Part shown: positions 1 through 64,000 of the stretch, piece after piece
How positions within the stretch are numbered: position 1 is the stretch's first letter
Layout of the letters: the number at the start of each line of letters is the position of its first letter
Source: an uncultured Chloroflexia bacterium
GTDB lineage: Bacteria; Chloroflexota; Dehalococcoidia; DSTF01; WHTK01
Assembly (NCBI GenBank): GCA_963711035.1
Contig: CAVQCN010000001.1
Location: 1,025,942-1,089,941 of the forward strand
Direction: 5' to 3'
DNA length: 64,000 nucleotides
Translations under genes and position numbers: made by a program
The notes under the pieces: model-generated
Databases searched by the model: none
Told to the model about the DNA's origin: nothing
What the model saw: only the letters and a program-made list of their open reading frames with translations

Positions 1-838
1 CGCGGATCTCGGCCAGGCGTACCAGATAGCGGTCGTACGAGTCGCCGTGAGTGCCGACCGGGATATTGAAATCGAAGCGGTCGTAGATCGAGTACGGCTC
101 GTCCTTGCGCAGGTCGAATGCCAGGCCGCAGGCGCGCAGACTGGGGCCCGTCACGCCGAAGTCGATGGCGTCTTCGATCGAGAGGGCGCCGATGTCGCGT
201 GTGCGAGCGATAAATATCTCGTTGTCCGTGAGCAGCTTGTCGAGGTCGTTTGCGCCGATCAGTGCCTGCTCGCAGACCCAGCGCACTCGCTCCTTGAAGT
301 TGAGCGGCACGTCCCAGGCGACACCGCCGGGCCGGAAGTAGGCGTACATGAGGCGGTCGCCGGAGACCTCCTCGAAGAGGTCGAGCAGGTTCTCGCGCTC
401 GCGGAAGGCGTAGACGAACGACGTACCGAAGACGCCCAGGTCGGTGCCGAAGGCGCCGAGGAACATGAAGTGGCTGGAGATGCGGTTGAGCTCCGCCAGG
501 ATGACGCGGATGTACTGCGCCCGCTCCGGCGGCTCCAGTCCGGCCAGCTTCTCGACCGCCTGCACGTAGGTGAGCTCGGCGTTGAACTGCGCCAGGTACT
601 CAGTGCGGTCCTGGTAGCCGATCGCCTGGCGGTAGTCCATGTTCTCGGACAGTTTCTCGGCGCCGCGGTGCATGTAGCCAATGTGAGGAACGACGTCTTT
701 GACGACCTCACCGTCGATGTCGAGCACCATGCGGAAGACGCCGTGCGTCGCCGGGTGCTGCGGCCCGATGTTGATGTTGAGGTCGAGAGTCTCGAACTCG
801 TGCTCGGTGACGATGTCAGCGTCGTGGTTGAACGTCAC
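1..838 (-). CDS. nuoD: NADH-quinone oxidoreductase subunit D, 5' portion; the 3' end lies beyond the window start
   Basis: Reverse-strand translation from GTG at 836-838 (RBS GGAGGAG 5 nt upstream) reads MTFNHDADIVTEHEFETLDLNINIGPQHPATHGVFRMVLDIDGEVVKDVVPHIGYMHRGAEK..., a clear NuoD/49-kDa subunit. It is missing from the ORF track because it runs off the edge. It lies directly downstream of nuoC. Confidence 0.9.
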   Translation of the reverse strand, partial: MTFNHDADIVTEHEFETLDLNINIGPQHPATHGVFRMVLDIDGEVVKDVVPHIGYMHRGAEKLSENMDYRQAIGYQDRTEYLAQFNAELTYVQAVEKLAGLEPPERAQYIRVILAELNRISSHFMFLGAFGTDLGVFGTSFVYAFRERENLLDLFEEVSGDRLMYAYFRPGGVAWDVPLNFKERVRWVCEQALIGANDLDKLLTDNEIFIARTRDIGALSIEDAIDFGVTGPSLRACGLAFDLRKDEPYSIYDRFDFNIPVGTHGDSYDRYLVRLAEIR

Positions 839-841
839 TCG

Positions 842-1438
842 TTACTCCTCCGCCGCTTCTACGTCGAAACCGGAGCCGGGCGGGATGTGGCCTGCACGCG
901 GCATTTCGGTACCGAGGCTTTCGCCCTGCCAGACCTCCAGCGGCGCCAGGGGGTTGTCCTTGCGTAGCGGGAAGTGGTCCAGCATGTCGTCGGGCAGCAG
1001 AATCGGCACCAGGTTTGGGTGGCCGTCGAAGACGATGCCGAACATGTCGCGGCATTCGCGCTCGTGCCAGTCGGCGGCGCGCCAGAGGTCGGACGCCGAC
1101 GGGATGTGCGGGTCTTCGATGGGGACTTTGGCCTTGATCGTCACGTTGTGACGGTGCGTGTAGGAGTAGAGGTGATAGACGACCTCGAGACCCTCATCCT
1201 CGTAATCGACGCCGCTGAGGTTGCGCAGGAAATCGAAGGCGAGCTTGTCGTTCGTCTTCGCGGCCTCGAGGACCTGGTGGGCGTCGTCGCGGCTAATGAC
1301 CAGGAGCACGTCGAGCGCGCCCTGGATAGCCTGCATCTGCACGTTGGGGAGGGCTTCCTTGAAGAGATCGGCTACAGAACCGGCGGGCGGCTCGACAACT
1401 TCTGCTTCGGGGGTACGTCGCCTGTCCTCTGGACTCAT
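842..1438 (-). CDS. nuoC: NADH-quinone oxidoreductase subunit C (30 kDa subunit)
   Basis: Internal ATG at 1436-1438 of track ORF 842..1735 gives [40 protein letters not shown]...[12 protein letters not shown]...[12 protein letters not shown]. It overlaps the nuoB stop by 4 nt (ATGA). Confidence 0.9.
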
Positions 1439-2223
1439 CCGACCGTGTTGCGCTCCTCCATGATTTTGTTCTGCAGCGCGATGAAGCCATCGATCAGCGC
1501 TTCCGGCCTCGGCGGGCAGCCCGGCACGTACACGTCGACGGGGATGATCTTGTCCACGCCCTGCAGGACGCGGTCGTAGCGGGTGTAGGGGCCGCCGTTG
1601 GTGGCGCAGGCGCCCATCGAGATCACCCACTTCGGGTTCGGCATCTGCTGGTAGAGCAGCTTCACGGCCGGCGCCATCTTCTTGGTCACGGTGCCGGCGA
1701 CGATCATCACGTCGCACTGCCTTGGCGACGGCCACGGCACGATGCCGAAGCGGTCGAGGTCGTGATGTGCCATATACGTGGCGATCATCTCGATGGCGCA
1801 GCAGGCCAGGCCGAAGGTCATCGGCCAGAGCGAGGACTTGCGAGCGGCGGCGATGATGTAGTCGGCGGGCACCTGCATGATTCCGGGCAAGACCTGACGA
1901 TACAGGGCCTTCGGGCTCTCGATCTCGACCGGCGTGAGGCGCTGCTGCTCGAGCTGGATGCCGAGCGACACAGGACGGGACGTGACGGCGATGGCCTCGG
2001 GAGCCTCGGGCTGCGGCACACGGCCAGGAACGGCGGAGCCGGCTTCCAAGGGCCGGTTGCCCTGGCCGGTCGTTGCGGCGGCCGGTGCAGACTCGCTGGC
2101 AGCCGCGGGCGCTACTTCCGGAGCCGCGGCTGCGGGCTCGCTGGGCGGTGTGGCGGCGGCTTCAGGCTCACCGGCAGCGGCTTCGTTCGTCACCTCGGGC
2201 GTGCCTTCTTCGTTTACTTCCAT
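1435..2223 (-). CDS. nuoB: NADH-quinone oxidoreductase subunit B (20 kDa, Fe-S) with an ~80-aa Pro/Ala/Glu-rich N-terminal extension
   Basis: [16 protein letters not shown]...[19 protein letters not shown] motifs; preceded by low-complexity segment [44 protein letters not shown]. Confidence 0.9.
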
Positions 2224-2582
2224 TCCAAAGCACCCTTCTTCCAGGCGTAGCCAAGGCCGGCGCCCAGAATGATGATGAAGACAATCATGGAGTACAGCGC
2301 CGTATCACCGATCTGGACGAAGGACACGGCCCACGGGAAGAGGAACACGGCCTCGACGTCGAAGATCAGGAACAGGATCGCGTACACGTAGTAGCGGACG
2401 TGGAGCGAGGTGCGGCTATGGCCGATTGGCAACATACCGCACTCGTACGGGGTGCCTTTTTCACGGTTCGGGGAGTACGGGGCGAGGAGCTTGGCGCCGA
2501 TGATGGCCGTCAGAACAAGGATGCAGCCAATGCCTGCCGCCAGCAGAACTGCGAGATAGTTCTCGAAGAGTGCTTGCATCAA
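2214..2582 (-). CDS. nuoA: NADH-quinone oxidoreductase subunit A
   Basis: 122-aa membrane protein [23 protein letters not shown]...PYECG...[24 protein letters not shown] typical of NuoA; first gene of the nuoABCD block. Confidence 0.9.
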
Positions 2583-2776
2583 GCCTGCCCTTGCTAGATT
2601 GCCGATAAGGGCGCAATGACGCCTGAAAAGGCGCCTCCCCCAACCTCCGGTAGCCTAGCATCGGCCCTATCTACGGTCAAACAACTTTGGGGGCGGTTAT
2701 GGAGTGCCTTTTGAACACCAGATCGAGGCATTGAGAACGCTCCTTGTCTCCGAGGTGAAGCCTGCCGTGGGAGGGT

Positions 2777-2986
2777 TCAGGCGTCCTCGAAGTCGCTCCG
2801 CTCGATATCCAAATCTCGGAGAATCGCCCTCAGTGTGCCGGTGGGGATATCTCTCGATCCCCAATTCGGCACCGTAGTCCTTCGTCTATTGGCGGCGTTG
2901 AGCCAGACTTCATGATCGCCGCGGGCCTGGCGGTCGAAGCGGCAGCCAAGCCTCCGCAGCTTGCGAGTGAGTTCACGATAGGTCAA
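2777..2986 (-). CDS. hicA: Type II toxin HicA (YcfA-like mRNA interferase)
   Basis: 69 aa MTYRELTRKLRRLGCRFDRQARGDHEVWLNAANRRRTTVPNWGSRDIPTGTLRAILRDLDI matches the HicA fold signature; overlaps upstream hicB by 4 nt. Confidence 0.8.
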   Translation of the reverse strand: MTYRELTRKLRRLGCRFDRQARGDHEVWLNAANRRRTTVPNWGSRDIPTGTLRAILRDLDIERSDFEDA

Positions 2987-3243
2987 ACAGCGACCAGGAT
3001 TTCGCCCAACGTATCTGGTCCAGTCTCTGATGCCAGCGCTTCAACCTCAGGCGGAAGCGCGTCGCCGTGCTCCCTGTATGACTCGAGAAAGGCAGAGGCC
3101 ACGGACTGGACGTTCTCCAGAGCCTCCGCTGCTGTGTCGCCCCACGCGCGACAGCCCGGGAGCACAGGGATTTCGGCCGCGTACTTGCCGCCGCTATCTT
3201 CCGACGGTTCGGCCAGAGAGACGGGTAGCCTGTAGAGCTTCAC
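2983..3243 (-). CDS. hicB: Type II antitoxin HicB (UPF0150 family)
   Basis: 86 aa MKLYRLPVSLAEPSEDSGGKYAAEIPVLPGCRAWGDTAAEALENVQSVASAFLE...; GTG start at 3243 with AAGGAG 6 nt upstream. Confidence 0.75.
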   Translation of the reverse strand: MKLYRLPVSLAEPSEDSGGKYAAEIPVLPGCRAWGDTAAEALENVQSVASAFLESYREHGDALPPEVEALASETGPDTLGEILVAV

Positions 3244-6007
3244 AGTGGCTCCTTACCCCAACTCCGCCAGGCGTGCTTCGACGTCCGCGAGACGTGCCTG
3301 CCGCCGCTTCGAGCCGCTCGCGCGCGGCGGCGACGACCTCGGCGGGTGCGTTGGCCGTGAAGCGCTCGTTCGATAGCTGGGCCTGCGAGCTGGTGACGGC
3401 CGCTTGCGCCTGCGCTCGTTGCTTCTCCAGGTTGGCGCGCTCAGCGGTGAAGTCGAAAAGGCCGGCCAGCGGCAGGATGACCTGGGCGCCGTCCAGCACC
3501 GCCGTTGCCACGCCTTCGGCGGGCGCCTCGCCCCGTTCGGCGATGATGTGCAGCGGCCGCACGCGGGCCAGGTTTTCGATGGCGGCGGTGTGGCGTGACA
3601 TCGCCGCGCCCATGAGGACGTACGTCTCGATCCAGCGGCCTGCGTCGATGTGGCGCTCACGGCGCAGGTTGCGCACCGAGCGCACGATGTCGAGCACCAG
3701 TGCCATCTCTCGCTCCGCCGCGTCGTCGCGCCAGACCTCGGAGGGCTGCGGGTAGGCCGCCAGCATGATCATCTCGGCATCGGCCTCGGGCAGGTGGCTG
3801 CGGACATTGCCCGTGCCGGACCAGATCTCTTCCGTGACGTAGGGCATGTAGGGATGCAGCAGCCGCAGACAGGTATCGAGGACGTGAACAAGCACAGGCA
3901 GGGGCGAGTCGCCGCCATCGCTGCGCAGGCGGGTCTTGGCGATCTCGACGTACCAGTCGCAGAACTCGTCCCAGATGAACTCCTGGATCTCGCGGCCGGC
4001 CTCGCCCAGCTCGAAGCGCTCCATAAGCCGGTCGGCGTTGGCGACGAGGCGTTCGAGGCGCGACAGGATCCAGCGGTCCTCGACGGGCCTCGCGTCCTTC
4101 GCGGCCGGGTCGAGGGCTTCGGCGCGCTGGCCCTGTTCTAAATATGGAAGGATGAAGCGCGAGACGTTCCAGAGCTTGTTGGCAAAGTTGCGCGCCGCCT
4201 CCATGCGCGGCTCTTCCAGGCGCTGGTCGTTGCCGGTGCCGCCGGCCGTGACGAGCTTGTAGCGCAGCGCGTCGGAGCCGTAGCGCGAGGCCAGCACCAG
4301 CGGGTCGACGCCGTTGCCCTTCGACTTGCTCATGCGCTGGCCCTGGTCGTCGCGCACCGTGCCGTGGAAGTAGACGTGCTCGAAGGGCACGTCGTTCATG
4401 GCGTAGATGCCGGTCATGATCATGCGCGCGACCCACAGGAAGATGATGTCGTAGCCCGTCTCCATGACGGAGGTGGGGTAGAAGTAGCGCAGATCGGCGG
4501 TGTCGTCCGGCCAGCCGAGGGTCGACATCGGCCACAGCGCGGACGAGAACCAGGTGTCGAGCGTGTCCTCGTCCTGGATCAGTGCCTCGCCGCCGCAGTT
4601 GGCGCACGCCTTCGGGTCTTCGACCGCGACGGTCATCTCGCCGCACGTATCGCAGTACCAGACCGGGATACGGTGACCCCACCAGATCTGCCGCGAGATG
4701 CACCAGTCCTTGATGTTCTCCAGCCAGTTCTCGTAGACGCGCGTGTGGCGCTCCGGCACCATCTTGACCTGCGTCGTCTTGCCGTCCGGGTTCGTCCAAC
4801 CCTCTCGCACCGCCCGCAGTGCGTCGCCGGCCAGGGAGCGCGGCGTGCCGTCCGGCAGCGTGTCGTACTGCTGGTTCATGGCCACGAACCACTGCTCCGA
4901 CATGAGCGGCTCGACGACGCTGCCACAGCGGTCGCAGACACCGACCGCGTGCGTGTAGGGCTCTTCCTTGACCAGCAGGCCCTGCTCCCGCAGGTCGGCC
5001 ACGATGGCGTCGCGGGCGGCGAAGCGGTCCATGCCGTCGTAGGGCCCGGCTTCATTGTTCATGCGGCCGTCCGGGGCGATGGCGCTAATCAGCGGCAGGC
5101 CGTGGCGCTCGCCGATCTCGAAGTCGACCGGGTCGTGGCCTGGCGTCACCTTGAGGGCGCCGGTACCGAAGACGGGGTCGATGGCGTCGTCCGGGATGAT
5201 AGGCAGCGGCCGGCCGATGATCGGCAGGCGCGCCTTCGTGCCTTGCAGGTGCTTGTAGCGCTCGTCGTCCGGGTGCACCGCGATGGCGCTGTCGGCGACG
5301 ATCGTCTCGGGCCGCGTCGTGGCGATGGTGATGAACTCGCCGGTCTCCTTCTCCTGCGCGTCGAGCAGCGGGTAGCGCACGTGCCAGAGGAACGAGCTGA
5401 GCTCGACGTGATCGACTTCGAGGTCGCTGAGGGCGCTCTGGCAGCCGGGGCACCAGTTGATCAGGCGGTTGCCGCGGTAGATCAGCCCCTTCTCGTAGAG
5501 GTCGACGAAGATGGTGCGCACCGCCTTGGCCGGGCCCGGGTCCATCGTGAAGCGCTCGCGCGTCCAGTCGGCCGAGATGCCCAGGCGCTTGTGCTGCTCG
5601 AAGATACGGGCGCGGTTCTTGTTGACGAAGTCCCACGTGCGCTCGAGGAAGGCGGCGCGGCCGATGTCACGGCGGCTCAGGCCCTCTGCGGCCAGCTGAC
5701 GCTCGATCAGTGTGTGCACGGCAATGGCTGCATGGTCGACGCCGGGCAGCCAGAGGGTCGAGCGGCCCTGCATGCGGCGCCAGCGCACCAGGATGTCCTC
5801 GACCGTATCCATCATGGCGTGACCGAGGTGCAGCTCGCCGGTGAGGTTGGGCGGCGGCATGATGACCGTGAAGGGCTCTTTGGCGTCGTCTACCTGGGGC
5901 GTGAAGGCGCCGGATTGCTCCCAGCGCTGGTAGATCGAGGCCTCGACGGCGGCCGGGTTGTAGGCCTTGGGCATCTCTTCACGGGTACGAGTTGGCTCTG
6001 TCGTCAT
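3194..6007 (-). CDS. valS: Valine--tRNA ligase; the true stop is probably at 3253-3255 in the +1 frame (see findings)
   Basis: 937-aa ORF with HIGH-type PPPNLTGELHLGH, KMSKSKGN, editing domain and C-terminal coiled coil. The last ~20 codons of the track frame are Arg/Gly-rich and overlap hicB. Confidence 0.95.
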   Translation of the reverse strand: MTTEPTRTREEMPKAYNPAAVEASIYQRWEQSGAFTPQVDDAKEPFTVIMPPPNLTGELHLGHAMMDTVEDILVRWRRMQGRSTLWLPGVDHAAIAVHTLIERQLAAEGLSRRDIGRAAFLERTWDFVNKNRARIFEQHKRLGISADWTRERFTMDPGPAKAVRTIFVDLYEKGLIYRGNRLINWCPGCQSALSDLEVDHVELSSFLWHVRYPLLDAQEKETGEFITIATTRPETIVADSAIAVHPDDERYKHLQGTKARLPIIGRPLPIIPDDAIDPVFGTGALKVTPGHDPVDFEIGERHGLPLISAIAPDGRMNNEAGPYDGMDRFAARDAIVADLREQGLLVKEEPYTHAVGVCDRCGSVVEPLMSEQWFVAMNQQYDTLPDGTPRSLAGDALRAVREGWTNPDGKTTQVKMVPERHTRVYENWLENIKDWCISRQIWWGHRIPVWYCDTCGEMTVAVEDPKACANCGGEALIQDEDTLDTWFSSALWPMSTLGWPDDTADLRYFYPTSVMETGYDIIFLWVARMIMTGIYAMNDVPFEHVYFHGTVRDDQGQRMSKSKGNGVDPLVLASRYGSDALRYKLVTAGGTGNDQRLEEPRMEAARNFANKLWNVSRFILPYLEQGQRAEALDPAAKDARPVEDRWILSRLERLVANADRLMERFELGEAGREIQEFIWDEFCDWYVEIAKTRLRSDGGDSPLPVLVHVLDTCLRLLHPYMPYVTEEIWSGTGNVRSHLPEADAEMIMLAAYPQPSEVWRDDAAEREMALVLDIVRSVRNLRRERHIDAGRWIETYVLMGAAMSRHTAAIENLARVRPLHIIAERGEAPAEGVATAVLDGAQVILPLAGLFDFTAERANLEKQRAQAQAAVTSSQAQLSNERFTANAPAEVVAAARERLEAAAGTSRGRRSTPGGVGVRSHCEALQATRLSGRTVGR

Positions 6008-6076
6008 AGCAAGAGCCAGTATACCCAGCGTTTGCGGAGTGGCAGTAGCGCCTCAGCCTTCGGTTCGCGGAGGTGG

Positions 6077-6424
6077 TCAGGCGCGAGCAAGCACGAGGCC
6101 GATCCCCGCCAGGATGAGCGAGAGGCTCGACTGAGGAACAGTGCCAACACGCTCGGTCAACAAAGAACGGTCGAGCGTGACAATCTGCGAGACGTTGGCC
6201 ACGGAGTCGCGGGGCAGATTGGTAACCTCGGCACTGAGCATGACATTGCCAGGAGCGTTCGCCCAGCCCAGATTGCTGGTTAGAGCAACACAGACGACGG
6301 TTCGGATAGCACTTCGATTGAAAGCATCCCCTTGGACCACGACTACTGGTCTACGGAAGCCTGGTCCCGAACCAGACGGTTCCGGCAGGTCGGCCCAGCA
6401 GATGTCGCCTTGTTCGATCACCAC
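6077..6424 (-). CDS. PemK/MazF-family type II toxin (mRNA interferase)
   Basis: 115 aa MVIEQGDICWADLPEPSGSGPGFRRPVVVVQGDAFNRSAIRTVVCVALTSNL...; classic MazF/PemK N-terminus; overlaps upstream antitoxin by 7 nt. Confidence 0.8.
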   Translation of the reverse strand: MVIEQGDICWADLPEPSGSGPGFRRPVVVVQGDAFNRSAIRTVVCVALTSNLGWANAPGNVMLSAEVTNLPRDSVANVSQIVTLDRSLLTERVGTVPQSSLSLILAGIGLVLARA

Positions 6425-6660
6425 TCAGTTGCGGCCAGCGTTCGTCGCGCCGTTGCCGAGACGAAGCGGTCATCGTTCTCTGAGTCGCCGATCTCTTCGA
6501 GAGCCCTGTTGAGGGCGGCAGTCACCTCGTCCTGCGAATGGCGGGATACATATTCTCGGAGTGCGTCCGCATATACCTCGCTGCGGTGGCGTTTGGAAAG
6601 TCGAACCAGCCGTTCAACCGCGTGGAAGAGATCATCTGGAAGCGAAATCGCGGTTTTCAT
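6418..6660 (-). CDS. Ribbon-helix-helix antitoxin (CopG/MazE-like); start may be upstream at 6732
   Basis: MKTAISLPDDLFHAVERLVRLSKRHRSEVYADALREYVSRH... RHH fold; ATG at 6658-6660; track ORF extends to a TTG at 6732. Confidence 0.65.
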   Translation of the reverse strand: MKTAISLPDDLFHAVERLVRLSKRHRSEVYADALREYVSRHSQDEVTAALNRALEEIGDSENDDRFVSATARRTLAATEW

Positions 6661-6740
6661 ACCCTGAGTATAACTCTGACCATCTCCCATTACGAGAAAG
6701 CGCCTGCTCGTCGCAGCTCCAAGGATACTCAACGGGAGTA

Positions 6741-7591
6741 TTCAATCCGGCGAGGTGACGTGGCCCTTGAGCCCGCCGTCGCCCGTGTTCGGGCGGCTGG
6801 ATCGTGCCGGATGAGGGCGTGGCGATTGGTGGTGGCGCTGATGTCGGCGTCGCTTCGGGCGCCGGCGTGGCCGTTTCGACAGCCTCGGGCGCCGGCGTCG
6901 GAGGTTCGGGCGCTGAGCGCGCGGCGCTGATCGCCTGCAGCAGTCCGTTCAGGGGCACGCTGCCGGTGATCGACCAGATCTCGCCGTACGGCGACGAACC
7001 GGCCGGGATTACCAGCTGCGCTTCGGCGCCGGGCAGGTAGGCGTCCAGCAACGGCTTGCTGATCGCCAGCCAGGGTCCGTCTGGCAGCAGTTCGACGGTC
7101 TCGTTATCGACGATGTGGTAGACGAGGCCGGCCCAGCCGAACTCGTCGCCGGTATCGCTGAACAGGACCAGGTAGCGTTCTCCCACCTGGTAGTGGTTGG
7201 CGGCCAGAGGGCAGGAGCTTATCGTGCCGTGGGCTTCGCTCTCGCGCAGGCGCTGCTCGAGGAGTTGGCGCTGGTAGGCGTCGACCTCGATTTGAGCCGG
7301 CGCGGTGCCGGCGCGTACGAGCACGACGCTCAGCGTTGCGCCGACACCGGTCAGGTCGAAGCCCTCGTACGGATTGATGCCGTTCGGCGGCGTGGCGTCG
7401 ATGGGCGGCTGGCTGTTCTCCGGCCCGCCGACCGCCGTCGCCTCGACGATTGCGATCAGTCCGCGCTGCGGGCGGCTTCGTCGATGGTCGCCGGGCCGGG
7501 GCCGGTACAGGCGAGGGCCGGCGGCGCCGGCGTGTTGACCCTCATCAGGGCAAGCATGGCGAGCAGGAAGGCCACGAAGACCACCAAAAGG
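6741..7591 (-). pseudogene. Secreted Pro/Thr-rich surface protein, interrupted by two 1-nt indels; C-terminus carries PPNTGDGGLK but no TM/basic tail
   Basis: Signal peptide MMKRLLVVFVAFLLAMLALMRVNTPAPPALA|C from ATG 7589-7591 stops after 48 codons. A frame change at a CCC/GGG run near 7470 continues into track ORF 6632..7324. A further shift at a GGG run near 6792 gives ...SSGTIQPPNTGDGGLKGHVTSPD* ending at TGA 6741-6743. Confidence 0.5.
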
Positions 7592-7632
7592 CGCTTCATC
7601 ATATGAAGGAAAACGTCACGTTGACTCCGAAG

Positions 7633-8242
7633 TTAATGCCGGTCAAGGAGCCCGCCGTCGCCCGCGTTCGGAGGAGTGACGGTTGGCCCTTGAACCGGAC
7701 CGCAGTCGGCCAGACATGCACCCGCGTTCGTAGGAAGGGCGGTTGGCACCGCCGGAGGCGTCGCCTCTGTTGTCGGCTTGGCAGTTGGCGCCGGGCCGGC
7801 AGGAGCCGTGGTGGGGCTGGGGCCTGGCGTCGGGCAGGGGCCGGGGTCGCAGGGCGGTACGGGCGCGAAGTTGGTCAGCGTCACGCTGGTGCCGGTCGCG
7901 AGGGTGAACCACTGGTTAAACCACCAACCCTGGCCGCTCTTGAACGTGACGATGGCGCCGTCTTGCGCGCAGGCAGCGGGCTGGCCGGCGAGGCCGAGCT
8001 GCAGAACGACGTCGCTCGTGGCCGTTGAGACGTCCGCGCTGGCGCACTGCTCGCCGTCCGCGAACGCGGTGATGCTGCCGAGGCCTTGGCCCTGCGTTGA
8101 TGCCGTTGTCCGTCATGGTCTGCAGGCTGGCGGCGGGAACGATGACTTCGAACGGAGCTGCCTGCTGGCCCTGTGCCGGCGCCGCCAGCACAAGTGCCAG
8201 CAAGGCCAGTACGCCGGCGAGGCTGCCGATCGCGATGCGCAT
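7633..8242 (-). pseudogene. Second secreted Pro/Thr/Cys-rich protein, frameshifted after the signal peptide; C-terminus ...VTPPNAGDGGLLDRH
   Basis: ATG 8240-8242 (AGGAGG 7 nt upstream) gives signal peptide MRIAIGSLAGVLALLALVLAAPAQG. The frame is lost at a CCC run near 8090; the +1 frame continues ...GQGLGSITAFADGEQCASADV...PCDPGPCPTPGPSPTT... to TAA at 7633 (= track ORF 7633..7884). Confidence 0.5.
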
Positions 8243-8374
8243 AGTGAACCTCCTGGAGTCGTGGTCCCGGGCCGCGAGTCCGCCTCGGCGGAAGAGGCCG
8301 CCACGCGGCCCGGTCGCGCGACAGTGTACGAGAGCCAGCCGGGAATTACCCTGCCCGATCAGATGTTCGGGCGA

Positions 8375-8413
8375 ACCTCACCCCCTACCCCCTCTCCGAT
8401 TTCGGAGAGGGGG
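8375..8413. repeat. Left terminal inverted repeat with 11-12-bp G/C hairpin (8388-8413)
   Basis: ccccctctccg / cggagaggggg perfect stem with ATTT loop, preceded by acctcaccccc. Confidence 0.7.
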
Positions 8414-8423
8414 TTAGCCGTAG

Positions 8424-8795
8424 TCAATTGGACGCTGCCTGGATTACGTTCAGCACGGTTGGTAATGAGGTCATGACTTCGTCATTCTTGAAGCGCAGGA
8501 CGTTGAGTCCGATGTTCTCCAGGTAGGCTTGTCGATTGGAGTCATCCTCAATGCTCGTTTCGTGGATTGGCCCGTCCACTTCAACGACGAGCTTTGCTGC
8601 GTGGCAGTAGAAGTCGACGATGAACGGCCCGATAGCGTGTTGGCGCCTGAAGCGCAGGCCGTTCAGCTTGCCGCCGCGCAATTCCTGCCAGAGCATCTGC
8701 TCTGCAGACGTCGGTTCGCGCCGATGTTGTCGTGCTAACGGCTTCAGCTGCTCCCAGATCTGGGGTGGAGTTTGCCACACACGTTCTTCGTCCAT
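8424..8795 (-). CDS. DUF559 (Vsr-like endonuclease fold) domain protein
   Basis: Internal ATG 8793-8795 of track ORF 8424..9014 gives MDEERVWQTPPQIWEQLKPLARQHRREPTSAEQMLWQELRGGKLNGLRFRRQHAIGPFIVDFYCHAAKLVVEVDGPIHE...GLNVLRFKNDEV. The upstream part of the track ORF is Arg/Ser junk. Confidence 0.8.
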   Translation of the reverse strand: MDEERVWQTPPQIWEQLKPLARQHRREPTSAEQMLWQELRGGKLNGLRFRRQHAIGPFIVDFYCHAAKLVVEVDGPIHETSIEDDSNRQAYLENIGLNVLRFKNDEVMTSLPTVLNVIQAASN

Positions 8796-8823
8796 CAGAT
8801 TCTTGGCCGAAGGCCATCGTCCT

Positions 8824-8860
8824 CCCCTCTCCGATTTCGGAGAGGGGCTGGGGGTGAGGT
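8824..8860. repeat. Right terminal inverted repeat (10-bp hairpin 8824-8847 plus gggggtgaggt)
   Basis: Inverted copy of the left repeat; t8860 is shared with the cinA TGA stop (8860-8862, minus strand). Confidence 0.7.
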
Positions 8861-10092
8861 CATCGCAGCGATTGCAGCAGCATGCGCAGCGCCTGGGTGA
8901 CGGCGCGGCGCTTGATCGCCTCTCGCGACTGGGGGAAGTGGAAGCCGATGTCCTGTGACGGCACGGTGTCGCCGCCATCGAGGCTGATGTAGACCTGGCC
9001 GACCGGCGCGCCATCCTGCGGGTCGGGGCCGGCCACGCCCGTGATGCCGATGCCGATGTCGGCCTGCAGGTGCTCGCGGACGGCGGCGGCCATCGCCGAG
9101 GCCGTCTGGGCGCTGATCACGCCGTGCTCTTCGATGATCGCCGGGTCGACGCCCATCATCTCTTTGATATCGGTGGCGTAGGAGACGATGCCGCCGCGAA
9201 AGTAGGCGCTGCTGCCCGGCACGTTGGTGATCGTGTCGGCGAGCAGCCCGCCGCTGCACGACTCCATGACGGCCAGCGTCAGGCCGCGCTCTTTCAGCGA
9301 CCGGCCGGCTGAGCTCTCCAGCGTGTCGTCGTCCGCGCCCCAGACAGAGGGCCCGAGGATGCGGCGCGCCTCCTCTTCGATCGGAGTGAGCAGGGCCAGC
9401 GCCTCTTCTGGCGTCGCGGCCTTGGCGCCGATGCGCACGTGGATGCCGTCGCCGCGTGCGTAAACGCCTATCGAGGGGTTCACGGACTTGAGCAGCGGGC
9501 TCAGCATCTCGTCCACGCTGCCTTCACCGATGCCGACCGTCTTCAGGGTGCGCTTCACGAGCACCGCGCCGTCGGAGCGGCGCAGCAGTTCCGGCGCGAC
9601 CTCCTCGTCCCACATGCGCATCATTTCTGGCGGCACGCCTGGCATGGCGACGATGATCTTGCCGTCGCGTTCCACCCACCAGCCGGGAGCGGTGCCGCGT
9701 GGGTTGGGGATGTCTCGCGCCGATGGGATGAGCCAGGCCTGCTTCAGGTTGCGCTCCGGCATCACGCCGCCGGCACGGCGGGCGAACCAGGCGCGCAGCT
9801 CTTCTTCGAGGCGTGGGTCTATGGCGGGCTCTTCGTTGAGGACGGCGGCGATTGCCTCGCGCGTGAGGTCGTCCTCCGTGGGGCCGAGGCCGCCGGTGAT
9901 GATGACGAGGTCGCTCTCATCGCGGGCGTGCGACAGGACGTCGACAATGCGGCCGAGGTTGTCGCCCACGGTGTGCTTGAAGTAGACGTCGATGCCGAGC
10001 GCGGGCAGCCGCGAGGCCACATAGGCGCTGTTGGTGTCGATGATCTCACCCAGCAGGATTTCGGTGCCGACGGCCATGATCACAGCTCGCAT
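8860..10092 (-). CDS. cinA: CinA-family competence/damage-inducible protein (MoCF-binding + NMN deamidase PncC domains)
   Basis: 410 aa MRAVIMAVGTEILLGEIIDTNSAYVASRLPALGIDVYFKHTVGDN...VIITGGLGPTEDDLT...; full-length two-domain CinA. Confidence 0.9.
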   Translation of the reverse strand: MRAVIMAVGTEILLGEIIDTNSAYVASRLPALGIDVYFKHTVGDNLGRIVDVLSHARDESDLVIITGGLGPTEDDLTREAIAAVLNEEPAIDPRLEEELRAWFARRAGGVMPERNLKQAWLIPSARDIPNPRGTAPGWWVERDGKIIVAMPGVPPEMMRMWDEEVAPELLRRSDGAVLVKRTLKTVGIGEGSVDEMLSPLLKSVNPSIGVYARGDGIHVRIGAKAATPEEALALLTPIEEEARRILGPSVWGADDDTLESSAGRSLKERGLTLAVMESCSGGLLADTITNVPGSSAYFRGGIVSYATDIKEMMGVDPAIIEEHGVISAQTASAMAAAVREHLQADIGIGITGVAGPDPQDGAPVGQVYISLDGGDTVPSQDIGFHFPQSREAIKRRAVTQALRMLLQSLR

Positions 10093-10198
10093 GGTGCCTT
10101 CTCTCTTCTGGTTGAAGTGAGGTGAGCATAGCAGGGGTGAAGGAACAAGGAACCGGGAACAAGGAACAGGTTGGCCGGCTCCCTGGTTGCTGTTGCGC

Positions 10199-10444
10199 TC
10201 AGTCCGTTTCGGGGCGTGTGTGGGTCTCGACGTAGCGCATGAAAACGAAGAAGGGGATGGCGCAAAGGAGCGAAATCACGCCGAACCAGGAGGGGAAGAG
10301 CAGCAGGAAGACGCCGAATGCAATGAAGAACGACATGCCGAGCACGCAGATGATGCGCACCACGGCCAGCCAGGCCGGCGCCCGCGGCTCGCCTGCCGGA
10401 ATAGGCCAGATGTCGTCGTCGTCGTCGTGATCGTCGTTGGCCAT
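10199..10444 (-). CDS. Small two-TM membrane protein with acidic N-terminus (hypothetical), upstream of cinA
   Basis: 81 aa MANDDHDDDDDIWPIPAGEPRAPAWLAVVRIICVLGMSFFIAFGVFLLLFPSWFGVISLLCAIPFFVF...; coherent hydrophobic helices; same strand and tight spacing with cinA. Confidence 0.45.
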   Translation of the reverse strand: MANDDHDDDDDIWPIPAGEPRAPAWLAVVRIICVLGMSFFIAFGVFLLLFPSWFGVISLLCAIPFFVFMRYVETHTRPETD

Positions 10445-10538
10445 CGCCAGGGCATCCTAGCATTCTCGGCGGGCCTGGTTCGATAGGCCGCCAGTCGGTG
10501 GCTAGGTAAAGTGATCAAATGCTGTGACATCTGCCTCA

Positions 10539-10567
10539 TTGACCCGCGGAACGCTGCTGCCTAGAAT
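10539..10567 (+). promoter_or_regulatory. Sigma70-type promoter for pyrG (TTGACC-17nt-TAGAAT)
   Basis: ttgacc at 10539-10544, 17-nt spacer, tagaat at 10562-10567, about 55 nt upstream of the pyrG ATG. Confidence 0.5.
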
Positions 10568-10622
10568 GACTGATGGGCGGTAATACGGGTAGAGATCAAC
10601 CGCCAATCCCCGGAAGGGGCAC

Positions 10623-12275
10623 ATGCCAAAGTACATATTCGTAACCGGCGGGGTGATCAGCTCCGTCGGGAAGGGCATAACTACAGCGGCCCTCGGTCGC
10701 ATCCTCAAAAGCCGCCGCGTCTCCGTCTCCGTCCAGAAGCTCGACCCTTATCTCAACGTCGATCCCGGCACGATGTCGCCGTATCAGCACGGCGAAGTCT
10801 TCGTCACGAGCGACGGCGCCGAGACCGACCTGGACCTGGGCCACTACGAGCGCTTCATCGACGAGGACCTGACGCGGGCCAGCTCGCTGACCATGGGTCA
10901 GGTGTACAACGCCGTCATCCAGAAGGAGCGCCGCGGCGACTTCCTCGGCGGCACAATCCAGGCGGTGCCCCACCTGACCTCCGAGATCAAGAACCGCATT
11001 CGCGGCATCGGCCGCATCACCGGCGCGCAGGCCGTGATCATCGAGGTCGGCGGCACCGTGGGTGACATCGAGGGACAGGTGTTCCTCGAGGCGATCCGCC
11101 AGATGCGCCGCGAGGAGAATCCCGAGGATACGCTCTCGATCCACGTGACTTATCTGCCGTACATCAGCGCGACCGGCGAGCTCAAGACGAAGCCGACGCA
11201 GCACTCCGTGCAGGAGCTGCGACGCATGGGTATTCAGCCGGACGTCATCCTCTGTCGCAGCGATGCGCCCGTGACCGTTGAGACGCGTGACAAGATCGCG
11301 CTGTTCTGCGACGTCGAGCGCCGCGCCGTCGTGCCGGTGCCGACGGTACGCAGCATCTACCAGGTGCCAGCACTCCTCGAAGACGCCGGCCTCGGCGACT
11401 ACGTGGTCGAACGCATGGGCATTGACGCGGCAGGACGGGACCTCAAGGACTGGCGTCTGCTGGTGGAGCGCATGCTGAACCCTCAGGGCAGCCTCAAGGT
11501 TGCCGTCGTCGGCAAGTACGTGGAGCTGCGTGACGCCTACCTGTCGGTGAAGGAATCGTTGATCCACGCCGGCGCCTTCTTCGACCAGGACGTCGAAGTG
11601 ATCTGGATCCACTCGGAGGAAGTCGACGAGAGCAACGTCGCGGCGCATCTGCGCGGAGTCGACGCCATCGTCGTGCCGGGCGGCTTCGGTGAGCGCGGCA
11701 TTGAGGGCAAGATCCTGGCAGCGCACCACGCCCGCGAGAACGACATCCCGTATTTGGGGCTCTGTCTCGGCATGCAGGTCATGGTGGTCGAGGCGGCGCG
11801 TGCGGCACTGGGTACGGACGCGGTTAACTCGACCGAGTTCGACCGCGAGACGCCGAACCCGGTGATCAGCATGCTATCGGAGCAGGAAGGCATCAGCGAC
11901 AAGGGCGGTACGATGCGGTTGGGCTCCTACCCCTGCAAGCTGACGCCCGGGACGCGCGCCCAGGCGGCGTACGGCGTCGACGACATTCGGGAGCGCCACC
12001 GCCACCGCTACGAGTTCAACAACGCCTACCGCGAGCGCCTGGAGGCGTTCGGTCTCATCGCCAGCGGCACGTCACCGGACGGTGCGCTGGTCGAGGTCTG
12101 CGAGATTCGTGATCACCCGTTCATGGTCGGCACGCAGTTCCATCCGGAGTTTAGGTCCCGGCCCGACCGGCCGCATCCGCTGTTCCGGGAGCTGCTGCGC
12201 GCGGCGAAGGAGCGAGCGGCAGCGCAGGCTCGCAAGGCTCCGGCGGTCGAAGAGCCTGTCGTGGCCTCGAGCTAG
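10623..12275 (+). CDS. pyrG: CTP synthase
   Basis: 550 aa MPKYIFVTGGVISSVGKGITTAALGRILKSR... plus C-terminal glutamine amidotransferase domain (GLCLGMQ, HPEF). Confidence 0.95.
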   Translation: MPKYIFVTGGVISSVGKGITTAALGRILKSRRVSVSVQKLDPYLNVDPGTMSPYQHGEVFVTSDGAETDLDLGHYERFIDEDLTRASSLTMGQVYNAVIQKERRGDFLGGTIQAVPHLTSEIKNRIRGIGRITGAQAVIIEVGGTVGDIEGQVFLEAIRQMRREENPEDTLSIHVTYLPYISATGELKTKPTQHSVQELRRMGIQPDVILCRSDAPVTVETRDKIALFCDVERRAVVPVPTVRSIYQVPALLEDAGLGDYVVERMGIDAAGRDLKDWRLLVERMLNPQGSLKVAVVGKYVELRDAYLSVKESLIHAGAFFDQDVEVIWIHSEEVDESNVAAHLRGVDAIVVPGGFGERGIEGKILAAHHARENDIPYLGLCLGMQVMVVEAARAALGTDAVNSTEFDRETPNPVISMLSEQEGISDKGGTMRLGSYPCKLTPGTRAQAAYGVDDIRERHRHRYEFNNAYRERLEAFGLIASGTSPDGALVEVCEIRDHPFMVGTQFHPEFRSRPDRPHPLFRELLRAAKERAAAQARKAPAVEEPVVASS

Positions 12276-12671
12276 ATATCGAGTTTCTCCAGGTTGCAAG
12301 CAGTCGGGCCGATAAGTACAACAAGCGGAAACGATTCGAGAGAAAGAAGCATTAACCCTGGGGGCCTCTCGGACGTTAATAGAACAGGACACCTGCAACG
12401 CGCTTCTTCTCCGAGGGTGGGGTATCGATCGGATCGAGTCGAAGAGCGCACTCGCTGGACAACAGCCCTGGCCAGGAGAGCGTACTGCTGAAAGACGTGG
12501 TACCAAGAGGTTCTAATCAACCCCGCGAGAAGTTCATAAGAAGAGAGCCAGTTTACTTTTATCGGAGATGGTGGTAAGGTTGATGGTAGCCAGTTTCTCT
12601 GGCTTCGCGGCAGCATTTCTAGTCTGCCCAGCAGTACGTCCACTCATTAGTCCTAGCCTACGGAACGCCGG

Positions 12672-13964
12672 ATGACATCGGTAGAACAGCGTCGTTTTGG
12701 CCTCACCGAGCTCGAGCAGCTATCGCACGACGAGCTCGCTGCCATCAGCAACGAGCACGGAATCGAGCTCTCGCCTCACGTTCGTCGCAAACAGGATTTG
12801 ATAATGCAAATCCTCGCTGCACAGGCGGCGCAGGAAGGCGCCGTTTTCCGTGCTGGCGTGCTCGAGATCCTGGATGAGGGCGGCTACGGTTTCTTGCGCG
12901 GTCAGAACTTCCTGGCCAGCATGAGCGACGTCTACGTCTCGCAGTCCCAGGTGCGCCGCTTCGGCATGCGCACCGGCGACTACGTCACGGGCACGGTTCG
13001 CGCGCCCAAGGACAACGAGAAGTACTTCAGCTTGCTGCGCGTGGAGACGGTCAACGGCATGGAGCCGGAAGCGGCGAAGCGGCGGCCCCACTTCGAGCAC
13101 CTCACTGCCGTCTTCCCCGACATCTTGATCGATCTCGAGACGGCGTCGGACAACCTGTCGCAGCGCATCATTAACCTCGTGTCGCCGATCGGTCGCGGCC
13201 AACGCGGGCTGATCGTCTCGCCACCGAAGGCCGGTAAGACCTTCATCCTCAAGAACATCGCCAACGGCATCACGACCAACTACGAAGATATCCACCTCAT
13301 GGTCCTGCTCATCGGTGAGCGGCCGGAAGAGGTGACCGACATGCGCCGCTCCGTGGACGGCGAGGTGGTCGCGTCGACCTTCGACGAGCCGGTCGAGGAC
13401 CACGCCCACGTTTCGGAGATGGCCCTCGAGCGCGCCAAGCGTCTCGTCGAGGGCGGCAAGGACGTCGTGATTCTGCTCGACAGCATCACGCGCCTCACGC
13501 GCGCCTACAACCTCTCGATGCCGCCGTCTGGCCGCACGCTCTCGGGTGGTATCGACCCCATCGCCCTGTACCCGCCCAAGCGCTTCTTTGGCGCCGCCCG
13601 CAACACGGACGAGGGCGGCTCGCTGACCATCATCGCCACCTGCCTGATCGATACCGGAAGCCGCATGGACGAGGTCATCTACGAGGAGTTCAAAGGCACC
13701 GGTAACATGGAGCTGCACCTCGACCGCCGTCTGGCTGAGCGCCGCATCTTCCCGGCTATCGACATTGCCCGCAGCAGCACCCGTCGCGAGGAGTTGCTGC
13801 TCGATCCGGACACGCTGCGCCAGGTCTGGCTGGTGCGCCGCATGACAGCAATGATCGGCGCCAACTCCCCGAACCCGACGGAGGCGACGGAGCGCCTGCT
13901 CGACAGGCTGGCGCGGTCGCACGACAACGCCGAGTTCCTGCAAACCCTGAAGCAAGAGGCCTAG
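12672..13964 (+). CDS. rho: Transcription termination factor Rho
   Basis: 430 aa; N-terminal RNA-binding domain, Walker A GLIVSPPKAGKT, Q- and R-loops; preceded by a 396-nt untranslated leader (12276-12671). Confidence 0.95.
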   Translation: MTSVEQRRFGLTELEQLSHDELAAISNEHGIELSPHVRRKQDLIMQILAAQAAQEGAVFRAGVLEILDEGGYGFLRGQNFLASMSDVYVSQSQVRRFGMRTGDYVTGTVRAPKDNEKYFSLLRVETVNGMEPEAAKRRPHFEHLTAVFPDILIDLETASDNLSQRIINLVSPIGRGQRGLIVSPPKAGKTFILKNIANGITTNYEDIHLMVLLIGERPEEVTDMRRSVDGEVVASTFDEPVEDHAHVSEMALERAKRLVEGGKDVVILLDSITRLTRAYNLSMPPSGRTLSGGIDPIALYPPKRFFGAARNTDEGGSLTIIATCLIDTGSRMDEVIYEEFKGTGNMELHLDRRLAERRIFPAIDIARSSTRREELLLDPDTLRQVWLVRRMTAMIGANSPNPTEATERLLDRLARSHDNAEFLQTLKQEA

Positions 13965-14088
13965 GGATTGGCATCCCGCGCACAGCCGCGCGGGGTGACG
14001 GTTGACGGCGGAGCGCTTCTAAGACCGTCCGATGCTTGGTCCTTTAGACTGACGGGCCGTTTGCAGGCCAAGTGATAGCCCGAGAGAA

Positions 14089-14112
14089 CCCCGATTCGTC
14101 GGGGCTTTTTTT
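14089..14112 (+). terminator. Rho-independent terminator downstream of rho
   Basis: ccccga-ttcg-tcgggg hairpin followed by cttttttt. Confidence 0.6.
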
Positions 14113-14370
14113 CTGGTGTCGTCTGTACTGGAACACCTGATATAGATAACACTGAATAAACCTGCAAGGTTTTGTATGGAGCTCGGTTTGTCACCGATCC
14201 GTAACGTTCGCATTGACATTTCGGTGTACGATGTTGCGGTACTACGCCAGGCGGGCAAAAGAAGCGGGCTGACGGGAGTTCTCGCAGCCGAGCGGAGGTA
14301 ACGTAGTATTCGGGAAACGCCTGACCGGCTTCCTCGACCACGACCCCAGGCCCGGCGCTCGGGACTGACG

Positions 14371-15633
14371 GTGAGACAAAGCACCGGCAGGCAGTTTCGA
14401 AGGCCCCTGTTTCACGCAGTCATCATCGCCATAGCGGTGGCCACGGCCTTCTATGCTGCCTTCCTGCCCAGTCGATCCGCATCTCGCGCCGGCGTACTGG
14501 CCGAACAGGTGAACGCCTCCGGCTCTTCGGCGGAGGCGGCGTCTCAATCTCCCCAGTCGCCCACGTCTTCTGACTCCACGCAAACTCAAGGCGAAGTCAC
14601 GGTCCTCACCGCACTCGCACCCGCGGAGAACGTCATCGACCCGCTGCAGGCTGCGAAGCAGCCGTCAGAGTCGAGCGTGCAGATCAACGCGCTCGGGCCT
14701 ACTGATCCCAACGGCGACGCCACGCCCGAGTCGGGAGCGGTGGACGCGGCTCGCAATGGGTTGTGCGAGACGACGGACAGCCTGCTGTACTGCGTCTACG
14801 AAGTCCAGTCGGGCGATACGCTGACGTCGATCGCTAACAAGTTCCAGCTGCAGGGCACGGACGACGTGCCCTCGTGGCAGCTGCTGGTCCAGAGCAACAA
14901 GCCCGACATCGTCAGCGAGGACGACCTGCTGCAGATCGGCCAGAAGCTGCGCATTCCGTTGCAGGCCGGCATTGTGCACACGGTCCTCAGCAGCGAGACG
15001 CTGATCGACATCGCCGACGAGTACGGCGTGACGCCGGAGGACATCGCCGCGGTCGGCGCCAACGGCATCGGCGACGCCGATGCTCTGACCATCGGCCAGG
15101 AGCTCATCATTCCCAACCCAACGCGTCTTGCCGCTCCCGTGACGGCGGTCGACGAAAGTGTCGACGCTGCTGCGGACGCCTCGTCCGATGGCGGGTCTGG
15201 TGGTGGCGATAGCGGTGCGAACGCCGCTGCGGCTGCGGCTGCAGCAGCCGGTCCGAAGTCGGCCGCCGGCTTCATCTGGCCGGCCACCGGTCCGATTTCC
15301 AGCTACTTCGGCCCGTCCCACCCGCTGGGCATCGACATCGACCTCTTCTCCAACCCCAACGAGCCGATCGCGGCAGCGGCGGGTGGCGTCGTGACCTTTG
15401 CGGGTGGCAATACCTGCTGCTCGTACGGCCTCTACGTCACCATCGACCACGGCAATGGCTTCGTGACGCTGTACGCGCACATGTCGGTGCTGTACGTGAG
15501 CACCGGCCAAAGCGTGTCGCAGGGCGAGATCCTGGGCCTCGGTGGCAGCACCGGTTACTCGACCGGCAACCACCTGCACTTTGAGGTCCACGACCACGGC
15601 TCGATCGTCAACCCCCTCAACTACCTGCCCTGA
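14371..15633 (+). CDS. Membrane-anchored LysM-domain M23 family peptidase (cell-wall endopeptidase)
   Basis: N-terminal TM LFHAVIIAIAVATAFYAAFLP, two LysM repeats (YEVQSGDTLTSIANKF...; HTVLSSETLIDIADEYGV...), C-terminal M23 motifs HGNGFVTLYAHM...GNHLHFEV. Confidence 0.85.
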   Translation: MRQSTGRQFRRPLFHAVIIAIAVATAFYAAFLPSRSASRAGVLAEQVNASGSSAEAASQSPQSPTSSDSTQTQGEVTVLTALAPAENVIDPLQAAKQPSESSVQINALGPTDPNGDATPESGAVDAARNGLCETTDSLLYCVYEVQSGDTLTSIANKFQLQGTDDVPSWQLLVQSNKPDIVSEDDLLQIGQKLRIPLQAGIVHTVLSSETLIDIADEYGVTPEDIAAVGANGIGDADALTIGQELIIPNPTRLAAPVTAVDESVDAAADASSDGGSGGGDSGANAAAAAAAAAGPKSAAGFIWPATGPISSYFGPSHPLGIDIDLFSNPNEPIAAAAGGVVTFAGGNTCCSYGLYVTIDHGNGFVTLYAHMSVLYVSTGQSVSQGEILGLGGSTGYSTGNHLHFEVHDHGSIVNPLNYLP

Positions 15634-15803
15634 GCCGAGACAGCGGCAGTTTCCCGAACGCGGTCTCGCACGAGGCCGCGTTTCCCTTTGAAGTTGAAGG
15701 CTTTGTTGTAGGTGGATGTCAGCGCAAACGATGGGTCGCCGGTCGGTATCCGACAGGCTTCTTCGTCAGTCGTCCTTCGCGCAGCTCGCCGCCACGCTAA
15801 TGG

Positions 15804-16430
15804 CTAGCCGCGGAAGGTGAGCAGGGCGACTGTAGTGTCGTTGGGCAGGTTGCTCTTCGTGATGCTGAGGCGGGTCTCGGCGGGCTTTGGCTCGACGCCG
15901 AGCTCTTTAAGGAAGCGGTCGACGCCGTCCAGCTCAGCCGTCGAGTTCTCCGTTTTGTACATCATCGGGATGACGAGCTTGGGCTCGATCATGCTCACCG
16001 TCTCGGCCGCCTTGCTGGCGTCGAGCACGTCGCCGCCGCCCACCGGCAGGATCAGGACCTCGGCCGTGCTGAAGATGGAAGCGTCGTCGGCGTGCGGCGT
16101 CTGGGCGATATCGCCGAGGTGGCAGATGCGTACGTCGTCCATGTCGATGATGTAAGCAATGTTGCGGCCGGTCGGCGCGCCGTGGTCGGTGCGTACGGCC
16201 GTGATCATGACGTTGGCGATGTCGTATTCGCCGGCCCCTTCGAGCACCTTGTAGTCGCCGGTGATGGCCTGCAGATAGTTGTTCTCGGGCTTGTCCTTGC
16301 TGATCGTGATGATGTCGGCGGCTATCTTGCCGATCTTGTAGCCCGTGTTGGGCGCACAGGGGTTGGTGACGAGGGTTGCGTCGCGGCCGCGCAGCCGGAA
16401 GCAGCCGTGACCGAGCCAGTAGATTTCCAT
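15804..16430 (-). CDS. MBL-fold metal-dependent hydrolase (UPF0173 family)
   Basis: Internal ATG 16428-16430 gives MEIYWLGHGCFRLRG...TNPCAPNTGYKI...HLGDIAQ; the upstream 77 codons of the track ORF are Ser/Cys-rich junk. Confidence 0.8.
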   Translation of the reverse strand: MEIYWLGHGCFRLRGRDATLVTNPCAPNTGYKIGKIAADIITISKDKPENNYLQAITGDYKVLEGAGEYDIANVMITAVRTDHGAPTGRNIAYIIDMDDVRICHLGDIAQTPHADDASIFSTAEVLILPVGGGDVLDASKAAETVSMIEPKLVIPMMYKTENSTAELDGVDRFLKELGVEPKPAETRLSITKSNLPNDTTVALLTFRG

Positions 16431-16497
16431 ATACCTGCAGCATAGAGCAGGAACCGTGAACACGGAACAGGGAGCCAGGATCCGGGGCGCGAAGCCC

Positions 16498-18114
16498 CTA
16501 GGACGGCACGAATCGTTGCAGTAGTGGGAGACGGGCGACCAGCATGAATGGCTCGCGGCAGCGCATGAGCAGGGTTGAGGCGAGGTAGACGAGGCCTCCG
16601 GCGCCACCCGCACCGACCAGGATGACGAAGGCCTGTAGCCAGCGCTCCGGGTCCAGGCCAAGGCCGCTTTGTAGCAGGACCCGCATCGCGCCGACGGCTG
16701 CGGCCGTGAGCAGCAGGGCGATGACGAAGCGCAGCAGCGTGTAGCGAAACTCGGGGTCGGCGAGGCCCGGCATGCGGCGAGCGAGCAGGACGACGAGGGT
16801 TGAGAACTCGACGACCGCTGCGAGCGACAGCGCCAGGCCGAGGCCGCGTACCTCCATCGGCCCCACCAGCAGAGCCGCCAGCACGACGTTGACGACCATC
16901 GACCCGATGGCGACGCCGACGGGCGTGCGCGTGTCGCCCTGAGCGTAGAAGCCTCGGCTCAGGATCTCGATGCCGCTATGGGCGAAGAGGCCGATGGCGT
17001 AGAAGCGCAACGCCTGCGCCGTGAGCGTGCTCGATTCGACGTCGAAAGCGCCGTGCTGCAGCAGGACGACGACGAGCGGTCGCGCCAGCAGCAGCAGGCC
17101 GACGCCGATAGGCAGGCTGAGATAGAGGATGAGACGTAGCGCCCGTGACAGCGTGTGGCCGAACTCGGCGTCGTTTCTGGCGGCCTGGTCGGCCAGCGTC
17201 GGGAATGCGGCCGTCGAAATCGCCATACCGACGACGCCCAGCGGCGTCATGACGATGAGCCAGGCGAAGTTCACGGCGGAGATAGCCCCGGATTCGAGCT
17301 TGGAGGCGAAGTACACTGCCACGAAGTAGAAGCTGATCTGGCTCGCCGCCAGACCCAGCACCCGCGGTGCCATCAGTGTGCCGACCTCGCGCACGGCATG
17401 GTCGCGCCAGTTGGCGACGGCGCGGTAGACCATGCCCGCGGCCTTGAGGTCGGGCAGCTGCACCGCCAGGTGGAAGGCGGCGCCGGCCACGACGCCCGCC
17501 GCCAGCACCTTGACGTCCTTCGAGATGAGCGCGGCGACGATGATCGAGAGGTTGTAGAGCATGGGCGCCACGGCCGGCGTGATGAAGTGCCGGCGCGCGT
17601 TGAGGATGCCCATGAACATGCCGCTGACCGAGAACAGGATGGGGGAGAGGAGCATGATGCGCGTCAGCTTGACCGCCAGGTCCTGCAGCTCCGCCTCCTG
17701 GCCGGTGTCTTTGCCGAGTCCTGGCGCCAGCAGCGGCACGATGACGGGCGCCAGCACGAAGGCGACGACGGCGAAGACCAGCGTCGCTGCCAGCACGAGG
17801 TTGATGATCGAGCTGGCGAGGCGCCAGGCTGCCTCTTCGCCGTCACGCACGCGCACGCCGGCGAAGACGGGGATGAAGGCGCTTGCCAGCGTGGCACCCG
17901 CCAGCAGCTGGAAGACGAGGTCGGGCATGCGAAATGCGACCCAGTAGGCGTCCAGTTGGGGGCTGGTGCCGAAGGAGCCGGCGATGATGACGCTGCGCAG
18001 CAGGCCAAGGACGCGGCTGCCCATGAATCCCGCCGCCACGACCAGCGCGGCGATCGCCAGGCTCTGGCTGCGGAGCAGTGAGCGGGACGGCTGCGGGTCT
18101 GTCGCCACCGGCAA
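16498..18114 (-). CDS. murJ: Lipid II flippase MurJ (MviN)
   Basis: 538 aa, ~14 TM, motifs SRVLGLLRSVIIAGSFGTSPQLDAYWVAFRMPDLVFQLLAG. Confidence 0.9.
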   Translation of the reverse strand: MPVATDPQPSRSLLRSQSLAIAALVVAAGFMGSRVLGLLRSVIIAGSFGTSPQLDAYWVAFRMPDLVFQLLAGATLASAFIPVFAGVRVRDGEEAAWRLASSIINLVLAATLVFAVVAFVLAPVIVPLLAPGLGKDTGQEAELQDLAVKLTRIMLLSPILFSVSGMFMGILNARRHFITPAVAPMLYNLSIIVAALISKDVKVLAAGVVAGAAFHLAVQLPDLKAAGMVYRAVANWRDHAVREVGTLMAPRVLGLAASQISFYFVAVYFASKLESGAISAVNFAWLIVMTPLGVVGMAISTAAFPTLADQAARNDAEFGHTLSRALRLILYLSLPIGVGLLLLARPLVVVLLQHGAFDVESSTLTAQALRFYAIGLFAHSGIEILSRGFYAQGDTRTPVGVAIGSMVVNVVLAALLVGPMEVRGLGLALSLAAVVEFSTLVVLLARRMPGLADPEFRYTLLRFVIALLLTAAAVGAMRVLLQSGLGLDPERWLQAFVILVGAGGAGGLVYLASTLLMRCREPFMLVARLPLLQRFVPS

Positions 18115-18199
18115 ATGCTAGCACGCGGCCGACGTTGCTCTGACCGTGGGCCTGGGCTATAGTTCGCCTTTTCCGAGTCGTGATCCTGCGAGGACGGCG

Positions 18200-18823
18200 A
18201 TGTACATTCCCAAGCCATTCCGGGTCGATGACGTCTCAACTCTGCGAGCGTTCATGGAGGCCTACAACTTCGCGACGGTCATCAGCGATGGCTCAAGCGG
18301 CCTGGTCGCCAGTCATTTGCCGTTGCTGGTCAACGCGGATGACGAAGGCCACATCACGCTGCTCGGGCATATGGCGCGTGCCAATTCGCAGTGGCGCGAT
18401 TTCGAGGATGGCGTCGAGGTGCTGGCGACGTTTCACGGTCCGCATGGGTACGTTACGCCCAGGCTATACGATGACCCGATAAGTGTCCCGACATGGAATT
18501 ACATGGTCGTCCACGCCTACGGCAACCCCCGGTTGTTGCGTGAGGACGCGGCGAAGCGTAACGCGCTTGCTGAGCTGGTCGAGTTCCACGAGGCAGGCGC
18601 GGGCAACCCGTGGCGACTCGATCTTCCCGAGGACTATCTGGCTCGAATGACAGATCAGATCGTGGCCTTCCAGATCGTGGTAGACCGGCTCGAGGGCAAG
18701 TTCAAGCTGAGTCAGAACCGTCCATCGGCCGATCGTCTCAACGTGGCGCAGAGCTTCGAGGGGTCCGATCCGATGCTGCGCGCGTTGGGTCAGGCGATGC
18801 GTAACGCCGGCGAGCGAGTCTGA
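18200..18823 (+). CDS. FMN-binding negative transcriptional regulator (PaiB family)
   Basis: ATG at 18200 with GAGGA 5 nt upstream gives MYIPKPFRVDDVSTLRAFMEAYNFATVI...NYMVVHAYG...; PaiB-like. Confidence 0.75.
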   Translation: MYIPKPFRVDDVSTLRAFMEAYNFATVISDGSSGLVASHLPLLVNADDEGHITLLGHMARANSQWRDFEDGVEVLATFHGPHGYVTPRLYDDPISVPTWNYMVVHAYGNPRLLREDAAKRNALAELVEFHEAGAGNPWRLDLPEDYLARMTDQIVAFQIVVDRLEGKFKLSQNRPSADRLNVAQSFEGSDPMLRALGQAMRNAGERV

Positions 18824-18899
18824 GCGTTCTGGACAGAGTCCGGCCCGCTGGGGTACGATCCGGTCTACACACCCGATTCGCATTTGCGAGGAGAACACC

Positions 18900-19322
18900 T
18901 TGGCTCACAGTCGATCTGCCCTCAAGCGCTGGCGACAGTCGCTCATGCGCCGCGACCGCAACCGCTCCATCAAGAGCCGCACCCGGACGCTCGTCAACAA
19001 GGCCATGACGTCGGTGGGAACCGACTCGGCCGAGGCGTCCGTCAAGGCGGCGGTGAGCGCGCTGGACCGGGCCGCGCAGGACGGAATCATCCACAAGAAC
19101 GCGGCCGCGCGCGGCAAGTCGCGGCTGCTGAAGCGCTATAACCTGGCCACGGCATCGGCGGTCGCGGCGGCAGCTGCCGCCGGCGAGACGCCTACGCCGG
19201 AGAGCGGCACCAAGGGCAGGACATCTTCGCGCTCGTCTTCGACTCGCAGCCGCACTACGCGCAGCACGAGCGAGAAGACGCCAGACAAGACGCCGCGCAC
19301 GCGGAGCCGCAAGTCCGAATAG
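18900..19322 (+). CDS. rpsT: 30S ribosomal protein S20 with ~55-aa Ala/Ser/Thr/Arg-rich C-terminal extension; TTG start
   Basis: MAHSRSALKRWRQSLMRRDRNRSIKSRTRTLVNKA... S20 core, then AAAAAGETPTPESGTKGRTSSRSSSTRSRTTRSTSEKTP tail. Confidence 0.85.
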   Translation: MAHSRSALKRWRQSLMRRDRNRSIKSRTRTLVNKAMTSVGTDSAEASVKAAVSALDRAAQDGIIHKNAAARGKSRLLKRYNLATASAVAAAAAAGETPTPESGTKGRTSSRSSSTRSRTTRSTSEKTPDKTPRTRSRKSE

Positions 19323-19343
19323 TTCGGTCCATCTGAGGGCGCC

Positions 19344-20390
19344 ATGAAGGCCTGCGTCTTTCACGCACCGGGTGAAGTCAGCGTCGTCGACATGCCGCCG
19401 CCCGAGCCCGGCCACGGCGAAATCTTGCTGCGCATTGGCGCTACCGGCCTCTGTCACTCCGACGTTCGCGTCTACAAGGGCGAGAAGTATGCCAAGCCCG
19501 GCGTCGTCCCCGGCCATGAGACCGCGGGCGTCGTCGTCGGCATCGGCGGCGGCGTCAAAGGCTTCGCCGAGGGCGACAAGGTGGCGCTCTGTCCGATCAT
19601 CGCCTGCGGCATTTGCGAGTTCTGCCGCGCCGGCAAGCGCAACCGCTGCCCCTCGCGCCTCACGCTGGGCTACGACGAGAACGGTGGCATGGCCGAGTAC
19701 ATGGTCGTGCCCAACTCGATCATCCGCATGGGCCACGTCTTCCACCTGCCAGAAGGCCTCTCGCTCTCACTGGCGTCGCTACTGGAGCCGACCTCCTGCG
19801 TCCTCAACTCGCTGGAGCTGCTCGGTGTCGGCGCCGGGACGCTGCTTCTGCTGATCGGCGGCGGTCCTATGGGCCTGCTGCACCTCGTCCTGGCGCAGCA
19901 GCTCGGCGCCATGGTCGTCGTCAGCGAGCCGGACGAGGGCCGGCGCAGCTGGGCGCGCAAGCTCGGCGCCTTCGAGACGATCGACCCGATGGCGCAGGAC
20001 ACGGCGGCCGTGATCAAGGAGATCAGCGACGGCGCCGGCGCGGACGTGACCATCGTGACCGCCGGCATCTCCGCCGCGGCAGCGACGGCGCTGGGTACGG
20101 TGAAGCGCCAGGGCAATATAGGCCTCTTCGCAGGCTTCCCTCCCAAGTCGGTGGTGGAGCTCGACCCCAACGTGATCCACTACAACGAGATCGTCCTGAC
20201 CGGTTCGCAGAACGCCAACATTGACCAGTACCGCCGCACGCTGGAGATGCTGCCGCGCCTCGGCGACCTGCGGCAGCTCGTCACGCACAGCTTCACGATC
20301 GACAACGCGCCGATGGCGTACGAGTCGCGCCTCGACAAAGAAGGCCTCAAGTCCGAGGTCTACTTCCCTGACGTCCTCAACAGCAACTAG
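19344..20390 (+). CDS. Zinc-dependent alcohol dehydrogenase (MDR family, threonine/sorbitol dehydrogenase-like)
   Basis: 348 aa, GHETAGVV, structural-zinc CPIIACGICEFCRAGKRNRCP, Rossmann LLLIGGGPMGLL. Confidence 0.85.
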   Translation: MKACVFHAPGEVSVVDMPPPEPGHGEILLRIGATGLCHSDVRVYKGEKYAKPGVVPGHETAGVVVGIGGGVKGFAEGDKVALCPIIACGICEFCRAGKRNRCPSRLTLGYDENGGMAEYMVVPNSIIRMGHVFHLPEGLSLSLASLLEPTSCVLNSLELLGVGAGTLLLLIGGGPMGLLHLVLAQQLGAMVVVSEPDEGRRSWARKLGAFETIDPMAQDTAAVIKEISDGAGADVTIVTAGISAAAATALGTVKRQGNIGLFAGFPPKSVVELDPNVIHYNEIVLTGSQNANIDQYRRTLEMLPRLGDLRQLVTHSFTIDNAPMAYESRLDKEGLKSEVYFPDVLNSN

Positions 20391-20591
20391 CTGCGAGCTT
20401 TCAGCGGCGAGATAGTTCGTCGTCATTGCGAGGAGCGCCAGCGACGTGGCAATCTCGGTCGGTCGGGCCGTCCTCGGACGTGGCCGTGTCAGGATTGCAG
20501 CGTCTCTACCGTGATGGAAGCAGCCCCCGCAGCCCCAGATTGCCGCGCCTTGCTGCCGCAATGGCTTGCAATGACAACGCGGAGCCGACGG

Positions 20592-22001
20592 TCAGGGAGA
20601 CTGCGTCGGGGACGCGAAGGCGGCGTCGACGCGCGCGTCCGAGCCGAGGATGACGACGATGTCGGCGTTCGAGGTGCGCAGAGAGGCGTCGGCGGCGGTG
20701 GCCTTGCGGATGCTGGACGAAGGGACGCTGAGCCAGCCGGCCAGGCGCTGCGCCGTGTACGTTTTCCCGGTGAAGTCGATGATCTGGGTGGTCGCGCTCG
20801 TCGTGGCGGCGTTGTTCACGGCGATGAGCGAGGACTGCGGTATGCCGAGGCTGGTGAAGTAGTCGATAGCCTGGGTGGCGGCGCCGTCGACGCCGGTGGC
20901 GTTCTGCACCTCGACGGTGGCGTTTTCGGTGTTCAGCTTGTTGTCGGCCAGGAAGGCGTCAACGATCTGCTTGACGCCCTCCTCCGAGGGCAGCAGGACC
21001 TCTGCACCCGTGGACGGAATCGTATACGGCGTCGTCGCAGGGGCGAGCGACATGAGTGTGATCTGATCCTGGTGGATCTGCGTTGCCAGCCGGGCGAAGC
21101 CGGGGATCTGCTGATCGTTGATGTCAGTCGTAATCGTGTCCTTGTAGCGCTTCCAGAGGCTGACCATGTTGTCGACGCTGCTGAGCAGGTTCAGGCTCGT
21201 TGCCTTGTCCATGACGGCGAAGATGACGAGTTGCTGGCGCAGGATGCGGTCGAGGTCGCTGGAGTTGAAGCGCGTGCGGGAGAAGCAGAGCGCGTCGCTG
21301 GCATCCATGTGGTGCATGCCGGCGTCGAAGATGCAGGGGTAGTAGTCGCCAAGCAGCTCCGTTTCCGAGTAGTACGGGTCGTCCACGGCGAGGCTCGGGG
21401 GCACATCAACGTCGATGCCGCCCAGGCTGTCGATGATCTTCTTGAAGCCCTGGAAATCGATCAAGACGTAGTAGTCGATCTTGATGCCCAGCAGGTTCTC
21501 GACCGTCGTCTCCACGGTCCTGATACCACCGCCGGGGTAGTGACCGTTTTCGCCGTAGATGTAGGCGGTGTTGACTCGGTCCTGGAAGGTGCCGTTCGGC
21601 GACGGGATGTTGACCCAGAGGTCGCGCGGGATCGCCAGGCCTCGCGCGGTCTTCGTGCCGGGATCGATGCTCAGGACGAACATGGTGTCGGTGCGGGAGG
21701 GCGCGTTGCCTTCGTAGGGGCGGCGGTCCAGGCCCATGACAAGGATGTTGATGCGTCCGCCGCTACCTATGTTGCTCGTGTTGCCTTTGTCGATGCCCGG
21801 CACGTTGCCGAGGATGCCGCCTATCTGGATCTCGTTGCCCGGGAAGAAGATCTGGTCGATCTGCGTGGCGACGACCAGCGCGGTGTAAAAGGCGCCAACG
21901 GCGAGCACGAGGATGCCGGCAATGAAGAGTATCCGATTGCGTGCTTTGGGCCGGGAACGTCTGCGGGGAGGTGGCGCGTCATTGCGCGAGCGACGGGACA
22001 T
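20592..22001 (-). CDS. LCP-family (LytR-CpsA-Psr) cell-envelope polymer transferase
   Basis: 469 aa; N-terminal basic tail + TM (RILFIAGILVLAVGAFYTALVV); LCP core TDTMFVLSIDPGTKTARGLAIPRDLWVNIP. Confidence 0.85.
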   Translation of the reverse strand: MSRRSRNDAPPPRRRSRPKARNRILFIAGILVLAVGAFYTALVVATQIDQIFFPGNEIQIGGILGNVPGIDKGNTSNIGSGGRINILVMGLDRRPYEGNAPSRTDTMFVLSIDPGTKTARGLAIPRDLWVNIPSPNGTFQDRVNTAYIYGENGHYPGGGIRTVETTVENLLGIKIDYYVLIDFQGFKKIIDSLGGIDVDVPPSLAVDDPYYSETELLGDYYPCIFDAGMHHMDASDALCFSRTRFNSSDLDRILRQQLVIFAVMDKATSLNLLSSVDNMVSLWKRYKDTITTDINDQQIPGFARLATQIHQDQITLMSLAPATTPYTIPSTGAEVLLPSEEGVKQIVDAFLADNKLNTENATVEVQNATGVDGAATQAIDYFTSLGIPQSSLIAVNNAATTSATTQIIDFTGKTYTAQRLAGWLSVPSSSIRKATAADASLRTSNADIVVILGSDARVDAAFASPTQSP

Positions 22002-22136
22002 CGCTATTGAACGTATCGTGCGGAGAAATCGGCGTCAAGTTGTTCACATGTCAGGCAACGCGGCTCGCCCTTGCCGGTTGACAGCCCGATCGGCTGGCGC
22101 CTACCATCGGCGCGTCCTGACATAAGGAGAGATGGC

Positions 22137-22901
22137 ATGAACTACGAGCGGCTGCAGCTGCGCCGCGACGGTTCCGTAGCGCGTATCGTCTTGGCGCGTC
22201 CCGCCGAGGCGAACCGCGTCGATCTGCGGCTGCTGCGCGAGCTCACCGGCGCGGCGGAGCAGTTGTCCGATGCAACCGACGTGCGTGTCGTCGTCGTCGA
22301 AGCGGAGGGCAACGACTTCTGCGCCGGCTGGGCGCCGGACGCTCGCGAGGCGCTGCTGGGATCAGGCCTGGACGCTGTCGATCCGTTCGGGCCCATCGCC
22401 GGCTTGCCGGTGCCGGTCGTGGCGGCGCTGCACGGTGAGGTGAGCAGCGCCGGCCTCGAGCTGGCGCTGTGCTGCGACGTCCGCATCGCCGCGGAGGACG
22501 CACGTTTCTCGATGCCTGAGGTATCGGAGGGCATTCTGCCGCTGGCGGGCGGCAGCCAGCGGCTGCCGCGCATCGTCGGACGGGCGCAGGCGCTCTCGAT
22601 GCTGCTGCTGAGCGAGCCGGTCGATGCGCCGGCGGCGTACGCCTGCGGTCTCGTCAGCCGAGTGGTCGCGAAGCAGGATCTGGAGGCCGAGGTGACGGCG
22701 CTGGCCGGTACGATCAACTCGCGTGGTCCTTTGGGCGTGCGCTACGCCAAGGAAGCCGCGTCGCGCGGTGTTGAGATGTCACTCGAGCAAGGGCTGCGCT
22801 TCGAGACCGATCTCTCGATCATTCTGCAGACCACGCGCGACCGTGCGGAAGGGCTGAAGGCGTTCTTCGAGAAGCGGCCGCCGCAGTTCGAGGGCCGCTA
22901 A
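22137..22901 (+). CDS. Enoyl-CoA hydratase/isomerase (crotonase) family protein
   Basis: ATG 22137 with AAGGAGAG 7 nt upstream; MNYERLQLRRDGSVARIVLARP...FCAGWA...VAALHGEVSSAGLELALCCDVRIAAEDARF. Confidence 0.85.
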   Translation: MNYERLQLRRDGSVARIVLARPAEANRVDLRLLRELTGAAEQLSDATDVRVVVVEAEGNDFCAGWAPDAREALLGSGLDAVDPFGPIAGLPVPVVAALHGEVSSAGLELALCCDVRIAAEDARFSMPEVSEGILPLAGGSQRLPRIVGRAQALSMLLLSEPVDAPAAYACGLVSRVVAKQDLEAEVTALAGTINSRGPLGVRYAKEAASRGVEMSLEQGLRFETDLSIILQTTRDRAEGLKAFFEKRPPQFEGR

Positions 22902-22995
22902 AGGTTTGCATTCCGCGCACGAGGTTCGCGAGAGGCGCTTCTTTGAAGGCGCGCAGACGGTATGATTACGTTCACACTTCTTAGAGGGGGAGCCC

Positions 22996-23259
22996 ATGCA
23001 GATCATTCTCGAATCTGACGAAGCCTGGTCGATCATGAGCCTCGTCGTCGCGCAGGTGCTCGATCAGGTCGATCTGTCGGAGGAAGGCCAGACCGTCGTC
23101 CGTCGCTGGCGCAGCGATCATAACGATGGCACCACCGAGATGTCCGAGCTCACGGTCTCGATGAACGAAGCCCTGGGTACGGTTCTGGACGAGAAGACGA
23201 CCCGCCTGGTGCGGCGCAAGGGCTGGTACGTTTCCACGGGCGGGGAGCGCCAGGCATGA
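22996..23259 (+). CDS. Small acidic hypothetical protein (87 aa), paralog A
   Basis: MQIILESDEAWSIMSLVVAQVLDQVDLSEEGQTVVRRWRSDH...; clear paralog of the next ORF; ATGA overlap. Confidence 0.5.
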   Translation: MQIILESDEAWSIMSLVVAQVLDQVDLSEEGQTVVRRWRSDHNDGTTEMSELTVSMNEALGTVLDEKTTRLVRRKGWYVSTGGERQA

Positions 23260-23495
23260 AAGTCGAATTTGAAACCGAAGAAGCCTGGGACCTGATGTCT
23301 CACGTCATCGGTCGCATGCTCGAAGAGTGCGAGCTGTCTGATTCCGACCGCGCTCGCATCCGGCGCTGGAAGAGCGACGAGATGCGCGTCACCAGCCAGG
23401 AGATGAAGGTCCTGGGCGAGAAGATCAACACCGATCTGGAGCAGACTTTCGCCCGCAAGAGCCGCAGCCAGATCCGCAAACCCGACTGGCGCTGA
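23256..23495 (+). CDS. Small acidic hypothetical protein (79 aa), paralog B
   Basis: MKVEFETEEAWDLMSHVIGRMLEECELSDSDRARIRRWKSDE...; shares EEAW..MS.V....L.....S......RRW.SD with paralog A. Confidence 0.5.
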   Translation: MKVEFETEEAWDLMSHVIGRMLEECELSDSDRARIRRWKSDEMRVTSQEMKVLGEKINTDLEQTFARKSRSQIRKPDWR

Positions 23496-23592
23496 GCCAG
23501 TGCATGGCGCGCAAACCGCGCGGAGTGTCTCCGCAATGCGGATCGTGAGAGAAGCCGTCCAGCGGTGGGTGCTCGTGTAGTGGGGAGTTGTT

Positions 23593-24318
23593 TTGGCTGA
23601 GGAGAGCCTGCTCCTGGAACAGCAGGGTGGTATCGCCTGGCTGACTCTGAACCGGCCCCAGGTGCACAACGCCATCAACCTGGAGCTGCGCGACGCGCTG
23701 TGGGCAGCGCTCGACGCCGTCAGCCTCGATCCAGATGTGGGCGTGCTCGTCTTTCGCGGCGCCGGTGAGCGGGCGTTCTCGGCCGGCGCAGACCTCGCCG
23801 ACTTCGGTACGGCGTCGTCGTTCACGGAGGCGCGTCGAGGCCGCCGCGAGCGTGACCTCTGGGGGCGCCTCGCCTTCTTCGAGAAACCCATGATCGCGGC
23901 GGTGCAGGGCTTCGCGCTCGGCGCCGGCTGCGAGCTCAGCCTGTACTGCGACCTGCGTATCGCCGCCCCGGAGGCGCGCTTCGGTCTGCCGGAGGTGTCG
24001 CTAGGGTATCTGCCGACGGCGGGTGGCAGCCAGACGCTACCACGCATCGCGGGACTGGGACGTGCCCTGCACATGATCTGCAGCGGCGTGGCTGTCCCGG
24101 CGCAGCAAGCGCTGGAGTACGGCATCATCCACGAAGTCGTGCCTCGCGACCAGCTTTACGCGCGGGCGGAGGCGCTGGCGCAGCGCTTGCTGGCGCAACC
24201 GGCAGAGGTGCTGAAAGCGACCAAGGCGGCCGTGCTGCAGGGCCTGGACATGAGCCTGGAGACCGGCCTGCGCTTCGAGGCGGCGCAGCGTTCCTCTCCG
24301 TCACACCTTCCCCGTTAA
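23593..24318 (+). CDS. Enoyl-CoA hydratase/isomerase family protein (second paralog; TTG start)
   Basis: 241 aa ...GIAWLTLNRPQVHNAINLEL...FSAGADL...MIAAVQGFALGAGCELSLYCDLRIAAPEARFGLPE. Confidence 0.85.
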   Translation: MAEESLLLEQQGGIAWLTLNRPQVHNAINLELRDALWAALDAVSLDPDVGVLVFRGAGERAFSAGADLADFGTASSFTEARRGRRERDLWGRLAFFEKPMIAAVQGFALGAGCELSLYCDLRIAAPEARFGLPEVSLGYLPTAGGSQTLPRIAGLGRALHMICSGVAVPAQQALEYGIIHEVVPRDQLYARAEALAQRLLAQPAEVLKATKAAVLQGLDMSLETGLRFEAAQRSSPSHLPR

Positions 24319-24365
24319 GTCGGCGTCGTTTTATCCTAGGCGTCACAAGCAGCGAGAGGGCGCTG

Positions 24366-25934
24366 ATGAATCCAGCCGAGTTTCTCACCATTAGCAGTGC
24401 GGTCCTGCCCGACCGTGAAGCGCTCGTCTCCGGCGACGGCAGCAAGCGCATCACGTACGCAGAGATGGCCTCCCGTGTGACGCGGCTGGCCAACGCCCTC
24501 GTCGGAATGGGCGTGGAGCAGGGCACCCGCGTGGCGCTGATGTCGACGAACTCCCCCGAGTGCGTCGAGGTCTATTACGCGACGGCCAAGCTGGGCGGCT
24601 GCTTCGTGCCGATCAACTACCGCGCCAAGCGCGAAGAGCTCTCGTACATGCTCAACGCGTCGGGCGCCACCGTCTTGTTCATCGAGAGCCGTTACCTGGA
24701 GCTGCTCGCGTCCGTGCGCGCCGAGCTCGAGACTTTGCGCGAGGTCGTCGTACTCGACCGCGAGGTCGAAGCTATGCCGACCTACGATGCGCTGCTGGCC
24801 GGCGCCGGGGAAGACGAGCTCTTCATAGACGTCGACCTGAGCCAGCCGACGGCGCTGATCTTCACTTCGGGTACGACGGCACTGCCCAAGGGCGTCGAGC
24901 TCACGTTCATGAATCTGGCGCTGTACGTGCTGAACACGATGAGCCCGGCCGACCCGACTACGCCGCCCGAGAAGACGCTCGTCTCGGTGACCGTGGCGCA
25001 CGTGGCCGGTCTCACTGCGATCCTGTCCTCGATCTGGGGCGGTCGCACGCTCGTGACGCTGTCGCAGTTCGACCCGGAAGGCTGGCTGCTCGCCGTGCAG
25101 CGCGAGGGCGTGACCCACAGCTTCGTGGTTCCGACGATGCTGAAGCGCATTATGGACAGCCCGGTCTTCGACCGCCATGACCTCAGCTCCCTGCAGCTCA
25201 TCACCTACGGCGCCGCGCCGATGCCGTTCGACGTCGTCTGTCGCGCCATTGAGGTATTCAGCTGCGGCCTGATGAATGCTTACGGCCAGACCGAAAGCAC
25301 GTCGTCTCTTACCTACCTGGGGCCGGAAGACCATCGTATGGACGGCTCTGAGGAGGAGAACGCGCTCAAGTTCCACCGCCTGCGCTCCGTCGGCCGGCCC
25401 ATGGACGACGTCGAGATCGCAATCATGGACCCGAAGGGCCGGCCGCTGTCCCGGGGCGAAGAGGGCGAGATCTGCGTCAAGAGCGCGCGGGTCATGAAGG
25501 AGTATCTCAACCAGGTCGAGGCCACGTCTGAAGCCGTGCAGGACGGCTGGCTGCACACCGGCGACCAGGGTTACCTTGACGAAGAGAACTATTTGTTCAT
25601 TACGGGCCGCGTGAAGGACCTGATCATCCGCGGCGGCGAGAACATTTCCCCCGGCGAAATCGAGTCCATTCTCGAGGGCCATCCCGAGATCGACGAGGCA
25701 GCCGTCATCGGCGTGCCGGATTCAGAGTGGGGCGAGGCGGTGAAGGCAATCGTGGTGCCGGTGCCGGGCGCTGAGGCCACGGTGGACGACATCCGCAGCT
25801 ACTGCCGCGAGCACCTCTCCAGCTACAAGACGCCGGCTTACGTCGCCTTCCTGGATGAGCTGCCGCGCAACCCGATGGGCAAGGTGCTCAAAACGGATCT
25901 GCGCCGCGAGCACGGCGGCGCCGACAACAACTGA
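24366..25934 (+). CDS. AMP-dependent acyl-CoA synthetase (fatty-acid--CoA ligase)
   Basis: 522 aa; AMP-binding motifs LIFTSGTTALPKGV, YGQTE, GWLHTGD, ...PRNPMGKVLK. Confidence 0.9.
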   Translation: MNPAEFLTISSAVLPDREALVSGDGSKRITYAEMASRVTRLANALVGMGVEQGTRVALMSTNSPECVEVYYATAKLGGCFVPINYRAKREELSYMLNASGATVLFIESRYLELLASVRAELETLREVVVLDREVEAMPTYDALLAGAGEDELFIDVDLSQPTALIFTSGTTALPKGVELTFMNLALYVLNTMSPADPTTPPEKTLVSVTVAHVAGLTAILSSIWGGRTLVTLSQFDPEGWLLAVQREGVTHSFVVPTMLKRIMDSPVFDRHDLSSLQLITYGAAPMPFDVVCRAIEVFSCGLMNAYGQTESTSSLTYLGPEDHRMDGSEEENALKFHRLRSVGRPMDDVEIAIMDPKGRPLSRGEEGEICVKSARVMKEYLNQVEATSEAVQDGWLHTGDQGYLDEENYLFITGRVKDLIIRGGENISPGEIESILEGHPEIDEAAVIGVPDSEWGEAVKAIVVPVPGAEATVDDIRSYCREHLSSYKTPAYVAFLDELPRNPMGKVLKTDLRREHGGADNN

Positions 25935-25974
25935 CGCCGGGCAACTCGACTGGCTGCTGCATAACCCACGTGTG

Positions 25975-26445
25975 TGGCCGACTTCGCTGAGGGCCAGACC
26001 CTTCGCTCCGCTCAGAGTGACAACGCAGCAGGTGTGTCATGCTGAGCGCCCGCGAAGCATCTCCCGGTGCCCCACGCCTCGACGTTCCGTGCATCCGCAC
26101 GGCCAGGACCACGTGTCGTCTTACGGATGGCGCAGCGTCCTGACGCTGGCCCGGGAGGCCTGCCCGCGCCTGGCGGTATCGGGGTTCGCCCCGACCGCAG
26201 CCGGGAGACCCTTCGCTCCACTCAGGGTGACAACGCAGCAGGCGTCATGCTGAGCGCCCGCGAAGCATCTCCCGGTAACCCAGCGCGGCGTCGTTTCAAA
26301 GCATACGCACGGCCAAGACCACGCGCCGCAATACAGCTGCCCCTGCGTCCTTACGGTGGCCCGCCGACCTGCCCGCCGGTTTCGGGGTTCGTACCGCCCG
26401 CGACGGGGAGACCCTTCGCTCCGCTCAGGGTGACAGCATTGCCGT
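25975..26445. repeat. Tandem array (about 2.3 copies of a ~210-bp unit), each unit containing a REP-like hairpin motif
   Basis: agacccttcgctcc(g/a)ctcag(a/g)gtgacaacgcagcagg...gtcatgctgagcgcccgcgaagcatctcccggt at 25996-26068 and 26206-26276, partial third copy at 26409-26440; flanking acgcacggccaagaccacg...cgtccttacgg...ctgcccgc...tcggggttcg also repeated. Confidence 0.6.
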
Positions 26446-26457
26446 AACGTACGAGAG

Positions 26458-27186
26458 CTATGTTTCGTCCTCTGTGTAGGGCGGTAGAGGCTCCAGCGGC
26501 GCCGCACCGTGGGTGGAGAAGCGGGCCCAGAGAGCCGCGGCGAGGGCATCGCTGGCCCTGCGATAGCCGGGGCAGTCGAAACGCAGGCGCGAGTCGTCGA
26601 AATCGACGTCGAAGTAGCTGCACTGGTGCGGATCTGCAGACTGTTCGTTCAGAAAGGGCCGGAAATGGCGGCAGCTGACGCACATGGCCGTCTCTGAGAC
26701 CTGATGGCCCATCTCAAGGCCCCGCACGAGCTTCATCAGGGCCCTCAGCAGCACTGTCTGCTCCGTCTCTGAGAGCGCTTCGGCGGCGCCGGTCAGGGCG
26801 CTGGATCCTTGAGATAGCCCTTCGGCGCGTTTTTCGCCCTCGCTCGTCAGGCGTATGGCCACGGCGCGGCCGTCGTCAGGCGCTGCCGTGCGCCTCAGAA
26901 GCCGTTTTTCGACCAGAGAAGAGACGGAATCGCTGGCTGAGGCGGGTGTGACGCCCAGACGCGCGGCTACCGCCGCCAACCGCATGCCTTCAGGCACACC
27001 GCGCAGGGTCGAGAGGATGGCCGCCTGCGTCGGTGTGAGGCGCTGATCGGCGCTGAGATGGCGAATTCCGCTGCGAAGCGCTCGTGAGATTGCTTCCTCT
27101 GCGATGCTCAGATGGCGACCAAAGTGAATTCGCCTGTCGTTTTCATCATACATAGCTAGGAATCCTAACGAGTTCTCAGCATACAA
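26458..27186 (-). CDS. MarR-family transcriptional regulator with Cys-rich C-terminal extension
   Basis: wHTH core ...LTPTQAAILSTLRGVPEGMRLAAVAARLGVTPASASDSVSSLVEKRLLRR...; C-terminal ~70 aa carry CVSCRHF...C...C. Confidence 0.8.
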   Translation of the reverse strand: MYAENSLGFLAMYDENDRRIHFGRHLSIAEEAISRALRSGIRHLSADQRLTPTQAAILSTLRGVPEGMRLAAVAARLGVTPASASDSVSSLVEKRLLRRTAAPDDGRAVAIRLTSEGEKRAEGLSQGSSALTGAAEALSETEQTVLLRALMKLVRGLEMGHQVSETAMCVSCRHFRPFLNEQSADPHQCSYFDVDFDDSRLRFDCPGYRRASDALAAALWARFSTHGAAPLEPLPPYTEDET

Positions 27187-27224
27187 CCGAAATCTCGTGA
27201 GGTCGAGCGGAGGATGAGGTGTTG

Positions 27225-30200
27225 TTACGCGACGCCTGCTGCGGCCGAGGTCAGGTCGCGCAGCTGATTGCGCAGGCCGCCGTCCAGCGCGGCACTGGGC
27301 AACTGCAGCTCGAAGTTCTCGCCACCGCGCGTACGGATGGTAAGGAAGATGGCGTCCGCGCCGGGGTGCGACTGCAGGAGTCGGAAGAGCTCGGCCAGGC
27401 GTGCCTGGTCGGCGGCTTCGTCCGGCGTCTCGTCGAGGGTGAGCCGCAGCGGAGCCGGCGTGGCGGTCTCCTGCGGCAGGTCGGCGGAGTAGACGCCACG
27501 TTCCTCGGCCACGGCGAGCGTGGTTGTGGGCGGCGGAGCGGGTTCGGCCGCGCCCGGGCGTTCCTCCAGGACGGAGGCAGGCTCAGGGCTGGCTTGCGGC
27601 TCGTCTTCGGTGGGTTCGAGCGCGGCTGGCGGCGGCGCTGGGGCGGTCTTGTGACCGTTACCATTGCCGTTGGCGTATGGGCGAGGCGGCACGTCGAGCG
27701 AGACGTTCGCCAGCCAGGACGGCGGCGTGAAGTCGGGCGTGAAGAGCTCGACTTCCTGCACGCCGGCGGAGAGACGCTCGCCGCGCTCTCGCACGCGCAC
27801 CTGCATCAAGACGATGCTGCCGGTGTTCCATATCTCCATCGTGCGCTCGTAGATGTCGGGCCAGACCGTGACCTCCAGCGTGCCGGAAAGGTCCGTGACC
27901 TCGGCGGCAATGAAGCTGCGTCCGTCGCGCGTCGCCAGGCGTCGCGAAGAGCCAACGAGCCCGGCGATGATGAAGTCGCGGCCCTGCGCCGGCAGGTCGG
28001 CGAGCAGCTCGGGCGTCATCTCGTTGCACAGGGCCGTCGTGTATGGCGCGAGCTGCGAGGCGGCGTGTGTGAACGGGTGCTCCGACAGCCAAATGCCCAG
28101 CAGCTCTTTTTCCCATGCAAGCAGCTCGCTCTTGGGCAGGGGTGTCGATTCGAGGTCGATGCCGGAAAGCGGCGTCGCGACTTCGTCGCCGAAGAGGTCG
28201 AACATCGTCGTTTGGCCGGTCTCTTTGAGCTTCTGAGCGCCCTGCGAAATGCTGAGGATGCGGTCCAGGTTGGCGAGCATGGAGCCTCGCGCGTCGGAGC
28301 CGCCGACGACGGAGTCAAAGGCGCCGGCCTTGATCAGGCTTTCGAGAGCGCGCTTATTGACGTTGCGCGGGTTGATGGTGCGACAGAAGTCGTCGAGCGT
28401 CGCGAAGCCCGTCTCGCCGCGCGACTCGATCAGCGACTCGGCAGCGCCGGAGCCGACGTTCTTGATCATGGCCAGGCCGAAGCGAATGCCGGTTCGGCCG
28501 TCCTCCGTCGCCTCGAGCGAGAAGTTCGGCTGGCTGCGGTTGACGTCGGGTGGCAGCACGGGCACGCCGAGACGGACGCATTCGTTGTAAGCCTGTGCGA
28601 TGCGGTCCAGGGTGCCAGCCGGGTGGCTGTCGGCGCCCATGAGGACGGCGCAGAGGTACTCCTCGGCGTAGTTCGCTTTGAGGTAGGCCGTCTGGTAGGC
28701 GATGGTCCCGTAGGAGTAGGAGTGCGCCTTGTTGAACGCGTAGCCGGCGAAGGGCTCAATCAGGTCGAAGACCTTGCGCGCGTCCTCCTCCGAGTAGCCC
28801 TTCGCGATGGCGCCGTTCATGAAGCGATCGCGCTCGGCCTGCATCATGGCGGCGATCTTCTTGCCCATCGCCTTGCGCATGATGTCGGCCTGGCCCAGCG
28901 TGTAGCCGCCGAACTTCTGCGCGATCTTCAGCACCTGGTCCTGGAAGACGATGACGCCGTAGGTCTCGTCCAGGATGTCGGCCAGGTCGGGGTGCGGGTT
29001 GCTCACCTGCTCCAGGCCATGCTTGGCGCGGCAGAAGGTGCCGATGTGCTGCATCGGGCCCGGGCGGTACAGCGCGACGAGCGCGGCGAGGTCACCTATC
29101 GAAGTGGGCTTCAGCTCCTGCACGGCGCGGCGCATGCCCGCCGATTCGAGCTGGAAGACGCCGAACGTTTCGCCCTGGCCCAGCATTTCGAAGCTCTTGG
29201 TGTCGCCGTCCGGCAGGTGGGCTAAGTCGATGTTGACGCCGTGACGCTGGTTGATGAGCTCGACGGCGCGTTCAAGGATGGTCAGGTTCGAGAGGCCCAG
29301 GAAGTCCATCTTCACCAGGCCTATGGCCGCTACCTGCTCCATGGCGTACTGCGTCGTCGGCATCGCCTGGGCGTCGCCGCGCGCCGGGCGGGCCAGCGGC
29401 AGGTGCTCGACCAGCGGGTCGGTGCTGATCACGACGCCTGCCGCGTGGGTGCCGGCGTTGCGGGCCACGCCCTCCAGCTTGCGCGCCGAGTCGACCAGGT
29501 TGCGGATCTGCGTATCCGTCTCGTAGGCGGTGCGCAGCTCGGCCGATTCGTTGAGGGCCCGCTCGAGGGTCATGTGCAGCGCGTTGGGGATGAGGCGCGC
29601 GACGCGGTCGACGTCGGCGTAGCTCATGGCCAACGCGCGGCCGACGTCGCGTACTGCGGCCTTGGCGCCAAGCGTGCCGAAAGTGATGATCTGCGCCACG
29701 CGGTCGCTACCGTAGCGGTTTGCGGCGAAGCGCAGTACTTCCTCGCGCCGCTCGTCGGAGAAGTCGAAGTCGACGTCGGGCGCTTCGGGGCGTTCCAGGT
29801 TGAGGAAGCGCTCGAAGACCAGGTTCGCGGCCAGCGGATCGATGTCGGTGACGCCGAGGCAGTAGAGCACGAGGCTGGCGGCGGCGCTGCCGCGCACGCC
29901 CATGCGGATGCCCTGCGAGCGCGCGAAGGTCGCGATCTCGCGCACGATATGGATGTAGTTGGTGAAGCCGGTCTGCTGCACGACGTCGAGCTCGTAGCGC
30001 AGGCGGTCCTCGGCGTCCGGACCGGAGTTGGGCAGCAGGCGGTGCAGACCCTCCCAGCAGAGGCGTGTCAGATACTCGTGAGACGACTCGCCCGGCGGCA
30101 GCTCCGGCTCCGGCAGGTGCAGGCGGCCGAACTCGAGCGTGAGGTCGCACTGCTCGGCGATCTTCCAGGTGTTGTCGATCGCCTCCGGGAAGTCGCGGAA

Positions 30201-30947
30201 GCCATCGCGCATCTCGGCTTCGGAGCGGACGTAGTAGGACGGGTCGGAGAGGCGCATGCGCTTCTCTTCCTGCACCGTCGCATTCGTGCCGATGCAGAGC
30301 AGCACGTCGTGGATGTCGTGGTCGTCTTTGTTGAGGTAGTGCGAGTCGTTGGTCGCGACGAGGGGGATGCCCATCTCGCGCGACATGTCGATGATGACCT
30401 TCTTGGCCTGGTCGAACTCGGGCAGGTCATGGTCCTGGATCTCGAGATAGTAGCCGTCGAACACGTCGCGGTACCAGCTGGCCGTGGCCTTCGCCTCGTC
30501 GATGCGGCCGTCGAGGATGAGGCGGTGCAGCTCGCCCGACGGGCAGCCCGAGAGGGCGATGATGCCTTCGCTGTGCTGCGCCATGAGCTCGCGGTCGATG
30601 CGGGGGCGGTAGTAGTAGCCCTCGAGGTGGGAGCTGGTCACCAGTTTGAGCAGGTTGCGGTAGCCGGTGTTGTTCTTTGCCAGCAGGGTCAGGTGAAAGG
30701 GCTGCTTGTCACCGGTGTCGCGGGTCAGCCGCGACCCGGGCGCCACGTAGGCCTCGACGCCGATGATGGGTTTGATGTCCTGGGCGCGGGCGGCGCGATA
30801 GAAGTCGATGGCGCCGTAGAGGGCGCCGTGATCGGTCATGGCGACGGCTTCCTGGCCCAGCTCCTTGACGCGCTCCATGAGCGGGTGAATGCGGGTCAGG
30901 CCGTCGAGCAGCGAGTACTCAGTGTGAAGGTGTAGGTGCGTAAACAT
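27225..30947 (-). CDS. dnaE: DNA polymerase III subunit alpha
   Basis: 1240 aa MFTHLHLHTEYSLLDGLTRIHPLMERVKELGQEAVAMTDHGALYGAIDFY... PHP + polymerase core + OB domain; low-complexity Pro/Ala/Glu tail. Confidence 0.97.
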   Translation of the reverse strand: MFTHLHLHTEYSLLDGLTRIHPLMERVKELGQEAVAMTDHGALYGAIDFYRAARAQDIKPIIGVEAYVAPGSRLTRDTGDKQPFHLTLLAKNNTGYRNLLKLVTSSHLEGYYYRPRIDRELMAQHSEGIIALSGCPSGELHRLILDGRIDEAKATASWYRDVFDGYYLEIQDHDLPEFDQAKKVIIDMSREMGIPLVATNDSHYLNKDDHDIHDVLLCIGTNATVQEEKRMRLSDPSYYVRSEAEMRDGFRDFPEAIDNTWKIAEQCDLTLEFGRLHLPEPELPPGESSHEYLTRLCWEGLHRLLPNSGPDAEDRLRYELDVVQQTGFTNYIHIVREIATFARSQGIRMGVRGSAAASLVLYCLGVTDIDPLAANLVFERFLNLERPEAPDVDFDFSDERREEVLRFAANRYGSDRVAQIITFGTLGAKAAVRDVGRALAMSYADVDRVARLIPNALHMTLERALNESAELRTAYETDTQIRNLVDSARKLEGVARNAGTHAAGVVISTDPLVEHLPLARPARGDAQAMPTTQYAMEQVAAIGLVKMDFLGLSNLTILERAVELINQRHGVNIDLAHLPDGDTKSFEMLGQGETFGVFQLESAGMRRAVQELKPTSIGDLAALVALYRPGPMQHIGTFCRAKHGLEQVSNPHPDLADILDETYGVIVFQDQVLKIAQKFGGYTLGQADIMRKAMGKKIAAMMQAERDRFMNGAIAKGYSEEDARKVFDLIEPFAGYAFNKAHSYSYGTIAYQTAYLKANYAEEYLCAVLMGADSHPAGTLDRIAQAYNECVRLGVPVLPPDVNRSQPNFSLEATEDGRTGIRFGLAMIKNVGSGAAESLIESRGETGFATLDDFCRTINPRNVNKRALESLIKAGAFDSVVGGSDARGSMLANLDRILSISQGAQKLKETGQTTMFDLFGDEVATPLSGIDLESTPLPKSELLAWEKELLGIWLSEHPFTHAASQLAPYTTALCNEMTPELLADLPAQGRDFIIAGLVGSSRRLATRDGRSFIAAEVTDLSGTLEVTVWPDIYERTMEIWNTGSIVLMQVRVRERGERLSAGVQEVELFTPDFTPPSWLANVSLDVPPRPYANGNGNGHKTAPAPPPAALEPTEDEPQASPEPASVLEERPGAAEPAPPPTTTLAVAEERGVYSADLPQETATPAPLRLTLDETPDEAADQARLAELFRLLQSHPGADAIFLTIRTRGGENFELQLPSAALDGGLRNQLRDLTSAAAGVA

Positions 30948-31049
30948 ATTCGCGTTGTGACGGGTTCAGTATAGTCCAGACGGCCCTTGGCCGAGCGGGA
31001 AGTTATGTTATCGTTGCGTTGACTTTGCCGGTTCGCGGCAGTCTCCGTT

Positions 31050-31373
31050 ATGAGGTTCCACCTAAAGAGACCCACCCTCAAGTCGTCGGTTCCCTGGGTA
31101 GCGCAGCTGGCGCTGGCCGCGATCCTCTTTCAGGTTACCGCCATCGATCACGACCTCGGTCTCGCCGGTGACGAGATGAACCACGTGGCGCACTCGACGC
31201 ACTGCCACGGCGCCGCTGCTGGCTGCGCGGACCAGGGCGGCATGCTCTCGCTGGCCCTGCCCCAGCTGCCGCGACTATCTACTCCCGACCCTACGCCCTT
31301 CGAGACGCACGTCGATTACGTAACTCCGGCGGAGCCCTTCCTGGGCGTTCCCTTCGAGCCTCCCCAGCTCTAG
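31050..31373 (+). CDS. Hypothetical secreted protein with His/Cys cluster (possible metal-binding), upstream of the copper cluster
   Basis: 107 aa, signal-like WVAQLALAAILFQVTA, HVAHSTHCHGAAAGC motif; no obvious RBS. Confidence 0.35.
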   Translation: MRFHLKRPTLKSSVPWVAQLALAAILFQVTAIDHDLGLAGDEMNHVAHSTHCHGAAAGCADQGGMLSLALPQLPRLSTPDPTPFETHVDYVTPAEPFLGVPFEPPQL

Positions 31374-31542
31374 ATTTCGCGGCTCCGCCGCGACGTTTAT
31401 CCATCGTTGTCCAGGCTGGTTGCGGGCGCTTTGCCTGCGGTTTCATTGCTGCTGCTCAGCGGCGGCAGAACGTTGGCCGCGCACGTGCTAGCTTGGTGTG
31501 AGCATCGGTCTCGCTTCGCGGGATCGAGGAGGATATTCCCCC

Positions 31543-32565
31543 ATGCGAAAGCTCTTTGCAGCTGTCGTCGTGTTGGGGGCGGCTCTGGTCGCCCTCGGTC
31601 CGGCGCAGCTCAGCCTGGCGCACTCGCGCCCGGTTCGTTTCGATCCGTCACCCGGCGCCGTGCTCGACGCGGCGCCCTCAACCATTACCGGCTGGTTCAC
31701 CAGCGACATTCGCAGCGACGAGAACTCGTTCATCCAGGTCCTCGACGGCTCCGGCCAACGCGTCGACCAGGGTGACACGCAGCTCAGCACTGACCGGCGC
31801 GAGATGTCGGTCGCGCTGCAGTCAGGCCTCGGTGATGGCGCCTATCTGGTGCACTGGAGCACCCACGACGACGCCGACGGCGAGGTCTTCTCCGGCTGCC
31901 ACTACATCTTTGTGGGGCAGGCGGCGGCAGACGCGGCTGCGTCGAATAGTGTCGCCCTGGACGGCGGCGCCGATTGCCCCGGCACTGTGACTGAGGACAA
32001 TGGCGGCGCTGCTATCGACATCAGCGTCAAGACCAGCGGCACCAGCGCGACCGTGACGATCAACCCAACCGACTTCACGGCGAGGGCGCCCGATGGCACC
32101 TCGGTGGACCCAAACTTCGGCCACTACCACATCTACCTGGACAAGCTACCGCTGGACCAGCTCGAAGGCGGCGACCACCACGACGACTCGGCGATGGCGG
32201 GTATGAGCGATTCGAGTACGCCGGTGGCGGATATGAGCAACTCGGCGGCAACGCCGATGGCCCAGATGGAGGCGCCGAGCGCCGACGCCGCCAACCTGGT
32301 GGAGAACCCGATCATGGCGTTCAGCAACAGCTACACGTTTACCAACCTGCAGCCCGGCGTTCACACGATCGCCGTTGCTTTGAACCACGACAACCACACG
32401 CCGTTTAACCCGCCCGTGATCGCCACGCAGAGCTTCTCCATCAAGGGCTCGACGAGCAGCAGCGGTAGCAATGGCGTGCCCTTGTGGACCTTGTTCGTGA
32501 CCGGTGGTCTGGCCGTCGTGGGCTTGGTCGTCGGCGCGTACGGCTTGACGAAAAAGTCCGCGTAA
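31543..32565 (+). CDS. CopC-domain copper-binding protein with second His/Met-rich domain and C-terminal TM anchor
   Basis: ATG 31543 (GGAGG upstream); signal peptide; CopC fold (AHSRPVRFDPSPGAVL...GAYLVHWSTHDDADGEVFSG); HYHIYLD and MAGMSDS...MSNS...MAQM segment; terminal WTLFVTGGLAVVGLVVGAYGLTKKSA. Confidence 0.8.
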   Translation: MRKLFAAVVVLGAALVALGPAQLSLAHSRPVRFDPSPGAVLDAAPSTITGWFTSDIRSDENSFIQVLDGSGQRVDQGDTQLSTDRREMSVALQSGLGDGAYLVHWSTHDDADGEVFSGCHYIFVGQAAADAAASNSVALDGGADCPGTVTEDNGGAAIDISVKTSGTSATVTINPTDFTARAPDGTSVDPNFGHYHIYLDKLPLDQLEGGDHHDDSAMAGMSDSSTPVADMSNSAATPMAQMEAPSADAANLVENPIMAFSNSYTFTNLQPGVHTIAVALNHDNHTPFNPPVIATQSFSIKGSTSSSGSNGVPLWTLFVTGGLAVVGLVVGAYGLTKKSA

Positions 32566-32580
32566 TCGTGGAGGACTGAC

Positions 32581-34936
32581 GTGAGGATGAGTGGTCGATT
32601 AGCGGCTCTGCTGTTGCTGATAGCGCTGGCGATCGGTGTTTCGATTGGCGGCGGCGATCGCGTGGCGGAGGCGCATGCCCTTCTGGTGCGTGCCGATCCT
32701 CCCGTGAACTCGCAGCTGCGCACGCCGCCGACCGAGCTCACCCTGTACTTCAGCGAGCCCCTGGAGCAGAAGTACAGCACCGTTCGGGTGGTGGACCAGA
32801 ACAACGCGCGCGTCGACGACCACGTGGAGTTCGACGACACCAACAACGCGGTGATGCACGTCTTTCTCAAGGACGTGCAGCCTGGCTACATCACGGTAGA
32901 CTGGGCGACTGTCTCGCTGGTAGACGGTCACCGAGTTACTGGCAGCTACCCACTCACCATCCTCAATCCTGACGGCAGCGTGCCGGCCGGCAAACCACCG
33001 TCGGCCGGCAGCTCCGTCAGTGGCACCAACGCTGACGTGATCCGCGTCATCGCGAAGTGGTTCATCCTGGCCGGCGCTGCCTTCCTCACCGGCGCGATGG
33101 CCTTTGTCGTCTTCATCTCGCCGATCTTCCAGGGCCCGGCTGCCGAGCGTTCCCGGCGGGCGCTGGACCGCGTCGCGCTGATAATCGCCGGTGTGTCGCT
33201 GGTGGTGATGCTGCTGGCGGGGCTCCTCGAGCTACAAAGGCAGGCGCACATCATCGGCGTCAGTATCAGCTCCGTGCTCGATACTCGTTGGGGGCGGCGC
33301 TGGCTGGCACGGCTGGTCGTCACTGGCGTCATCGTCGTGCTGACAGCCAGCCTCGTCGTTACGAAGCCCGGCTCAGCGCGCCGTCTTGTCGGCGGGCTGG
33401 GGTTCATCGGCTGCCTGGGCTTCCTGGGGCTCGTCTCGAGCGTCAGCCACAGCGCGGCAGGCGATGGCGCCTTCTGGGCGGCCGGCGCCGACTTCATTCA
33501 TCTGCTGACGGCGTCGCTGTGGATCGGACTGCTCGCCCTCATGGCCGTCATGTTCATCTACGGCCGGCGTCTGGCGGACGGTGAGCGCTACCAGGTGCTC
33601 GCGGCCGGCCTGCAGCGCTTCTCCGCGATCGCCGTGATCAGCCTGGCGCTGTTGCTGTTCACCGGCACTTTCAACGCCGTGATCGAGGTGGGACAGCTCT
33701 CCGACCTGCTGCACTCCGGCTACGGCTTCACGCTGCTGCTCAAGCTGCTGCTGATCATCCCGTTGCTGGCCGTCGGCATCGTGAACGCGTACATCCTGCG
33801 GCCCGAACTCGTCACGGAGCTGGCGGTGCCGGGCAACCCGCAGGGCCATCGAGAGACGCTGCGCCATCTGGAGGCACGGCTGCGCAACTTGATCCGGGTC
33901 GAGCTGGCGCTGGCGCTGGGTGTGCTGGCGATCGTCGCCGTGCTCGTGCAGCTGACGCCGACCCGAGGACGGCTCGATGTGGGCGGTCAGGCGGGCAAGT
34001 ACATTCAATCGATGGATCAGGATGGCATCTCCGCCACGCTGGTGGTCGACCCGAACCAGCCCGGCATCAATACGTTCGAGGTCGATATCACGGGCGCCGT
34101 CGATACGGTGCAGCAGGTGCGGCTCGACTTCACCCAGCCCGGCACCAACGAGGCGCGCCTCGTCCTCGAGGCTTCCAACTCCAACCCGGCGTATTTCTAC
34201 CTGGGCAAGGGCCCGTACCTGGGTCAGCCTGGCGACTGGCAGATCGGCGTCGACATCCGGCGCAGCGTTGGCAACGACCTGCTCCTGCCGTTCAAAGTAA
34301 CCGTGCCGGCCAGTCCGTCGGCGTCGGCAACCAGCCCGGAGAATGCCTTCGCCTTCCCTGTGTCGCTGACCGTTGGCTCGGCCGCGTTGCTGGCCCTTGC
34401 CGGCGTCCTGGCGCTGGGCTTCGTCTACGCAGGCGTGGCGCGTCCGGGCCGGCCGGGTGGCTACGCCGGCCCGATCGCGATCGGGCTGGCGGGTCATATG
34501 CCTCGCTGGCGTCCCGCGTATTCCCTCGGTGGGCTGATCATCATCGGCGTTGGCCTTGGATCTGCTATTCGGGGCTCATTCGCATTCGGCGTTGTCGAAC
34601 AAGCAGGCGACGGCGGGCAATCCCGTCCCGTCGACGGCTGCGTCGATCCAGCGCGGCGAGACGTTGTTCATGAACAACTGCACGCAGTGTCACGGCCAGG
34701 ACGGTCGCGGCGACGGGCCCCTCGCCAACTCGCTGCCTATCAAGCCCGCCAACCTGTACGACCACGTTCCGTACCACGCGGACCAGTTCTTCTTCAGCCT
34801 CATGACCAACGGCATCGCCGGCTATATGCCGGGGTTCAAGGACACGATCAGCGAGCAGGACCGCTGGAACATCCTCAACTTCCTGCGCAGCAAGTTCGGC
34901 CAGCAGCCGGCCACGTCGCTGGCCGGCTCACCGTGA
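32581..34936 (+). CDS. CopC-CopD fusion (copper resistance/transport) continuing into a class I cytochrome c domain; reading frame broken at a GGGG run near 34571-34574
   Basis: N-terminal CopC (AHALLVRADPPVNSQL...), ~8-TM CopD region; track frame decays into Arg-rich junk after ...IIIGVGLGSAI; adjacent ORF 34550..34936 has CTQCHG (CxxCH) cytochrome c domain but no signal peptide. Confidence 0.75.
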
Positions 34937-34973
34937 TGGCGGGGCGCTCGGGGCCGCGTGCTACGATGCACTC

Positions 34974-35258
34974 GTGAATGACCTGTACGAGCGCGTCGAC
35001 CAGGCGCTGGACGAGATCCGGCCTTACATCCACTCCCATGCCGGCGATGTGAACATCGTCGACGTGACCGACGACGGCGTCGTCAAACTGCAGATGGTGG
35101 GCACCTGCCATGGCTGCCCCATGAGCATGCTGACCCTGCGCCTCGGCATCGAGCGCATCCTCATGGAGAAGGTCGAGGGCGTCAAAGAGGTCGTCTCGCT
35201 ACGCCCAGACGACTTCGATTTGGAAGCGCCGGACGAGGCTGACGCCGCCGGCAGCTGA
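34974..35258 (+). CDS. NifU-like (Nfu) Fe-S cluster scaffold domain protein
   Basis: 94 aa ...IRPYIHSHAGDVNIVDVTDDGVVKLQMVGTCHGCPMSMLTLRLGIERIL. Confidence 0.8.
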   Translation: MNDLYERVDQALDEIRPYIHSHAGDVNIVDVTDDGVVKLQMVGTCHGCPMSMLTLRLGIERILMEKVEGVKEVVSLRPDDFDLEAPDEADAAGS

Positions 35259-35385
35259 GTTACTGACCACCGACGAATCTCCTACACCGCGCCGTTGTTG
35301 CCCTGAGCCGTCGCTCTGTGTCTAATGCGCCCATGCCTGCCTGTGCGGGCCCTGCGAGAGAGAACAAGGAAGGGCGTGGCAACTC

Positions 35386-36252
35386 GTGGAATCCAACCTG
35401 CCGCTCGGTATCAGCCAGGGACTCGACCTGACGAAGCTCGATTCGATTACGCCGGAGGAGCTCAACAACAACCTGTTCGCCGGCTGGCGCTGGCGTGGCT
35501 CGCTTTACAACGTCTACGCCCAGAGCCTGATGCTCGATTTCAACCCTGAGTTCGCGAAACTGCATCGCTGGAACGCGGACCTCTTCGCCCAGCCCAACGC
35601 GACCAACGTCGTGCTCTTCAGCATGCAGAACCTGCACAGCTACATGATGAGTGGCTGGGAGGTTGGTATCCTCAACGAGTTCCATGCCTTGCGCCGTAAC
35701 GGCATGACGCTGAACCAGCTGATGGAGATCGTCCTGTTCGGGCAGCTTCACGCCGGCATGCGCGGTCTCGGCCACGTCTATCGCGCCGTCGGCGACCTCA
35801 TCCCCGTCTGGAAGGACCCGGATCAGCCCGTCCCCTGGCCCGACGGCTGGGCTCCCGACCCGGACGCCTTCAAGTCCGGCCTCGACATGTCCCAGCGCCG
35901 CATGACCGATGCGGATCGCAAGAACCTGACTGACTGGTACGAGAGGACGATCGGTGAGGTGCCCAACTCGGTTGCCTTCGCGATGAAACGCTACCCGGAG
36001 TTCCTCAAGATCACGCGTGCCAAGTGGGAGGTAGCGATCCGGACGCTGCCGAAGCAGGTCGTCCCCTACATTCTCCTGCGGCACAACACGATTACGAACA
36101 ACGAGGAAGGTCTGCGGGAAGCGACGCTCCTGGCGAAGGCCTGGGGCGTTTCTTCCACCCTGATCGTGCAGGCCATCAGCGTCTCGGCCGCCTACTTCAC
36201 CGGCCTCGAAGGGTTGTACGCGGCGCACAACGTGGTCGACGAGCTGCTCTAG
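35386..36252 (+). CDS. Hypothetical protein (288 aa), function unknown
   Basis: Balanced, non-repetitive composition; GTG start; co-directional and tightly spaced with the following NTF2-like gene; I recognise no family. Confidence 0.6.
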   Translation: MESNLPLGISQGLDLTKLDSITPEELNNNLFAGWRWRGSLYNVYAQSLMLDFNPEFAKLHRWNADLFAQPNATNVVLFSMQNLHSYMMSGWEVGILNEFHALRRNGMTLNQLMEIVLFGQLHAGMRGLGHVYRAVGDLIPVWKDPDQPVPWPDGWAPDPDAFKSGLDMSQRRMTDADRKNLTDWYERTIGEVPNSVAFAMKRYPEFLKITRAKWEVAIRTLPKQVVPYILLRHNTITNNEEGLREATLLAKAWGVSSTLIVQAISVSAAYFTGLEGLYAAHNVVDELL

Positions 36253-36261
36253 GAGGATGTC

Positions 36262-37183
36262 GTGGCGAACACACTGAGTGCTGAAGATCGCATCCGGGTG
36301 ATGGAGCTCATCGCCGACTACGCCATCAATCTGGATGGCGGCTACCTCGATCGGTACGTGGGCAGCTTCACGCCGGACGCCGCACTGACGAATCGCACCG
36401 GGAGCTACGAGGGAGAGGCGACGATCCGCGACTACGTCGGACACCTGATCGAGATCGGCCAGGCGGGTCCGGCGTCGGGCATCCGCCATTTCATCGGCCT
36501 GCCGCTGCTTCAGGGCGACGGCGATTCCTGTCACGCCAGCGCCTACCTCGCGATCCCCGGCTCGCTCGACGGCGGACCCATCGTCACCTACCTGGTGGGT
36601 GTCTACGAGCTGGACTTCGTCAAGTTGGGCGGCGATTGGCGGTTCAAGATTCGTCATTCGCGTATGGACCTGATCGGCCCCGACCGTCCCGTCGGTGAAC
36701 CGGTGACCGAGCGCAGCTTCCCCGCACCGCCGCGCCGTCAGGACTCGATGAGCGCCGAGGACAAGATCGAGGTGATCGACCTGCTGGCAGGCTACGCGTT
36801 CCTGCTGGATGGCGGCGACGCTGCCGGGTACGCGGACCAGTTCACGCCGGACGGCGTCTTCGATGGCGGTGGCGATCCGGTTCGCGGCCGCGCGGCCATC
36901 GAAGAGCTCGTCAGAGGCATCGTCGAACGCAACGCCAGTCGAGGCACGAAGATGCGCCACATGATGGGCATCCCGTCGATCCGCGGCGACTCGCAGAGCT
37001 GCGAAGCGGAGACCTATCTGCTTCTCCTCCGCCAGGCTGGTGACGGGCCGATCGAGATACGGACCATCGGCTTCTACCAGGACGAGATCGTCAAGCACGA
37101 AGGGCGCTGGCGTTTCCAGAAGCGCACGTTCCGGCCCCAGATTACGGGCGGGAGAGCAAGCGGAGGACGCGGCCGGTCGGGTA
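36262..37183 (+). CDS. Tandem NTF2-like/SnoaL-like domain protein; 3' end uncertain
   Basis: Two repeats of ...DRIRVMELIADYA...LDGGDW(R)FK(I)R... / ...DKIEVIDLLAGYAFLLDGGD...EGRWRFQKRTF; the track frame has no stop until 38211 and runs antisense through lysC; a +2-frame TAG lies at 37181-37183. Confidence 0.6.
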
Positions 37184-37188
37184 GTTCG

Positions 37189-38419
37189 TCAGGCCAGCTC
37201 GGCCGGCTCTGCTTTCTCCAGCTCGAACGCCTTGTGCAGGGCGCGCACCGCGTCGGCGACCTTGTCCTCGCTGATGATGCAGGTGATGCGGATCTCGCTG
37301 GTCGAGATCATCTCGATGTTGATGCCCGCGTCGTAGAGCGTGCGGAACATGCGCGAGGCAAAGCCGGGGGCGCTCTGAATGCCGGTACCGACGATGCTCA
37401 CCTTGCCGATGCGATCGTCGGACGCCACGCCGGCGGCGTTGAGCTGCCCTGCCACGCGTTCGACGATGGGCATGGCGCGCTCGAGGTCGCCCTTGGAGAC
37501 GGTGAACGTGAGGTCGGCCAGCCCTTCGGCGGAAGCGTTCTGGACGATCACGTCGACCGAGAGGTGCGCTTCGGCCATCGGCTCGAACACGGACGCGGCG
37601 ATGCCGGGCCGGTCGGGCACACCGCGCAGAGTGATCTTCGCGACGTCCATGTCGTGGGCGATGCCGCGCACGCGGTTGAACTGCTCCATAGCGATGCCTC
37701 CGTGGATCAGGGTGCCGGGCGCCTCCGTGAAGCTCGAGGCGACGTAAATCGGGACGTTGTACACGGCCGCGATCTCGACCGACCGCGACTGCATAATCTT
37801 CGAGCCCTTGCTGGCCAGCTCGAGCATCTCCTCGTAGGTAATCTCGGGCAGCTTGCGGGCGTCCGGCTCCACGCGGGGGTCGGCGGTGTACACGCCGTCC
37901 ACGTCGGTAAAGCGCTCGCAGCGGGCGCCGAGCACCGCGGCCATGGCGACGGCGGTCAGGTCGGAAGCGCCGCGGCCCAGGGTGGTGACGTCGAGGTCTT
38001 CGGTGATGCCCTGGAAGCCCGCGATGATGACGACGCGCCCGGCGGCGAGCTCGCGGCTCACGCGGTCGGGCTCGATGCCGAGGATGCGGGCGCGGCTGTG
38101 CACGGAGTCGGTGCGCAGGCCGGCCTGGGCGCCGGTCAGGCTAGATGGCGTCGACGCCCATGTTGTGCAACGCCATCGCCATCAGCGTGCTGGAGACGAT
38201 CTCGCCCGTAGAGAGGAGGACGTCCATCTCGCGGTCGGTGGGGTTCTGGTTGATCTGGTGCGCCAGCTCGATCAGCTCGTCGGTCGTGTCGCCCATGGCG
38301 GAGACGACGGCGACGACGTCGTTGCCCTCGGCCTTGCGGCGGGCGATGCGCTGCGCGACGGCGCGGATGCGGTCGGCGTTGGCGACGGAGGAGCCGCCGT
38401 ATTTCTGGACGATGAGCAT
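37189..38419 (-). CDS. lysC: Aspartate kinase, interrupted: N-terminal 92 codons (38141..38419) and C-terminal 304 codons (37189..38103) in different frames
   Basis: [52 protein letters not shown]...HNMGVDAI* then, in another frame, [28 protein letters not shown]...VIIAGFQG...two ACT domains. Confidence 0.85.
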
Positions 38420-38502
38420 GTAGTCATCTTAGGCGAAGCGGCATTTAGGGTGAACCGGAACCTCGACGCTGGCAGCAAGCTGAGCTCATCGGGTGCCGTA
38501 TC

Positions 38503-38523
38503 CCCTCTCCCTCAGGGAGAGGG
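38503..38523. repeat. Solo copy of the cassette-type G/C hairpin (ccctctccc-tca-gggagaggg followed by cgagggtgagc)
   Basis: Same arm sequence as the hairpins flanking the DUF559 cassette, with a different loop and similar trailing gggtgag. Confidence 0.4.
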
Positions 38524-38588
38524 CGAGGGTGAGCGGTCGTAACGCTACGTTTCTGTGTCGGGCGCCGGATGCAGGTCGGAGCGCGTGT

Positions 38589-38632
38589 CCGGGGGAGATT
38601 CTTCGCTGCGCTCAGAATGACAACGCTGCGGG
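38589..38632. repeat. Inverted copy of the REP-like motif (ccgggggagattcttcgctgcgctcagaatgacaacgctgcgg)
   Basis: Reverse complement matches gtcattctgagc...gcgaagaatctcccgg, seen at 51814-51847 and in the 25996/26206 units. Confidence 0.4.
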
Positions 38633-38642
38633 GTCCGGAGCC

Positions 38643-39101
38643 TCAGGCGCGGACGACGACGGTGCCGGCGGCCATGTCGCCGATGCGCTGGTTCTTGGAA
38701 GACGCGGCCGCAACGATGACGCCGAGCAGGTAGAGGAACGGCAGGCCGTCGATGATACGAAGGATGGTGCGGATGGCGACCTTCTGGCCGGTGAGGGTGC
38801 CGTCGACGGCGGTGACGCGGATGTTCATCACCTTCTTGCCGATCGTCTGGCCGGTCTGCGACTCGAGGACGAAGTAATAGCCCATCACGATCACGAAGAA
38901 GATCAGCGATCCCAGGGTGCCGAGTGAGGCGTTGAAGCTGGAGCCGTTGCCCGAGCTGGACGAGCCGAAGTCGCCAAACAACACGGCCAGGATTACGAAG
39001 ACCACGGCAAGGATGACGACATCGATGATCGCGGCGACGATCCGCGGACCCATGACGTTCTCTGTGGTGGTTACCTGTTCTGGTTGGGTCGCTTCATTCA
39101 T
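38643..39101 (-). CDS. RDD-family membrane protein
   Basis: 152 aa, three TM helices, conserved R...D...D (RIVAAIIDVVILAVVFV...LRIIDGLPF). Confidence 0.8.
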   Translation of the reverse strand: MNEATQPEQVTTTENVMGPRIVAAIIDVVILAVVFVILAVLFGDFGSSSSGNGSSFNASLGTLGSLIFFVIVMGYYFVLESQTGQTIGKKVMNIRVTAVDGTLTGQKVAIRTILRIIDGLPFLYLLGVIVAAASSKNQRIGDMAAGTVVVRA

Positions 39102-39186
39102 GGCGCGAGTCTAGTGGGAAGCGTAGGCGCTGAAAAGAAGCATTTTTCAGCACATTTCCGACGTGAATGGACGACAGTTCGCGGCG

Positions 39187-40059
39187 CTAGCTCTGGTCGA
39201 TAACGTGCGCGCCCTGCGTTGTCGGCGTCGTGATGATGCTGCGGCCGCTGAAGCCGCTGGCGATGGCTGCCTGCGTCATGAGCCGCGCCACGCGCTCCTC
39301 GCCGTCCTGCACCAGCGCCGCGACTGTGGAGCCGCCACCGGAGAGGTAGGCGGCCGCGGCGCCGGCGTTGCGGGCGGCCTCCATGATCGGGTTGAGGCCG
39401 GGGAAGATCTCGCCGCGCACGGGCTGGTGAATGTGGTCCTGGGTTGCCTCGTGCAGCAGGTCGTAGCGGCCGGCGCCGAGGGCGGCGACGAGCAGCGCCG
39501 AGCGGCTCAGGTTGAAGATCGTGTCGTCGCGGGAGAACTCGCGCGGCAGGCGCCGGCGGCTCTCCTGGGTGGGCATCTCGAAGTCGGGCACAAAAACGAC
39601 GACCTTGAGGTCGTCCGGCAGGGCCGCCGCCAGGTGCAGCAGCTGGGAGTCGCGTCTGACGACGATCTGCAGGCCACCGAAGAGGCAGGGCGCCATGTTG
39701 TCGGGGTGGTTCTCCAGCTTCGTGCCCAACGCCAGTAGAGTCTCGCCGTCGAGGGCGTTGTCTTGCAGGGCATTGCCGGCCAGCAGCCCGGCGGCGCGCA
39801 GCGCGGCGCTGGCGCCGAGGCCTCGTGCCAAGGGAATGGCGCCGTCCCACTCGACGGCGATGGGTGGGGCGCTGTCGGCGCCGCCAAACGTCGCCTGTAC
39901 GCCCTGCTCCACCAGCCGCTCGATACCGCTGACGCTGCGCGGCGGCCGCTTCACCGTCTCGATCGTGACGGTGGCCCAGAGGTCAAGGGCCATGCCCAGG
40001 CAGTCGAAGCCGGAGCCGAGGTTGGCGGAGGTAGCGGCGGCGCGGACGCTGATTCGCAT
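39187..40059 (-). CDS. thrB: Homoserine kinase
   Basis: 290 aa MRISVRAAATSANLGSGFDCLGMALDLW... GHMP kinase motifs (PLARGLGASAALRAAG). Confidence 0.85.
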   Translation of the reverse strand: MRISVRAAATSANLGSGFDCLGMALDLWATVTIETVKRPPRSVSGIERLVEQGVQATFGGADSAPPIAVEWDGAIPLARGLGASAALRAAGLLAGNALQDNALDGETLLALGTKLENHPDNMAPCLFGGLQIVVRRDSQLLHLAAALPDDLKVVVFVPDFEMPTQESRRRLPREFSRDDTIFNLSRSALLVAALGAGRYDLLHEATQDHIHQPVRGEIFPGLNPIMEAARNAGAAAAYLSGGGSTVAALVQDGEERVARLMTQAAIASGFSGRSIITTPTTQGAHVIDQS

Positions 40060-40237
40060 GACGGGCCTAGTGTACGCGAGGCGCTGGTTACGCCCGAGGC
40101 AACGGGTCTAGAATTTGTGTCGCAGATACGCGTGCGTTTAGCTGCTGCTCCGTTGAACGATCACCCGTGACGCTTCGGGTGTTGCACGCTGTGTGGCAGG
40201 TTGGGCGGGATGCTAATCCCTCGAGAGGAAGAGAGAC

Positions 40238-40702
40238 GTGGCTCAGATCAACATCGGCGACCAGGCGCCCGACTTCGAGACGGTCAACGACCAGGACGAA
40301 CCGGTCAAGCTCAGCGACTTTCGCGGCAAGCGCGTGGTGCTCTATTTCTACCCCAAGGACGACACGACCGGCTGCACGGCGCAGGCCTGCGGCTTCCGCG
40401 ACCACTACGCCGAGATCGAGGCCAAGGACGCGGTTGTGCTCGGTGTCAGTCCAGACGGCGTGAAGTCGCACCAGCGCTTCAAGGCCAAGCACGACCTGCC
40501 GTTCCCGCTGCTCGTGGACAGCGATCACACGATCGCGGAGGCGTACGGCGTCTGGCAGGAGAAGTCGATGTACGGCCGCAAATACATGGGCATCGTGCGC
40601 AGCCACTTCGTAATCGACGAGCAAGGTAAGGTCGTCGACGTGAAGTACAAGGTGAGCCCGGCCGACAGCGTTAGCAAGTCGATTGCGACGCTGACAGGCT
40701 GA
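40238..40702 (+). CDS. bcp: Thioredoxin-dependent peroxiredoxin Bcp
   Basis: 154 aa ...DFRGKRVVLYFYPKDDTTGCTAQACGFRD... Confidence 0.9.
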   Translation: MAQINIGDQAPDFETVNDQDEPVKLSDFRGKRVVLYFYPKDDTTGCTAQACGFRDHYAEIEAKDAVVLGVSPDGVKSHQRFKAKHDLPFPLLVDSDHTIAEAYGVWQEKSMYGRKYMGIVRSHFVIDEQGKVVDVKYKVSPADSVSKSIATLTG

Positions 40703-40783
40703 TGATTGGCAGTTACAACCCCGCTGCACTGTCTTACAATTGGTAAGCGAATGGTTTGTAAAGGCTAGAGAAGGGACGAAGAC

Positions 40784-41245
40784 ATGGCAGAGATCAAAGT
40801 CGGCGACCAGGCCCCGGACTTCGAGACGACGAGCGACAAGGGCGACAAGATCAAGCTGAGCGACTACCGCGGCAAGCGGGTCGTGCTCTACTTCTACCCC
40901 AAGGACGACACCCCCGGCTGCACGATTCAGGCCTGCGGCTTCCGCGACGTCTATACGGACGTCGAAAGCAAGAACGCCGTCGTGCTCGGCGTTAGCCCGG
41001 ACGGCGTCGACTCGCATATTGCCTTCCGCGACAAGTTCGGACTGCCCTTCCCGCTGCTGACGGACGAGGACAAGTCAATCTCGCAGACCTACGGCGTCTG
41101 GCAGGAGCGCGAGCGGGACGGCAACAAGTTCATGGGCGTTGCCCGCAGTCACTTCGTCATCGACGAGCAGGGCAAGGTCGTCGACGTGCAGTACAACGTG
41201 GCGCCCGCAGACAGCATCACGCTGTCGATGAAGACGCTGGCGTAA
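40784..41245 (+). CDS. bcp: Thioredoxin-dependent peroxiredoxin Bcp (tandem paralog)
   Basis: 153 aa ...DYRGKRVVLYFYPKDDTPGCTIQACGFRD...; highly similar to the upstream bcp. Confidence 0.9.
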   Translation: MAEIKVGDQAPDFETTSDKGDKIKLSDYRGKRVVLYFYPKDDTPGCTIQACGFRDVYTDVESKNAVVLGVSPDGVDSHIAFRDKFGLPFPLLTDEDKSISQTYGVWQERERDGNKFMGVARSHFVIDEQGKVVDVQYNVAPADSITLSMKTLA

Positions 41246-41266
41246 CTAGCTCGGGTCGAGTTCGAA

Positions 41267-41304
41267 AAGGCGCCTGCTCCCGGCAAGCAGGCGCCTTTTG
41301 TTTA
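41267..41304 (+). terminator. Rho-independent terminator after the bcp pair
   Basis: aaggcgcctgct-cccggca-agcaggcgcctt 12-bp stem followed by ttgttta. Confidence 0.7.
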
Positions 41305-41389
41305 CGTTGGAGATAGGTCATGTGCACGTAACGCGGGAAAGAGTAAAGTCCGTGCTTGTCAGAACAATCGCATAGAAGGAGGGTTCGTC

Positions 41390-42286
41390 ATGCTGCTCGT
41401 CACAGGAGGCACCGGGTTCGTAGGGTCCGCGGTGGCGGACGAGCTGCTCTCGCGGGGTGAATCCGTGGCCGTGTTGAGCCGGGACGGATCGAAGGTCCAA
41501 CAGCGCTTCGGGGATGGTATGGAGGCACGTGAGGGCGACGTGCGATATGCAGACCAGCTTGCCGTCGCGATGAAGGGCATCGATACGGTGATCGACTGCG
41601 TGCAGTTCCCGACCTCGCCGATCGAAATCCCGCGCAAGGGCTGGACCTTCGAGGAGATCGACTACAAAGGCACGTTGCACCAGGTAGACGCCGCGAAGGC
41701 GGCGGGCGTGCGCCGCTACGTCTACGTCAGCGGTGTCGGCGCTGCGGAAGACGCGGAGAAACACTGGTTCCGCTTCAAGTGGCTGGCGGAGCAGTACGTG
41801 GCCGCCAGCGGCCTGGCCTGGACCACCATCCGGCCGACCTGGATCTACGGCCCCAACGATAGCTCGCTCAATCGCCTGCTGGGCTTCAGCCGCTTTCTGC
41901 CCTTCGTGCCGCTGTTCGGCGACGGCAAGCAGGCGATGCAGCCCGTCTTCGTCAACGACGTCGCGCGGGTAGCCGTGGATGCAGCGCTGTCGCCCGCGGC
42001 CGAGGGCAAGCTCATCGAGCTCGGCGGCCCGGACGTGATGACAATGAACGAGGTGCTGCGGACGGCGCTGCATGTCATGAAACGCCGGCGCTTCATCCTG
42101 CACCAGCCTGTCTTCGTCGGTAAGCTGGCGGGTCGCCTGGCGTCGCTGCTGCCGACGCCACCGCTCAGCGCAGACGCGGTCGATTTCATCAACGCGCCGG
42201 CAGTCGCGGACAACACGGCGCTCGAACAGACGCTGCAGCCGAAGCTGACACCGCTGCGGGAAGGTCTGGAGACGTATCTCGCTTAG
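41390..42286 (+). CDS. NAD(P)H-binding SDR-family protein (NDUFA9/NmrA-like)
   Basis: 298 aa MLLVTGGTGFVGSAVADELLSRGESVAVLSR... Rossmann GxxGxxG. Confidence 0.8.
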   Translation: MLLVTGGTGFVGSAVADELLSRGESVAVLSRDGSKVQQRFGDGMEAREGDVRYADQLAVAMKGIDTVIDCVQFPTSPIEIPRKGWTFEEIDYKGTLHQVDAAKAAGVRRYVYVSGVGAAEDAEKHWFRFKWLAEQYVAASGLAWTTIRPTWIYGPNDSSLNRLLGFSRFLPFVPLFGDGKQAMQPVFVNDVARVAVDAALSPAAEGKLIELGGPDVMTMNEVLRTALHVMKRRRFILHQPVFVGKLAGRLASLLPTPPLSADAVDFINAPAVADNTALEQTLQPKLTPLREGLETYLA

Positions 42287-42951
42287 GGAATCTTGGCGTC
42301 GCTCTGCTTGATAGCGTCCCAGCCGGCGATTGCTTCCTGCACCGACGACTCCATGACGTTGGTCTGCACCTGACCGCTGATCACGCGCGTGATCACGCCG
42401 TTGGCGTCGATGAAGTAGCTCTCTGGCAGGCCGAGCGTGACGTTGTAGCGCTTGATGATCGCCTCAGTCGGGTCGTAGCCGATGGCGGTGAGCTTGATGT
42501 CGAGGTTGTTGAGGAAGGCAGAGGCGCCTTCCACCGATTCGCCGTCGTTCACGGCGATCACGGCCAGATTGCCGGCATCGGGACCGTACTGATCCAGCAT
42601 CGTCATCATGTCAGGCATCTCGTAGCGACAGGGTCCGCACCAGGACGCCCAGAAGTTGAGAAACACGGGCCGTCCGCGGTAATCGGAGAGCCGCTGGCGC
42701 TGGCCGTCGAAGGTGGAGAACTCGAAGTCTGGCGCCAGGTCGCCAGCTTCCAGGCCGACTTTCAGGCCGCTCTGGTTCGGCGTGTCGACTGACGTGTCGG
42801 CGGCGCGGACCTGCACGCTCTGGCCGCTGCTGTTGCTGACGGTGGCCTTGTCCGACTTGAAGAGCAGGCCGGCCTGCCACAGTACGAGCAACGCGATCAT
42901 CACGACGGCGGAGGCGAGGGCGAGTCGGACGAGCTGGTTTGGCTGGTTCAT
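42283..42951 (-). CDS. TlpA/ResA-like membrane-anchored thiol-disulfide oxidoreductase
   Basis: 222 aa, N-terminal TM, thioredoxin fold with FLNFWASWCGPCRYEMP. Confidence 0.85.
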   Translation of the reverse strand: MNQPNQLVRLALASAVVMIALLVLWQAGLLFKSDKATVSNSSGQSVQVRAADTSVDTPNQSGLKVGLEAGDLAPDFEFSTFDGQRQRLSDYRGRPVFLNFWASWCGPCRYEMPDMMTMLDQYGPDAGNLAVIAVNDGESVEGASAFLNNLDIKLTAIGYDPTEAIIKRYNVTLGLPESYFIDANGVITRVISGQVQTNVMESSVQEAIAGWDAIKQSDAKIP

Positions 42952-43021
42952 GGCAGAAGGAGAGCCCTCGTGGGCGAGGGCTGCTCCTTCTAGCTTACGA
43001 CGCGATGGGGTTTGCAGAAAG

Positions 43022-43189
43022 TCAGGCTACGGCGCGACTCTCCACTCTGACGGTTTCGGTAGGCGCGGGGACGGTGCGGGCGCATTGCAGACAGCGCCAC
43101 TCATTATCGTCAATGCTCTCGAGGTAAGCGGCGCCGCCGCAACGCGGACAGGCGTTCAGTCGCATGCCAATTCGCTTCTTGCTGTTCAT
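43022..43189 (-). CDS. Small zinc-ribbon protein (55 aa), not in ORF track
   Basis: MNSKKRIGMRLNACPRCGGAAYLESIDDNEWRCLQCARTVPAPTETVRVESRAVA; CxxC...CxxC; GAGGAGG 8 nt upstream of ATG 43187-43189; directly upstream of the tlpA-like gene. Confidence 0.4.
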   Translation of the reverse strand: MNSKKRIGMRLNACPRCGGAAYLESIDDNEWRCLQCARTVPAPTETVRVESRAVA

Positions 43190-43349
43190 GTTCTAGACCT
43201 CCTCACGGTCTCGGGTGTGGTACCTCTCCGTGATCGGGATCAGGCTATCTCTAATTGCTTCTCTTTCGATTACAGAGTGACTACGGCGGCGTTAAGGATC
43301 TATGAAATCGGCTGCGTGAGGCGGCGCGAGAGACTGGTAGACTTGGATC

Positions 43350-44111
43350 ATGAATCGACCGCCGCAAGCCATCTTGTTTGACATAGGGAGTACGCTCTGG
43401 AGCTCGCCTCCGGAGGACGAGGCCGCGCTGCAGCGGTGCTACGGCCGCGGCCGCGAGATCCTCCTCGAAGTGCTGCCCGGCGTGCCTCCTGTCGAGGCCC
43501 TGATCGACGCGGTCGAAGGCTACTTCGCCGAGTGGGAGGAGAACTGGCGCCGCGACTCTTCCCTCGTCACGCAGGAGCCGACTACCGCCTTCGTCGCGAC
43601 TGCCCTGGGTTCGCTGAACATCGCGCCGCCGCCGGACCAGCTGCAGCGCTTCACTGACGCCATCCTCGAGACCAGCATCTACACCGCGAAAGTGCTGGAG
43701 CCGGAGCCCGACATGGTCGAGGCGCTGGCGGCGCTGCACGGGATGGGGCTGCGCCTGGGCTGCGTCTCCAACGCCTTCATGACCGCGGCCACGTTGGACC
43801 AGATCATGACCGAGCGGGGCCTGGGGCAATACCTCGAGCTCACTGTGTCGTCCTGTGAGCTGGGCTATCGCAAACCGCACGCCGCCATCTACCATGCTGC
43901 GATCGACAAAATGAGTCTCGACCCGGCGCAGACCATGTTCGTCGGCGACCGCCTCGATGCTGACGTGGCAGGCCCGGCAGCGCTGGGCATGAGCACCGCC
44001 CTGACGCTGCAGTACCGCACGGAGGACCTGTCCAACGCCACCGTGCAGCCCGACGTGGTGATCAACCACCTGCGCGAGCTCGCGGCGTTTATCCGCGACG
44101 CAAGCGATTAG
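43350..44111 (+). CDS. HAD-superfamily hydrolase
   Basis: 253 aa ILFDIGSTLW...GCVSNAF...VGDRLDADVAG motifs I-IV. Confidence 0.8.
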   Translation: MNRPPQAILFDIGSTLWSSPPEDEAALQRCYGRGREILLEVLPGVPPVEALIDAVEGYFAEWEENWRRDSSLVTQEPTTAFVATALGSLNIAPPPDQLQRFTDAILETSIYTAKVLEPEPDMVEALAALHGMGLRLGCVSNAFMTAATLDQIMTERGLGQYLELTVSSCELGYRKPHAAIYHAAIDKMSLDPAQTMFVGDRLDADVAGPAALGMSTALTLQYRTEDLSNATVQPDVVINHLRELAAFIRDASD

Positions 44112-44209
44112 AGCAGTTCAATCCAGTCAAGCCTGATCAGAACGTCGGGCGGCGAAGCAACCGGTTTCATCGGTGTTTTGGCTTGCGCGTGGTTGCGCGG
44201 GACGCAGTC

Positions 44210-45055
44210 CTAGAGGACGCCGGCGAGGGCCAGCGCGATGACGAGCGTGCCCATGGCGATGCGATAGCGGATGAACGCGGTCAGCGGGTTGAAGCGCAGA
44301 AACCGGATCAGGAAGGCGATCGCCGCGTAGCCGACGATGGCGGCGGCGATCATGCCGATGGCGTAGACAGCGGCCTCGTTGTGGACAGTGGTGCTCTCGG
44401 CGTGGCCTCGGATGACGTCGAGGAGCTTCTTGCCGCCCGCGCCGGCGATGATCGGCGCCGAGAGCAGGAAGGCAAAGACGGCGGCCTCGTCGCGGCGGAA
44501 GCCGTCCATCATGCCGGCCGAGATCGTGATGCCGGAGCGCGAGACGCCGGGGATCAGGGCGATGGCCTGTGCGGCGCCGACCAGGAGCGCGTCGAAGGTA
44601 CTGGCAGAGCTGATGTCTCGTTCGCCGCGGCCGTAGCGATCCGCCAGCCACATCGGCAGGCAGAAGACGATGAGCATGGCGCCGACCAGTATGGGTGAAC
44701 GGAAGGCGTGGTCCGCCGAGCTTTCCAGCAGGACACCCGCGATGGCGGCCGGGATCGTGCCGACGATGAGCAGCCATGCGAGTCTTGACTCGTTCGTGAG
44801 GTCCCAACGTCGCGCCGAGATGCTGGCGATCCAGCCTCGGGCCAGGTTCCAGACGGTGACCCGAAAGTAGATGAGGACGGCTGCCAGCGTGCCGAGGTGG
44901 ATTGCGGCGTCGAACTGCAGGCCGAACTGGTTGTCGGAAAGGCCGAGGACGTGCTGGCCGATGATGAGGTGGCCGGTGGAAGAGACGGGAAGGAATTCAG
45001 TCAGACCCTGAATCACCCCGAGGATGGCAGCGTTGAGGACGTCCGACATTGCCAT
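44210..45055 (-). CDS. uppP: Undecaprenyl-diphosphate phosphatase
   Basis: 281 aa MAMSDVLNAAILGVIQGLTEFLPVSSTGHLII..., BacA/UppP signature. Confidence 0.9.
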   Translation of the reverse strand: MAMSDVLNAAILGVIQGLTEFLPVSSTGHLIIGQHVLGLSDNQFGLQFDAAIHLGTLAAVLIYFRVTVWNLARGWIASISARRWDLTNESRLAWLLIVGTIPAAIAGVLLESSADHAFRSPILVGAMLIVFCLPMWLADRYGRGERDISSASTFDALLVGAAQAIALIPGVSRSGITISAGMMDGFRRDEAAVFAFLLSAPIIAGAGGKKLLDVIRGHAESTTVHNEAAVYAIGMIAAAIVGYAAIAFLIRFLRFNPLTAFIRYRIAMGTLVIALALAGVL

Positions 45056-45149
45056 ACACGCTAGACGCCGCGCCGTTCGGTGACAAGCGGGGGAAACCCG
45101 CGTCGAAGAGCAAAGTCGACCCTACACCAGGGGTATACGCCTCCGGCAC

Positions 45150-45185
45150 GAAGAGAGGGCGCTCCACCGTGAGCGCCCTCTCTTC
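45150..45185. terminator. 15-bp perfect hairpin (gaagagagggcgctc-caccgt-gagcgccctctcttc) just 3' of the VOC gene
   Basis: Sits 20 nt downstream of the minus-strand VOC stop; no T-tract, so this may be a Rho-dependent pause or stability element. Confidence 0.4.
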
Positions 45186-45204
45186 GTGTGTTCGGTTGAG
45201 TGAG

Positions 45205-45555
45205 CTACATGCCCTTGAACAGGCCGACGATGTTGCCTTCCGGGTCGGCGAACTGGGCCATCATGCCTTCGCCCGGGATCTGCATGGGCGGCATGATCAC
45301 CTTGCCGCCGTTCGCGACGGCCGTGTCGAGCGTGGCCTGAACGTCGTCTGTCTCGACGTAGAAGGTGACGCGACCGTAGCCCGGGCCGGGCATCTCGGCG
45401 ATGCCGCCACCGATGCCGCCGGACTGCGTGTCGACGATGCCGTAGTTCATCGGGTTGTCGGCATTGACCTTCCAGCCGAAAAGGTTCGCGTAGAAGCTCT
45501 GCAGCTTCTTGCCATCTTTGCCCACGATCTCGAAGTGCGTTACCGGGTGAGGCAT
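45205..45555 (-). CDS. VOC-family (glyoxalase/bleomycin-resistance) protein
   Basis: 116 aa MPHPVTHFEIVGKDGKKLQSFYANLFGWKV.... Confidence 0.8.
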   Translation of the reverse strand: MPHPVTHFEIVGKDGKKLQSFYANLFGWKVNADNPMNYGIVDTQSGGIGGGIAEMPGPGYGRVTFYVETDDVQATLDTAVANGGKVIMPPMQIPGEGMMAQFADPEGNIVGLFKGM

Positions 45556-45821
45556 GGGAATGTCCTTTCTTCTCTCTGCCGGCCGTGTCGTTCGGCCTGA
45601 GTGTACGAGTGCTGCGTCGCACAGTGTAACGGTTGTCAGGCCCTAATTGGCGTGGTCCGTCCAGGAATCGCGGCGTGATCGCCGGACTGTCCGGAAAGCC
45701 ATGCCGCTCGTCCAGGGCTTGGGACCGTACCAGGAGACTTAATGTCGATGAAACGGTTGTGTAACCCGGACGTAAAGAGCAGCTTCTAGGCTACAACTAC
45801 AAGTTTCGCAGGAGGTTCCGG

Positions 45822-45959
45822 ATGAAAAGCGACACCAAAGGGACGGTCGACGTCAAGAACGGAATCGCTGAGGACCGTGTCGTCCTGCGAATCGTGAGGG
45901 AAGCGCTTCGATCGGAGTTTCCCCAGGTCCGCTTCGCCCCGAAGGGCGCGGCGGCCTAG
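45822..45959 (+). CDS. Candidate 45-aa small ORF with strong RBS, upstream of the ABM gene
   Basis: MKSDTKGTVDVKNGIAEDRVVLRIVREALRSEFPQVRFAPKGAAA; AGGAGG 7 nt upstream; not in the track (under 60 aa). Confidence 0.25.
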   Translation: MKSDTKGTVDVKNGIAEDRVVLRIVREALRSEFPQVRFAPKGAAA

Positions 45960-45971
45960 GGAGGTCCCCTC

Positions 45972-46349
45972 ATGGCGATTCTCAGGCTGACGTTCCTGGA
46001 ACCCAGGCGCGGCAGCGAAGACGAGGTTGAACGATTGCTGGAGGAGCTGGATGCCACGGTCGCGAACGCGCCGGGGCTGATCATGAGCTTCCTTCTCAAT
46101 CAGGAACCTCGCCGGCTGGGACGAATATCGTTCTGGCAATCCAAAGACGGTGCCAACCGAGAGGCGGCTAACTCCCATGTTCTCTCTCTGCGTTCTCGCC
46201 TGCGCCATCTCTCGGTGGACACGGAGGAAAGGCTTCTAGAGGTCACCTCGGGCTTCCTGCCCGAGGGGTTCAGCTCACTGCAGGATGCGGCCAAGTTGCG
46301 GGCGTACTTCCCCTCCTCCGCCCAACAAGTGGCCTTACCTGCCGACTAG
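45972..46349 (+). CDS. Putative antibiotic-biosynthesis-monooxygenase (ABM)-like small protein
   Basis: 125 aa; GGGAGG RBS; weak ABM-like pattern (ILRLTFLEPRRGSEDEVERLLEEL...ISFWQSKDGANRE). Confidence 0.55.
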   Translation: MAILRLTFLEPRRGSEDEVERLLEELDATVANAPGLIMSFLLNQEPRRLGRISFWQSKDGANREAANSHVLSLRSRLRHLSVDTEERLLEVTSGFLPEGFSSLQDAAKLRAYFPSSAQQVALPAD

Positions 46350-46422
46350 GAGCCCTTCGAAGGGGCCGGGACGTGCTGCCCCATTGGTCCCGGTCCCTTC
46401 TTTCCCCCTTTTGCTCTCGCTC

Positions 46423-46466
46423 CACAGTCACGACTGCTGATCGATCGACCAGCAGTCGTGACTGTG
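46423..46466. terminator. 17-bp perfect hairpin between convergent ABM and glnII genes
   Basis: cacagtcacgactgctg-atcgatcgac-cagcagtcgtgactgtg. Confidence 0.45.
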
Positions 46467-46633
46467 TGTAGACCGATTGTCATTGCGAGCCATGGCGGCG
46501 GCAGCGCGGCGTGGCGATCGGGGGTGGGGCGGAACCTTCATCCTGGCTGAGAAACGTTGGGGCTGAGAACACCGAAAGGGCCGGAGCGCTTAGCGCTCCG
46601 GCCCTCGGTGTCTTTCCCGGGATGGGCTGTCGT

Positions 46634-47632
46634 TTAGTGGTTGCCGGACACCGTGTCCATGATCAGCCGGGTCACGACGTACGGGTCGATGTTGGCGCAA
46701 GGGCGACGGTCTTCGATGTAGCCCTTGCGGTCGACCTCGACCTGCCATGGGATGCGGACGGATGCGCCGCGGTCGGAGACGCCGTAATTGAACTCTCGGT
46801 ACGAGGCGGTCTCGTGCAGGCCAGTGAGGCGGTCCTCGATGCCGAAGCCGTAGTTTTGGATGTGCAGCTCGTGGCGGCGGCCCAGCGCTTCGGCGGCAGC
46901 GACGTTGGGCTCGTAACTCTCACGCATGGCCTTGTTGGAGAAGTTGGTGTGACAGCCTGCACCATTCCAGTCGCCGCGGACCGGCTTCGGGTCGAGCGTG
47001 GCGGAGATGCCGAACTCCTCGCCGACGCGGTAGAGCAGCCAGCGCGCCAGCCAGAGTTCGTCGCTGACGGCCAGCGCTCCCAGCGGTCCGACCTGAAACT
47101 CCCACTGACCGGGCATGACCTCGGCGTTGATGCCGGAGATGCCGAGTCCGGCGGCCAGGCAGGCAGCGAGGTGCTTTTCGATCATGGGCCGTCCGAAGAC
47201 CTCGTCCGCGCCGACGCCGCAGTAGTAGCCGCCCTGTGGGGCCGGGAAGCCGGCTTCAGGAAAGCCGAGGGGCCGTGAGCCGAAGAATAGGGTGTACTCC
47301 TGCTCCAGGCCGAACCAGTAGTCCTGGTCCTTGTACATTTCCGCGATCTTGGCGCACTCGGCGCGCGTGTTCGTCGGGTGGGGCGTCATATCCACTAGCA
47401 GGACTTCGCAGAGCACCAGCTTGTTGGCGCCGCCGCGGATCGGGTCGGGACAGACGTAAACGGGCTTGAGGACGCAGTCGGAGCGATCGCCAGGGGCCTG
47501 GCTGGTCGACGAACCATCGAAGCCCCAGATGGGCATGTCGGTGTCGCCGTCCTTCATGATCTTGGTCTTGGACCGCAGCTTTGCGGTCGGTTGGGTCCCG
47601 TCAACCCAGATGTACTCAGCCATGTAGGCCAT
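46634..47632 (-). CDS. glnII: Glutamine synthetase type II (eukaryote-like GSII)
   Basis: 332 aa MAYMAEYIWVDGTQPTAKLRSKTKI... GSII catalytic motifs. Confidence 0.85.
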   Translation of the reverse strand: MAYMAEYIWVDGTQPTAKLRSKTKIMKDGDTDMPIWGFDGSSTSQAPGDRSDCVLKPVYVCPDPIRGGANKLVLCEVLLVDMTPHPTNTRAECAKIAEMYKDQDYWFGLEQEYTLFFGSRPLGFPEAGFPAPQGGYYCGVGADEVFGRPMIEKHLAACLAAGLGISGINAEVMPGQWEFQVGPLGALAVSDELWLARWLLYRVGEEFGISATLDPKPVRGDWNGAGCHTNFSNKAMRESYEPNVAAAEALGRRHELHIQNYGFGIEDRLTGLHETASYREFNYGVSDRGASVRIPWQVEVDRKGYIEDRRPCANIDPYVVTRLIMDTVSGNH

Positions 47633-47779
47633 TGGTTTCAGCTCCTCCTGTCGGTCGCACCGATGTGGTTTGTCGCGGGGCTATCACAAGTTTTATACCT
47701 GCACCACTCGTGGGGCGCCAGAGCGAAATGCGCCTCTGACGCCCGGGAAAGGGTGTTGTCATCTAATCTTAAAAATTGG

Positions 47780-48121
47780 TTACAGTGCGTCTTCGCCCCT
47801 CTCGCCCGTACGCACGCGGATCGCCTCGCTCACGGGCGAAACGAAGATCTTGCCGTCGCCGATCGAGCCGGTGCGTGCTGATTCGAGGATCACGGCGATG
47901 ACGCGCTCCGTGTCGGCGTCGCGTACGACGAGCTCGACGCGGCTCTTCGGCAGCATGTCGACCCGGTACTCTTCTCCGCCGCGGCCCGAGTGGACGATGC
48001 CCTTCTGCACGCCGCGGCCCGTGACGTTGACGATGTTGAGGCCGACGAAGCCGGCTGCCGCGAGTGCTTCCTTGACGGTCTCGAGCCGTTCCGGCCGGAC
48101 GATTGCCTCGATCTTGTTCAT
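47780..48121 (-). CDS. glnK: Nitrogen regulatory protein P-II
   Basis: 113 aa MNKIEAIVRPERLETVKEALAAAGFVGLNIVNVTGRGVQKG... T-loop. Confidence 0.9.
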   Translation of the reverse strand: MNKIEAIVRPERLETVKEALAAAGFVGLNIVNVTGRGVQKGIVHSGRGGEEYRVDMLPKSRVELVVRDADTERVIAVILESARTGSIGDGKIFVSPVSEAIRVRTGERGEDAL

Positions 48122-48142
48122 CTGAGGATGGCTCCTTCTGGA

Positions 48143-49447
48143 TTAACCGCGCGCTTCCGACCGCTCGGTGACCGGCACCGGCACGGGCTCTGGGATGACG
48201 GGGATGCCGGCGTATGGCGAGCCGCCGTCGAAGACGTAGGCACGCTCGCCGTGCTGACTGGCGTCGAGGCCGACGAGCTCGTCTTCTTCGCTGACCCGGA
48301 GCCCCATCACGGCGTCGAGCACTTTGAGCAGGATGATCGTAACCACGAACGAGTAAGCCAGCGTCACGCCGATGGCAACCAGTTGTCTGCCCAGTTGCGC
48401 GGCGTCGCCGTAGAAGAGGCCGTTGGCCACGCCGCCCACCGCAGTCGTTGCGAACAGGCCGGTAGCGATGGCGCCCCAGGCACCGCCGACGCCGTGCACG
48501 CCTACGACGTCCAACGAGTCGTCAAGGCCGGCGTGAGCGCGCAGGCGCACAGCAAAGTAACAGATGGCGCCGGCGCCGACGCCGATGATCAGCGCGGGCA
48601 GGGGCTCCACGAAGCCGGAAGCGGGCGTGATCGCTACGAGTCCGGCAACGGCGCCTGCCGCGGCGCCCACGACACTGGGCTTGCCCGTGACGATCCAGCT
48701 CAGCGCCACCCAGGTGCAGAGCGCGGCGCCTGCCGCGACATGGGTGGCGACGAAGGCGCTCGTAGCCAGCGTGCCGGCGGCCAGGGCGCTGCCGGCGTTG
48801 AAGCCGAACCATCCGAACCAGAGCAACCCGGCTCCGACGACGACCATCGTGATGTCGTGGGGTTCCATGGGCTCCCGGCCGTAGCCGTGCCGCTTGCCGT
48901 AGACGATGGCGGCGGCGAGCGCCGCGACGCCCGCGTTGACGTGCACGACGGTGCCGCCGGCGAAGTCGAGGGCGCCGAGGTGGTCGAGGCCGAGGAAGCC
49001 GCCGCCCCAGACCCAGTGTGCCACCGGGTCATAGACGATCGTCGACCACAGAAGCATGAACACGAGGAAGGTGCTGAACTTGGCGCGCTCGGCGAAGGCG
49101 CCGGTGATCAGCGCCGGTGTAATCACCGCGAACATCATCTGGAAGATCATGTACGCCTGGTGCGGCACCGTCGGCGCGTACGGCCCCGGCATCGTGGCCG
49201 AGACGTTCTTCAACCCGATATACGACAGGTCGCCGATGACGCCGCCGACGTCTGGACCGAAGGCCAGCGTGTAGCCGATGAGCACGAACTGCACCGTGAT
49301 AACGCCCAGCATCATGAAGCTGTGCATGATGGTGCCCAACACGTTCTTGCTGCGTGTCAGGCCGCCGTAGAAAAGCGCCAGCCCGGGTGTCATCAGCATG
49401 ACCAGCGCCGATGAGACCAGGAGCCAGGCAACGTCGCCAGAGTCCAT
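48143..49447 (-). CDS. amtB: Ammonium transporter
   Basis: 434 aa, 11-12 TM, Amt signatures (DFAGGTVVH). Confidence 0.92.
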   Translation of the reverse strand: MDSGDVAWLLVSSALVMLMTPGLALFYGGLTRSKNVLGTIMHSFMMLGVITVQFVLIGYTLAFGPDVGGVIGDLSYIGLKNVSATMPGPYAPTVPHQAYMIFQMMFAVITPALITGAFAERAKFSTFLVFMLLWSTIVYDPVAHWVWGGGFLGLDHLGALDFAGGTVVHVNAGVAALAAAIVYGKRHGYGREPMEPHDITMVVVGAGLLWFGWFGFNAGSALAAGTLATSAFVATHVAAGAALCTWVALSWIVTGKPSVVGAAAGAVAGLVAITPASGFVEPLPALIIGVGAGAICYFAVRLRAHAGLDDSLDVVGVHGVGGAWGAIATGLFATTAVGGVANGLFYGDAAQLGRQLVAIGVTLAYSFVVTIILLKVLDAVMGLRVSEEDELVGLDASQHGERAYVFDGGSPYAGIPVIPEPVPVPVTERSEARG

Positions 49448-49543
49448 AGATTCCCCCTCTTCTCGTCAGGCGGATCAGCTCTCCTGGCGCGTGCCCTGCG
49501 CCGGAAGACGGCCTGCGAGATGAGGCGAGGTTAGGGACGGATT

Positions 49544-49559
49544 GTTACAGCCATGTTTC
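49544..49559. promoter_or_regulatory. Candidate GlnR-type box (GTTAC-n6-GTTTC) in the amtB promoter region
   Basis: gttacagccatgtttc, ~95 nt upstream of the amtB start; resembles the actinobacterial gTnAc-n6-GaAAc consensus only loosely. Confidence 0.25.
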
Positions 49560-49605
49560 AGGCTGGTTAAAATTGGCCTAGCGGTAGGTGAATTTCAGAG
49601 ATTTG

Positions 49606-50313
49606 CTAGCCGTCAGAGGGGAAGCGATAGCCGACGTTGCGCACCGTCTCAATGTAGATCGTCGGGCCCGTCTCGATCTTGCTGCGCAGGCGCCGGATGT
49701 GCACGTCGACCGTGCGGGCGCCGCCGAAGTACTCATAGCCCCAGACGCGGTTGAGCAGGGCCTCGCGGGTGAAGACCTTGCCGCGGTTGGTCATAAGGAA
49801 GCGCAGCAGCTCGAACTCTTTGAACGTAAGGTTGACGGGCTGCTCCGCAACGAACACCTTGTAGTTCGCCAGGTCGACAACGAGCTGGCCGCTGCGCAGC
49901 ATGTTTGCGGAGTCGATGCCGGTATGGCGCCAGATGGCGCGCCGCAGCCGCAGGAGCAACTCGTCTGAGGAGATCGGCATCGTCAGGAAGTCGTCCAGTG
50001 GCCAGGCAGGGTCGATGCCCGTCATCTGGTCGGCGCGGACGAGCAGCAACAGGGGCGCTTTCGCGGACCGCAGCGGAGACTCGATAATGCGACGAGTCTC
50101 GTCCAGGTTCGCGCCGGCCTCAACGATGATGGCATCGTAATCCGGGCTGGTGAGTCCCTCTTCGGCGCGATCCGGCTCGAGGGTCAAAACCTCGATGTCG
50201 AAAGCTGAAAGGTCACGGCGGATTGCCGCCGTGCCTTCCGTCTGGTAGACAAGAAGCACTTGTTGCATGTCAAGGAGTATAGCGACCGGCACGCTAGGGT
50301 CATTAACACGCAA
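49606..50313 (-). CDS. OmpR/PhoB-family response regulator with atypical receiver domain, GlnR-like orphan
   Basis: C-terminal winged helix ...TFKEFELLRFLMTNRGKVFTREALLNRVWGYEYFGGARTVDVHIRRLRSKI; receiver region lacks a typical phospho-acceptor context; lies between amtB and glnA. Confidence 0.7.
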   Translation of the reverse strand: MRVNDPSVPVAILLDMQQVLLVYQTEGTAAIRRDLSAFDIEVLTLEPDRAEEGLTSPDYDAIIVEAGANLDETRRIIESPLRSAKAPLLLLVRADQMTGIDPAWPLDDFLTMPISSDELLLRLRRAIWRHTGIDSANMLRSGQLVVDLANYKVFVAEQPVNLTFKEFELLRFLMTNRGKVFTREALLNRVWGYEYFGGARTVDVHIRRLRSKIETGPTIYIETVRNVGYRFPSDG

Positions 50314-50383
50314 GTAATGGTTTGAATCTGAGGGGTGTCTTCAGATCCGTCTTGTAACCAAAAGTTAACCAAGTTCTCCAGGG

Positions 50384-51793
50384 ATGCGCGGAAAGGCGCT
50401 GGCTATGATGAATAACGATATGACTGCAGATGAAAGCCGTGAATTTGTCCTGCAGCAATGCCGCCAGCAGGACGTCAAGTTCATTCGGCTCTGGTTCACA
50501 GACACGCTCGGCTCCCTGAAGAGCTTTGCGATTACCTTTGAGGAGCTCGAAGGAGCGCTGGAGGAGGGCGTGGGCTTCGATGGCGGCGCCATCGAAGGTT
50601 TTGCCCGCGCCGGCGAGAGCGACATGAACGCCATCCCGGACGCGGCGACCTTTCAGCTGCTGCCGTGGCGCCCGCGCGAGCGGCGGGTGGCGCGCATGTT
50701 CTGCGACATCCATCTGCCGGACGGCTCGCCCTTCCCGGGCGACCCGCGCTACGTCCTCAAGCGCAGCCTGCAGCGCGCCGCGGCGCTAGGCTTCACGTTC
50801 TACGTCGGCCCGGAAGTGGAGTACTTCTACTTCCGGGAAGGCGACAGCAGCAGGCCGGAGCCGCTCGACCACGGCGGCTACTTCGACCTGACTCCCCTCG
50901 ACGCGGCCAGCGATCTGCGGCGCGAGACCGTGCTCACGCTGGAGGAGATGGGCATCGGCGTCGAGTCCAGCCACCACGAGGTGGCGCCGTCGCAGCACGA
51001 GGTCGACCTGCGCTATACGGACGCGCTGACGATGGCGGACAACCTGATGACGACACGTCTCGTCGTCAAGGAAGTGGCGATGGCCGCCGGCGTCTACGCG
51101 ACCTTCATGCCCAAGCCGCTCGCCAACGAGAACGGCTCCGGCATGCATTGCCACATGTCCCTGTTCCGCGGTGAGCAGAACGCCTTCTTTGACGAGAACG
51201 ACCCGTTGCACCTCTCGGCCGTAGCGCGCGGCTTCCTGGCCGGCCTGCTGCGGCACTCGCGGGAGATCACCCTGATCACGAACCAGTGGGTGAACTCCTA
51301 CAAGCGCCTCATCCCCGGCTTCGAGGCGCCGGTGCGCGTCGCCTGGAACCGCCGCGGCGCGACCGTGGCGCCGCCTCTGGTGGGCCCGAAGGAGCAGCCC
51401 GGCGGCCGCATGCCCGGCGATCTGCTGCGCGTGCCCGACTACCGGCCGGGTCGCGAGACTGCATCTCGCGTCGAGTACCGGGCGCCGGACGCGGCCTGCA
51501 ACCCGTACCTCGCGTTCGCCGCGATGCTGGCGGCCGGTCTCGAGGGTATCGAGAAAGAGTATCCGCTGCCACCGCCGCGTGACGTCCGCGACGAGGGTCA
51601 GATGGAGGACGCGCCGACCCTGCCCGGCAGCCTCTACGAGGCGCTGCTGGAGACGGAAAACAGCGTCCTGGTGCGGGAGTGTATGGGCGAGCACGTCTTC
51701 GAGAGCCTGATGGCCTCGAAGCGCATCGAATGGGAGAGCTACCGCTCGCACATTACCGACTTCGAACTGGGCCGCTACCTGCCGATCCTGTGA
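50384..51793 (+). CDS. glnA: Glutamine synthetase (GlnA family, type I-like)
   Basis: 469-aa track ORF; FIRLWFTDTLGSLKSFAI...GFDGGAIEGFA; true start is probably an internal Met (MNNDM...). Confidence 0.9.
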   Translation: MRGKALAMMNNDMTADESREFVLQQCRQQDVKFIRLWFTDTLGSLKSFAITFEELEGALEEGVGFDGGAIEGFARAGESDMNAIPDAATFQLLPWRPRERRVARMFCDIHLPDGSPFPGDPRYVLKRSLQRAAALGFTFYVGPEVEYFYFREGDSSRPEPLDHGGYFDLTPLDAASDLRRETVLTLEEMGIGVESSHHEVAPSQHEVDLRYTDALTMADNLMTTRLVVKEVAMAAGVYATFMPKPLANENGSGMHCHMSLFRGEQNAFFDENDPLHLSAVARGFLAGLLRHSREITLITNQWVNSYKRLIPGFEAPVRVAWNRRGATVAPPLVGPKEQPGGRMPGDLLRVPDYRPGRETASRVEYRAPDAACNPYLAFAAMLAAGLEGIEKEYPLPPPRDVRDEGQMEDAPTLPGSLYEALLETENSVLVRECMGEHVFESLMASKRIEWESYRSHITDFELGRYLPIL

Positions 51794-51813
51794 GCAAAGC
51801 CGGGGGCTCCACC

Positions 51814-51847
51814 TGTCATTCTGAGCCGCAGGCGAAGAATCTCCCGG
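51814..51847. repeat. REP-like motif copy (tgtcattctgagccgcaggcgaagaatctcccgg), 20 nt downstream of the glnA stop
   Basis: Same family as 38589-38632 (inverted) and the 25996/26206 units. Confidence 0.4.
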
Positions 51848-51967
51848 CATTCCGACGCGGCGTGGGCGACGCGCCCGACGCGGCACAGACGATCTGGCGC
51901 GGCCATGCGAAGGGTGGCCCGCTAGATCGCCCGCGCGGGTGCCGTCGTCGGCTCGCAGAGGGGCTTG

Positions 51968-52003
51968 CCGGGAGATGCTTCACCGCGTTCAACATGACAG
52001 CGT
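51968..52003. repeat. Inverted partial REP-like copy (ccgggagatgcttcaccgcgttcaacatgacagcg)
   Basis: The reverse complement aligns with gtcatg(c/t)tga(g/a)cgc...gaagcatctcccgg; together with the 51814 copy it forms an inverted pair ~120 nt apart. Confidence 0.35.
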
Positions 52004-52577
52004 GTCTGGGTGCTTCACCCCATCGTTGAGCACCGGTGGGCGTGCGGTCAGTCGAGGCGTCGGCCGCGGGCGTAGCGGGGACCTTAAGGTCGCCACGCGC
52101 GCCCCGTCGGGCACGACCCTGACCTCGGCGTTTTGGACGATGGCCTGTGGTTGGACGGGACGCGGCGGCAGCATGAAGGCTGCCGCTACAGATCAGGCAG
52201 CGCCGCGGCCGCTTCCTAAATGCGCGACGTAACGTAAACGCTAGGCGTAAGTTGCATGCTGCGGTGTCAGAGCTGCGTTGATCTGCGCGTTGGCGCGTGT
52301 ATAACGATGGGCAAGTTTGGCGCCAGCGCGTCTCTTCCCACACGTAGGAAACGTTAAAAATGCATAAATATAAGGGGTAACCCTCACGCTGCACGTTGAC
52401 GGCCCTGATATACTCCGTCGTGGCTGTTGGCTAAAGCAGCCGGCCGCAAAGCGGCCCCTTTCTCCTGCGCGCTTACGGGGAGGTGGCGGGCGCGACCGAC
52501 AAGGGACAGTCGGGCGTGTCTCCCAGGCGCCAAGACCGGCTCGGTCGGGTGATCGGCCGGATCACACCCTCGCGGAG

Positions 52578-53866
52578 GTGCAGAACATGCTCAAATCGTC
52601 CTGGAAGTTATTGCCTATAGCGGCGGCGTTCGCATTGGGCATCGCGGTCGTTGGCGCCCGGGGACGTCACGCACGCCTACGGCGTTCGTCGCGCTCGATT
52701 GCCAGCGCCATCGGCGTTCTCACGGTTGACATCGGTCGACGACAGCACAGGCAAGTCGGATCACTGGCGGCCGAGATGCGGTGATCTGACATCGACGCCT
52801 CGAGCCCAACGATGACAGCGGTACGCGAAACTTACACTGCACAATGGCTCAGGTGATGATTCAGAGCTCGATCGAGTCGGATCCAGGACGGCAATTCCGT
52901 TCGCTCGACACGCAGCGGTGCACGGCCAATACGACATCAGCCTCACAGTCTGCCTGACCCGTACGTCGGCTGCGATGTCGTTGACAGCTCGATTCAGCAA
53001 CTGAGCTGGTCGAGCCAGACGGCACTGTCCACCTCACCTGTCAAACGGACAACATCACGATCAAGAAGGACGCGCCCGACGACCCGAGCAAGGACTTCGA
53101 CTTCACGATCAGTGGCCCCGGTAGCGGCTGCGACGACAGCTTCACGCTGGCTGACGGCGACACCCAGTCCTACTCTTGTACGGCGAGTGATTCGACCTAC
53201 GTTGTGACGGAAGACGTTCCCACCGGCTGGTCACTTGACACGCTGACCTGCACGGACACTGGCAACGGCAGCTACGAGACGAATGTCGCCAATGGCAGCG
53301 TTTCCATTACGCTGCAGGACAACACCGACACGGTTTCCTGCACCTTCGTTGACAATCAGGTGACGGGCACCGCGACGCCGGGTACGGCCAACAGCGTTAC
53401 GCTGCAAGTCTCCACCACGACGCCGCCCTGCAACCTGCCCGTCGTCGTCATTGCGACGGTGAGGGACGCTAGTGGCGCCCTGGTCAGTGGCGCACCGGTC
53501 ACGTTCAGCGCGGCCAGCGGTGCGTTCACATCGAGCTCCGGCACCACTCAGGCTGGTGTCGTCTCCACCCTGTACACTGCGAGCGGCAATGGCGCCGCCG
53601 TGATTACGGCGACCTCCGGCTCCAAGAGCGGCACGGCGACGATCACGACGTCGAGCTGCGCAACGCCGGCCCCGACCGCAGTTGCCACGTCGACGCCGGT
53701 TCCGACCGTCTCGACCGGCAGCATCCAGCCGCCGAACACCGGTGACGCTGGTTTGAAGGACGCGGGCAGCGGCAGCTCGAGCCTGTACGGCATCATTGCT
53801 GCTATTGTGGCTATCATGTCGACTGCTGCGGCTGGCTCCATCGTGGTAGCGCGCCGCCGGTCCTAA
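52578..53866 (+). pseudogene. Cell-wall-anchored surface protein (sortase substrate) with PPNTGD sorting signal; N-terminal third disrupted by frameshifts, intact frame from 52985
   Basis: 52578 ORF encodes only a signal peptide (MQNMLKSSWKLLPIAAAFALGIAVVGA) before junk. The frame opening at 52985 has no start codon but reads a coherent repeated module (DFDFTISGPGSGCDDSFTLADGDTQSYSCTAS...VVTEDVPTGWSL...). It ends ...TGSIQPPNTGDAGLKDAGSGSSSLYGIIAAIVAIMSTAAAGSIVVARRRS*. Confidence 0.55.
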
Positions 53867-54035
53867 GTCCAGGGCCTGACAAGGCAAAACTGACGATGAG
53901 CGGCTCCAGCCTAGGCTGGAGCCGCTCATCTTGTACGGCGCCGGGTGTTTGGTTGCCGCCAGGGGGCCGGTTCCGTATTCTGGATGTCAGGCATCTCTCA
54001 GCAGGGCCTAAACCCGTCATAGAGGTCTAGCGTTC

Positions 54036-54818
54036 ATGTTCCAAGATACCGACCCCGAGGAATCCGAAGAGTCCAACGGACTCTTCGGAGGCCGACCTCC
54101 TTTGCCGATCATCGGTGGTGTCATTGCCGCCGTCGTCATCGGTCTCATCCTGGTAGTCGTCGTCTTTAGCAGCGGCGGCGGCAACGACAACAACTCCAAC
54201 GCTCTTGCCACGATCACGCCGACGAGCAAGGCCCAGAGCGGTGGATTGGCGACCGGCGGTATCCCGTCGCCGCAGGGCACCCTTGATTTGACCCGCCCGA
54301 CGGTCACCGGCGCGCCCAGCCTGACCGGCGTCGGCGCCGACGATCGTATCGTCATCCCCGCCTTCAACATCAACGCGCCTCTTACTTTCAAGACGGTGGG
54401 CGCAGACGGCGAGATGCCCAACCCGGACGGACCCGATGACGTTGCCTACTACAACTTCTCGGCCTGGCCCGGTCTGGGCGGTGCTCCCGGCCAGGGCGGC
54501 AACTCCATCTTTGCCGGTCACGTCGACTCGGGTTTCAAGGCCTGCGACCACGGCACGGTCCCGCCGCCTTGCGAGGCTGTCTTCTGGGACGTGAGTAAGC
54601 TGAAGGTTGGCGACACCATCGAGATCCACGTTAGCGGGCAGGTCTACACCTACTCCGTAACCTCGAACCAGGCAGTGGATGCGAACGGCGCCGATTGGAC
54701 TAGCATCGTTTCCGCCACGGCGCAGGAGAGCATCACGCTGATCACCTGTGGTGGCGATTTCAATACCCAGACTCACGAGTACAATCACCGGCAAGTCGTG
54801 ACGGCGGTCAGGGTTTAA
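54036..54818 (+). CDS. Sortase family transpeptidase (class E/F-like), N-terminal TM anchor
   Basis: 260 aa; TM IIGGVIAAVVIGLILVVVVF; ...RIVIPAFNINAPL...NSIFAGHVD...ITLITCGG...HEYNHRQVVTAVRV (His, Cys, Arg catalytic triad contexts). Confidence 0.85.
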   Translation: MFQDTDPEESEESNGLFGGRPPLPIIGGVIAAVVIGLILVVVVFSSGGGNDNNSNALATITPTSKAQSGGLATGGIPSPQGTLDLTRPTVTGAPSLTGVGADDRIVIPAFNINAPLTFKTVGADGEMPNPDGPDDVAYYNFSAWPGLGGAPGQGGNSIFAGHVDSGFKACDHGTVPPPCEAVFWDVSKLKVGDTIEIHVSGQVYTYSVTSNQAVDANGADWTSIVSATAQESITLITCGGDFNTQTHEYNHRQVVTAVRV

Positions 54819-54882
54819 CCTCGTGCCCGCCTCCGGCGTTAGTTAGGATGGTGGCCCGGTCAGAGGCCCAGGGAGGGAACGT

Positions 54883-55755
54883 GTGAATCTGCCGGCATTC
54901 TTGGAAGGTGTTCCGCGGTGGATGCTTCTCGCCGTGATTCCGATTACGGCGTTCGTGGTGGCTGTGGGCGTGAGCTTTGGCATGAGCGGCAGCGACAACT
55001 CGACCACGAGTGGCAGCTTGAAGCCGGACGTCGGCGCGCTGGCGGAGCTGACTACGCCCACGCCTCTTCCGACGGCGACGGTCGTTCCCACCGCTACGGT
55101 GATTCCCGTTCGCACGAGTTGTGATGAGATTGCCGGAACCCCCTACCGCTCCCAGATTGAGCGCCAGTGGTACCTGGACAACTGCACCGACACCGCGGGT
55201 GCCTCCACCGGCGGCGGCGGCACCGGCGGCACCGGCGGAAGCATTGACTACTCGACGCAGGGACCGGTGAACGCCGGCGGCGGCGAGTTCGCGCTCGGTG
55301 ACGAGCTGATCATTCCGTCCATTGGCCTCGATGCGACCGTGTATGGCGACAAGGTCGGCGGCGACGGCACGATGCCGAACCCGGTTGGCTACTTCTACGC
55401 CGTGTGGTACGACTTCAGCGCCTTCCCTGGTCTCGGCGGATACGTCGGCAACGGCAACACGGTTCTTGCCGGCCACGTCGACTGCGCTCGCTGCCACAAC
55501 GGCTCGGCCGGCGCGGCGGTCTTCTGGAACGTCCGCAACCTCTCCCCCGGTGCGAGCATCCAGTACCGGACGTCGGACGGCGTGGTGCACAACTACGTGG
55601 TAACCGCGTCGCAGGACTACACGGACGCTTCGAACTGGGGAGGAATCCTTTCGTCCGGCGCTGCGGACCTGACGCTGATCACGTGTAACGGCGTCTTTGA
55701 TCCGTCTGCGCATGAGTACAACCTGCGCCACGTCGTCTACGCCAAAGCGGTGTAG
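54883..55755 (+). CDS. Sortase family transpeptidase (tandem paralog)
   Basis: 290 aa; TM LLAVIPITAFVVAVGVSF; ...LIIPSIGLDATV...NTVLAGHVD...LTLITCNG...HEYNLRHVVYAKAV. Confidence 0.85.
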   Translation: MNLPAFLEGVPRWMLLAVIPITAFVVAVGVSFGMSGSDNSTTSGSLKPDVGALAELTTPTPLPTATVVPTATVIPVRTSCDEIAGTPYRSQIERQWYLDNCTDTAGASTGGGGTGGTGGSIDYSTQGPVNAGGGEFALGDELIIPSIGLDATVYGDKVGGDGTMPNPVGYFYAVWYDFSAFPGLGGYVGNGNTVLAGHVDCARCHNGSAGAAVFWNVRNLSPGASIQYRTSDGVVHNYVVTASQDYTDASNWGGILSSGAADLTLITCNGVFDPSAHEYNLRHVVYAKAV

Positions 55756-55777
55756 ACGCCTCGAAGTGAATGAGTAA

Positions 55778-55812
55778 CGGCCCGCTCGAGTGAGTGGGCC
55801 GTTTGCGTTGCT
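55778..55812. terminator. Hairpin between convergent sortase and comE-like genes (ggccc...gggcc followed by gtttgcgtt)
   Basis: cggcccgctcgagtgagtgggccgtttgcgtt; plausible bidirectional terminator. Confidence 0.35.
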
Positions 55813-55829
55813 GAAGGTGCTGGCGCTCA

Positions 55830-56391
55830 GCGGTGCGACGAGTTGGCTGCGCAGCGTGCCGGCTGCATCCTGTGGCCGGACGCGTGGAGTCGATTCGCCG
55901 TAGTCCTCGGGGTCGACCTCGAGTACGATCAGGGCCGGGCCACCCGACGAGAGGATGCCGGGCAGCCGCTCACGCAGCACGCCGATGTCGTCGAAGCTCT
56001 CCGACTGGTGATAGCCGGCACCGCGGCCCAGCGCGGCGAAGTCGACCTTGTCGCCGCCGGGCGTGATCTGCTTGCCTGAGGTCTCGTAGACGCGATTGAC
56101 GAGGACGAAATGGTAGTAGTTGGCCGGCTCGGCGCCGGCCACGCTGGCGAGGCCGCCCAGCTGCATGAGCAGGCTGCCATCCCCATCGATGACGTAGATG
56201 CGGCGGTCGGGCTGCGCCAGCGCCAGGCCCAGGCCCAACGACGCGGCGCCGCCCATGCAGCCGATGCAGTCGATGTGGCGCTCGCCGGCGGCGCCGGACT
56301 CTGCCCAGGGCAGGACGGAGCGCATCGTCGTAACGCTGACGCCGTCGCCTTTGGTGGCGGCGATGAGCTCGATTGCCTCGTCACGCTTCAT
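55830..56391 (-). CDS. Sulfopyruvate/phosphonopyruvate decarboxylase beta-subunit-like (TPP-binding C-terminal domain); 3' end uncertain
   Basis: Internal ATG 56389-56391 gives MKRDEAIELIAATKGDGVSVTTMRSVLPW...IDCIGCMGGAASLGLGLALAQPDRRIYVIDGDGSLLMQLGGLASV...; the track frame has no stop until 54808 and runs antisense through the sortase gene. Confidence 0.6.
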
Positions 56392-56404
56392 GCTCTGGTC
56401 CCGT

Positions 56405-56920
56405 CTAGGAGGTTGGCGCGCCGAGCAGCACAATCGTAGGACAGCGCTCCTCCCGGCTCTGGATGAAGGCCTCGCGCAGGAAATGGACGTCCTCTGGACC
56501 GTCGATCAAGTAGCAGGGCACGCCGAGTGTCTGCATAACCGGCGCGATGAGGCGCGTAGCGCTGTTCTGGCGCTCGTCGATGGGCAGATTGACGTCGCGG
56601 CCGAACTGGCCGACGACCATGCAGGTCGGCACGCGCATGTCCATGGCGATGCCGCGCAAGGCGTTCATGCCAGCAAAGACGCCGACGTTCTGGATCATGA
56701 CGAGGGGGTTGGCGCCGCCCATCCAGAGACCGGCGTTGGTGCAGACGGCCTCGTGCTCGGTGCTGAGGGTGACGAGGGTGAAGCGCGGGTCTTCGGTTAC
56801 AGCCTGCAGGAGGGTGCGCTGGTGCGTGTCGGGCACATTGACGATGTGGGTCACACCCAGCGCTACGATCTCGTCGTGCAGCAGAGCGGCCGGTACCGAC
56901 TGGACTACGGGAGTGGTCAT
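56405..56920 (-). CDS. Sulfopyruvate/phosphonopyruvate decarboxylase alpha-subunit-like (TPP enzyme N-terminal domain)
   Basis: Internal ATG gives MTTPVVQSVPAALLHDEIVALGVTHIVNVPDTHQRTLLQAV...CTNAGLWMGGANPLVMIQNVGVFAGMNALRG...; immediately upstream of the beta-like gene. Confidence 0.7.
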   Translation of the reverse strand: MTTPVVQSVPAALLHDEIVALGVTHIVNVPDTHQRTLLQAVTEDPRFTLVTLSTEHEAVCTNAGLWMGGANPLVMIQNVGVFAGMNALRGIAMDMRVPTCMVVGQFGRDVNLPIDERQNSATRLIAPVMQTLGVPCYLIDGPEDVHFLREAFIQSREERCPTIVLLGAPTS

Positions 56921-57008
56921 AAAGCTCCTCTGAGGCTGACTGAGTCGAGGGACATTATAGACGGGCCGCGGCTTGCCGCCCACGTCGCCAGATTGCAGAA
57001 TGACGAGT

Positions 57009-57100
57009 GGAGAGGTGGCAGAGTGGTTGAATGCGGCGGTCTCGAAAACCGTTATACGGGTTCTCTCGTATCCAGGGTTCGAATCCCTGCCTCTCCGCCA
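57009..57100 (+). tRNA. tRNA-Ser (anticodon CGA), type II with long variable arm, CCA encoded
   Basis: GGAGAGG acceptor 5' arm / CCTCTCC 3' arm + G + CCA; D-loop AGTGGTTGAA; anticodon loop CT-CGA-AA; variable stem-loop CGTTATACGGGTTCTCTCGTATC; T-arm CAGGGTTCGAATCCCTG. Confidence 0.9.
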
Positions 57101-57139
57101 TTCCGATTCTAAAACTTAGGTAAAGCTAGCATCGAAAGA

Positions 57140-57161
57140 GCCGCCCGAGAGGCGGCTTTTT
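57140..57161 (+). terminator. Rho-independent terminator after tRNA-Ser
   Basis: gccgcc-cgaga-ggcggc followed by ttttt. Confidence 0.6.
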
Positions 57162-57259
57162 CGTCGTTTGACAGCAGTTCTGACAGCAACCTGGGCGGAC
57201 GTTGGCAACTGTAGATGGATTTTTGGGCCGATTCGGGTCGCTTCGAAATATTCGCGGGG

Positions 57260-58265
57260 CTAGGCTTCGGCGAAAAGGACCTGCATCTTCTTCGCAGCGT
57301 CAGCATGGATGGCTGGCGTGACGTGGGAGTAGGTGTCTAGCGTCAGGGTGACTGTGCTGTGGCCGAGCAGCTCCTGGACGATCTTGGGGTTCTCGCCGCG
57401 GGCCAGGTAAAGGGTGGCTGCGGTGTGCCGCAGGTCGTGCACACGAACGCGCGGCAGGCCAGCGCGGCCGAGGATTCGGGTGAGGCAGGGCCCAGGCGAG
57501 CTTCTCTTCGATCTGCTGGCGTCGGTGCTCCCGCAGCGCCTGGGCGGTCCCTTCCGGGAAGTAAACGGTTCTCCGGCTCTTGGTCGTCTTTGGGCCAACG
57601 AAGACGAGGCCGACACCCTTTTGGCGTTGCAGAGCGCGCCGGACAATGAGGCGATTCTGGTCCAAGTCGAACTCGTCCCAGCGTAACCCAGTGGCTTCAC
57701 CAACACGGAGGCCGGTGGAGGCGAGGAGCACCCAGAGGGCATGCAGACGATGATCCTGTGTCGCCGGAAAGAAGCGCCTGACTTCGTCTTCGCTGAGAGT
57801 GTGCATCTCGTTGCGTTCGGGTCGAGGCACGCTCACCGCTTCGGAGGGATTTCGACCGATGGAGCCCCACTGCACCGCTCTCTCGAGAGCTTTGTGCAGA
57901 ACAGTGTGGACTTGGACCACAGAGCGTCGGCTGAGGCCACGTTCGATTAGATCGGCGTATGCTCGTTCGATTGCGGCCGGGGTGAGTGTGCTCAGACGAA
58001 TGCGGCCAATCAACGGCTTCAGGCGCCGAACGTTGAGGTCGTAGGACTCGTAGGTTCGCGGCCGTACGCTGCCTTCTTTAGCCCCGAGAAGTCTTCCGCG
58101 AGCATGAAGGCCACAAGACTGACCCACATGATCCATTCGTCCGGGAAGAACGGCGTCCGGGCTGGGCATCAATCGCTCGGTCGAGCGATAGCCCGTACGC
58201 CGTCCAAGGCTAGATTCGCCTATCCAAACGGCTCTCTTCGAGTGCCGATTGGACGCTTCGCCCAA
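57260..58265 (-). pseudogene. Tyrosine-type integrase, disrupted: N-terminal/core in 57300..58265, catalytic C-terminus in a different frame (57260..57742)
   Basis: Frame A: ...LRWDEFDLDQNRLIVRRALQRQKGVGLVFVGPKTTKSRRTVYFPEGTAQALREHRRQQIEEKLAW then junk; frame B: ...LGRAGLPRVRVHDLRHTAATLYLARGENPKIVQELLGHSTVTLTLDTYSHV...*. About 25-30 aa normally found between these segments are missing. Confidence 0.8.
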
Positions 58266-58344
58266 AACTCTGTGACGACCGACTTGCTATTTCAGCCCAC
58301 CAGGGCGATGTATGTCGTCGCCTTTGAAAGGAGGGCTGAGAAAC

Positions 58345-58596
58345 ATGGCGATTGAGAATCGCAACCTCGAAGCCGGATTTCGCCTGGTGGCGACCTACAA
58401 GAAGAACCAACTGGCCAGGTTGAGACTGAGGTCGCGGCTCGCTTTGGCAGCGACTACTCCGGCTGCTACGAGACGCACTTCACGGCCGCATGGCCGGGAG
58501 AAGACTGCGACGGCCCTTTCAGCCGCTGCTCGGAACACGGCCCCGGTTGCCTGGTCGAGGTCATACCTGTGCGATCGATGCAGCTACGGCGAGTGA
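58345..58596 (+). CDS. Hypothetical small Arg/Ala-rich protein in the low-GC island stretch
   Basis: Internal ATG of track ORF 58312..58596 with AGGAGG 9 nt upstream: MAIENRNLEAGFRLVATYKKNQLARLRLRS...CDRCSYGE. Confidence 0.3.
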   Translation: MAIENRNLEAGFRLVATYKKNQLARLRLRSRLALAATTPAATRRTSRPHGREKTATALSAAARNTAPVAWSRSYLCDRCSYGE

Positions 58597-58822
58597 TCAT
58601 CCAGTCAGGCGCAGTTAGCGAATTCGGCTGAACGGCGCGGCCCGGCAAAGAACCTCAGCGCCTCCTCAGCTTGCTCTACCATATGTACCTCTGCGGCGAG
58701 ACCAGAGTCGCACCGCCCGTCTTCTCTTGAGCTCCACATCACGGCCGTCGTATTTGAATAGGTAGATCAAAACTGGAAGAGCCCAAGAGCGCCGCTACAT
58801 ATTTTCCGGAGGTTGTTAACCG

Positions 58823-61345
58823 ATGAATGGGCAATCCAGCGCCGACCTGCCCGAGGCTCCCGAACCGAACCCTGAATTGACTGCTGACGCGAACGGCGAT
58901 CTAAAATCCTTGCCCCTGGCGGAAGTGGAGCAGAAATTGAGGTCGTCGCCGGATGGCCTCAGTCAAGCCGAGGCGCAGAAACGGCTGGCCCAGTACGGGC
59001 CTAACGAGATCGAAGAAACAAAAGCCAATCCGTTTCTCAAATTCCTCACCTATTTCTGGGGCCCCATTCCCTGGATGATCGAAGCCGCCGTAATCCTTTC
59101 GGCCGTCGCCCGGCACTGGCCTGACTTCGGCATCATCCTCCTGCTTCTGGTTGCCAACGCTGTGGTTGGGTTCTGGGAAGAACACCAGGCCGGCAACGCT
59201 ATCGAGGCCCTCAAGGCCAATCTGGCGATTAAGGCCCGGGTGAAAAGGGACGGGAAGTGGATAAATCCCGCGGCGCGCGAGTTGGTGCCGGGCGATGTCA
59301 TTCGCCTGCGTCTCGGCGACATTGTGCCGGCGGATGCCCGCCTGCTGGATGGCGACCCGGTGGAAGTAGACCAGTCGGCCCTGACCGGAGAGTCGCTGCC
59401 CGCAGAGCGCAAATCGGGCGACGCGGTGTTTTCCGGTTCGATCATCCGCCAGGGCGAAATCGGGGCACTGGTTTATGCCACCGGCGGTAAGACCTATTTC
59501 GGCAAGACGGCGTCGCTTGTGCAGGAGGCACACACGATCAGCCACTTTCAACGCGCGGTGCTGAAGATCGGCAATTACCTGATCATCCTGGCCGTAGCGC
59601 TGGTGGCGGTGATCATTGCGGTCTCGGTCCTGCGCGGCGACCCCATCTTGACCACGTTGCAGTTCTCCCTGGTGCTGACCGTGGCCGCGATTCCAGTGGC
59701 GATGCCGACCGTGTTGTCGGTGACCATGGCGGTCGGCGCGCGCCTTCTCGCCGGGAAGCAGGCGATTGTGAGCCGGTTGGTCGCGATCGAGGAGCTGGCG
59801 GGCGTGGACATACTGTGCGCGGACAAGACCGGCACCCTGACCCAGAACAAGCTGACGTTGGGTGATCCGTTTAGCGTGAATGATGGCGCCGTCGAGCAAG
59901 TCATCCTTAACGGAGCGCTGGCCTCACGCGCGGACAACAACGACACCATCGATCTAGCCGTCCTGGGCGGACTCAAAGACCAGGAGGCCCTGCAGAGCTA
60001 TCAGGTGGTCCATTTCCAGCCATTCGACCCCGTGCACAAGCGCACCGAAGCCACCGTCAAAGGCCAGGACGGCCAGACATTCAAAGTAACGAAGGGCGCA
60101 CCGCAGGTCATTCTGGAATTGTCCGCCAACACCCGCGAAGTGCAGCCCACCGTCGACAAGGCCGTCAACGAATTTGCGGCTCGCGGCTTTCGTTCACTCG
60201 GTGTGGCGCGAGCCGATGGCGACGACCAATGGCAGTTTGTCGGCGTGTTGCCCCTGTTCGATCCGCCTCGCGACGACGCCAGGGCGACCATCGCCACCGC
60301 GCTATCAATGGGCGTGAAGATCAAGATGGTGACGGGAGATGCGCTCGCCATCGCCAAGGAGACAGCCCAAAAGCTGGGTATGGGCGCCAACATCCTCGAT
60401 GCGACGAGCCTGGGCGACTCGAAAAGGCAGGAGACCCCAGAAGTGGCGGAATCCATCGAGAATGCCGACGGCTTCGCCCAGGTGTTCCCCGAGCACAAAT
60501 TCCACATCGTGGCTGTTCTCCAGAAACGGGGCCACATCGTCGGCATGACAGGCGACGGGGTGAATGATGCCCCGGCGCTAAAGAAGGCCGACTGCGGCAT
60601 CGCCGTTTCAAGCGCGACGGACGCGGCGCGCGCGGCGGCTTCAATCGTACTGACGACGGCCGGTTTGGCGGTGATCATTGACGCGATCAAGGAGAGCCGC
60701 CGTATCTTCCAGCGGATGAACAGCTACGCGATCTACCGCATCGCCGAGACCCTGCGTGTGCTCCTGTTCATGACCTTGGCGATTCTGATTTTCAATTTCT
60801 ATCCGGTTACAGCGGTCATGATCGTGATGCTGGCGTTGCTCAATGACGGAGCAATCCTGTCGATAGCCTATGACAACGTTCATTACAAGAATCAGCCCGA
60901 GGCTTGGAACATGCCGCTAGTGCTCGGGATCGCCACGGTCCTGGGCGTCATCGGGGTTATCTCGGCATTCGGTTTGTTCTATCTGGGTGAGCGGGTCTTT
61001 GATCTCGACCGTTCGCACGTTCAGACGTTGATGTATCTGAAGCTGTCCGTGGCGGGACATCTGACGATCTTTCTTACGCGCACGCGTGGCCCCTTTTGGT
61101 CCATACGCCCCGCACGGATTCTCTGGATAGCGGTACTCGGTACCCAAGCTATAGCGACCTTGATTGCGGTCTATGGCTTGTTCATGACACCCCTAGGCTG
61201 GGGCTGGGCCCTGTTCGTTTGGGGCTACGCTCTGGCGTGGTTTCTGGTAAATGACCGCGTGAAATTGCTAGCGTACCGGATTCTTGATCCCGCCAAAGCC
61301 AACATAAGGCCGGATTTGACGTCACAGCTCACCATGCCGGCCTAA
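58823..61345 (+). CDS. P-type ATPase, plasma-membrane H+-ATPase-like (type IIIA)
   Basis: 840 aa; TGES, CADKTGTLTQNKLTL, MVTGDALAIAKETAQKLGM, GDGVNDAPALKKADCGIAV, 10 TM; GGAGG RBS; A/T-ending codons (aaa, gaa, att) unlike the flanking core genes. Confidence 0.92.
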   Translation: MNGQSSADLPEAPEPNPELTADANGDLKSLPLAEVEQKLRSSPDGLSQAEAQKRLAQYGPNEIEETKANPFLKFLTYFWGPIPWMIEAAVILSAVARHWPDFGIILLLLVANAVVGFWEEHQAGNAIEALKANLAIKARVKRDGKWINPAARELVPGDVIRLRLGDIVPADARLLDGDPVEVDQSALTGESLPAERKSGDAVFSGSIIRQGEIGALVYATGGKTYFGKTASLVQEAHTISHFQRAVLKIGNYLIILAVALVAVIIAVSVLRGDPILTTLQFSLVLTVAAIPVAMPTVLSVTMAVGARLLAGKQAIVSRLVAIEELAGVDILCADKTGTLTQNKLTLGDPFSVNDGAVEQVILNGALASRADNNDTIDLAVLGGLKDQEALQSYQVVHFQPFDPVHKRTEATVKGQDGQTFKVTKGAPQVILELSANTREVQPTVDKAVNEFAARGFRSLGVARADGDDQWQFVGVLPLFDPPRDDARATIATALSMGVKIKMVTGDALAIAKETAQKLGMGANILDATSLGDSKRQETPEVAESIENADGFAQVFPEHKFHIVAVLQKRGHIVGMTGDGVNDAPALKKADCGIAVSSATDAARAAASIVLTTAGLAVIIDAIKESRRIFQRMNSYAIYRIAETLRVLLFMTLAILIFNFYPVTAVMIVMLALLNDGAILSIAYDNVHYKNQPEAWNMPLVLGIATVLGVIGVISAFGLFYLGERVFDLDRSHVQTLMYLKLSVAGHLTIFLTRTRGPFWSIRPARILWIAVLGTQAIATLIAVYGLFMTPLGWGWALFVWGYALAWFLVNDRVKLLAYRILDPAKANIRPDLTSQLTMPA

Positions 61346-61659
61346 GAAACGTAGGAGACAGGCCTCACGCTTGGCGTCGCGGTTGGGTAATTCCTCCAGC
61401 TCTGTTTCGTCCGACTCCGGTAGAGTCAGCCCTTCTGTCTTCTGACGAGGGCCGGGTTTCAAGCGGGCTGCGCTCCCAGCCGTTCACTGGCAAAAGATAC
61501 CAGGCAGCACCAGATGCCCGGAGTTGGCCAGCCATGGTTTCGGCGACGAAGTAGCGCCCAGCGAACTCTTCGTGTGACAGCTCCCGCCCGACCGTATCAA
61601 CGACGCATTGAAGAATGCATTGCGAGCGGAAAGGCTCACGGCGCCGACTTGGGCCATAA

Positions 61660-61911
61660 CTAGGTGTCGCTTGGCTGGGATGATCGGTCCGGTGCGGCGG
61701 CGCAAACAACGCCGAGGATGTGAACCATGTTCCCATCCGAGAACACGATCACGTGCCGGATTTCCTTCACCTCCAAGCTTCTCTTTCCCTGAGAGCCGGA
61801 TTCAATATCCAGGATTTCCCCAACGTGCATTGCCAGGAAGGGCGTAGAAGACTCGTAGCTTGCCAGCAGCGCATCAGTGCCCTCCTCGTAGACCTCCAGC
61901 TTGTAGTTCAT
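61660..61911 (-). CDS. Hypothetical 83-aa protein
   Basis: MNYKLEVYEEGTDALLASYESSTPFLAMHVGEILDIESGSQGKRSLEVKEIRHVIVFSDG...; no family recognised. Confidence 0.35.
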   Translation of the reverse strand: MNYKLEVYEEGTDALLASYESSTPFLAMHVGEILDIESGSQGKRSLEVKEIRHVIVFSDGNMVHILGVVCAAAPDRSSQPSDT

Positions 61912-62034
61912 CGCCTTCTCCTGTTTAGCTTCACAGGTGCGCAGCCAGACAACTACCCAGAACGGGTCGCCGACGAATCGTCGCCTGTGATTCTCTGCGA
62001 GAGTTAAGTGCGGTTCCTGAGCTGCACGGGCTTC

Positions 62035-62349
62035 TCAAGGCAGGTGATGGTGCAGATGAAAGCCAACGTGGCCTGCGTCTGGCCGATGGATCGAAGAATC
62101 CCGGATCGCCGCGCGTGTGAGCCTCAGGATGGCCGTACCATTTTCCTCGCGCTCGACCGTATCCGAGTTGAGCCACCAATCGGGCGCAAACTGGATGTCG
62201 AGCTTGAAGCACGAGTCACTTACTTCCTCGACCCGGCCCAATTCAAAGCCGTCCAAACTGTAAACCAGCGTGCCAATCGGTGGCGTGGTCGATGATGACA
62301 CCATGCCTGTTTCCTTTCCACGATCGAGTCGAGGGGTGAAGCTCGGCAC
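62035..62349 (-). CDS. Hypothetical small protein, possibly PRC-barrel-like; start may be at the internal Met (MVSSS...)
   Basis: ...PIGTLVYSLDGFELGRVEEVSDSCFKLDIQFAPDWWLNSDTVEREENGTAILRLTRAAI pattern resembles small PRC-barrel/DUF2171 proteins. Confidence 0.4.
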   Translation of the reverse strand: MPSFTPRLDRGKETGMVSSSTTPPIGTLVYSLDGFELGRVEEVSDSCFKLDIQFAPDWWLNSDTVEREENGTAILRLTRAAIRDSSIHRPDAGHVGFHLHHHLP

Positions 62350-62398
62350 CTCTGCAGCGAGCTAGTTCAAGCCATGGTCAGACCGGAAGCGATCAGCC

Positions 62399-63100
62399 TC
62401 ACTGGCGGTTGAGATTTTGGACTTCGAGGTTCTCTCTGACTTCGACTACACCCGGCACGCGGCTGGCAACTGCTTCGGCGTTTTCGGCGTCTTCAAGGCT
62501 GGATACGCTGCCGCGCAATTCTGCTATCCCGCCCTCGACGCTGACCTGGACCTGTAGATCGGTGGTGGCGGCGTCCTCTCTAAGCTCCCGCCGGATGGCT
62601 GCGGCAATCGAACCGTCACTGTAGCGCTCGCCCAGAGTCGATGATTCGACAACGGCCGAATCGTCTGAACTGAACTCGAAGCCGCCAAGGATCTCACCCT
62701 CAGGCGTCAGGACAGGGTCGGTCGGCGGGACGTAGACGTCGTCGCCTTCGGAGATGTCCTCGTCGCTGGTGAAGCCACTCGGACCCTCAGCGCCAAGAGT
62801 AGTGCTGACGATCACCTGATCGCCGAAATCGCCAGGCTCCAGGGTCTGGTTTTTGGACGCCTCCGTTGTTTCGCTGCCAAGAGCCCCCGATGGAACGTCC
62901 ATCAGCTCCAGGTTGTCCACGATGCGCTTGCTCGGCGCGATGGCAGACACGATATCCATCGCCGCCTGGCGTTGCTCTTCCGAGCCGATCAGGCCGCTGA
63001 GAACAATTGCCGTCGCCGTCTCCTCGACAGCTGCATAGACCCCGGCTTGCTCTGCAAGTTGCTGTTCGATGTCGTTGCTTGTTCCAGCCATCAATGACAC
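62399..63100 (-). CDS. BON-domain protein (OsmY-like, two BON repeats)
   Basis: ...AAMDIVSAIAPSKRIVDNLEL... and ...VQVSVEGGIAELRGSVSSLEDAENAEAVASRVPGVVEVRENLEV BON signatures separated by an acidic linker. Confidence 0.8.
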   Translation of the reverse strand: MSLMAGTSNDIEQQLAEQAGVYAAVEETATAIVLSGLIGSEEQRQAAMDIVSAIAPSKRIVDNLELMDVPSGALGSETTEASKNQTLEPGDFGDQVIVSTTLGAEGPSGFTSDEDISEGDDVYVPPTDPVLTPEGEILGGFEFSSDDSAVVESSTLGERYSDGSIAAAIRRELREDAATTDLQVQVSVEGGIAELRGSVSSLEDAENAEAVASRVPGVVEVRENLEVQNLNRQ

Positions 63101-63104
63101 TCCC

Positions 63105-63635
63105 TTACGCCGGTCGGAAGACCAGCACTGGCACCACGCCGGCCGCGATCACGGCTCCGGTGACGCTGCCGTGAATGAGCCCGCTGAGCCCGGAGCGGCC
63201 GTGAGTCGACATTGCCACGAGGTCAATGTTGCGCTGTTTGACGAAGTCGAGGATTACGTTTGCCGGCTTTTCGTCTAGGATGACCTCAGTTTGCACTTGG
63301 AGCCCGGCCGACCTGAGTGCTTCGGCCTTGTCAGCCAGGTAGTCTTTGGCCTCGTCTTCGACTCTCGCAAAGGTCTGACCGCGAAATTCATGCTCACCGG
63401 GCCGAGGCTCCACGGGCCTCTGCACCGCGCCTACTCCTCCGAACTGGGATACAGCGCTGCCCGCCTGCTCGAATCGCATCTCCGCGACGGCCTCAGACGA
63501 AGCGGCGCCGGTGAAAGGCGGCTCGATCACGAGCAACAGGAAGACGTTTGCGCCACTATCCTTTGCTATCGCTGCCGCTTTCGGAAGGATGGCCTCGGAC
63601 TCCGAAGAACCGTCGAGCGTCGCCAAGATATTCAT
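63105..63635 (-). CDS. Universal stress protein (UspA family)
   Basis: 176 aa MNILATLDGSSESEAILPKAAAIA...IDLVAMSTHGRSGLSGLIHGSVTGAVIAAGVVPVLVF. Confidence 0.85.
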   Translation of the reverse strand: MNILATLDGSSESEAILPKAAAIAKDSGANVFLLLVIEPPFTGAASSEAVAEMRFEQAGSAVSQFGGVGAVQRPVEPRPGEHEFRGQTFARVEDEAKDYLADKAEALRSAGLQVQTEVILDEKPANVILDFVKQRNIDLVAMSTHGRSGLSGLIHGSVTGAVIAAGVVPVLVFRPA

Positions 63636-64000
63636 TCCACCCTGCCTTCATACACGTTTTGGTCTCTGCACCATGGAGTGCTGCCCCATGGATCGGGGTT
63701 GTCATTGCAGCAAGGAGCACTCCTGCTGCATTAACTATGACCTCTTTGCTCAGCAACCGGCAGGGCCGGATGACTGGTTCTGGGAGGGCATGCTGGCCTG
63801 ACAGCCTTTGGTGGCTGCTCCCAAGATGAGCGAACTCTGCTCTCGGGTTCTCGCGAGCAGGGCCCTGGTCGGAATCATTCCAAGCCTGGACAGACGGCCG
63901 AACGGCTCTCTTTCTTACCAACTTATAGCACTGGGGAGGCAGCTCTCGCGCCAACTATTCTGACGTCAGGTTGGATGGAAGGAACCATAAGAACTGCACT

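Follow-up and report, generated by a model that had tools for sequence, protein, structure and literature searches.

Single-base frameshifts in a 64-kb bacterial window: probable consensus errors alongside probable decay of an integrase and a surface protein

Within the window, by which the whole 64-kb stretch of DNA analysed here is meant and which belongs to the genome of an uncultured soil member of the Dehalococcoidia, 9 of about 60 genes are disrupted, in agreement with an earlier note on this DNA in which at least eight broken genes were claimed. This load is more than expected by chance; in free-living bacteria, pseudogenes typically make up a few per cent of the genes. The window lies on a single contig of 1,295,826 bp, the ValS call from which is a singleton; no same-species sequence or independent assembly was present in the collections searched, the next closest ValS being at 77% or less. 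Six lesions could be placed to within 1–2 nt: five single-base insertions (valS, 3301; secreted protein 2, 6791–6793; copCD, 34560/34561; lysC, 38143; comE-like, 55839/55840) and a one-base loss. Seven isolated events could be typed, each of 1 nt, and six of these are one extra base. When about 45 conserved syntenic genes were surveyed by frameshift-aware comparison, no frameshift beyond the known sites and no nonsense codon came to light; dnaE, pyrG, rho, murJ and the nuo genes of the window are clean of lesions. The codon-usage signal is equally strong on either side of each break.

Two of the disrupted genes are conserved housekeeping genes, in which breaks had been proposed at about 3300 and 38141, and both are borne out by homologues. 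In valS (3253–6007, minus strand), one extra G is found at 3301/3302 (GCG GCG [G] CAG, the extra base bracketed), and at least seven homologues, all agreeing, place the +1 event at 3301. The true frame ends in ...ARLADVEARLAELG-TAA, with the stop at 3253–3255, and, read in the shifted frame, the tail agrees with that of the homologues; as deposited, the tRNA-binding arm loses its final 17 residues to an out-of-frame tail of 35 residues. In the aspartokinase gene lysC (37189–38419, minus strand), one extra T at 38143 (ATC[T]AGC) puts a TAG in frame after 92 of about 410 residues. The +1 event is backed by eight relatives and is the sole 1-nt gap against an Illumina JGI contig (L073), to which the two halves of the gene are 95.7% and 95.9% identical, with dN/dS values of 0.09 and 0.05. 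Both halves are still under strong purifying selection.

Three further genes are affected at single positions. In the copC-copD-cytochrome c fusion (copCD; 32581–34936, plus strand), CopC and CopD share one frame and Cytochrome_CBB3/Cytochrom_C lies in the other; the cytochrome c domain is split off the CopCD body by an extra A or T at 34560/34561 (GGA[T]CTG), and eight relatives, every one of them, place this +1 shift at 34561. The frameshift claimed for this gene is confirmed, but the GGGG at 34571–34574 is not its site, the true lesion being about 10 nt upstream. The comE-like gene, encoding a TPP-enzyme beta subunit (55827–56400, minus strand), carries an extra C or G at 55839/55840 (CT[C]G TCG), within the interval of about 55830–55900 where a 3' break had been expected. 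Because the insertion removes the stop, the open reading frame extends by 355 codons, antisense to a sortase gene; the homologues listed are mostly of 182–199 aa. The +1 frame, RSQL-SHR-TGA, corresponds codon for codon to RSQL-AHS-TAG of the closest homologue, and the stop (TGA, 55827–55829) is regained at the homologous codon. The tandem SnoaL_4 (NTF2-like) gene (36262–37152, plus strand) has AGA at its natural stop position (37153–37155) and continues antisense through lysC to 38211; its closest homologue (P0241, 84% identical) ends in RPQIQAG-TAA as against RPQITGG-AGA in the window. The 3' end is affected, as had been noted for 37134–37183, but the single-base indel then proposed is indistinguishable from a substitution: the change is ambiguous and may be either a T lost from TAG or TGA changed to AGA.

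The gene for secreted protein 2 (about 6742–7602, minus strand) is broken twice, near 6792 and 7470 as predicted. One extra C at 6791–6793 (CCGCC[C]GAAC, compared with CCGCCGAAC in the paralogous sortase-substrate motif) sits directly before the C-terminal PPNTGDGGLK motif; members of this family end in PPxTGDxGL, and P0257 puts the +1 event at 6787. At 7456–7473 (minus strand) one base is missing, with the best fit GAC[C]TG at 7459, and its loss gives a TGA at 7456–7458, after the signal peptide and an ACTGPGP motif. A deletion-type event was placed at 7458–7491 by 8 of 9 homologues, and the fit ...IDEAARSAD/LIAIVEATAVGG is equal in length to ...FDEAVREAD/AGAVVQVTAVGG; the −1 event falls at 7458–7473. 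The gene for secreted protein 3 (7633–8242, minus strand) has a net +1 shift at 8090–8112, close to the 8090 of the earlier note, as judged solely from reading frames and codon usage: the frame of the signal peptide is not that of the C-terminal PPNAGDGGL motif, codon usage switches at 8093–8112, and the second frame ends in PPNAGDGGLLDRH followed by a stop. As no homologue was obtained, this position is not base-resolved. Three events fall within 1.5 kb of the two secreted-protein genes, where about 0.2 would be expected at the window rate (P about 0.001, own calculation); either consensus error or genuine decay may account for them.

The sortase-substrate gene (52587–53866, plus strand; lesions at 52587–53001) encodes SpaA_4 and Big_1 domains followed by IQPPNTGDAGLK, a transmembrane segment and RRRS. 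The signal peptide (52587) does not share the frame of the body (52985–53866), and together with the N-terminal domain it is spread across three frames. Judged by weak homology, the frame changes at least five times over about 350 nt and runs into a stop; this bears out the several breaks claimed for 52578–52985, whose positions (about 52647, 52684, 52830, 52951 and 53001) are approximate because of that weak homology. Lesions are packed far more densely in this gene and in the two genes for secreted proteins than in the window at large. The N-terminal region is damaged in relatives too, by other lesions: three strains of one relative (L069, L070 and L071), which differ from one another mainly by SNPs, have in common a 20-nt tandem duplication where the signal peptide is cleaved, without variation in copy number (two copies in all three), and another species (L072) lacks about 41 nt there. 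A 228-nt deletion in the sortase substrate and nonsense SNPs in a luciferase-like gene nearby were also seen among relatives. The 5' damage is probably real decay of a dispensable surface protein.

A remnant of a phage-type tyrosine integrase (57260–58265, minus strand) adjoins a tRNA-Ser gene (57009–57100). The two halves of its Pfam catalytic domain (profile positions 3–82 and 101–169) abut in different frames at 57523–57525, and the missing profile positions, about 18 in number, imply a deletion of about 54 nt and not a single-base indel, in line with the larger deletion that had been proposed for 57480–57560. The N-terminal arm-binding domain is also absent. The G+C content falls to 59–60% downstream, which marks an island, and the remnant is probably the product of real decay of an old integrated element.

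The earlier view that most of the indels lie at C/G homopolymers was not supported: only one of the six base-resolved events ends in a run of three. The copCD, lysC and comE-like events involve no run, that in valS makes GG, and in secreted protein 2 the N-terminal event loses one C of CC and the C-terminal event makes CCC. G/C runs of three or more occur every 41 nt in the window, so that one will be near any roughly placed site by chance. The longest homopolymer in the window is of 7, the mapped sites lie in runs of 1–3, and no long homopolymer or short-repeat tract was found at any lesion site. Homopolymer miscalling thus found no support as the mechanism, the mapped events being stray insertions at non-repetitive positions or in runs of 1–2. 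Homologues of ValS, LysC, CopCD, the comE-like protein and secreted protein 2 are single-frame and show no shift at the corresponding sites.

The nearest relatives are Dehalococcoidia metagenome-assembled genomes (MAGs), several of them from the Microflora Danica long-read set, which was produced from Nanopore reads only by Flye assembly with one round of Medaka polishing (PMC12313526). For Nanopore bins, short-read polishing is required at coverage below about 40x if fragmented gene calls are to be avoided (PMC9262707). The identical frameshift-aware alignment was applied to all relatives. In the Nanopore-only L056 (MFD04944.bin.2.8), 29 events were found in 5019 codons, and 28 of these are +1 insertions; L006 and L007 have two each and L002 has one, and no events were detected in the Illumina-derived relatives (L004 and L024 by this alignment; L073 also). 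When dnaE was compared at the nucleotide level, L056 proved to have four private single-base insertions, all outside runs; the window, L001 and L004 have no such insertion. The single-base events of the window are of the same type and context as those of L056, where their density is far higher. Apart from the sortase substrate, all the disrupted genes are unbroken in the relatives of higher quality; the error-ridden L056 has events in copCD and lysC as well.

The reading preferred here, with a probability of roughly 0.75, is that the isolated single-base events are consensus errors of an unpolished long-read assembly and that the integrase and the 5' sortase-substrate lesions are probable real decay. 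Under this reading, the assembly would be a long-read metagenome, probably Nanopore-only, never polished with accurate reads. Seven or eight single-base lesions (valS, lysC, copCD-cyt c, comE-like, SnoaL, two in secreted protein 2 and one in secreted protein 3) would belong to the first class, those outside the two secreted-protein genes being most likely residual consensus errors. They would be stray inserted bases at ordinary positions rather than homopolymer-length miscalls, lacking read support, and the genes hit would be intact in the organism itself. The integrase and the 5' sortase substrate would form a second class, the genuine decay of an element and a surface protein; a narrower proposition, with only the lesions in surface-protein and integrase genes being genuine, seems on balance probable. 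For the isolated events, the earlier attribution to a fault of sequencing or assembly, and not to biology, is upheld by the conserved genes affected, the absence of nonsense codons and the shared +1 signature. Watson and Warr reportedly described, in 2019, frameshift-causing indel errors in unpolished long-read assemblies. The window resembles unpolished Nanopore-only (meta)genomes (PMC9262707, PMC12313526) in that single-base indels split or extend conserved genes with no accompanying substitutions, the contig is very long, and related MAGs from that workflow show the same kind of lesion. It differs in that the literature emphasises homopolymer-length errors, mostly in long runs, whereas the insertions here are at non-repetitive positions; the Nanopore-type platform is itself inferred for this contig. 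Against an artefact, the events are unevenly spread, three being in the two secreted-protein genes, the valS, comE-like and SnoaL lesions fall within the last few codons of their genes, and dnaE, pyrG, rho, murJ and the nuo genes are clean. Such unevenness could come from selection on real mutations, from low coverage or a mixture of strains in the accessory DNA, or from a bias in what was noticed.

A mixture of co-existing strains is an unlikely alternative source of the insertions, a sub-type of artefact in which the graph-based consensus kept both alleles of a synonymous third-position SNP. It would explain ATC/ATT read as ATCT in lysC, GGA/GGT as GGAT in copCD and CTC/CTG as CTCG in comE-like, where deletion of either of the two adjacent, different bases restores a synonymous codon, as well as the greater number of events in accessory regions, where strains differ most. 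The pattern in three of four insertions is nonetheless not significant, as about 40% of random insertions show it (own estimate), and neither valS (GG) nor secreted protein 2 (CCC) conforms to it.

That all lesions are real, giving the organism, or the allele dominant in its population, an unusual load of very recent frameshifts with lysC and valS included, is rather improbable. Relaxed selection, a mutator background or a small population could be the cause, and very recent real mutation would give the same conservation signal as error. The clustering of lesions in accessory surface genes, and in three genes at the very 3' end, places in which real mutations would be tolerated better, would agree with this, as would the genuine inactivating polymorphisms of relatives nearby (the luciferase-like nonsense SNPs, the 228-nt sortase-substrate deletion and the 20-nt duplication). 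Against it, about 45 conserved genes hold no nonsense codon compared with at least six +1 insertions, lysC is cut at residue 92 yet constrained on both sides, and the stop losses would give two enzymes extensions of about 350 residues. The +1 signature is, moreover, biologically impossible in its density in L056, with dnaE broken four times. Genome decay is known from Mycobacterium leprae and recently host-restricted bacteria as a mixture of nonsense mutations, deletions and frameshifts with relaxed constraint. The many disrupted genes in a short stretch recall it, and the integrase remnant and multiply broken surface gene fit it. Such a mixed spectrum is absent from valS, lysC, copCD and comE-like; unlike in genome decay, conserved genes here have only single-base insertions under strong purifying selection, neighbouring housekeeping genes are intact, and the relatives' genomes, of about 3 Mb, are typical of free-living bacteria. 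A variant, in which the inserted bases are real, even in lysC and valS, and sortase-linked surface proteins were repeatedly and independently inactivated across lineages, as the differing N-terminal lesions of three related lineages hint, is judged slightly less probable again.

In contingency loci, surface-protein genes vary in phase through slipped-strand mispairing. A reading as phase variation or programmed frameshifting, with reversible or translationally bypassed shifts regulating surface proteins, is hardly credible here, even though four disrupted regions are in secreted or sortase-linked proteins, the frameshifts in secreted and cell-wall-anchored proteins lie in 5' parts or tails, and the relatives' 20-nt duplication is in principle reversible: the sites, in runs of 1–3, have no long homopolymer or tandem-repeat tract, tract length and the 20-nt copy number do not vary among related strains (three for the latter), no conserved slippery sequences or length-variable tracts were seen at lesion sites, homologues lack frameshifts at corresponding positions, and housekeeping genes are broken too. 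Of the earlier proviso that the surface genes might show decay or phase variation, decay is probable for the sortase substrate, given the lesions in relatives, and phase variation is unsupported for want of a long repeat tract at any site.

If the lesions were genuine, a broken aspartokinase gene in a soil bacterium that lives freely would come as a surprise. The main value of the preferred reading, consensus error at the isolated sites, is a data-quality warning for users of MAGs: in this and similar unpolished long-read MAGs, about one gene in seven would be wrong in gene calls, pathways and pseudogene counts, here affecting lysine/threonine biosynthesis, copper handling and a TPP-dependent decarboxylase. 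Filters tuned to homopolymers would miss such errors, as these are stray insertions at ordinary positions. Frameshifted products have already entered public protein databases (P0001, P0247), and since these public gene calls carry the frameshifted tails, the lesions belong to the deposited record.

The breakage of many genes across the window is real; the qualifier that the earlier note attached to it, that most of the indels fall at C/G homopolymers, is wrong. Three of the six base-resolved events (copCD, lysC and the comE-like gene) lie in no run, and among the remaining ones the valS event yields GG, the event near 7459 in secreted protein 2 drops one C of CC, and only that at 6791-6793 in the same gene yields CCC. 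Runs of at least three cover 10.3% of the window positions, with the longest run being 7, and G/C runs of at least three occur every 41 nt, so that GGG or CCC is met by chance near any roughly placed site. What stands out is the direction, as one extra base was found in six of the seven typed events. Among some 45 conserved genes surveyed in syntenic loci, no further reproducible frameshift and no nonsense codon came to light.

The window has a G+C content of 65%, and its DnaE matches solely Chloroflexota/Dehalococcoidia MAGs, the best at 80-82% amino-acid identity. A search with ValS returned a 100%-identical public gene call of 926 aa (P0001), a singleton carried on a single 1,295,826-bp contig (NCBI, ENA), and the second-best match was 77% identical. 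P0001 includes the frameshifted tail; hence, the lesions belong to the deposited assembly. As regards an independent assembly of the species, exact-protein look-ups with CTP synthase, P0001, the truncated LysC fragment and P-II led to none. Neither form of a DNA pattern over the lysC site, one including the extra base and one lacking it, was matched in metagenome contigs, where a scan with the LysC protein gave a closest match of at most 85%. A frame plot based on codon usage was drawn for the window, and proteins of relatives were aligned to it by tblastn and by a frameshift-aware protein-to-DNA dynamic programme. The syntenic loci compared lie around dnaE (L001-L067), valS (L068) and the comDE-sortase cluster (L069-L072), and were joined by Illumina-derived JGI/Logan contigs of about 83-84% DNA identity to the window (L073-L075). 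An Rfam search of the window matched only tRNA.

The 3' end of valS is broken, as had been proposed. The Pfam match to the tRNA-binding arm breaks off at profile position 51 of 66, and all ValS homologues have a C-terminus of the form ...RERLEAA(Q/R)(S/A)RL..(V/I)EARLAELG. The frame switches within GCG GCG [G] CAG; a single surplus G at 3301/3302 accounts for the switch with the length unchanged, and the true stop is the TAA at 3253-3255. The lysC gene carries one extra base at 38143 according to eight relatives; it is the sole one-base gap across 2.6 kb against L073, where the window reads ATC[T]AGC for ATC AGT and thereby acquires an in-frame TAG. A frameshift is likewise present in the copCD-cytochrome c gene, though not at GGGG 34571-34574, where the earlier note had placed it: eight relatives put the extra base at 34561, in the context GGA[T]CTG. 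The frame-1 reading at the GGGG, SAIR, fits the homologues much worse than the shifted-frame LLFG, which agrees with their hydrophobic L/I-V/I-L/V-G.

The comE-like gene encodes the beta subunit of a TPP-dependent decarboxylase; most of the listed homologues are 182-199 aa long and end 2-7 residues past RSQL. The ORF in the window continues for 355 further codons, antisense to a sortase gene, and omission of one base at 55839/40 restores RSQL-SHR-TGA, a codon-for-codon match to RSQL-AHS-TAG of the closest homologue. In secreted protein 2, alignment of family members bore out two lesions, a deletion-type event at 7458-7473, best fitted by GAC[C]TG at 7459, and an extra base near 6790, where the window has CCGCC[C]GAAC against CCGCCGAAC in the paralogous motif of the sortase substrate. 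A full-library search showed the proteins of this family to be 260-290 aa long; they share a signal peptide, the motif ACTGGPGP and, at the C-terminus, PPxTGD(A/G)GL(R). Secreted protein 3 is also broken, in that its good signal peptide and its C-terminal motif of the same kind lie in separate frames; codon usage switches at 8093-8112, and frames and codon usage together give a net +1 shift.

Several further suspected frameshifts were rejected. The frame switches at 1361 and 2204 separate the overlapping genes nuoA-D; those at 48122 and 56405/56558 are artefacts of stop-to-stop ORF queries that included upstream sequence; and at 23589 an enoyl-CoA hydratase simply begins with TTG at 23593. Events at the C-terminus of dnaE fall in a variable region and were seen with some relatives but not with the closest. 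The P-type ATPase at 58823-61345 has no C-terminal Pfam match, yet this part reads in one frame as an intact transmembrane region. The gap between nuoA and valS, where L068 has a DUF2269 gene, is no broken copy of that gene: by-eye translation only places there a HicAB-like pair, with a HicB-like antitoxin ORF (2983-3243, minus strand) and a HicA-like toxin ORF downstream, both within 2700-3243.

With the three events in secreted proteins 2 and 3 set apart, as these may be either errors or real mutations, the scattered single-base events are best explained by assembly error, which was also the main interpretation of the earlier note. It is favoured, firstly, by breaks in conserved and probably essential genes (valS, lysC) that in other respects seem functional: identity to L073 is 95.7% in one half of lysC and 95.9% in the other, at dN/dS of 0.09 and 0.05 respectively, and codon-usage scores are equally high on either side of every break. 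Secondly, the surveyed conserved genes carry frameshifts only and no nonsense mutations. Genuine polymorphism looks different: among L069-L071, three strains of a relative, it consists mostly of SNPs, some of them apparently inactivating as judged by gene calls that differ between the strains, along with tandem duplications of several bases and one deletion of 228 nt. Thirdly, controls run with the same alignment method point the same way: in L056, a related Nanopore-only MAG, 5019 codons held 29 events, of which 28 were +1 insertions; L006, L007 and L002 gave one or two each, and L024 and the Illumina-derived L004 gave none. In the DNA of L056, dnaE carries four private insertions of a single base, each outside any run; no cell would survive such damage, so that in data of this type the +1 signature is an assembly artefact. 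The signature recurs in the window at lower density. Finally, the Microflora Danica long-read catalogue, which includes the close relatives L056, L006 and L007, is Nanopore-only and was assembled with Flye --meta --nano-hq and one round of Medaka polishing (PMC12313526). Its MAG workflow is free of short-read polishing (PMC12313526), which is needed for Nanopore bins below about 40x coverage (PMC9262707). Across positions 1-23766 of L056 (CAVYAY010000002.1, MFD04944.bin.2.8), coding sequence is interrupted by a single-base insertion about every 500 nt, and proteins predicted from this public locus are unreliable.

Against a reading of pure artefact stands the uneven spread of the events. Three fall within the 1.5 kb of the genes for secreted proteins 2 and 3, against about 0.2 expected at the window-wide rate (P of about 0.001 by our own calculation), and three affect the final codons of their genes. 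Real mutations under selection would explain both the clustering and the gene-end excess. Under assembly error, the clustering would reflect low coverage or strain mixing across accessory DNA, and the gene-end excess may have arisen because run-on ORFs catch the eye. A variant in which the insertions represent both strain alleles kept in the consensus is of low confidence, since chance alone would give this pattern in about 40% of cases.

The tandem SnoaL_4 gene is without its natural stop; its sequence there is RPQITGG-AGA, against a terminal RPQIQAG-TAA in the closest homologue (P0241, 84% identical). Either a T was lost from TAG or TGA was substituted to AGA, the two being indistinguishable. 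Between the convergent SnoaL and lysC genes, the window (37153-37191) lacks 47 nt relative to L073 (1272-1351), where the counterpart forms a G+C-rich hairpin (GCAGGGGCTCAGCATGCTGAGCCCCTGC) that is probably a bidirectional terminator.

The lesions of the integrase and the sortase substrate are of another kind and density than the single-base events, and probably represent ordinary, genuine decay. The integrase has suffered a larger deletion, as the earlier note supposed: positions 3-82 of the Pfam catalytic domain end at 57525 and positions 101-169 start, in another frame, at 57523, so that about 18 profile positions, corresponding to about 54 nt, have been lost. The gene adjoins tRNA-Ser and borders an island of lower G+C. 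The region 57009-64000 comprises tRNA-Ser(CGA), the integrase remnant and a segment of 59-60% G+C with the P-type ATPase (58823-61345), a BON-domain protein (62399-63100) and a universal stress protein (63105-63635), and looks like an old integrated island. An intact 378-aa integrase stands at the equivalent place in L072, beside comD.

Several breaks were confirmed at the N-terminus of the sortase substrate, whose signal peptide (from 52587) is out of frame with the body (52985-53866, plus strand; SpaA_4, Big_1, IQPPNTGDAGLK, a transmembrane segment and RRRS). Compared with the L072 orthologue, at least five frame changes and one passed stop were counted, at positions that are approximate owing to weak homology. 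Independent damage to this gene in relatives (minus strand, about 13.6-13.9 kb in L069-L071 and about 13.9 kb in L072) argues for genuine decay: in L069, L070 and L071 alike, three assemblies differing from one another mainly by SNPs, a 20-nt unit (CCGGCCCTTACCGGTTCATG) stands twice in tandem exactly where the signal peptide is cleaved, and in L072, another species, about 41 nt have been deleted from within the signal peptide. Of the caveat that surface-protein genes might be decaying or phase-variable, the first half thus probably holds for the sortase substrate. Phase variation and programmed frameshifting find no support, as repeat tracts are absent at the sites, copy number is constant among strains and homologues are free of frameshifts. 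L070 has an additional 228-nt deletion near the 3' end of the gene, and both sortase genes are intact in L069-L072 despite the substrate lesions.

A leader of about 130 nt (52440-52586, plus strand) precedes the sortase-substrate gene, with about 95% identity between the window and both L072 and L070; behind it, the substrate protein is about 50% identical between window and relatives, and housekeeping proteins 72-80%. The consensus fold of the leader has several stems (-47 kcal/mol) and includes two compensatory pairs; the 3' arm reaches a GGAGG upstream of the start codon. Rfam gave no match to the leader, which is a candidate cis-regulatory RNA, three sequences being too few to judge.

Members of the small secreted family (6742-7602 and 7633-8242, minus strand; public proteins P0248-P0263) have no hydrophobic segment or charged tail after PPxTGD(A/G)GL(R). 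In the sortase substrate (53700-53866, plus strand), the same IQPPNTGDAGLK motif precedes a normal membrane anchor and RRRS, and motifs of this type may be the recognition site of the adjacent sortases (54036-54818, 54883-55755). Secreted proteins 2 and 3 lie in a 2.85-kb insert (6008-8860) that separates cinA and valS, which are adjacent in L068, together with a MazF/PemK toxin (6077-6424), an RHH antitoxin (6418-6732) and a DUF559 endonuclease-like gene (8424-9014), on either side of which lie short repeats with the translation PSPKSERG / PLSDFGEG.

Follow-up and report, generated by a model that had tools for sequence, protein, structure and literature searches.

A predicted DUF559 nuclease gene enclosed by two potential intrastrand triplex motifs of the BoxC/PIT/TMECO type beside cinA in a Chloroflexota-like genome

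The DUF559/YcjD proteins form a very large nuclease family without a known role, and we know of no biochemical activity for any YcjD-like member on any substrate. A gene with a comparable setting is that of RAYT (work of Nunvar, 2010, and of Bertels & Rainey, 2011), which is reportedly a single-copy, mostly vertically inherited gene that lies between inverted copies of dispersed short structured repeats, REP/REPIN. Knowledge of the BoxC/PIT/TMECO repeats in E. coli goes back to the 1990s and includes the studies of Bachellier and of Hoyne & Maher that preceded Holder et al. (history and citations in PMC4666352), and the class as a whole was known beforehand from E. coli and cyanobacteria. In the E. 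coli version the C-rich stem, the G-rich stem and the G-rich third strand follow one another and measure 9 nt each; a loop of 3-6 nt separates the two stems, and one of 3 nt lies before the third strand. Triplex formation in vitro (CD, NMR) has been published for the E. coli sequence only (PMC4666352). Indels and replaced regions are concentrated at TMECO loci; Holder et al. (2015) found no mobility functions near TMECOs and reported no associated gene (PMC4666352). A link between gene and repeat was not found described in the literature on DUF559, ycjD, the repeat sequences and BoxC or in the papers citing Holder et al. (2015).

Such a link is suggested by a cassette in the window, by which we mean the whole 64-kb stretch of DNA that was analysed. 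The relevant features, in window coordinates, are as follows.

6059-8374, no strand assigned: lineage-specific segment of 2316 bp between the cassette and valS, absent from relative L001
8375-8385, + strand: arm of the left cassette end, ACCTCACCCCC, followed by the spacer TA
8388-8413, + strand: hairpin of the left cassette end, CCCCCTCTCCG-ATTT-CGGAGAGGGGG
8375-8413, - strand: downstream triplex motif, 9/9 triads, -18.4 kcal/mol, z -5.8
8424-8795, - strand: DUF559 gene, 123 aa, the sole gene between the repeats
8805-8815, - strand: small hairpin GGCC-TTC-GGCC between the upstream triplex motif and the DUF559 start codon, missing in L001
8824-8847, + strand: hairpin of the right cassette end, CCCCTCTCCG-ATTT-CGGAGAGGGG, followed by the spacer CT
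8850-8860, + strand: arm of the right cassette end, GGGGGTGAGGT
8824-8860, + strand: upstream (cinA-side) triplex motif, based on 9/9 purine-motif triads and hairpin stability
8860-10092, - strand: cinA (nicotinamide-nucleotide amidase family; CinA, MoCF and KH domains), the conserved left neighbour
38503-38535, + strand: solitary TMECO-like triplex motif, CCCTCTCCC-TCA-GGGAGAGGG-CGA-GGGTGAGCG, 8/9 triads, intergenic

Each cassette end consists of an 11-nt arm and a 10/11-bp G/C hairpin, and the two ends are inverted relative to each other. A preliminary description had taken them as mutual reverse complements, which holds for the arms and the self-complementary stems only; the hairpin core together with its loop, which reads ATTT on the + strand at either end, is repeated exactly in direct orientation, and the 2-nt spacers are not alike (TA on the left, CT on the right). 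The 24-nt hairpin core has two sites in the 64-kb window, both at the cassette ends (100 shuffles gave no match), and the exact 11-nt arm is likewise confined to the cassette ends. As single strands of DNA, the hairpins of both ends fold stably (z-scores between -3.0 and -5.8). The last base of the right end is shared with the cinA stop codon; position 8860 is T on the + strand and hence the A (third base) of TGA, not its T as had been stated. Target-site duplication, one of the checks proposed at the outset, was looked for, and none is visible at the cassette flanks in the window (...cgatg/A and T/tcgccc) or in L001. An Rfam scan of positions 7500-9500 with E values up to 10 returned chance matches only (mir-4433 and DUF1874 RNA, both well below gathering scores), indicating no known RNA family in this region.

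Judged by their sequence, the cassette ends are potential intrastrand triplex motifs (hereafter triplex motifs) of the BoxC/PIT/TMECO type; they represent a variant within this class, distinct from TMECO in the strict sense. All nine positions at both ends give purine-motif triads (9/9; G.GC, A.AT, T.AT). Read on the + strand, the upstream motif comprises a C-stem (CCCCTCTCC), the loop G-ATTT-C, a G-stem (GGAGAGGGG), the loop CTG, the third strand (GGGGTGAGG) and the final T common to the cinA stop codon. The downstream motif, on the minus strand, reads CCCCCTCTCCG-AAAT-CGGAGAGGGGG, TA, GGGGGTGAGGT; it is inverted with respect to the upstream motif, so that both G-rich third strands lie at the outer 3' ends. 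Loop 1 measures 4-6 nt, and loop 2 is 3 nt long in the upstream motif (8824-8860) and, according to the register chosen, 2-4 nt long in the downstream motif. The variant found at the cassette has the sequence CCCCTCTCCGATTTCGGAGAGGGGCTGGGGGTGAGG. Since its stems CCCCTCTCC/GGAGAGGGG stand in a shifted register, the exact TMECO pattern CCCTCNCCC-N3-6-GGGNGAGGG-N3-GGGNGAGGG is not matched. The cassette motifs share with BoxC/PIT/TMECO (PMC4666352) the architecture and geometry, a nearly identical third-strand core (GGGTGAGG), an intergenic position, an arrangement in inverted pairs and indel-rich surroundings; they differ from TMECO in register and sequence (CCCCTCTCC here, CCCTCNCCC in TMECO), in their host, which is Chloroflexota-like to judge by the names given to cinA homologues, and in that the pair faces outwards and encloses a gene.

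The triplex rule holds well beyond this locus. A score of 9/9 was obtained for 69 of 261 hairpin flanks, compared with 10.6 expected from permuted stems and 23 from reversed stems, and the second loop is 3 nt long in 182 of 248 distinct motifs. The third-strand base opposite G-C pairs is G in 1650 of 1680 cases, that opposite A-T pairs is A (288 times) or T (238 times), and stem and arm covary across many loci. This covariation follows the purine motif, which cannot form in RNA (PMC4666352), and a DNA structure is thus indicated. A G-quadruplex formed by the G-rich arm fails to explain the position-specific stem covariation or the fixed 3-nt loop, and a pyrimidine-motif triplex on the C-rich strand is a poorer fit (8/9 triads here), with T opposite A-T pairs on the G-rich strand in 45% of cases counting against it.

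The hairpin of the triplex motif occurs at 120 or more genome loci in many phyla, and 115 of the 120 sampled loci have no DUF559 gene nearby. The arm-plus-hairpin module is thus ubiquitous and REP-like, as one half of the refutation set out in the preliminary description foresaw, and the repeats are not element-specific ends; contrary to the other half, the DUF559 genes of relatives at the present locus do carry them. The window contains three triplex motifs, all intergenic, compared with none in 20 block-shuffled windows. The third, at 38503-38535, belongs to a different subtype from the two cassette motifs, deviates from the TMECO pattern at one position and has no adjoining DUF559 gene.

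The enclosed gene product matches PF04480 with an E value of 3.4e-35 (120.6 bits, gathering cut-off 20.6), which bears out the original observation that the repeats enclose only a DUF559 gene of Vsr fold (8424-8795) directly after cinA. The protein has 123 residues counted from the ATG; the earlier figure of 124 includes the preceding CTG codon, and the residue numbers given here refer to that 124-residue translation of 8424-8798. DUF559/MTES_1575 are the only Pfam matches, without any recognised transposase (DDE, HUH, serine or tyrosine), and the PADLOC defence-system models gave nothing beyond a marginal DpdF match. With 85.3 bits against the NCBIfam YcjD equivalog NF007294 the protein stays below the 218-bit cut-off and is therefore a YcjD homologue, not an orthologue. 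It is homologous over its full length to E. coli YcjD and to N. gonorrhoeae NGO0050 (PDB 3HRL, E 1e-28), both of whose genes have triplex motifs beside them.

An AlphaFold model of the protein (pLDDT 81) was matched by Foldseek to 3HRL (TM score 0.88), I-Bth0305I and Vsr, and a Vsr-like PD-(D/E)XK (restriction-endonuclease-like) fold and nuclease function are predicted. Residues Asp62, Glu73, Asp75, His79 and Asp86 are conserved and intact, and the protein has, beyond what YcjD and NGO0050 have, a conserved helix at its N-terminus (W..P.LW..LKPLAR). Among characterised proteins, the EDxHD homing endonuclease I-Bth0305I (PDB 3R3P) is structurally closest to the modelled protein, which shares with it the fold of the catalytic domain (Foldseek E 9e-5, TM score 0.76) and the conserved E, D, H and D residues; unlike I-Bth0305I, it has no intron or intein host and no long N-terminal DNA-binding region. 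The gene is under purifying selection, with a dN/dS of 0.14 with respect to L001. Its dS exceeds that of cinA 2.7-fold, and its GC3 of 0.70 is atypical (foreign) compared with 0.87-0.90 in the neighbouring genes.

Across bacteria, 42 of 59 metagenomic loci have a triplex motif within 260 nt of the YcjD-like DUF559 gene, and 11 have motifs to either side of it, against a background density of 0.052 per kb; these frequencies are lower bounds, since the motif finder accepts perfect stems of 7 bp or more only and so passes over the E. coli TMECO, whose stem contains a mismatch, as well as the PCC 7002 motifs with a G5 stem. Motifs were found upstream of the gene in 37 of 69 cases and downstream in 26 of 70; their orientation is biased and not fixed, and direct repeats occur too. 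The pairing recurs at E. coli ycjD, in N. gonorrhoeae, Azospirillum, Gemmataceae, Gemmatimonadota and Rhodobacter and on a Synechocystis plasmid. This DUF559 clade is associated with triplex motifs in at least five phyla. Among the open reading frames within 400 nt of the hairpin at the 120 genome loci, DUF559 is the only family that recurs (five loci). The motifs sit tight against the DUF559 reading frame, often running into its annotated N- or C-terminus, and motif subtypes travel with the gene. Related cassettes are found in unrelated genomic contexts, with homology ending at the cassette: cassettes of 77-89% identity have flanks without common homology, and one interrupts a DUF1156 gene. 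Outward-facing pairs enclosing merely 40-90 nt were also found (L043, L048, L103). Few DUF559 homologues occur on plasmids (41 of 72,556 records, most of the matches being chromids or mislabelled chromosomes) or in phages (3 of 50,697).

At cinA, three lineages (the window, L001 and L128) have an intact cassette, one (L212/L213) has a frameshifted cassette and two (L214 and L129) have none. The cassette has thus resided in the cinA-valS spacer since before lineages whose cinA genes are 77-88% identical split, and it is an old copy, carried vertically and decayed or lost in some lineages, and not a fresh insertion. Both triplex motifs at this locus are better conserved than the gene between them. 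The proposal that the cassette had inserted exactly at the cinA stop is accordingly correct for the contact between repeat and stop codon and not for a fresh event, and in L128 the cassette begins 70 nt past the stop. No clean empty site was found among the sampled relatives: L129 is rearranged downstream, and in L214, whose cinA is only 77% identical, a spacer of 75 nt separates cinA from valS. Neither an insertion point nor a homing target can be defined from sites so far diverged. On the other side, the 2316-bp segment starts exactly at the outer edge of the motif arm (blastn breakpoints with respect to L001) and carries a PemK/MazF toxin, an RHH antitoxin and open reading frames without a Pfam match; a segment abutting a triplex motif in this way fits the indel-prone neighbourhoods described in PMC4666352.

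We lean, with reservations, towards the explanation that the YcjD-family DUF559 gene and its two triplex motifs together form a two-part system of selfish or commensal character that resembles RAYT/REPIN or homing genes. Each motif consists of a G/C hairpin and, beyond a 3-nt loop, of a G-rich strand able to lie antiparallel in the major groove of the hairpin. The nuclease would recognise the motif DNA once folded, in single-stranded or supercoiled form, and nick or cut there, and the break would be repaired by recombination or gene conversion between motif copies. Such repair would maintain or spread the motifs and leave indels beside them, and the unit of motif, gene and motif would move as a block in a homing-like manner, with the motifs serving as portable homology arms. 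Homing genes show the same pattern of presence, decay and loss at one conserved site that is seen at cinA. The mobile or homing element of the preliminary description thereby survives in part: a selfish or mobile history is plausible from the intact, frameshifted and absent states in relatives, the unrelated contexts and the homing-endonuclease fold, and the repeats are not its private ends. Like RAYT/REPIN, the cassette has one gene between inverted repeats of which further copies are scattered elsewhere; it differs in that the enzyme is, as predicted, a Vsr-like PD-(D/E)XK nuclease where RAYT is a Y1 HUH transposase, and in that the repeat is a hairpin with a triplex strand. We regard this comparison as an analogy, not as membership.

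Several observations tell against a two-part system. The 115 of 120 hairpin loci without DUF559 are compatible with action in trans and also with independence, there are just three triplex motifs in the 64-kb window, the third of another subtype, and the cinA locus shows neither a recent copy nor a target-site duplication. The rarity of plasmid and phage homologues, the unfixed motif orientation, the TMECO-rich O157:H7 strains described below and the lack of mobility functions near TMECOs point in the same direction.

The E. coli case adds few independent data. There the segment with ycjD and a TMECO is an alternative allele to eefRABCD, and ycjD is found in phylogroups A/B1/C plus ST69 and ST182, B2 not being listed among them (PMC12817139). 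Published TMECO counts are 1-2 in one set of E. coli strains and 13-30 in another. We take the strains with 1-2 copies to be phylogroup B2 and those with 13-30 to be A/B1/C. The correlation between ycjD and TMECOs follows phylogeny and hence reflects very few independent events. The O157:H7 strains have 10-11 TMECOs despite ST11 being listed with eefRABCD, not ycjD (PMC12817139). In Legionella, repeated segments with a transposase and DUF559 are recombination hotspots (PMC12308824).

The association could also arise by passive co-location, which we consider unlikely: triplex motifs would be fragile, indel-prone intergenic spots at which an often-transferred orphan DUF559 gene lands or survives, with no biochemical relationship between the two. 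The indel and replacement hotspots at TMECO loci (PMC4666352), the 2.3-kb indel that abuts a motif in the window, the alternation of the ycjD segment with the eef operon (PMC12817139) and the lack of DUF559 beside most motifs would all be expected; however, no other transferred gene family recurs beside the motifs at the 120 loci, and the spread over at least five phyla with subtypes travelling with the gene, the tight fit of motifs against and into the termini of the reading frame and the retention of a cassette at one locus with both motifs more conserved than the gene all argue for a closer relationship.

Local regulation seems improbable to a slightly greater degree. The flanking structures would then control or insulate the expression of a potentially toxic nuclease, mobility not being involved, for example by pausing transcription, protecting mRNA ends, masking the ribosome-binding site or letting the protein regulate itself by binding to its own flanks. 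The 3' strand of the upstream hairpin (GGAGAGGGGAGG) does look like a ribosome-binding site, 10-30 nt ahead of the start codon, and motifs are commoner upstream than downstream of the gene (37/69 and 26/70). However, a scan of 8000-9200 gave no terminator-like (G/C hairpin and T run) or sigma-70-like site, earlier tests of PIT elements found no promoter or terminator activity (summarised in PMC4666352), the stem-arm covariation follows a purine motif that is not available to RNA (PMC4666352), and many solitary motifs and the cassette-limited homology are left unexplained.

A classical miniature transposon, in which DUF559 would serve as dedicated transposase, with the 37-39-nt repeats as terminal inverted repeats exclusive to the element and a recent insertion at the cinA stop, is very improbable despite the inverted terminal symmetry, the single enclosed gene and the ability of PD-(D/E)XK enzymes such as TnsA to act in transposition (PMC1189080), given that target-site duplication and a second copy in the window are absent, the repeats are common to thousands of solitary copies in other phyla, the cassette is older than the split of lineages whose cinA genes are 77-88% identical and the orientation of the motifs around DUF559 varies, direct repeats included. 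MITEs, insertion sequences with terminal inverted repeats and the hairpin ends of IS200/IS605 likewise have inverted structured ends and short gene-less derivatives (here L043, L048 and L103); unlike them, the cassette has no target-site duplication or known transposase family, and its ends are common across phyla.

Returning to the two-part system, we tentatively suggest, as a wider and less secure proposal, that YcjD-like DUF559 proteins may be the trans-acting partner of BoxC/PIT/triplex-motif repeats, a structure-specific nuclease family of Vsr fold that would recognise hairpin-triplex DNA in its folded state and drive spread, maintenance and local rearrangement of the repeats in at least five phyla. 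The BoxC/PIT/TMECO repeats form triplexes in vitro and mark unstable genome regions, and no function, origin or associated enzyme had been found for them. The link between DUF559 and triplex motifs, from E. coli to Chloroflexota-like genomes, turns two problems into one testable hypothesis, that YcjD acts on triplex repeats, and with both partners present in E. coli K-12 it is straightforward to test there. If the proposal holds, there would be a second system of the RAYT/REPIN kind, working by a different mechanism, in which the cassettes of motif, gene and motif would be the autonomous form and solitary motifs and motif pairs the non-autonomous forms. It would then represent a new gene-repeat symbiosis, with a nuclease that reads non-B DNA and may be useful as a structural probe.

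The cassette adjoining cinA was re-read in the sequence, and the feature itself is real: inverted repeats surround a single DUF559 ORF beside cinA. The repeats are assigned below to the potential intrastrand triplex motifs of the BoxC/PIT/TMECO type (TMs), of which the window holds one further copy.

8375-8413, plus strand: left repeat, consisting of the arm ACCTCACCCCC (8375-8385), then TA, then CCCCCTCTCCG-ATTT-CGGAGAGGGGG (8388-8413).
8424-8795, minus strand: DUF559 ORF between the repeats, 123 aa from ATG (PF04480, E 3.4e-35).
8824-8860, plus strand: right repeat, consisting of CCCCTCTCCG-ATTT-CGGAGAGGGG (8824-8847), then CT, then GGGGGTGAGGT (8850-8860), with the end of cinA directly after.
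8860-10092: cinA, neighbour of the cassette, encoding a full CinA; judged by the source names of its homologues, the genome is probably that of a Chloroflexota/Dehalococcoidia-like MAG.
38503-38535: third TM, CCCTCTCCCTCAGGGAGAGGGCGAGGGTGAGCG, solitary, in a spacer with an RDD-like membrane ORF on one side and aspartokinase on the other.

Within the 64-kb window the two cassette ends are the only sites with the 24-nt hairpin core and likewise the only ones with the exact 11-nt arm, and the core had no match in 100 shuffles of the sequence. The preliminary description regarded the repeats as mutual reverse complements, which is correct for the arms and the self-complementary stems and incorrect for the core, which with its loop included is a direct repeat. 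The last repeat base, previously read as the T of the cinA TGA, is position 8860 and corresponds to the A. No terminator, promoter or known RNA family accounting for the cassette structures was found. A small ORF of 78 aa (8581-8817, minus strand) overlaps DUF559 in another frame and starts with an ATG after a GGAGG supplied by the 3′ strand of the hairpin; it is probably spurious.

A search for the hairpin as CCCCTCTCCG-N2-8-CGGAGAGGGG, with one genome per species, returned at least 120 loci in Planctomycetota, Chloroflexota, Cyanobacteria, Gemmatimonadota, Armatimonadota, Myxococcota, Bacteroidota and others, and most of the loci listed have (A)ACCTCACCCC attached to one flank of the hairpin, GGGGTGAGGT(T) attached to the opposite flank, or both. 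Judged by sequence, the arm-plus-hairpin module of the window is the same module that is conserved across these phyla. The arm mirrors the stem strand next to it, A and T both being tolerated opposite A-T pairs, which is the rule of the antiparallel purine-motif triplex (G.GC, A.AT, T.AT). The two cassette ends in the window each give 9/9 triads, as do 69 of 261 flanks of hairpins with varied stems beside DUF559 genes, where 10.6 would be expected with permuted stems and 23 with reversed stems. The length of the second loop is 3 nt in 182 of the 248 distinct motifs, and the third-strand base is G opposite 1650 of 1680 G-C pairs and A (288) or T (238) opposite A-T pairs. This covariation between stem and arm fits that predicted for a DNA triplex and identifies the repeats as motifs of the TM class (BoxC/PIT/TMECO), a known and ubiquitous class, rather than as ends specific to the element.

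By definition the TMECO runs from a C-stem through a loop of 3-6 nt to a G-stem and, after a second loop of 3 nt, to another G-stem, all three stems being 9 nt long; it was found to form a triplex in vitro (Holder et al., 2015; PMC4666352). TMECOs are always intergenic and at times occur in inverted pairs, motifs of the class are plentiful in enterobacteria and cyanobacteria, about 3 kb of variable sequence is associated with TMECOs, and no mobility function was found near them by Holder et al. (PMC4666352). The window motifs are a register variant that the strict TMECO pattern does not match; the copy at 38503-38535 is closer to TMECO and of a subtype unlike the two that flank DUF559. Shuffled windows contained no TMs. 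The aspartokinase near this third copy is split by a +1 frameshift (38104-38141) into ORFs at 38141-38419 and 37189-38103, which reflects either a pseudogene or an assembly error. Elsewhere, locus L093 (1430-2430) contains five tandem 209-nt units, in each of which a main hairpin is bracketed by two further hairpins and, outermost, by two arms in a four-way-junction-like arrangement, and in a Bacteroidales MAG (L010, 15-260) the same motif forms a tandem of three 78-nt units.

The sole solved homologue of the DUF559 protein by sequence is 3HRL, which is also the best structural match (TM-score 0.88) of the AlphaFold model (pLDDT 81). Next, in this order, come the catalytic domain of the I-Bth0305I homing endonuclease (E 9e-5), Vsr-like domains in AbaSI and PvuRts1I, and Vsr. 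The conserved residues D62, E73, D75, H79 and D86 are intact in the window protein. DUF559 has been placed in the EDxHD homing-endonuclease family (PMC9403480), and in Legionella repeated transposase and DUF559 segments are recombination hotspots (PMC12308824). Few homologues occur on plasmids or in phages.

State of the cinA locus in relatives (locus, cinA identity to the window, sequence downstream of cinA)
L001: 88%; TM-DUF559-TM, then valS.
L128: 77%; TM-DUF559-TM, starting 70 nt past the stop.
L212/L213: 78%; hairpin, frameshifted DUF559, TM.
L129: 78% (88% to L128); without cassette, different downstream synteny.
L214: 77%; without cassette (cinA, 75 nt, valS).

Since intact, frameshifted and missing cassettes occur at cinA among these relatives, the cassette is an old resident of the locus, with decay or loss in some lineages, and not a fresh insertion; the insertion is ancient, older than the divergence of lineages with 77-88% cinA identity. 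This history is the pattern of invasion, decay and loss of a selfish gene, and in that respect the preliminary description was right about the character of the cassette. The arms of L128 (ACCTCTCCCC/GGGGAGAGGT) are altered on both sides with complementarity kept, and the TMs of the window and L001 are 92-95% identical, compared with 81% when the aligned block is taken as a whole. Purifying selection acts on DUF559 (dN/dS 0.14), which has a dS of 1.2 (cinA, 0.45) and a GC3 of 0.70 (neighbours, 0.87-0.90), as seen in all three relatives. Relative to L001 the window has an extra 2316-bp segment (6059-8374), an indel of the type reported around TMs by Holder et al. (PMC4666352), whose start coincides exactly with the outer boundary of the TM arm. 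The segment encodes a PemK/MazF toxin (6077-6424) together with an RHH/VapB-like antitoxin (6418-6732), and several of its ORFs lack a Pfam match. A short GGCTGAGGC near 6058 is similar to the end of the TM arm. The stems of the upstream hairpin are identical in the window and L001 with the palindrome centre flipped, reading AAAT on the gene strand in the window (8836-8835) and ATTT in L001 (1835-1838).

From the repeat side, DUF559 lies beside the hairpin in 5 of the 120 genome loci listed and is the sole protein family recurring there in ORFs within 400 nt of it; the cluster ranking second is a single orthologous enolase locus that has a plain terminator. From the gene side, the sample comprised 80 metagenomic loci whose products are related to the window protein. 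Upstream of DUF559, 51 of 71 loci have a perfect polypyrimidine/polypurine hairpin within 220 nt, and on the downstream side 27 of 76 do (background 0.088 per kb); full TMs lie within 260 nt in 42 of the 59 loci with both flanks assessable, on both sides in 11 (background 0.052 per kb), all of these counts being lower bounds because the TM finder demands perfect stems of at least 7 bp. Many database proteins of the clade are extended at the N- or C-terminus, for example by PSSLAGRGLGGGV or PLPASGEGQGEG, and these additions are translated TMs.

The same arrangement recurs in organisms picked independently of the metagenomic sample. TMECO no. 9 of Holder et al. lies 167 nt downstream of ycjD in E. 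coli K-12, in N. gonorrhoeae TMs lie on either side of the homologue of PDB 3HRL, followed by a TM array, and an Azospirillum copy has one TM about 35 nt upstream. On a plasmid of Synechocystis sp. B12 the cassette (L217, 1475-1930) has the outward TM arrangement of the window and interrupts a DUF1156 gene where the homologue on PCC 7002 pAQ6 (L218, 2149-3348) has an in-frame peptide of about 70 aa that looks like translated triplex-type repeats. The association of this DUF559 clade with TMs is strong, cross-phylum and specific. No description of it was found in the literature searched, and the systematic pairing of this TM class with YcjD-like nucleases appears to be new. The gonococcal array (L219, 1690-2400), downstream of DUF559, has a period of about 281 nt, each unit containing two triplex motifs on opposite strands.

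In E. coli, 3343 of 5426 complete genomes have the ycjD and TMECO segment in the sapF-fabI spacer, the others having the eefRABCD operon in its place, and ycjD has been placed in phylogroups A, B1 and C plus ST69 and ST182 (PMC12817139). In K-12 (L211, NC_000913.3 1351030-1351840), a degenerate hairpin comes after ycjD, then a partial duplication of the gene's own 3′ end, and then TMECO no. 9. The GTG start of ycjD falls within a hairpin, CACCTCATTCTGACA...TGTCAGAATGAGGTG, that eef-carrying strains have too, and the ycjD-specific segment ends 43 nt past the TMECO. Published TMECO counts are 1-2 in strains that we take to be B2, 13-30 in those presumed to be A/B1/C and 6-15 in those assumed to be D, E and F. 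The last set includes both eefRABCD carriers (O157:H7, ST11) and ycjD carriers (ST69), and because TMECO counts track phylogeny their relation to ycjD is suggestive only.

Related cassettes lie between unrelated genes (thioesterase and FemAB in L002, a hypothetical gene and CHAT in L004, after an M28 peptidase in L006). In one subfamily with copies 77-89% identical, homology is limited to the gene and its TM-bearing leader, with hundreds of flanking bases present for comparison; as far as these alignments reach, it is confined to the cassette. Outward TM pairs arranged as in the window enclose only 40-90 nt in L043, L048 and L103, and composite TM units recur inside single genomes (e.g. L012/L076 and L011/L069). 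These pairs and units resemble non-autonomous forms, and the cassettes autonomous forms, of one element.

We propose that the nuclease would act on folded TM DNA and that the resulting breaks may promote recombination or gene conversion between TM copies, which would keep or spread the repeats and shift the TM-gene-TM block. The closest analogy would be RAYT/REPIN. A homing-like variant, in which the TMs would serve as portable homology arms, fits the data equally well. Rival explanations are passive co-location of DUF559 and TMs at fragile sites and purely local regulation of a toxic gene by the flanking structures. A classical transposon with terminal inverted repeats is unlikely, the target-site duplication that the preliminary description proposed to look for being absent from the cassette ends. 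The pairing of DUF559 with TMs provides a direct experimental handle on two long-standing unknowns, in E. coli K-12.

Follow-up and report, generated by a model that had tools for sequence, protein, structure and literature searches.

Two small overlapping genes, here named A and B, stand between two crotonase genes in a bacterium of the Chloroflexota. What are they, and what could they do there? They were noticed in the initial annotation of a 64-kb stretch of DNA (hereafter the window), which recognised no family for them and suggested that they could be a regulatory or chaperone-like factor.

The gene pair

The two ORFs and the features around them are listed in Table 1. Both lie on the forward strand where the initial annotation had placed them, and the stop codon TGA of A and the ATG start of B share an ATGA overlap, a junction that agrees with the proposed translational coupling of the pair. 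The Shine-Dalgarno sequence upstream of A is GGGGGAG, and a GGGGAG-type site precedes both genes. No further copies of A or B were found in the 64-kb window.

Table 1. Features of the locus, with positions in the window
Feature	Position	Strand	Description
Promoter-like site TTGACA-18-TACCAT	22078..22107	+	consensus scan, 10/12 matches; pattern match only
ECH1, upstream crotonase-fold gene	22137..22901	+	254 aa; Pfam ECH_1, E 3e-49, 167.9 bits
ORF A	22996..23259	+	87 aa; predicted helical, undescribed family
ORF B	23256..23495	+	79 aa; paralog of A
ECH2, downstream crotonase gene	23593..24318	+	241 aa; Pfam ECH_1, E 3e-56, 190.8 bits
Acyl-CoA ligase (AMP-binding), last co-directional gene	24366..25934	+	Pfam AMP-binding, E 7e-82

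Proteins A and B can be aligned end to end, with 25 identical residues out of 78 (32%, BLASTP E 3e-14), and the profiles of the two families match each other with a probability of 99.1% (hhalign, E 1e-18). Thus they are paralogous over the full length, as had been claimed. The motif M-x-V/I...EEAW..M...RRW(K/R)SD, seen at first in the two window sequences, is real: Glu9, Trp38 and Asn57/58 never vary in either paralog over a set of sequences from different species (81 of A and 82 of B). The conserved set of A consists of S12, L16, D23, R39 and D65 (81 sequences), and D31, R32, A33, K56 and D60 are invariant or near-invariant in B (82 sequences). The family also has conserved basic residues, R36, R39 and R73/74. 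The C-terminal tail of B, S-Q-I/L-R-K-P-D-W, is nearly invariant among the 82 B sequences, and its RKPDW end looks like a docking peptide. The two proteins had been called acidic. This is clearly true of A only (pI 4.6, net charge -6); B, with pI 5.9 and a net charge of -1, is nearly neutral. The gradient from a Glu-rich N-terminus to a basic C-terminus is present but mild.

Both A and B are genuine protein-coding genes. It had been suggested that absent homologues or poor codon adaptation would mark them as spurious; what is seen is 321 homologous clusters for A and 274 for B (at 90% identity, in a collection of 5.8 billion proteins), and GC3 of 0.80-0.81, the same as in the flanking genes. 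Protein lengths are nearly constant, as most A matches have 85-87 residues and the B matches have 79 among the matches listed. Over all pairs of orthologues, saturation and GC3 bias at synonymous sites make dN/dS uninformative; when the estimate is limited to pairs that are 80-99% identical in nucleotide sequence, it amounts to 0.116 for A and 0.114 for B. In the same pairs, the differences per codon at positions 1, 2 and 3 are about 0.07, 0.04 and 0.24, so that the third position dominates. Finally, both ORFs were predicted independently by gene callers in other assemblies.

Family and distribution

Neither protein has a match above threshold in Pfam, NCBIfam, PHROGs or PADLOC, and the best match of the family profile among solved structures in PDB has E 0.29, which agrees with the initial failure to recognise a family. 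When 67 members were compared with Pfam under a lenient limit (E up to 10), the matches were scattered and all below threshold. When 1.84 billion cluster representatives were searched exhaustively with HMMER, only 94 proteins reached E <=1e-3, all of them A-like or B-like and about 78-90 residues long. The longer relatives inspected in the HMMER set look chimeric or frameshifted.

The species-representative genomes were scanned with an alignment of B only, the combined A+B alignment being too divergent. This gave 103 stretches that carry the family; 80 loci were kept. All 80 are labelled as Chloroflexota-type or as unclassified 'bacterium', and for most the label is Dehalococcoidia. Among these are 'Ca. 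Amarobacillus' and Tepidiformaceae, and also Tepidiforma flava YIM 72310, an isolate in culture. Judged by these searches, A and B form an undescribed, lineage-restricted protein family.

Gene neighbourhood

The flanking genes are as originally described: a crotonase gene on each side and an acyl-CoA ligase gene further downstream, all in the same direction. The ligase falls just under the NCBIfam cutoff for long-chain-fatty-acid--CoA ligase PRK06187 (475.5 bits against 476). The ECH1 ORF, when defined mechanically, starts with TTG at 22071, but the probable true start is the ATG listed in Table 1, which has a Shine-Dalgarno sequence AAGGAG upstream; the promoter-like site is situated just 5' of this start. 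No terminator-like sites were found in the region 20400-27300, and a comparison of the spacers flanking A and B with Rfam, at E up to 1, gave no match. Two long forward-strand ORFs, 20511-22010 and 27219-30935, represent shadows of the LytR_cpsA_psr and dnaE genes on the reverse strand.

In close relatives the region is fully syntenic, with the order S20, ADH, LytR, ECH1, A, B, ECH2, ACS, DnaE. Essentially all of the 80 species-representative loci, including those with as little as about 42% identity, retain the order ECH1-A-B with all three genes on the forward strand. In most of these loci the next gene is ECH2, and in a large part of them an acyl-CoA ligase gene comes after it. The initial annotation had proposed to check whether the pair is conserved beside crotonase and acyl-CoA ligase genes, and it is: crotonase genes accompany it in about 80 species, usually with the ligase gene downstream. 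Three loci of a divergent A-like branch keep the order and continue with ACS, an Fe-S/CCG oxidoreductase and ETF-beta/alpha, and one further locus, L035, has the same extension, its oxidoreductase being of the membrane Fe-S/CCG type. The ETF-bearing block of L035 and the three divergent loci is an acyl-CoA oxidation operon. The crotonase and ligase genes of the window, together with ETF genes in several lineages, bear out the view that the pair is embedded in an acyl-CoA (beta-oxidation-like) block.

The junctions are tight. The gap between A and B is from -4 to +9 nt in 57 of 82 loci, and the gap between the stop codon of ECH1 and the start of A is 1-6 nt in about half of the loci. This spacing of ECH1-A-B-ECH2 is compatible with translational coupling.

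One explanation of the conserved order is that A and B are unrelated passengers, such as a lineage-specific structural or stress-related pair, that were trapped between the crotonase genes early in the history of the clade and were kept by operon inertia. The family is limited to one bacterial class, so that common ancestry could explain a part of the synteny, and the function of the pair cannot be read from its sequence or fold. On the other hand, everything around the ECH1-A-B-ECH2 core has been reshuffled, and this is why we consider the passenger explanation quite unlikely. The synteny of LytR, DnaE and ADH is gone in distant loci. In Tepidiforma the neighbourhood beyond the ECH1-A-B core is unrelated, and the genes inserted around the module include those of a toxin-antitoxin pair, of an integrase and of CBASS. 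The core survives all this to about 42% identity with its tight junctions, and no copy of A or B situated apart from crotonase genes was found among the loci examined. Such conservation of gene order is a sign of functional linkage, not of binding.

The flanking crotonases

Both ECH1 and ECH2 score above the cutoff of the ECH_1 profile (27 bits) and thus belong to the crotonase superfamily. They are 39% identical to each other, and the nearest solved structures are EchA8, 3-hydroxypropionyl-CoA dehydratase, PaaF and ECHS1-type hydratases. The initial annotation treated them as ordinary crotonases. The family assignment stands, but the two proteins are not ordinary, as they have degenerated in opposite parts.

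To compare them, 77 orthologues of ECH1 and 62 orthologues of ECH2 were aligned with rat ECHS1, whose catalytic glutamates are E144 and E164; the rat sequence served only for locating the motifs. The oxyanion motif (A/S)GAD is present in all 62 ECH2 proteins and in none of the 77 ECH1 proteins. Both catalytic glutamates are retained by all ECH2 proteins (62/62), but by only 20 of the 77 ECH1 proteins; 29 ECH1 proteins and no ECH2 protein have neither. A deletion of at least six residues in the loop 165-176 occurs in 27 of 77 ECH1 proteins and in 0 of 62 ECH2 proteins. The C-terminus shows the reverse: the helix DRAEGVRAFLEKRxPxF is present in every ECH1 protein (77/77), whereas just four ECH2 proteins have it and 58 of 62 do not. 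The mean pairwise identity follows the same pattern, being 41% in the core and 64% in the C-terminus for ECH1, and 63% and 36%, respectively, for ECH2. The features of a competent hydratase, that is, the oxyanion motif and the two glutamates, are therefore found in ECH2 and not in ECH1 as a family.

The window proteins fit this description with one reservation. In ECH1, FCAGW replaces the oxyanion motif F-x-AGAD, but both catalytic glutamates are retained, and this particular protein could still be active. ECH2 spans positions 1-224 of the 251 positions of the ECH_1 profile, and its alignment with crotonases from PDB stops at about residue 228 of 257; its catalytic motifs are intact, and the canonical C-terminal helix DRxEGxxAFxEKRxPxF is missing.

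ECH1 and ECH2 are thus reciprocally degenerated. Since in crotonases the C-terminal helical domain is responsible for trimer formation and lies over an active site, such a pattern would be expected if a duplicated homomer became an obligate heteromer. At the same time, many ordinary crotonases have about 240 residues, and the missing helix of ECH2 need not require complementation.

Predicted structure and tested relationships

Models of A and B were built with AF2 as monomers from alignments of 150 sequences. The model of A (pLDDT 79.7) has helices at residues 7-24, 29-41 and 47-75, and the model of B (pLDDT 84.5) has helices at residues 7-24 and 29-70; the pTM values of both are modest (0.57-0.60), and the N-terminal segment is a coil. 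The matches obtained in fold searches with these models were weak and generic, and there was no convincing solved fold among them.

A number of known families were considered. Proteins of about 80-87 residues that are acidic and predicted to be all-helical resemble ACP and ACBP, and there is an L-S-(D/E) motif at the start of helix 2. Beta-branching cassettes have an arrangement that resembles the AMP-binding ligase and two crotonases seen here. Hence A and B might be carriers or binders of acyl groups or acyl-CoA that hand on substrates between the ligase and the hydratases. We regard this as highly improbable. The serine of the motif, Ser28, is Ser in 75 of 81 A proteins but in only 37 of 82 B proteins, with Asp, Pro or Gly otherwise; being variable, it cannot be an obligatory site of a prosthetic group, and a covalent carrier is largely refuted. 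No Pfam match to the PP-binding/ACP or ACBP (PF00887) profiles was found even at E up to 10, the fold searches gave no convincing signal for ACP and no match for ACBP, and comparison of the A alignment with bovine ACBP by hhalign resulted in a probability of 0.13%.

Some homologues of B are labelled Spy/CpxP in JGI. The JGI labels Spy/CpxP, roadblock/LC7 and MCP have no profile support. In particular, there was no match to LTXXQ, CpxP or Spy in the scan of 67 members with E up to 10, and the proteins open with a conserved M-K-V-E-F and not with a hydrophobic leader. Membership in the WXG100 family (EsxA-EsxB) was rejected as well: the central motif R-R-W-(K/R)-S has no Gly at position +2, there is no WXG100 match in Pfam, and the Foldseek comparison with EsxA gave E 9.5 and probability 0.03. 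One member in the 67-member Pfam scan weakly matches EspC (E 0.05).

The haloarchaeal rod-determining factor RdfA has an adjacent SMC-like partner gene, Sph3 (PMC10869688). Sub-threshold matches to RdfA (PF21811) occur in 21 of the 67 members, the best with E 5e-4; the window protein A scores 13.5 bits (E 0.063) over positions 3-50 of 195, while the gathering threshold is 27 bits. The context differs, as the neighbours of A and B are crotonases in all loci, and the match was judged spurious. There was no Pfam match to ribbon-helix-helix proteins, and an antitoxin of this type is disfavoured by the acidic N-terminus M-K-V-E-F-E-T-E-E, which is coil in the AF2 monomer. Nor are the proteins detached C-terminal domains of crotonases: hhalign comparison with the ECH1 and ECH2 profiles gave probabilities of at most 0.3%. 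More generally, no sequence or profile similarity was found between A or B and crotonase segments, AccE or FI-type partners.

Possible function

The reading that we favour, though tentatively and at somewhat less than an even chance, is that A and B are non-catalytic accessory or adaptor subunits, in the form of a helical heterodimer, of a heteromeric hydratase made of ECH1 and ECH2. This is more specific than the regulatory or chaperone-like factor first suggested, as it ties the pair to the two flanking crotonases. A and B would then be produced in a fixed proportion with ECH1 and ECH2. A would pair with B as a helical-bundle heterodimer, and the pair would bind ECH1 and/or ECH2 as an adaptor, clamp, gate or regulator. 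ECH1 and ECH2 would form a heteromer in which the active site may be supplied by ECH2, while ECH1, a largely non-catalytic paralog, would contribute the C-terminal helical domain that ECH2 has lost. The complex would presumably act on acyl-CoA coming from the downstream ligase, within an ETF-linked acyl-CoA oxidation operon. We infer every physical contact in this scheme, as well as any effect on catalysis, the substrate and the direction of regulation.

Besides the gene linkage and the reciprocal degeneration of the crotonases, this reading draws on the three residues that are invariant in both paralogs and on the RKPDW tail of B. Evolutionary rates are in line with such a partnership. The distances in A and B covary, with a partial correlation of 0.68 after controlling for the divergence of ACS. 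With the same control, the distances in A and B covary with those in the ECH1 core (partial r 0.53-0.57) and in the ECH2 C-terminus (partial r 0.45-0.52). This covariation weakly supports a partnership of A and B with the crotonases, as it may also reflect the shared fast evolution of A, B, the ECH1 core and the ECH2 C-terminus.

A more definite version of the accessory-subunit reading, which seems to us possible but doubtful, is a four-component hydratase holoenzyme ECH1+A+B+ECH2 of an undescribed kind. The functions of a duplicated crotonase would be divided in it, so that the catalytic core would reside in ECH2 and the C-terminal lid and trimerisation domain in ECH1, and A and B, confined to this Dehalococcoidia lineage, would clamp or gate the mixed ring.

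The same gene linkage to crotonases could also be produced by transient assembly factors, in accordance with the chaperone-like role suggested in the initial annotation. Such factors would hold one or both of the crotonases, the degenerate ECH1 and the truncated ECH2, while a mixed trimer or hexamer forms, and would be absent from the finished enzyme. The ECH1 core with its large deletions may need stabilising. We find this quite improbable: the proteins have no similarity to known chaperone families, and the Spy/CpxP labels lack support in Pfam. The data would be the same for transient and for stable binding.

Comparison with known systems

A close parallel to the proposed accessory subunits is provided by the epsilon subunit of actinobacterial acyl-CoA carboxylases (AccE/PccE). 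The helix-turn-helix of AccE5 occupies the lumen of a crotonase-fold heterohexamer, AccD4/AccD5 (bioRxiv 10.64898/2026.02.06.704326). Like A and B, AccE5 is small, non-catalytic and helical and is encoded together with crotonase-fold subunits. As it inserts the helix-turn-helix at its C-terminal end in a ring of two paralogs, it may serve as a working analogy for A and B. However, no sequence similarity with AccE was detected, and AccE is a partner of carboxyltransferases, whereas the neighbours of A and B are of the enoyl-CoA hydratase type. Moreover, the A/B loci have no genes for biotin carboxylase or BCCP, and A and B are a duplicated pair with a putative interaction.

Two crotonase paralogs encoded by one operon form a stable complex in the case of PaaF-PaaG (PDB 4FZW, PMC4498308). 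Both ECH1 and ECH2 match PaaF and PaaG among solved structures. In PaaFG, however, both partners are active and form stacked homotrimers without small accessory proteins, whereas in the ECH1/ECH2 loci one partner is degenerate and two genes of small proteins are inserted between the crotonase genes. Obligately heterodimerising helical modules, such as the kinetochore Mis12/MIND subunits and L27 domains, may be named as a further near system for A and B.

An alternative to a stable subunit is a regulator that responds to a small molecule or binds a protein. It could be an inhibitor or anti-activator gating the hydratase or the ligase, or else a transcription-linked factor. The rpf gene clusters also carry a fatty acyl-CoA ligase. 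A precedent is the FI domain of RpfR, of about 95 residues, which binds the trimer of the crotonase RpfF with 3:3 stoichiometry near the substrate tunnel and regulates the enzyme, inhibiting it by blocking the tunnel (PMC6361424). The FI domain is of the PAS-like alpha/beta type and is fused to a signalling protein, whereas A and B are free-standing and predicted to be all-helical; the gene arrangement differs from that of RpfR-RpfF, and there is no homology. A regulator would be consistent with a small conserved pair that is co-transcribed with enzymes and has invariant polar residues (E9, W38, N57), and contacts with CoA phosphates or nucleic acid could be made by the conserved arginines R36, R39 and R73/74. 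Nevertheless, we think it unlikely. There was no match to helix-turn-helix, ribbon-helix-helix or other DNA-binding families in Pfam and NCBIfam, including the 67-member scan. The acidic A and the near-neutral B are unfavourable for DNA binding, and the fold searches did not point to a DNA-binding protein. The fixed place between the crotonase genes, with gaps of 1-6 nt, suggests stoichiometric co-production rather than a trans-acting factor.

Small proteins that assist crotonase-fold enzymes as accessory subunits are known, but it would be new to find a duplicated helical pair combined with two crotonases of which one is a pseudo-enzyme and the other is truncated. The importance is moderate, since the family is restricted to one lineage, the reaction is probably an ordinary hydration or isomerisation of acyl-CoA, and there is no link to a long-standing question. 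Both the crotonases and the small proteins offer a clean case of reciprocal degeneration after duplication. If the four-component holoenzyme exists, it would represent a new architecture in the crotonase superfamily, in which a pseudo-enzyme and a truncated catalytic subunit are joined by two small helical proteins dedicated to the complex, the latter belonging to a new protein family. The Chloroflexota concerned occur widely in soils and sediments, habitats in which a central role is ascribed to acyl-CoA metabolism. The same model, if true, would provide a function for a family now labelled 'hypothetical' in the Chloroflexota genomes and metagenomes examined.

Open reading frames and gene starts

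Four long open reading frames (ORFs) in the window have no match in Pfam. Three are shadows of genes on the opposite strand, one of LytR_cpsA_psr and two of dnaE. The fourth, encoding 336 amino acids, is probably spurious, as it is antisense to the paralogous small genes A and B and the downstream crotonase gene ECH2, and has an atypical GC2 (0.64).

The mechanical ORF of ECH1, the crotonase gene upstream of A and B, starts with TTG. An AAGGAG Shine-Dalgarno sequence precedes an internal ATG, which is likely the true start. With this start, the promoter-like pattern TTGACA-18-TACCAT would lie upstream of the operon.

Coordinates of features in the window and in homologous loci
Feature	Sequence	Coordinates	Strand
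LytR_cpsA_psr gene	window	20592-22001	-
Shadow of LytR_cpsA_psr gene	window	20511-22010	+
TTG start of mechanical ECH1 ORF	window	22071	
Promoter-like sequence pattern	window	22078-22107	
Candidate ATG start of ECH1	window	22137	
ECH1	window	22137-22901	+
336-aa ORF	window	23118-24128	-
ECH2	window	23593-24318	+
dnaE	window	27225-30947	-
dnaE shadow	window	27219-29225	+
dnaE shadow	window	29241-30935	+
RHH_1/PIN pair	L090, L091	5347-5987	
Gene call in B-ECH2 spacer	L001, L004	8289-8540	
Unannotated ORF(s) between ECH2 and ligase	L088	8353-8796	
Unannotated ORF(s) between ECH2 and ligase	L090	8274-9311	
Unannotated ORF(s) between ECH2 and ligase	L092	8230-9358	
Quinone reductase in ECH2-ligase interval	L035	7051-7536	
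Region compared with L092	L093	1-6040	

Similarities of the small proteins

In the alignment of A-type proteins (A1), 21 of 67 members match the N-terminus of Pfam RdfA, the haloarchaeal rod-determining factor A, below threshold (residues ~18-65). The best match has E 5e-4, and A of the window scores 13.5 bits at a cutoff of 27. Since the gene context and protein size differ, membership of A in this family was rejected and the similarity was judged not meaningful despite its recurrence among the members. The JGI names of P0036, P0058, P0133, P0134 and P0152, homologues of A and B, are mutually inconsistent: roadblock/LC7, methyl-accepting chemotaxis protein and Spy/CpxP chaperone. They look like annotation noise, as none is supported by a Pfam profile.

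Variation of the locus

In the window, no gene separates ECH2 from the acyl-CoA ligase gene. Divergent lineages have there one or two additional unannotated ORFs (147-187 aa) with no Pfam match, and L035 has an F420H2-dependent quinone reductase. The B-ECH2 spacer is longer in L001 and L004 (~355 nt) and contains an additional 83-aa gene call, which matches neither the A nor the B profile and may be spurious.

In two divergent genomes (L090, L091), an insertion comprising the gene pair of an RHH_1 antitoxin and a PIN toxin lies immediately 5' of ECH1. One assembly carries the same ECH1-A-B-ECH2-ACS-ETF block on two contigs (L092, L093); on its 51-kb contig the upstream flank consists of an rve integrase and a CBASS-type defence set (SMODS, bacHORMA_1, AAA, SAVED). 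Possible reasons for the two occurrences are variation between strains, a mobile insertion and an assembly haplotype.

Flanking crotonases

In the window and loci L008-L087, the degeneration of the two crotonases is reciprocal. ECH1 no longer carries the oxyanion motif (present in 0 of 77) and often lacks the catalytic Glu; its C-terminal domain is very conserved. ECH2 retains all catalytic motifs (62 of 62) and has no terminal helix in 58 of 62 cases. This reciprocity suggests that ECH1 and ECH2 may form an obligate heteromer with one subunit being a pseudo-enzyme.
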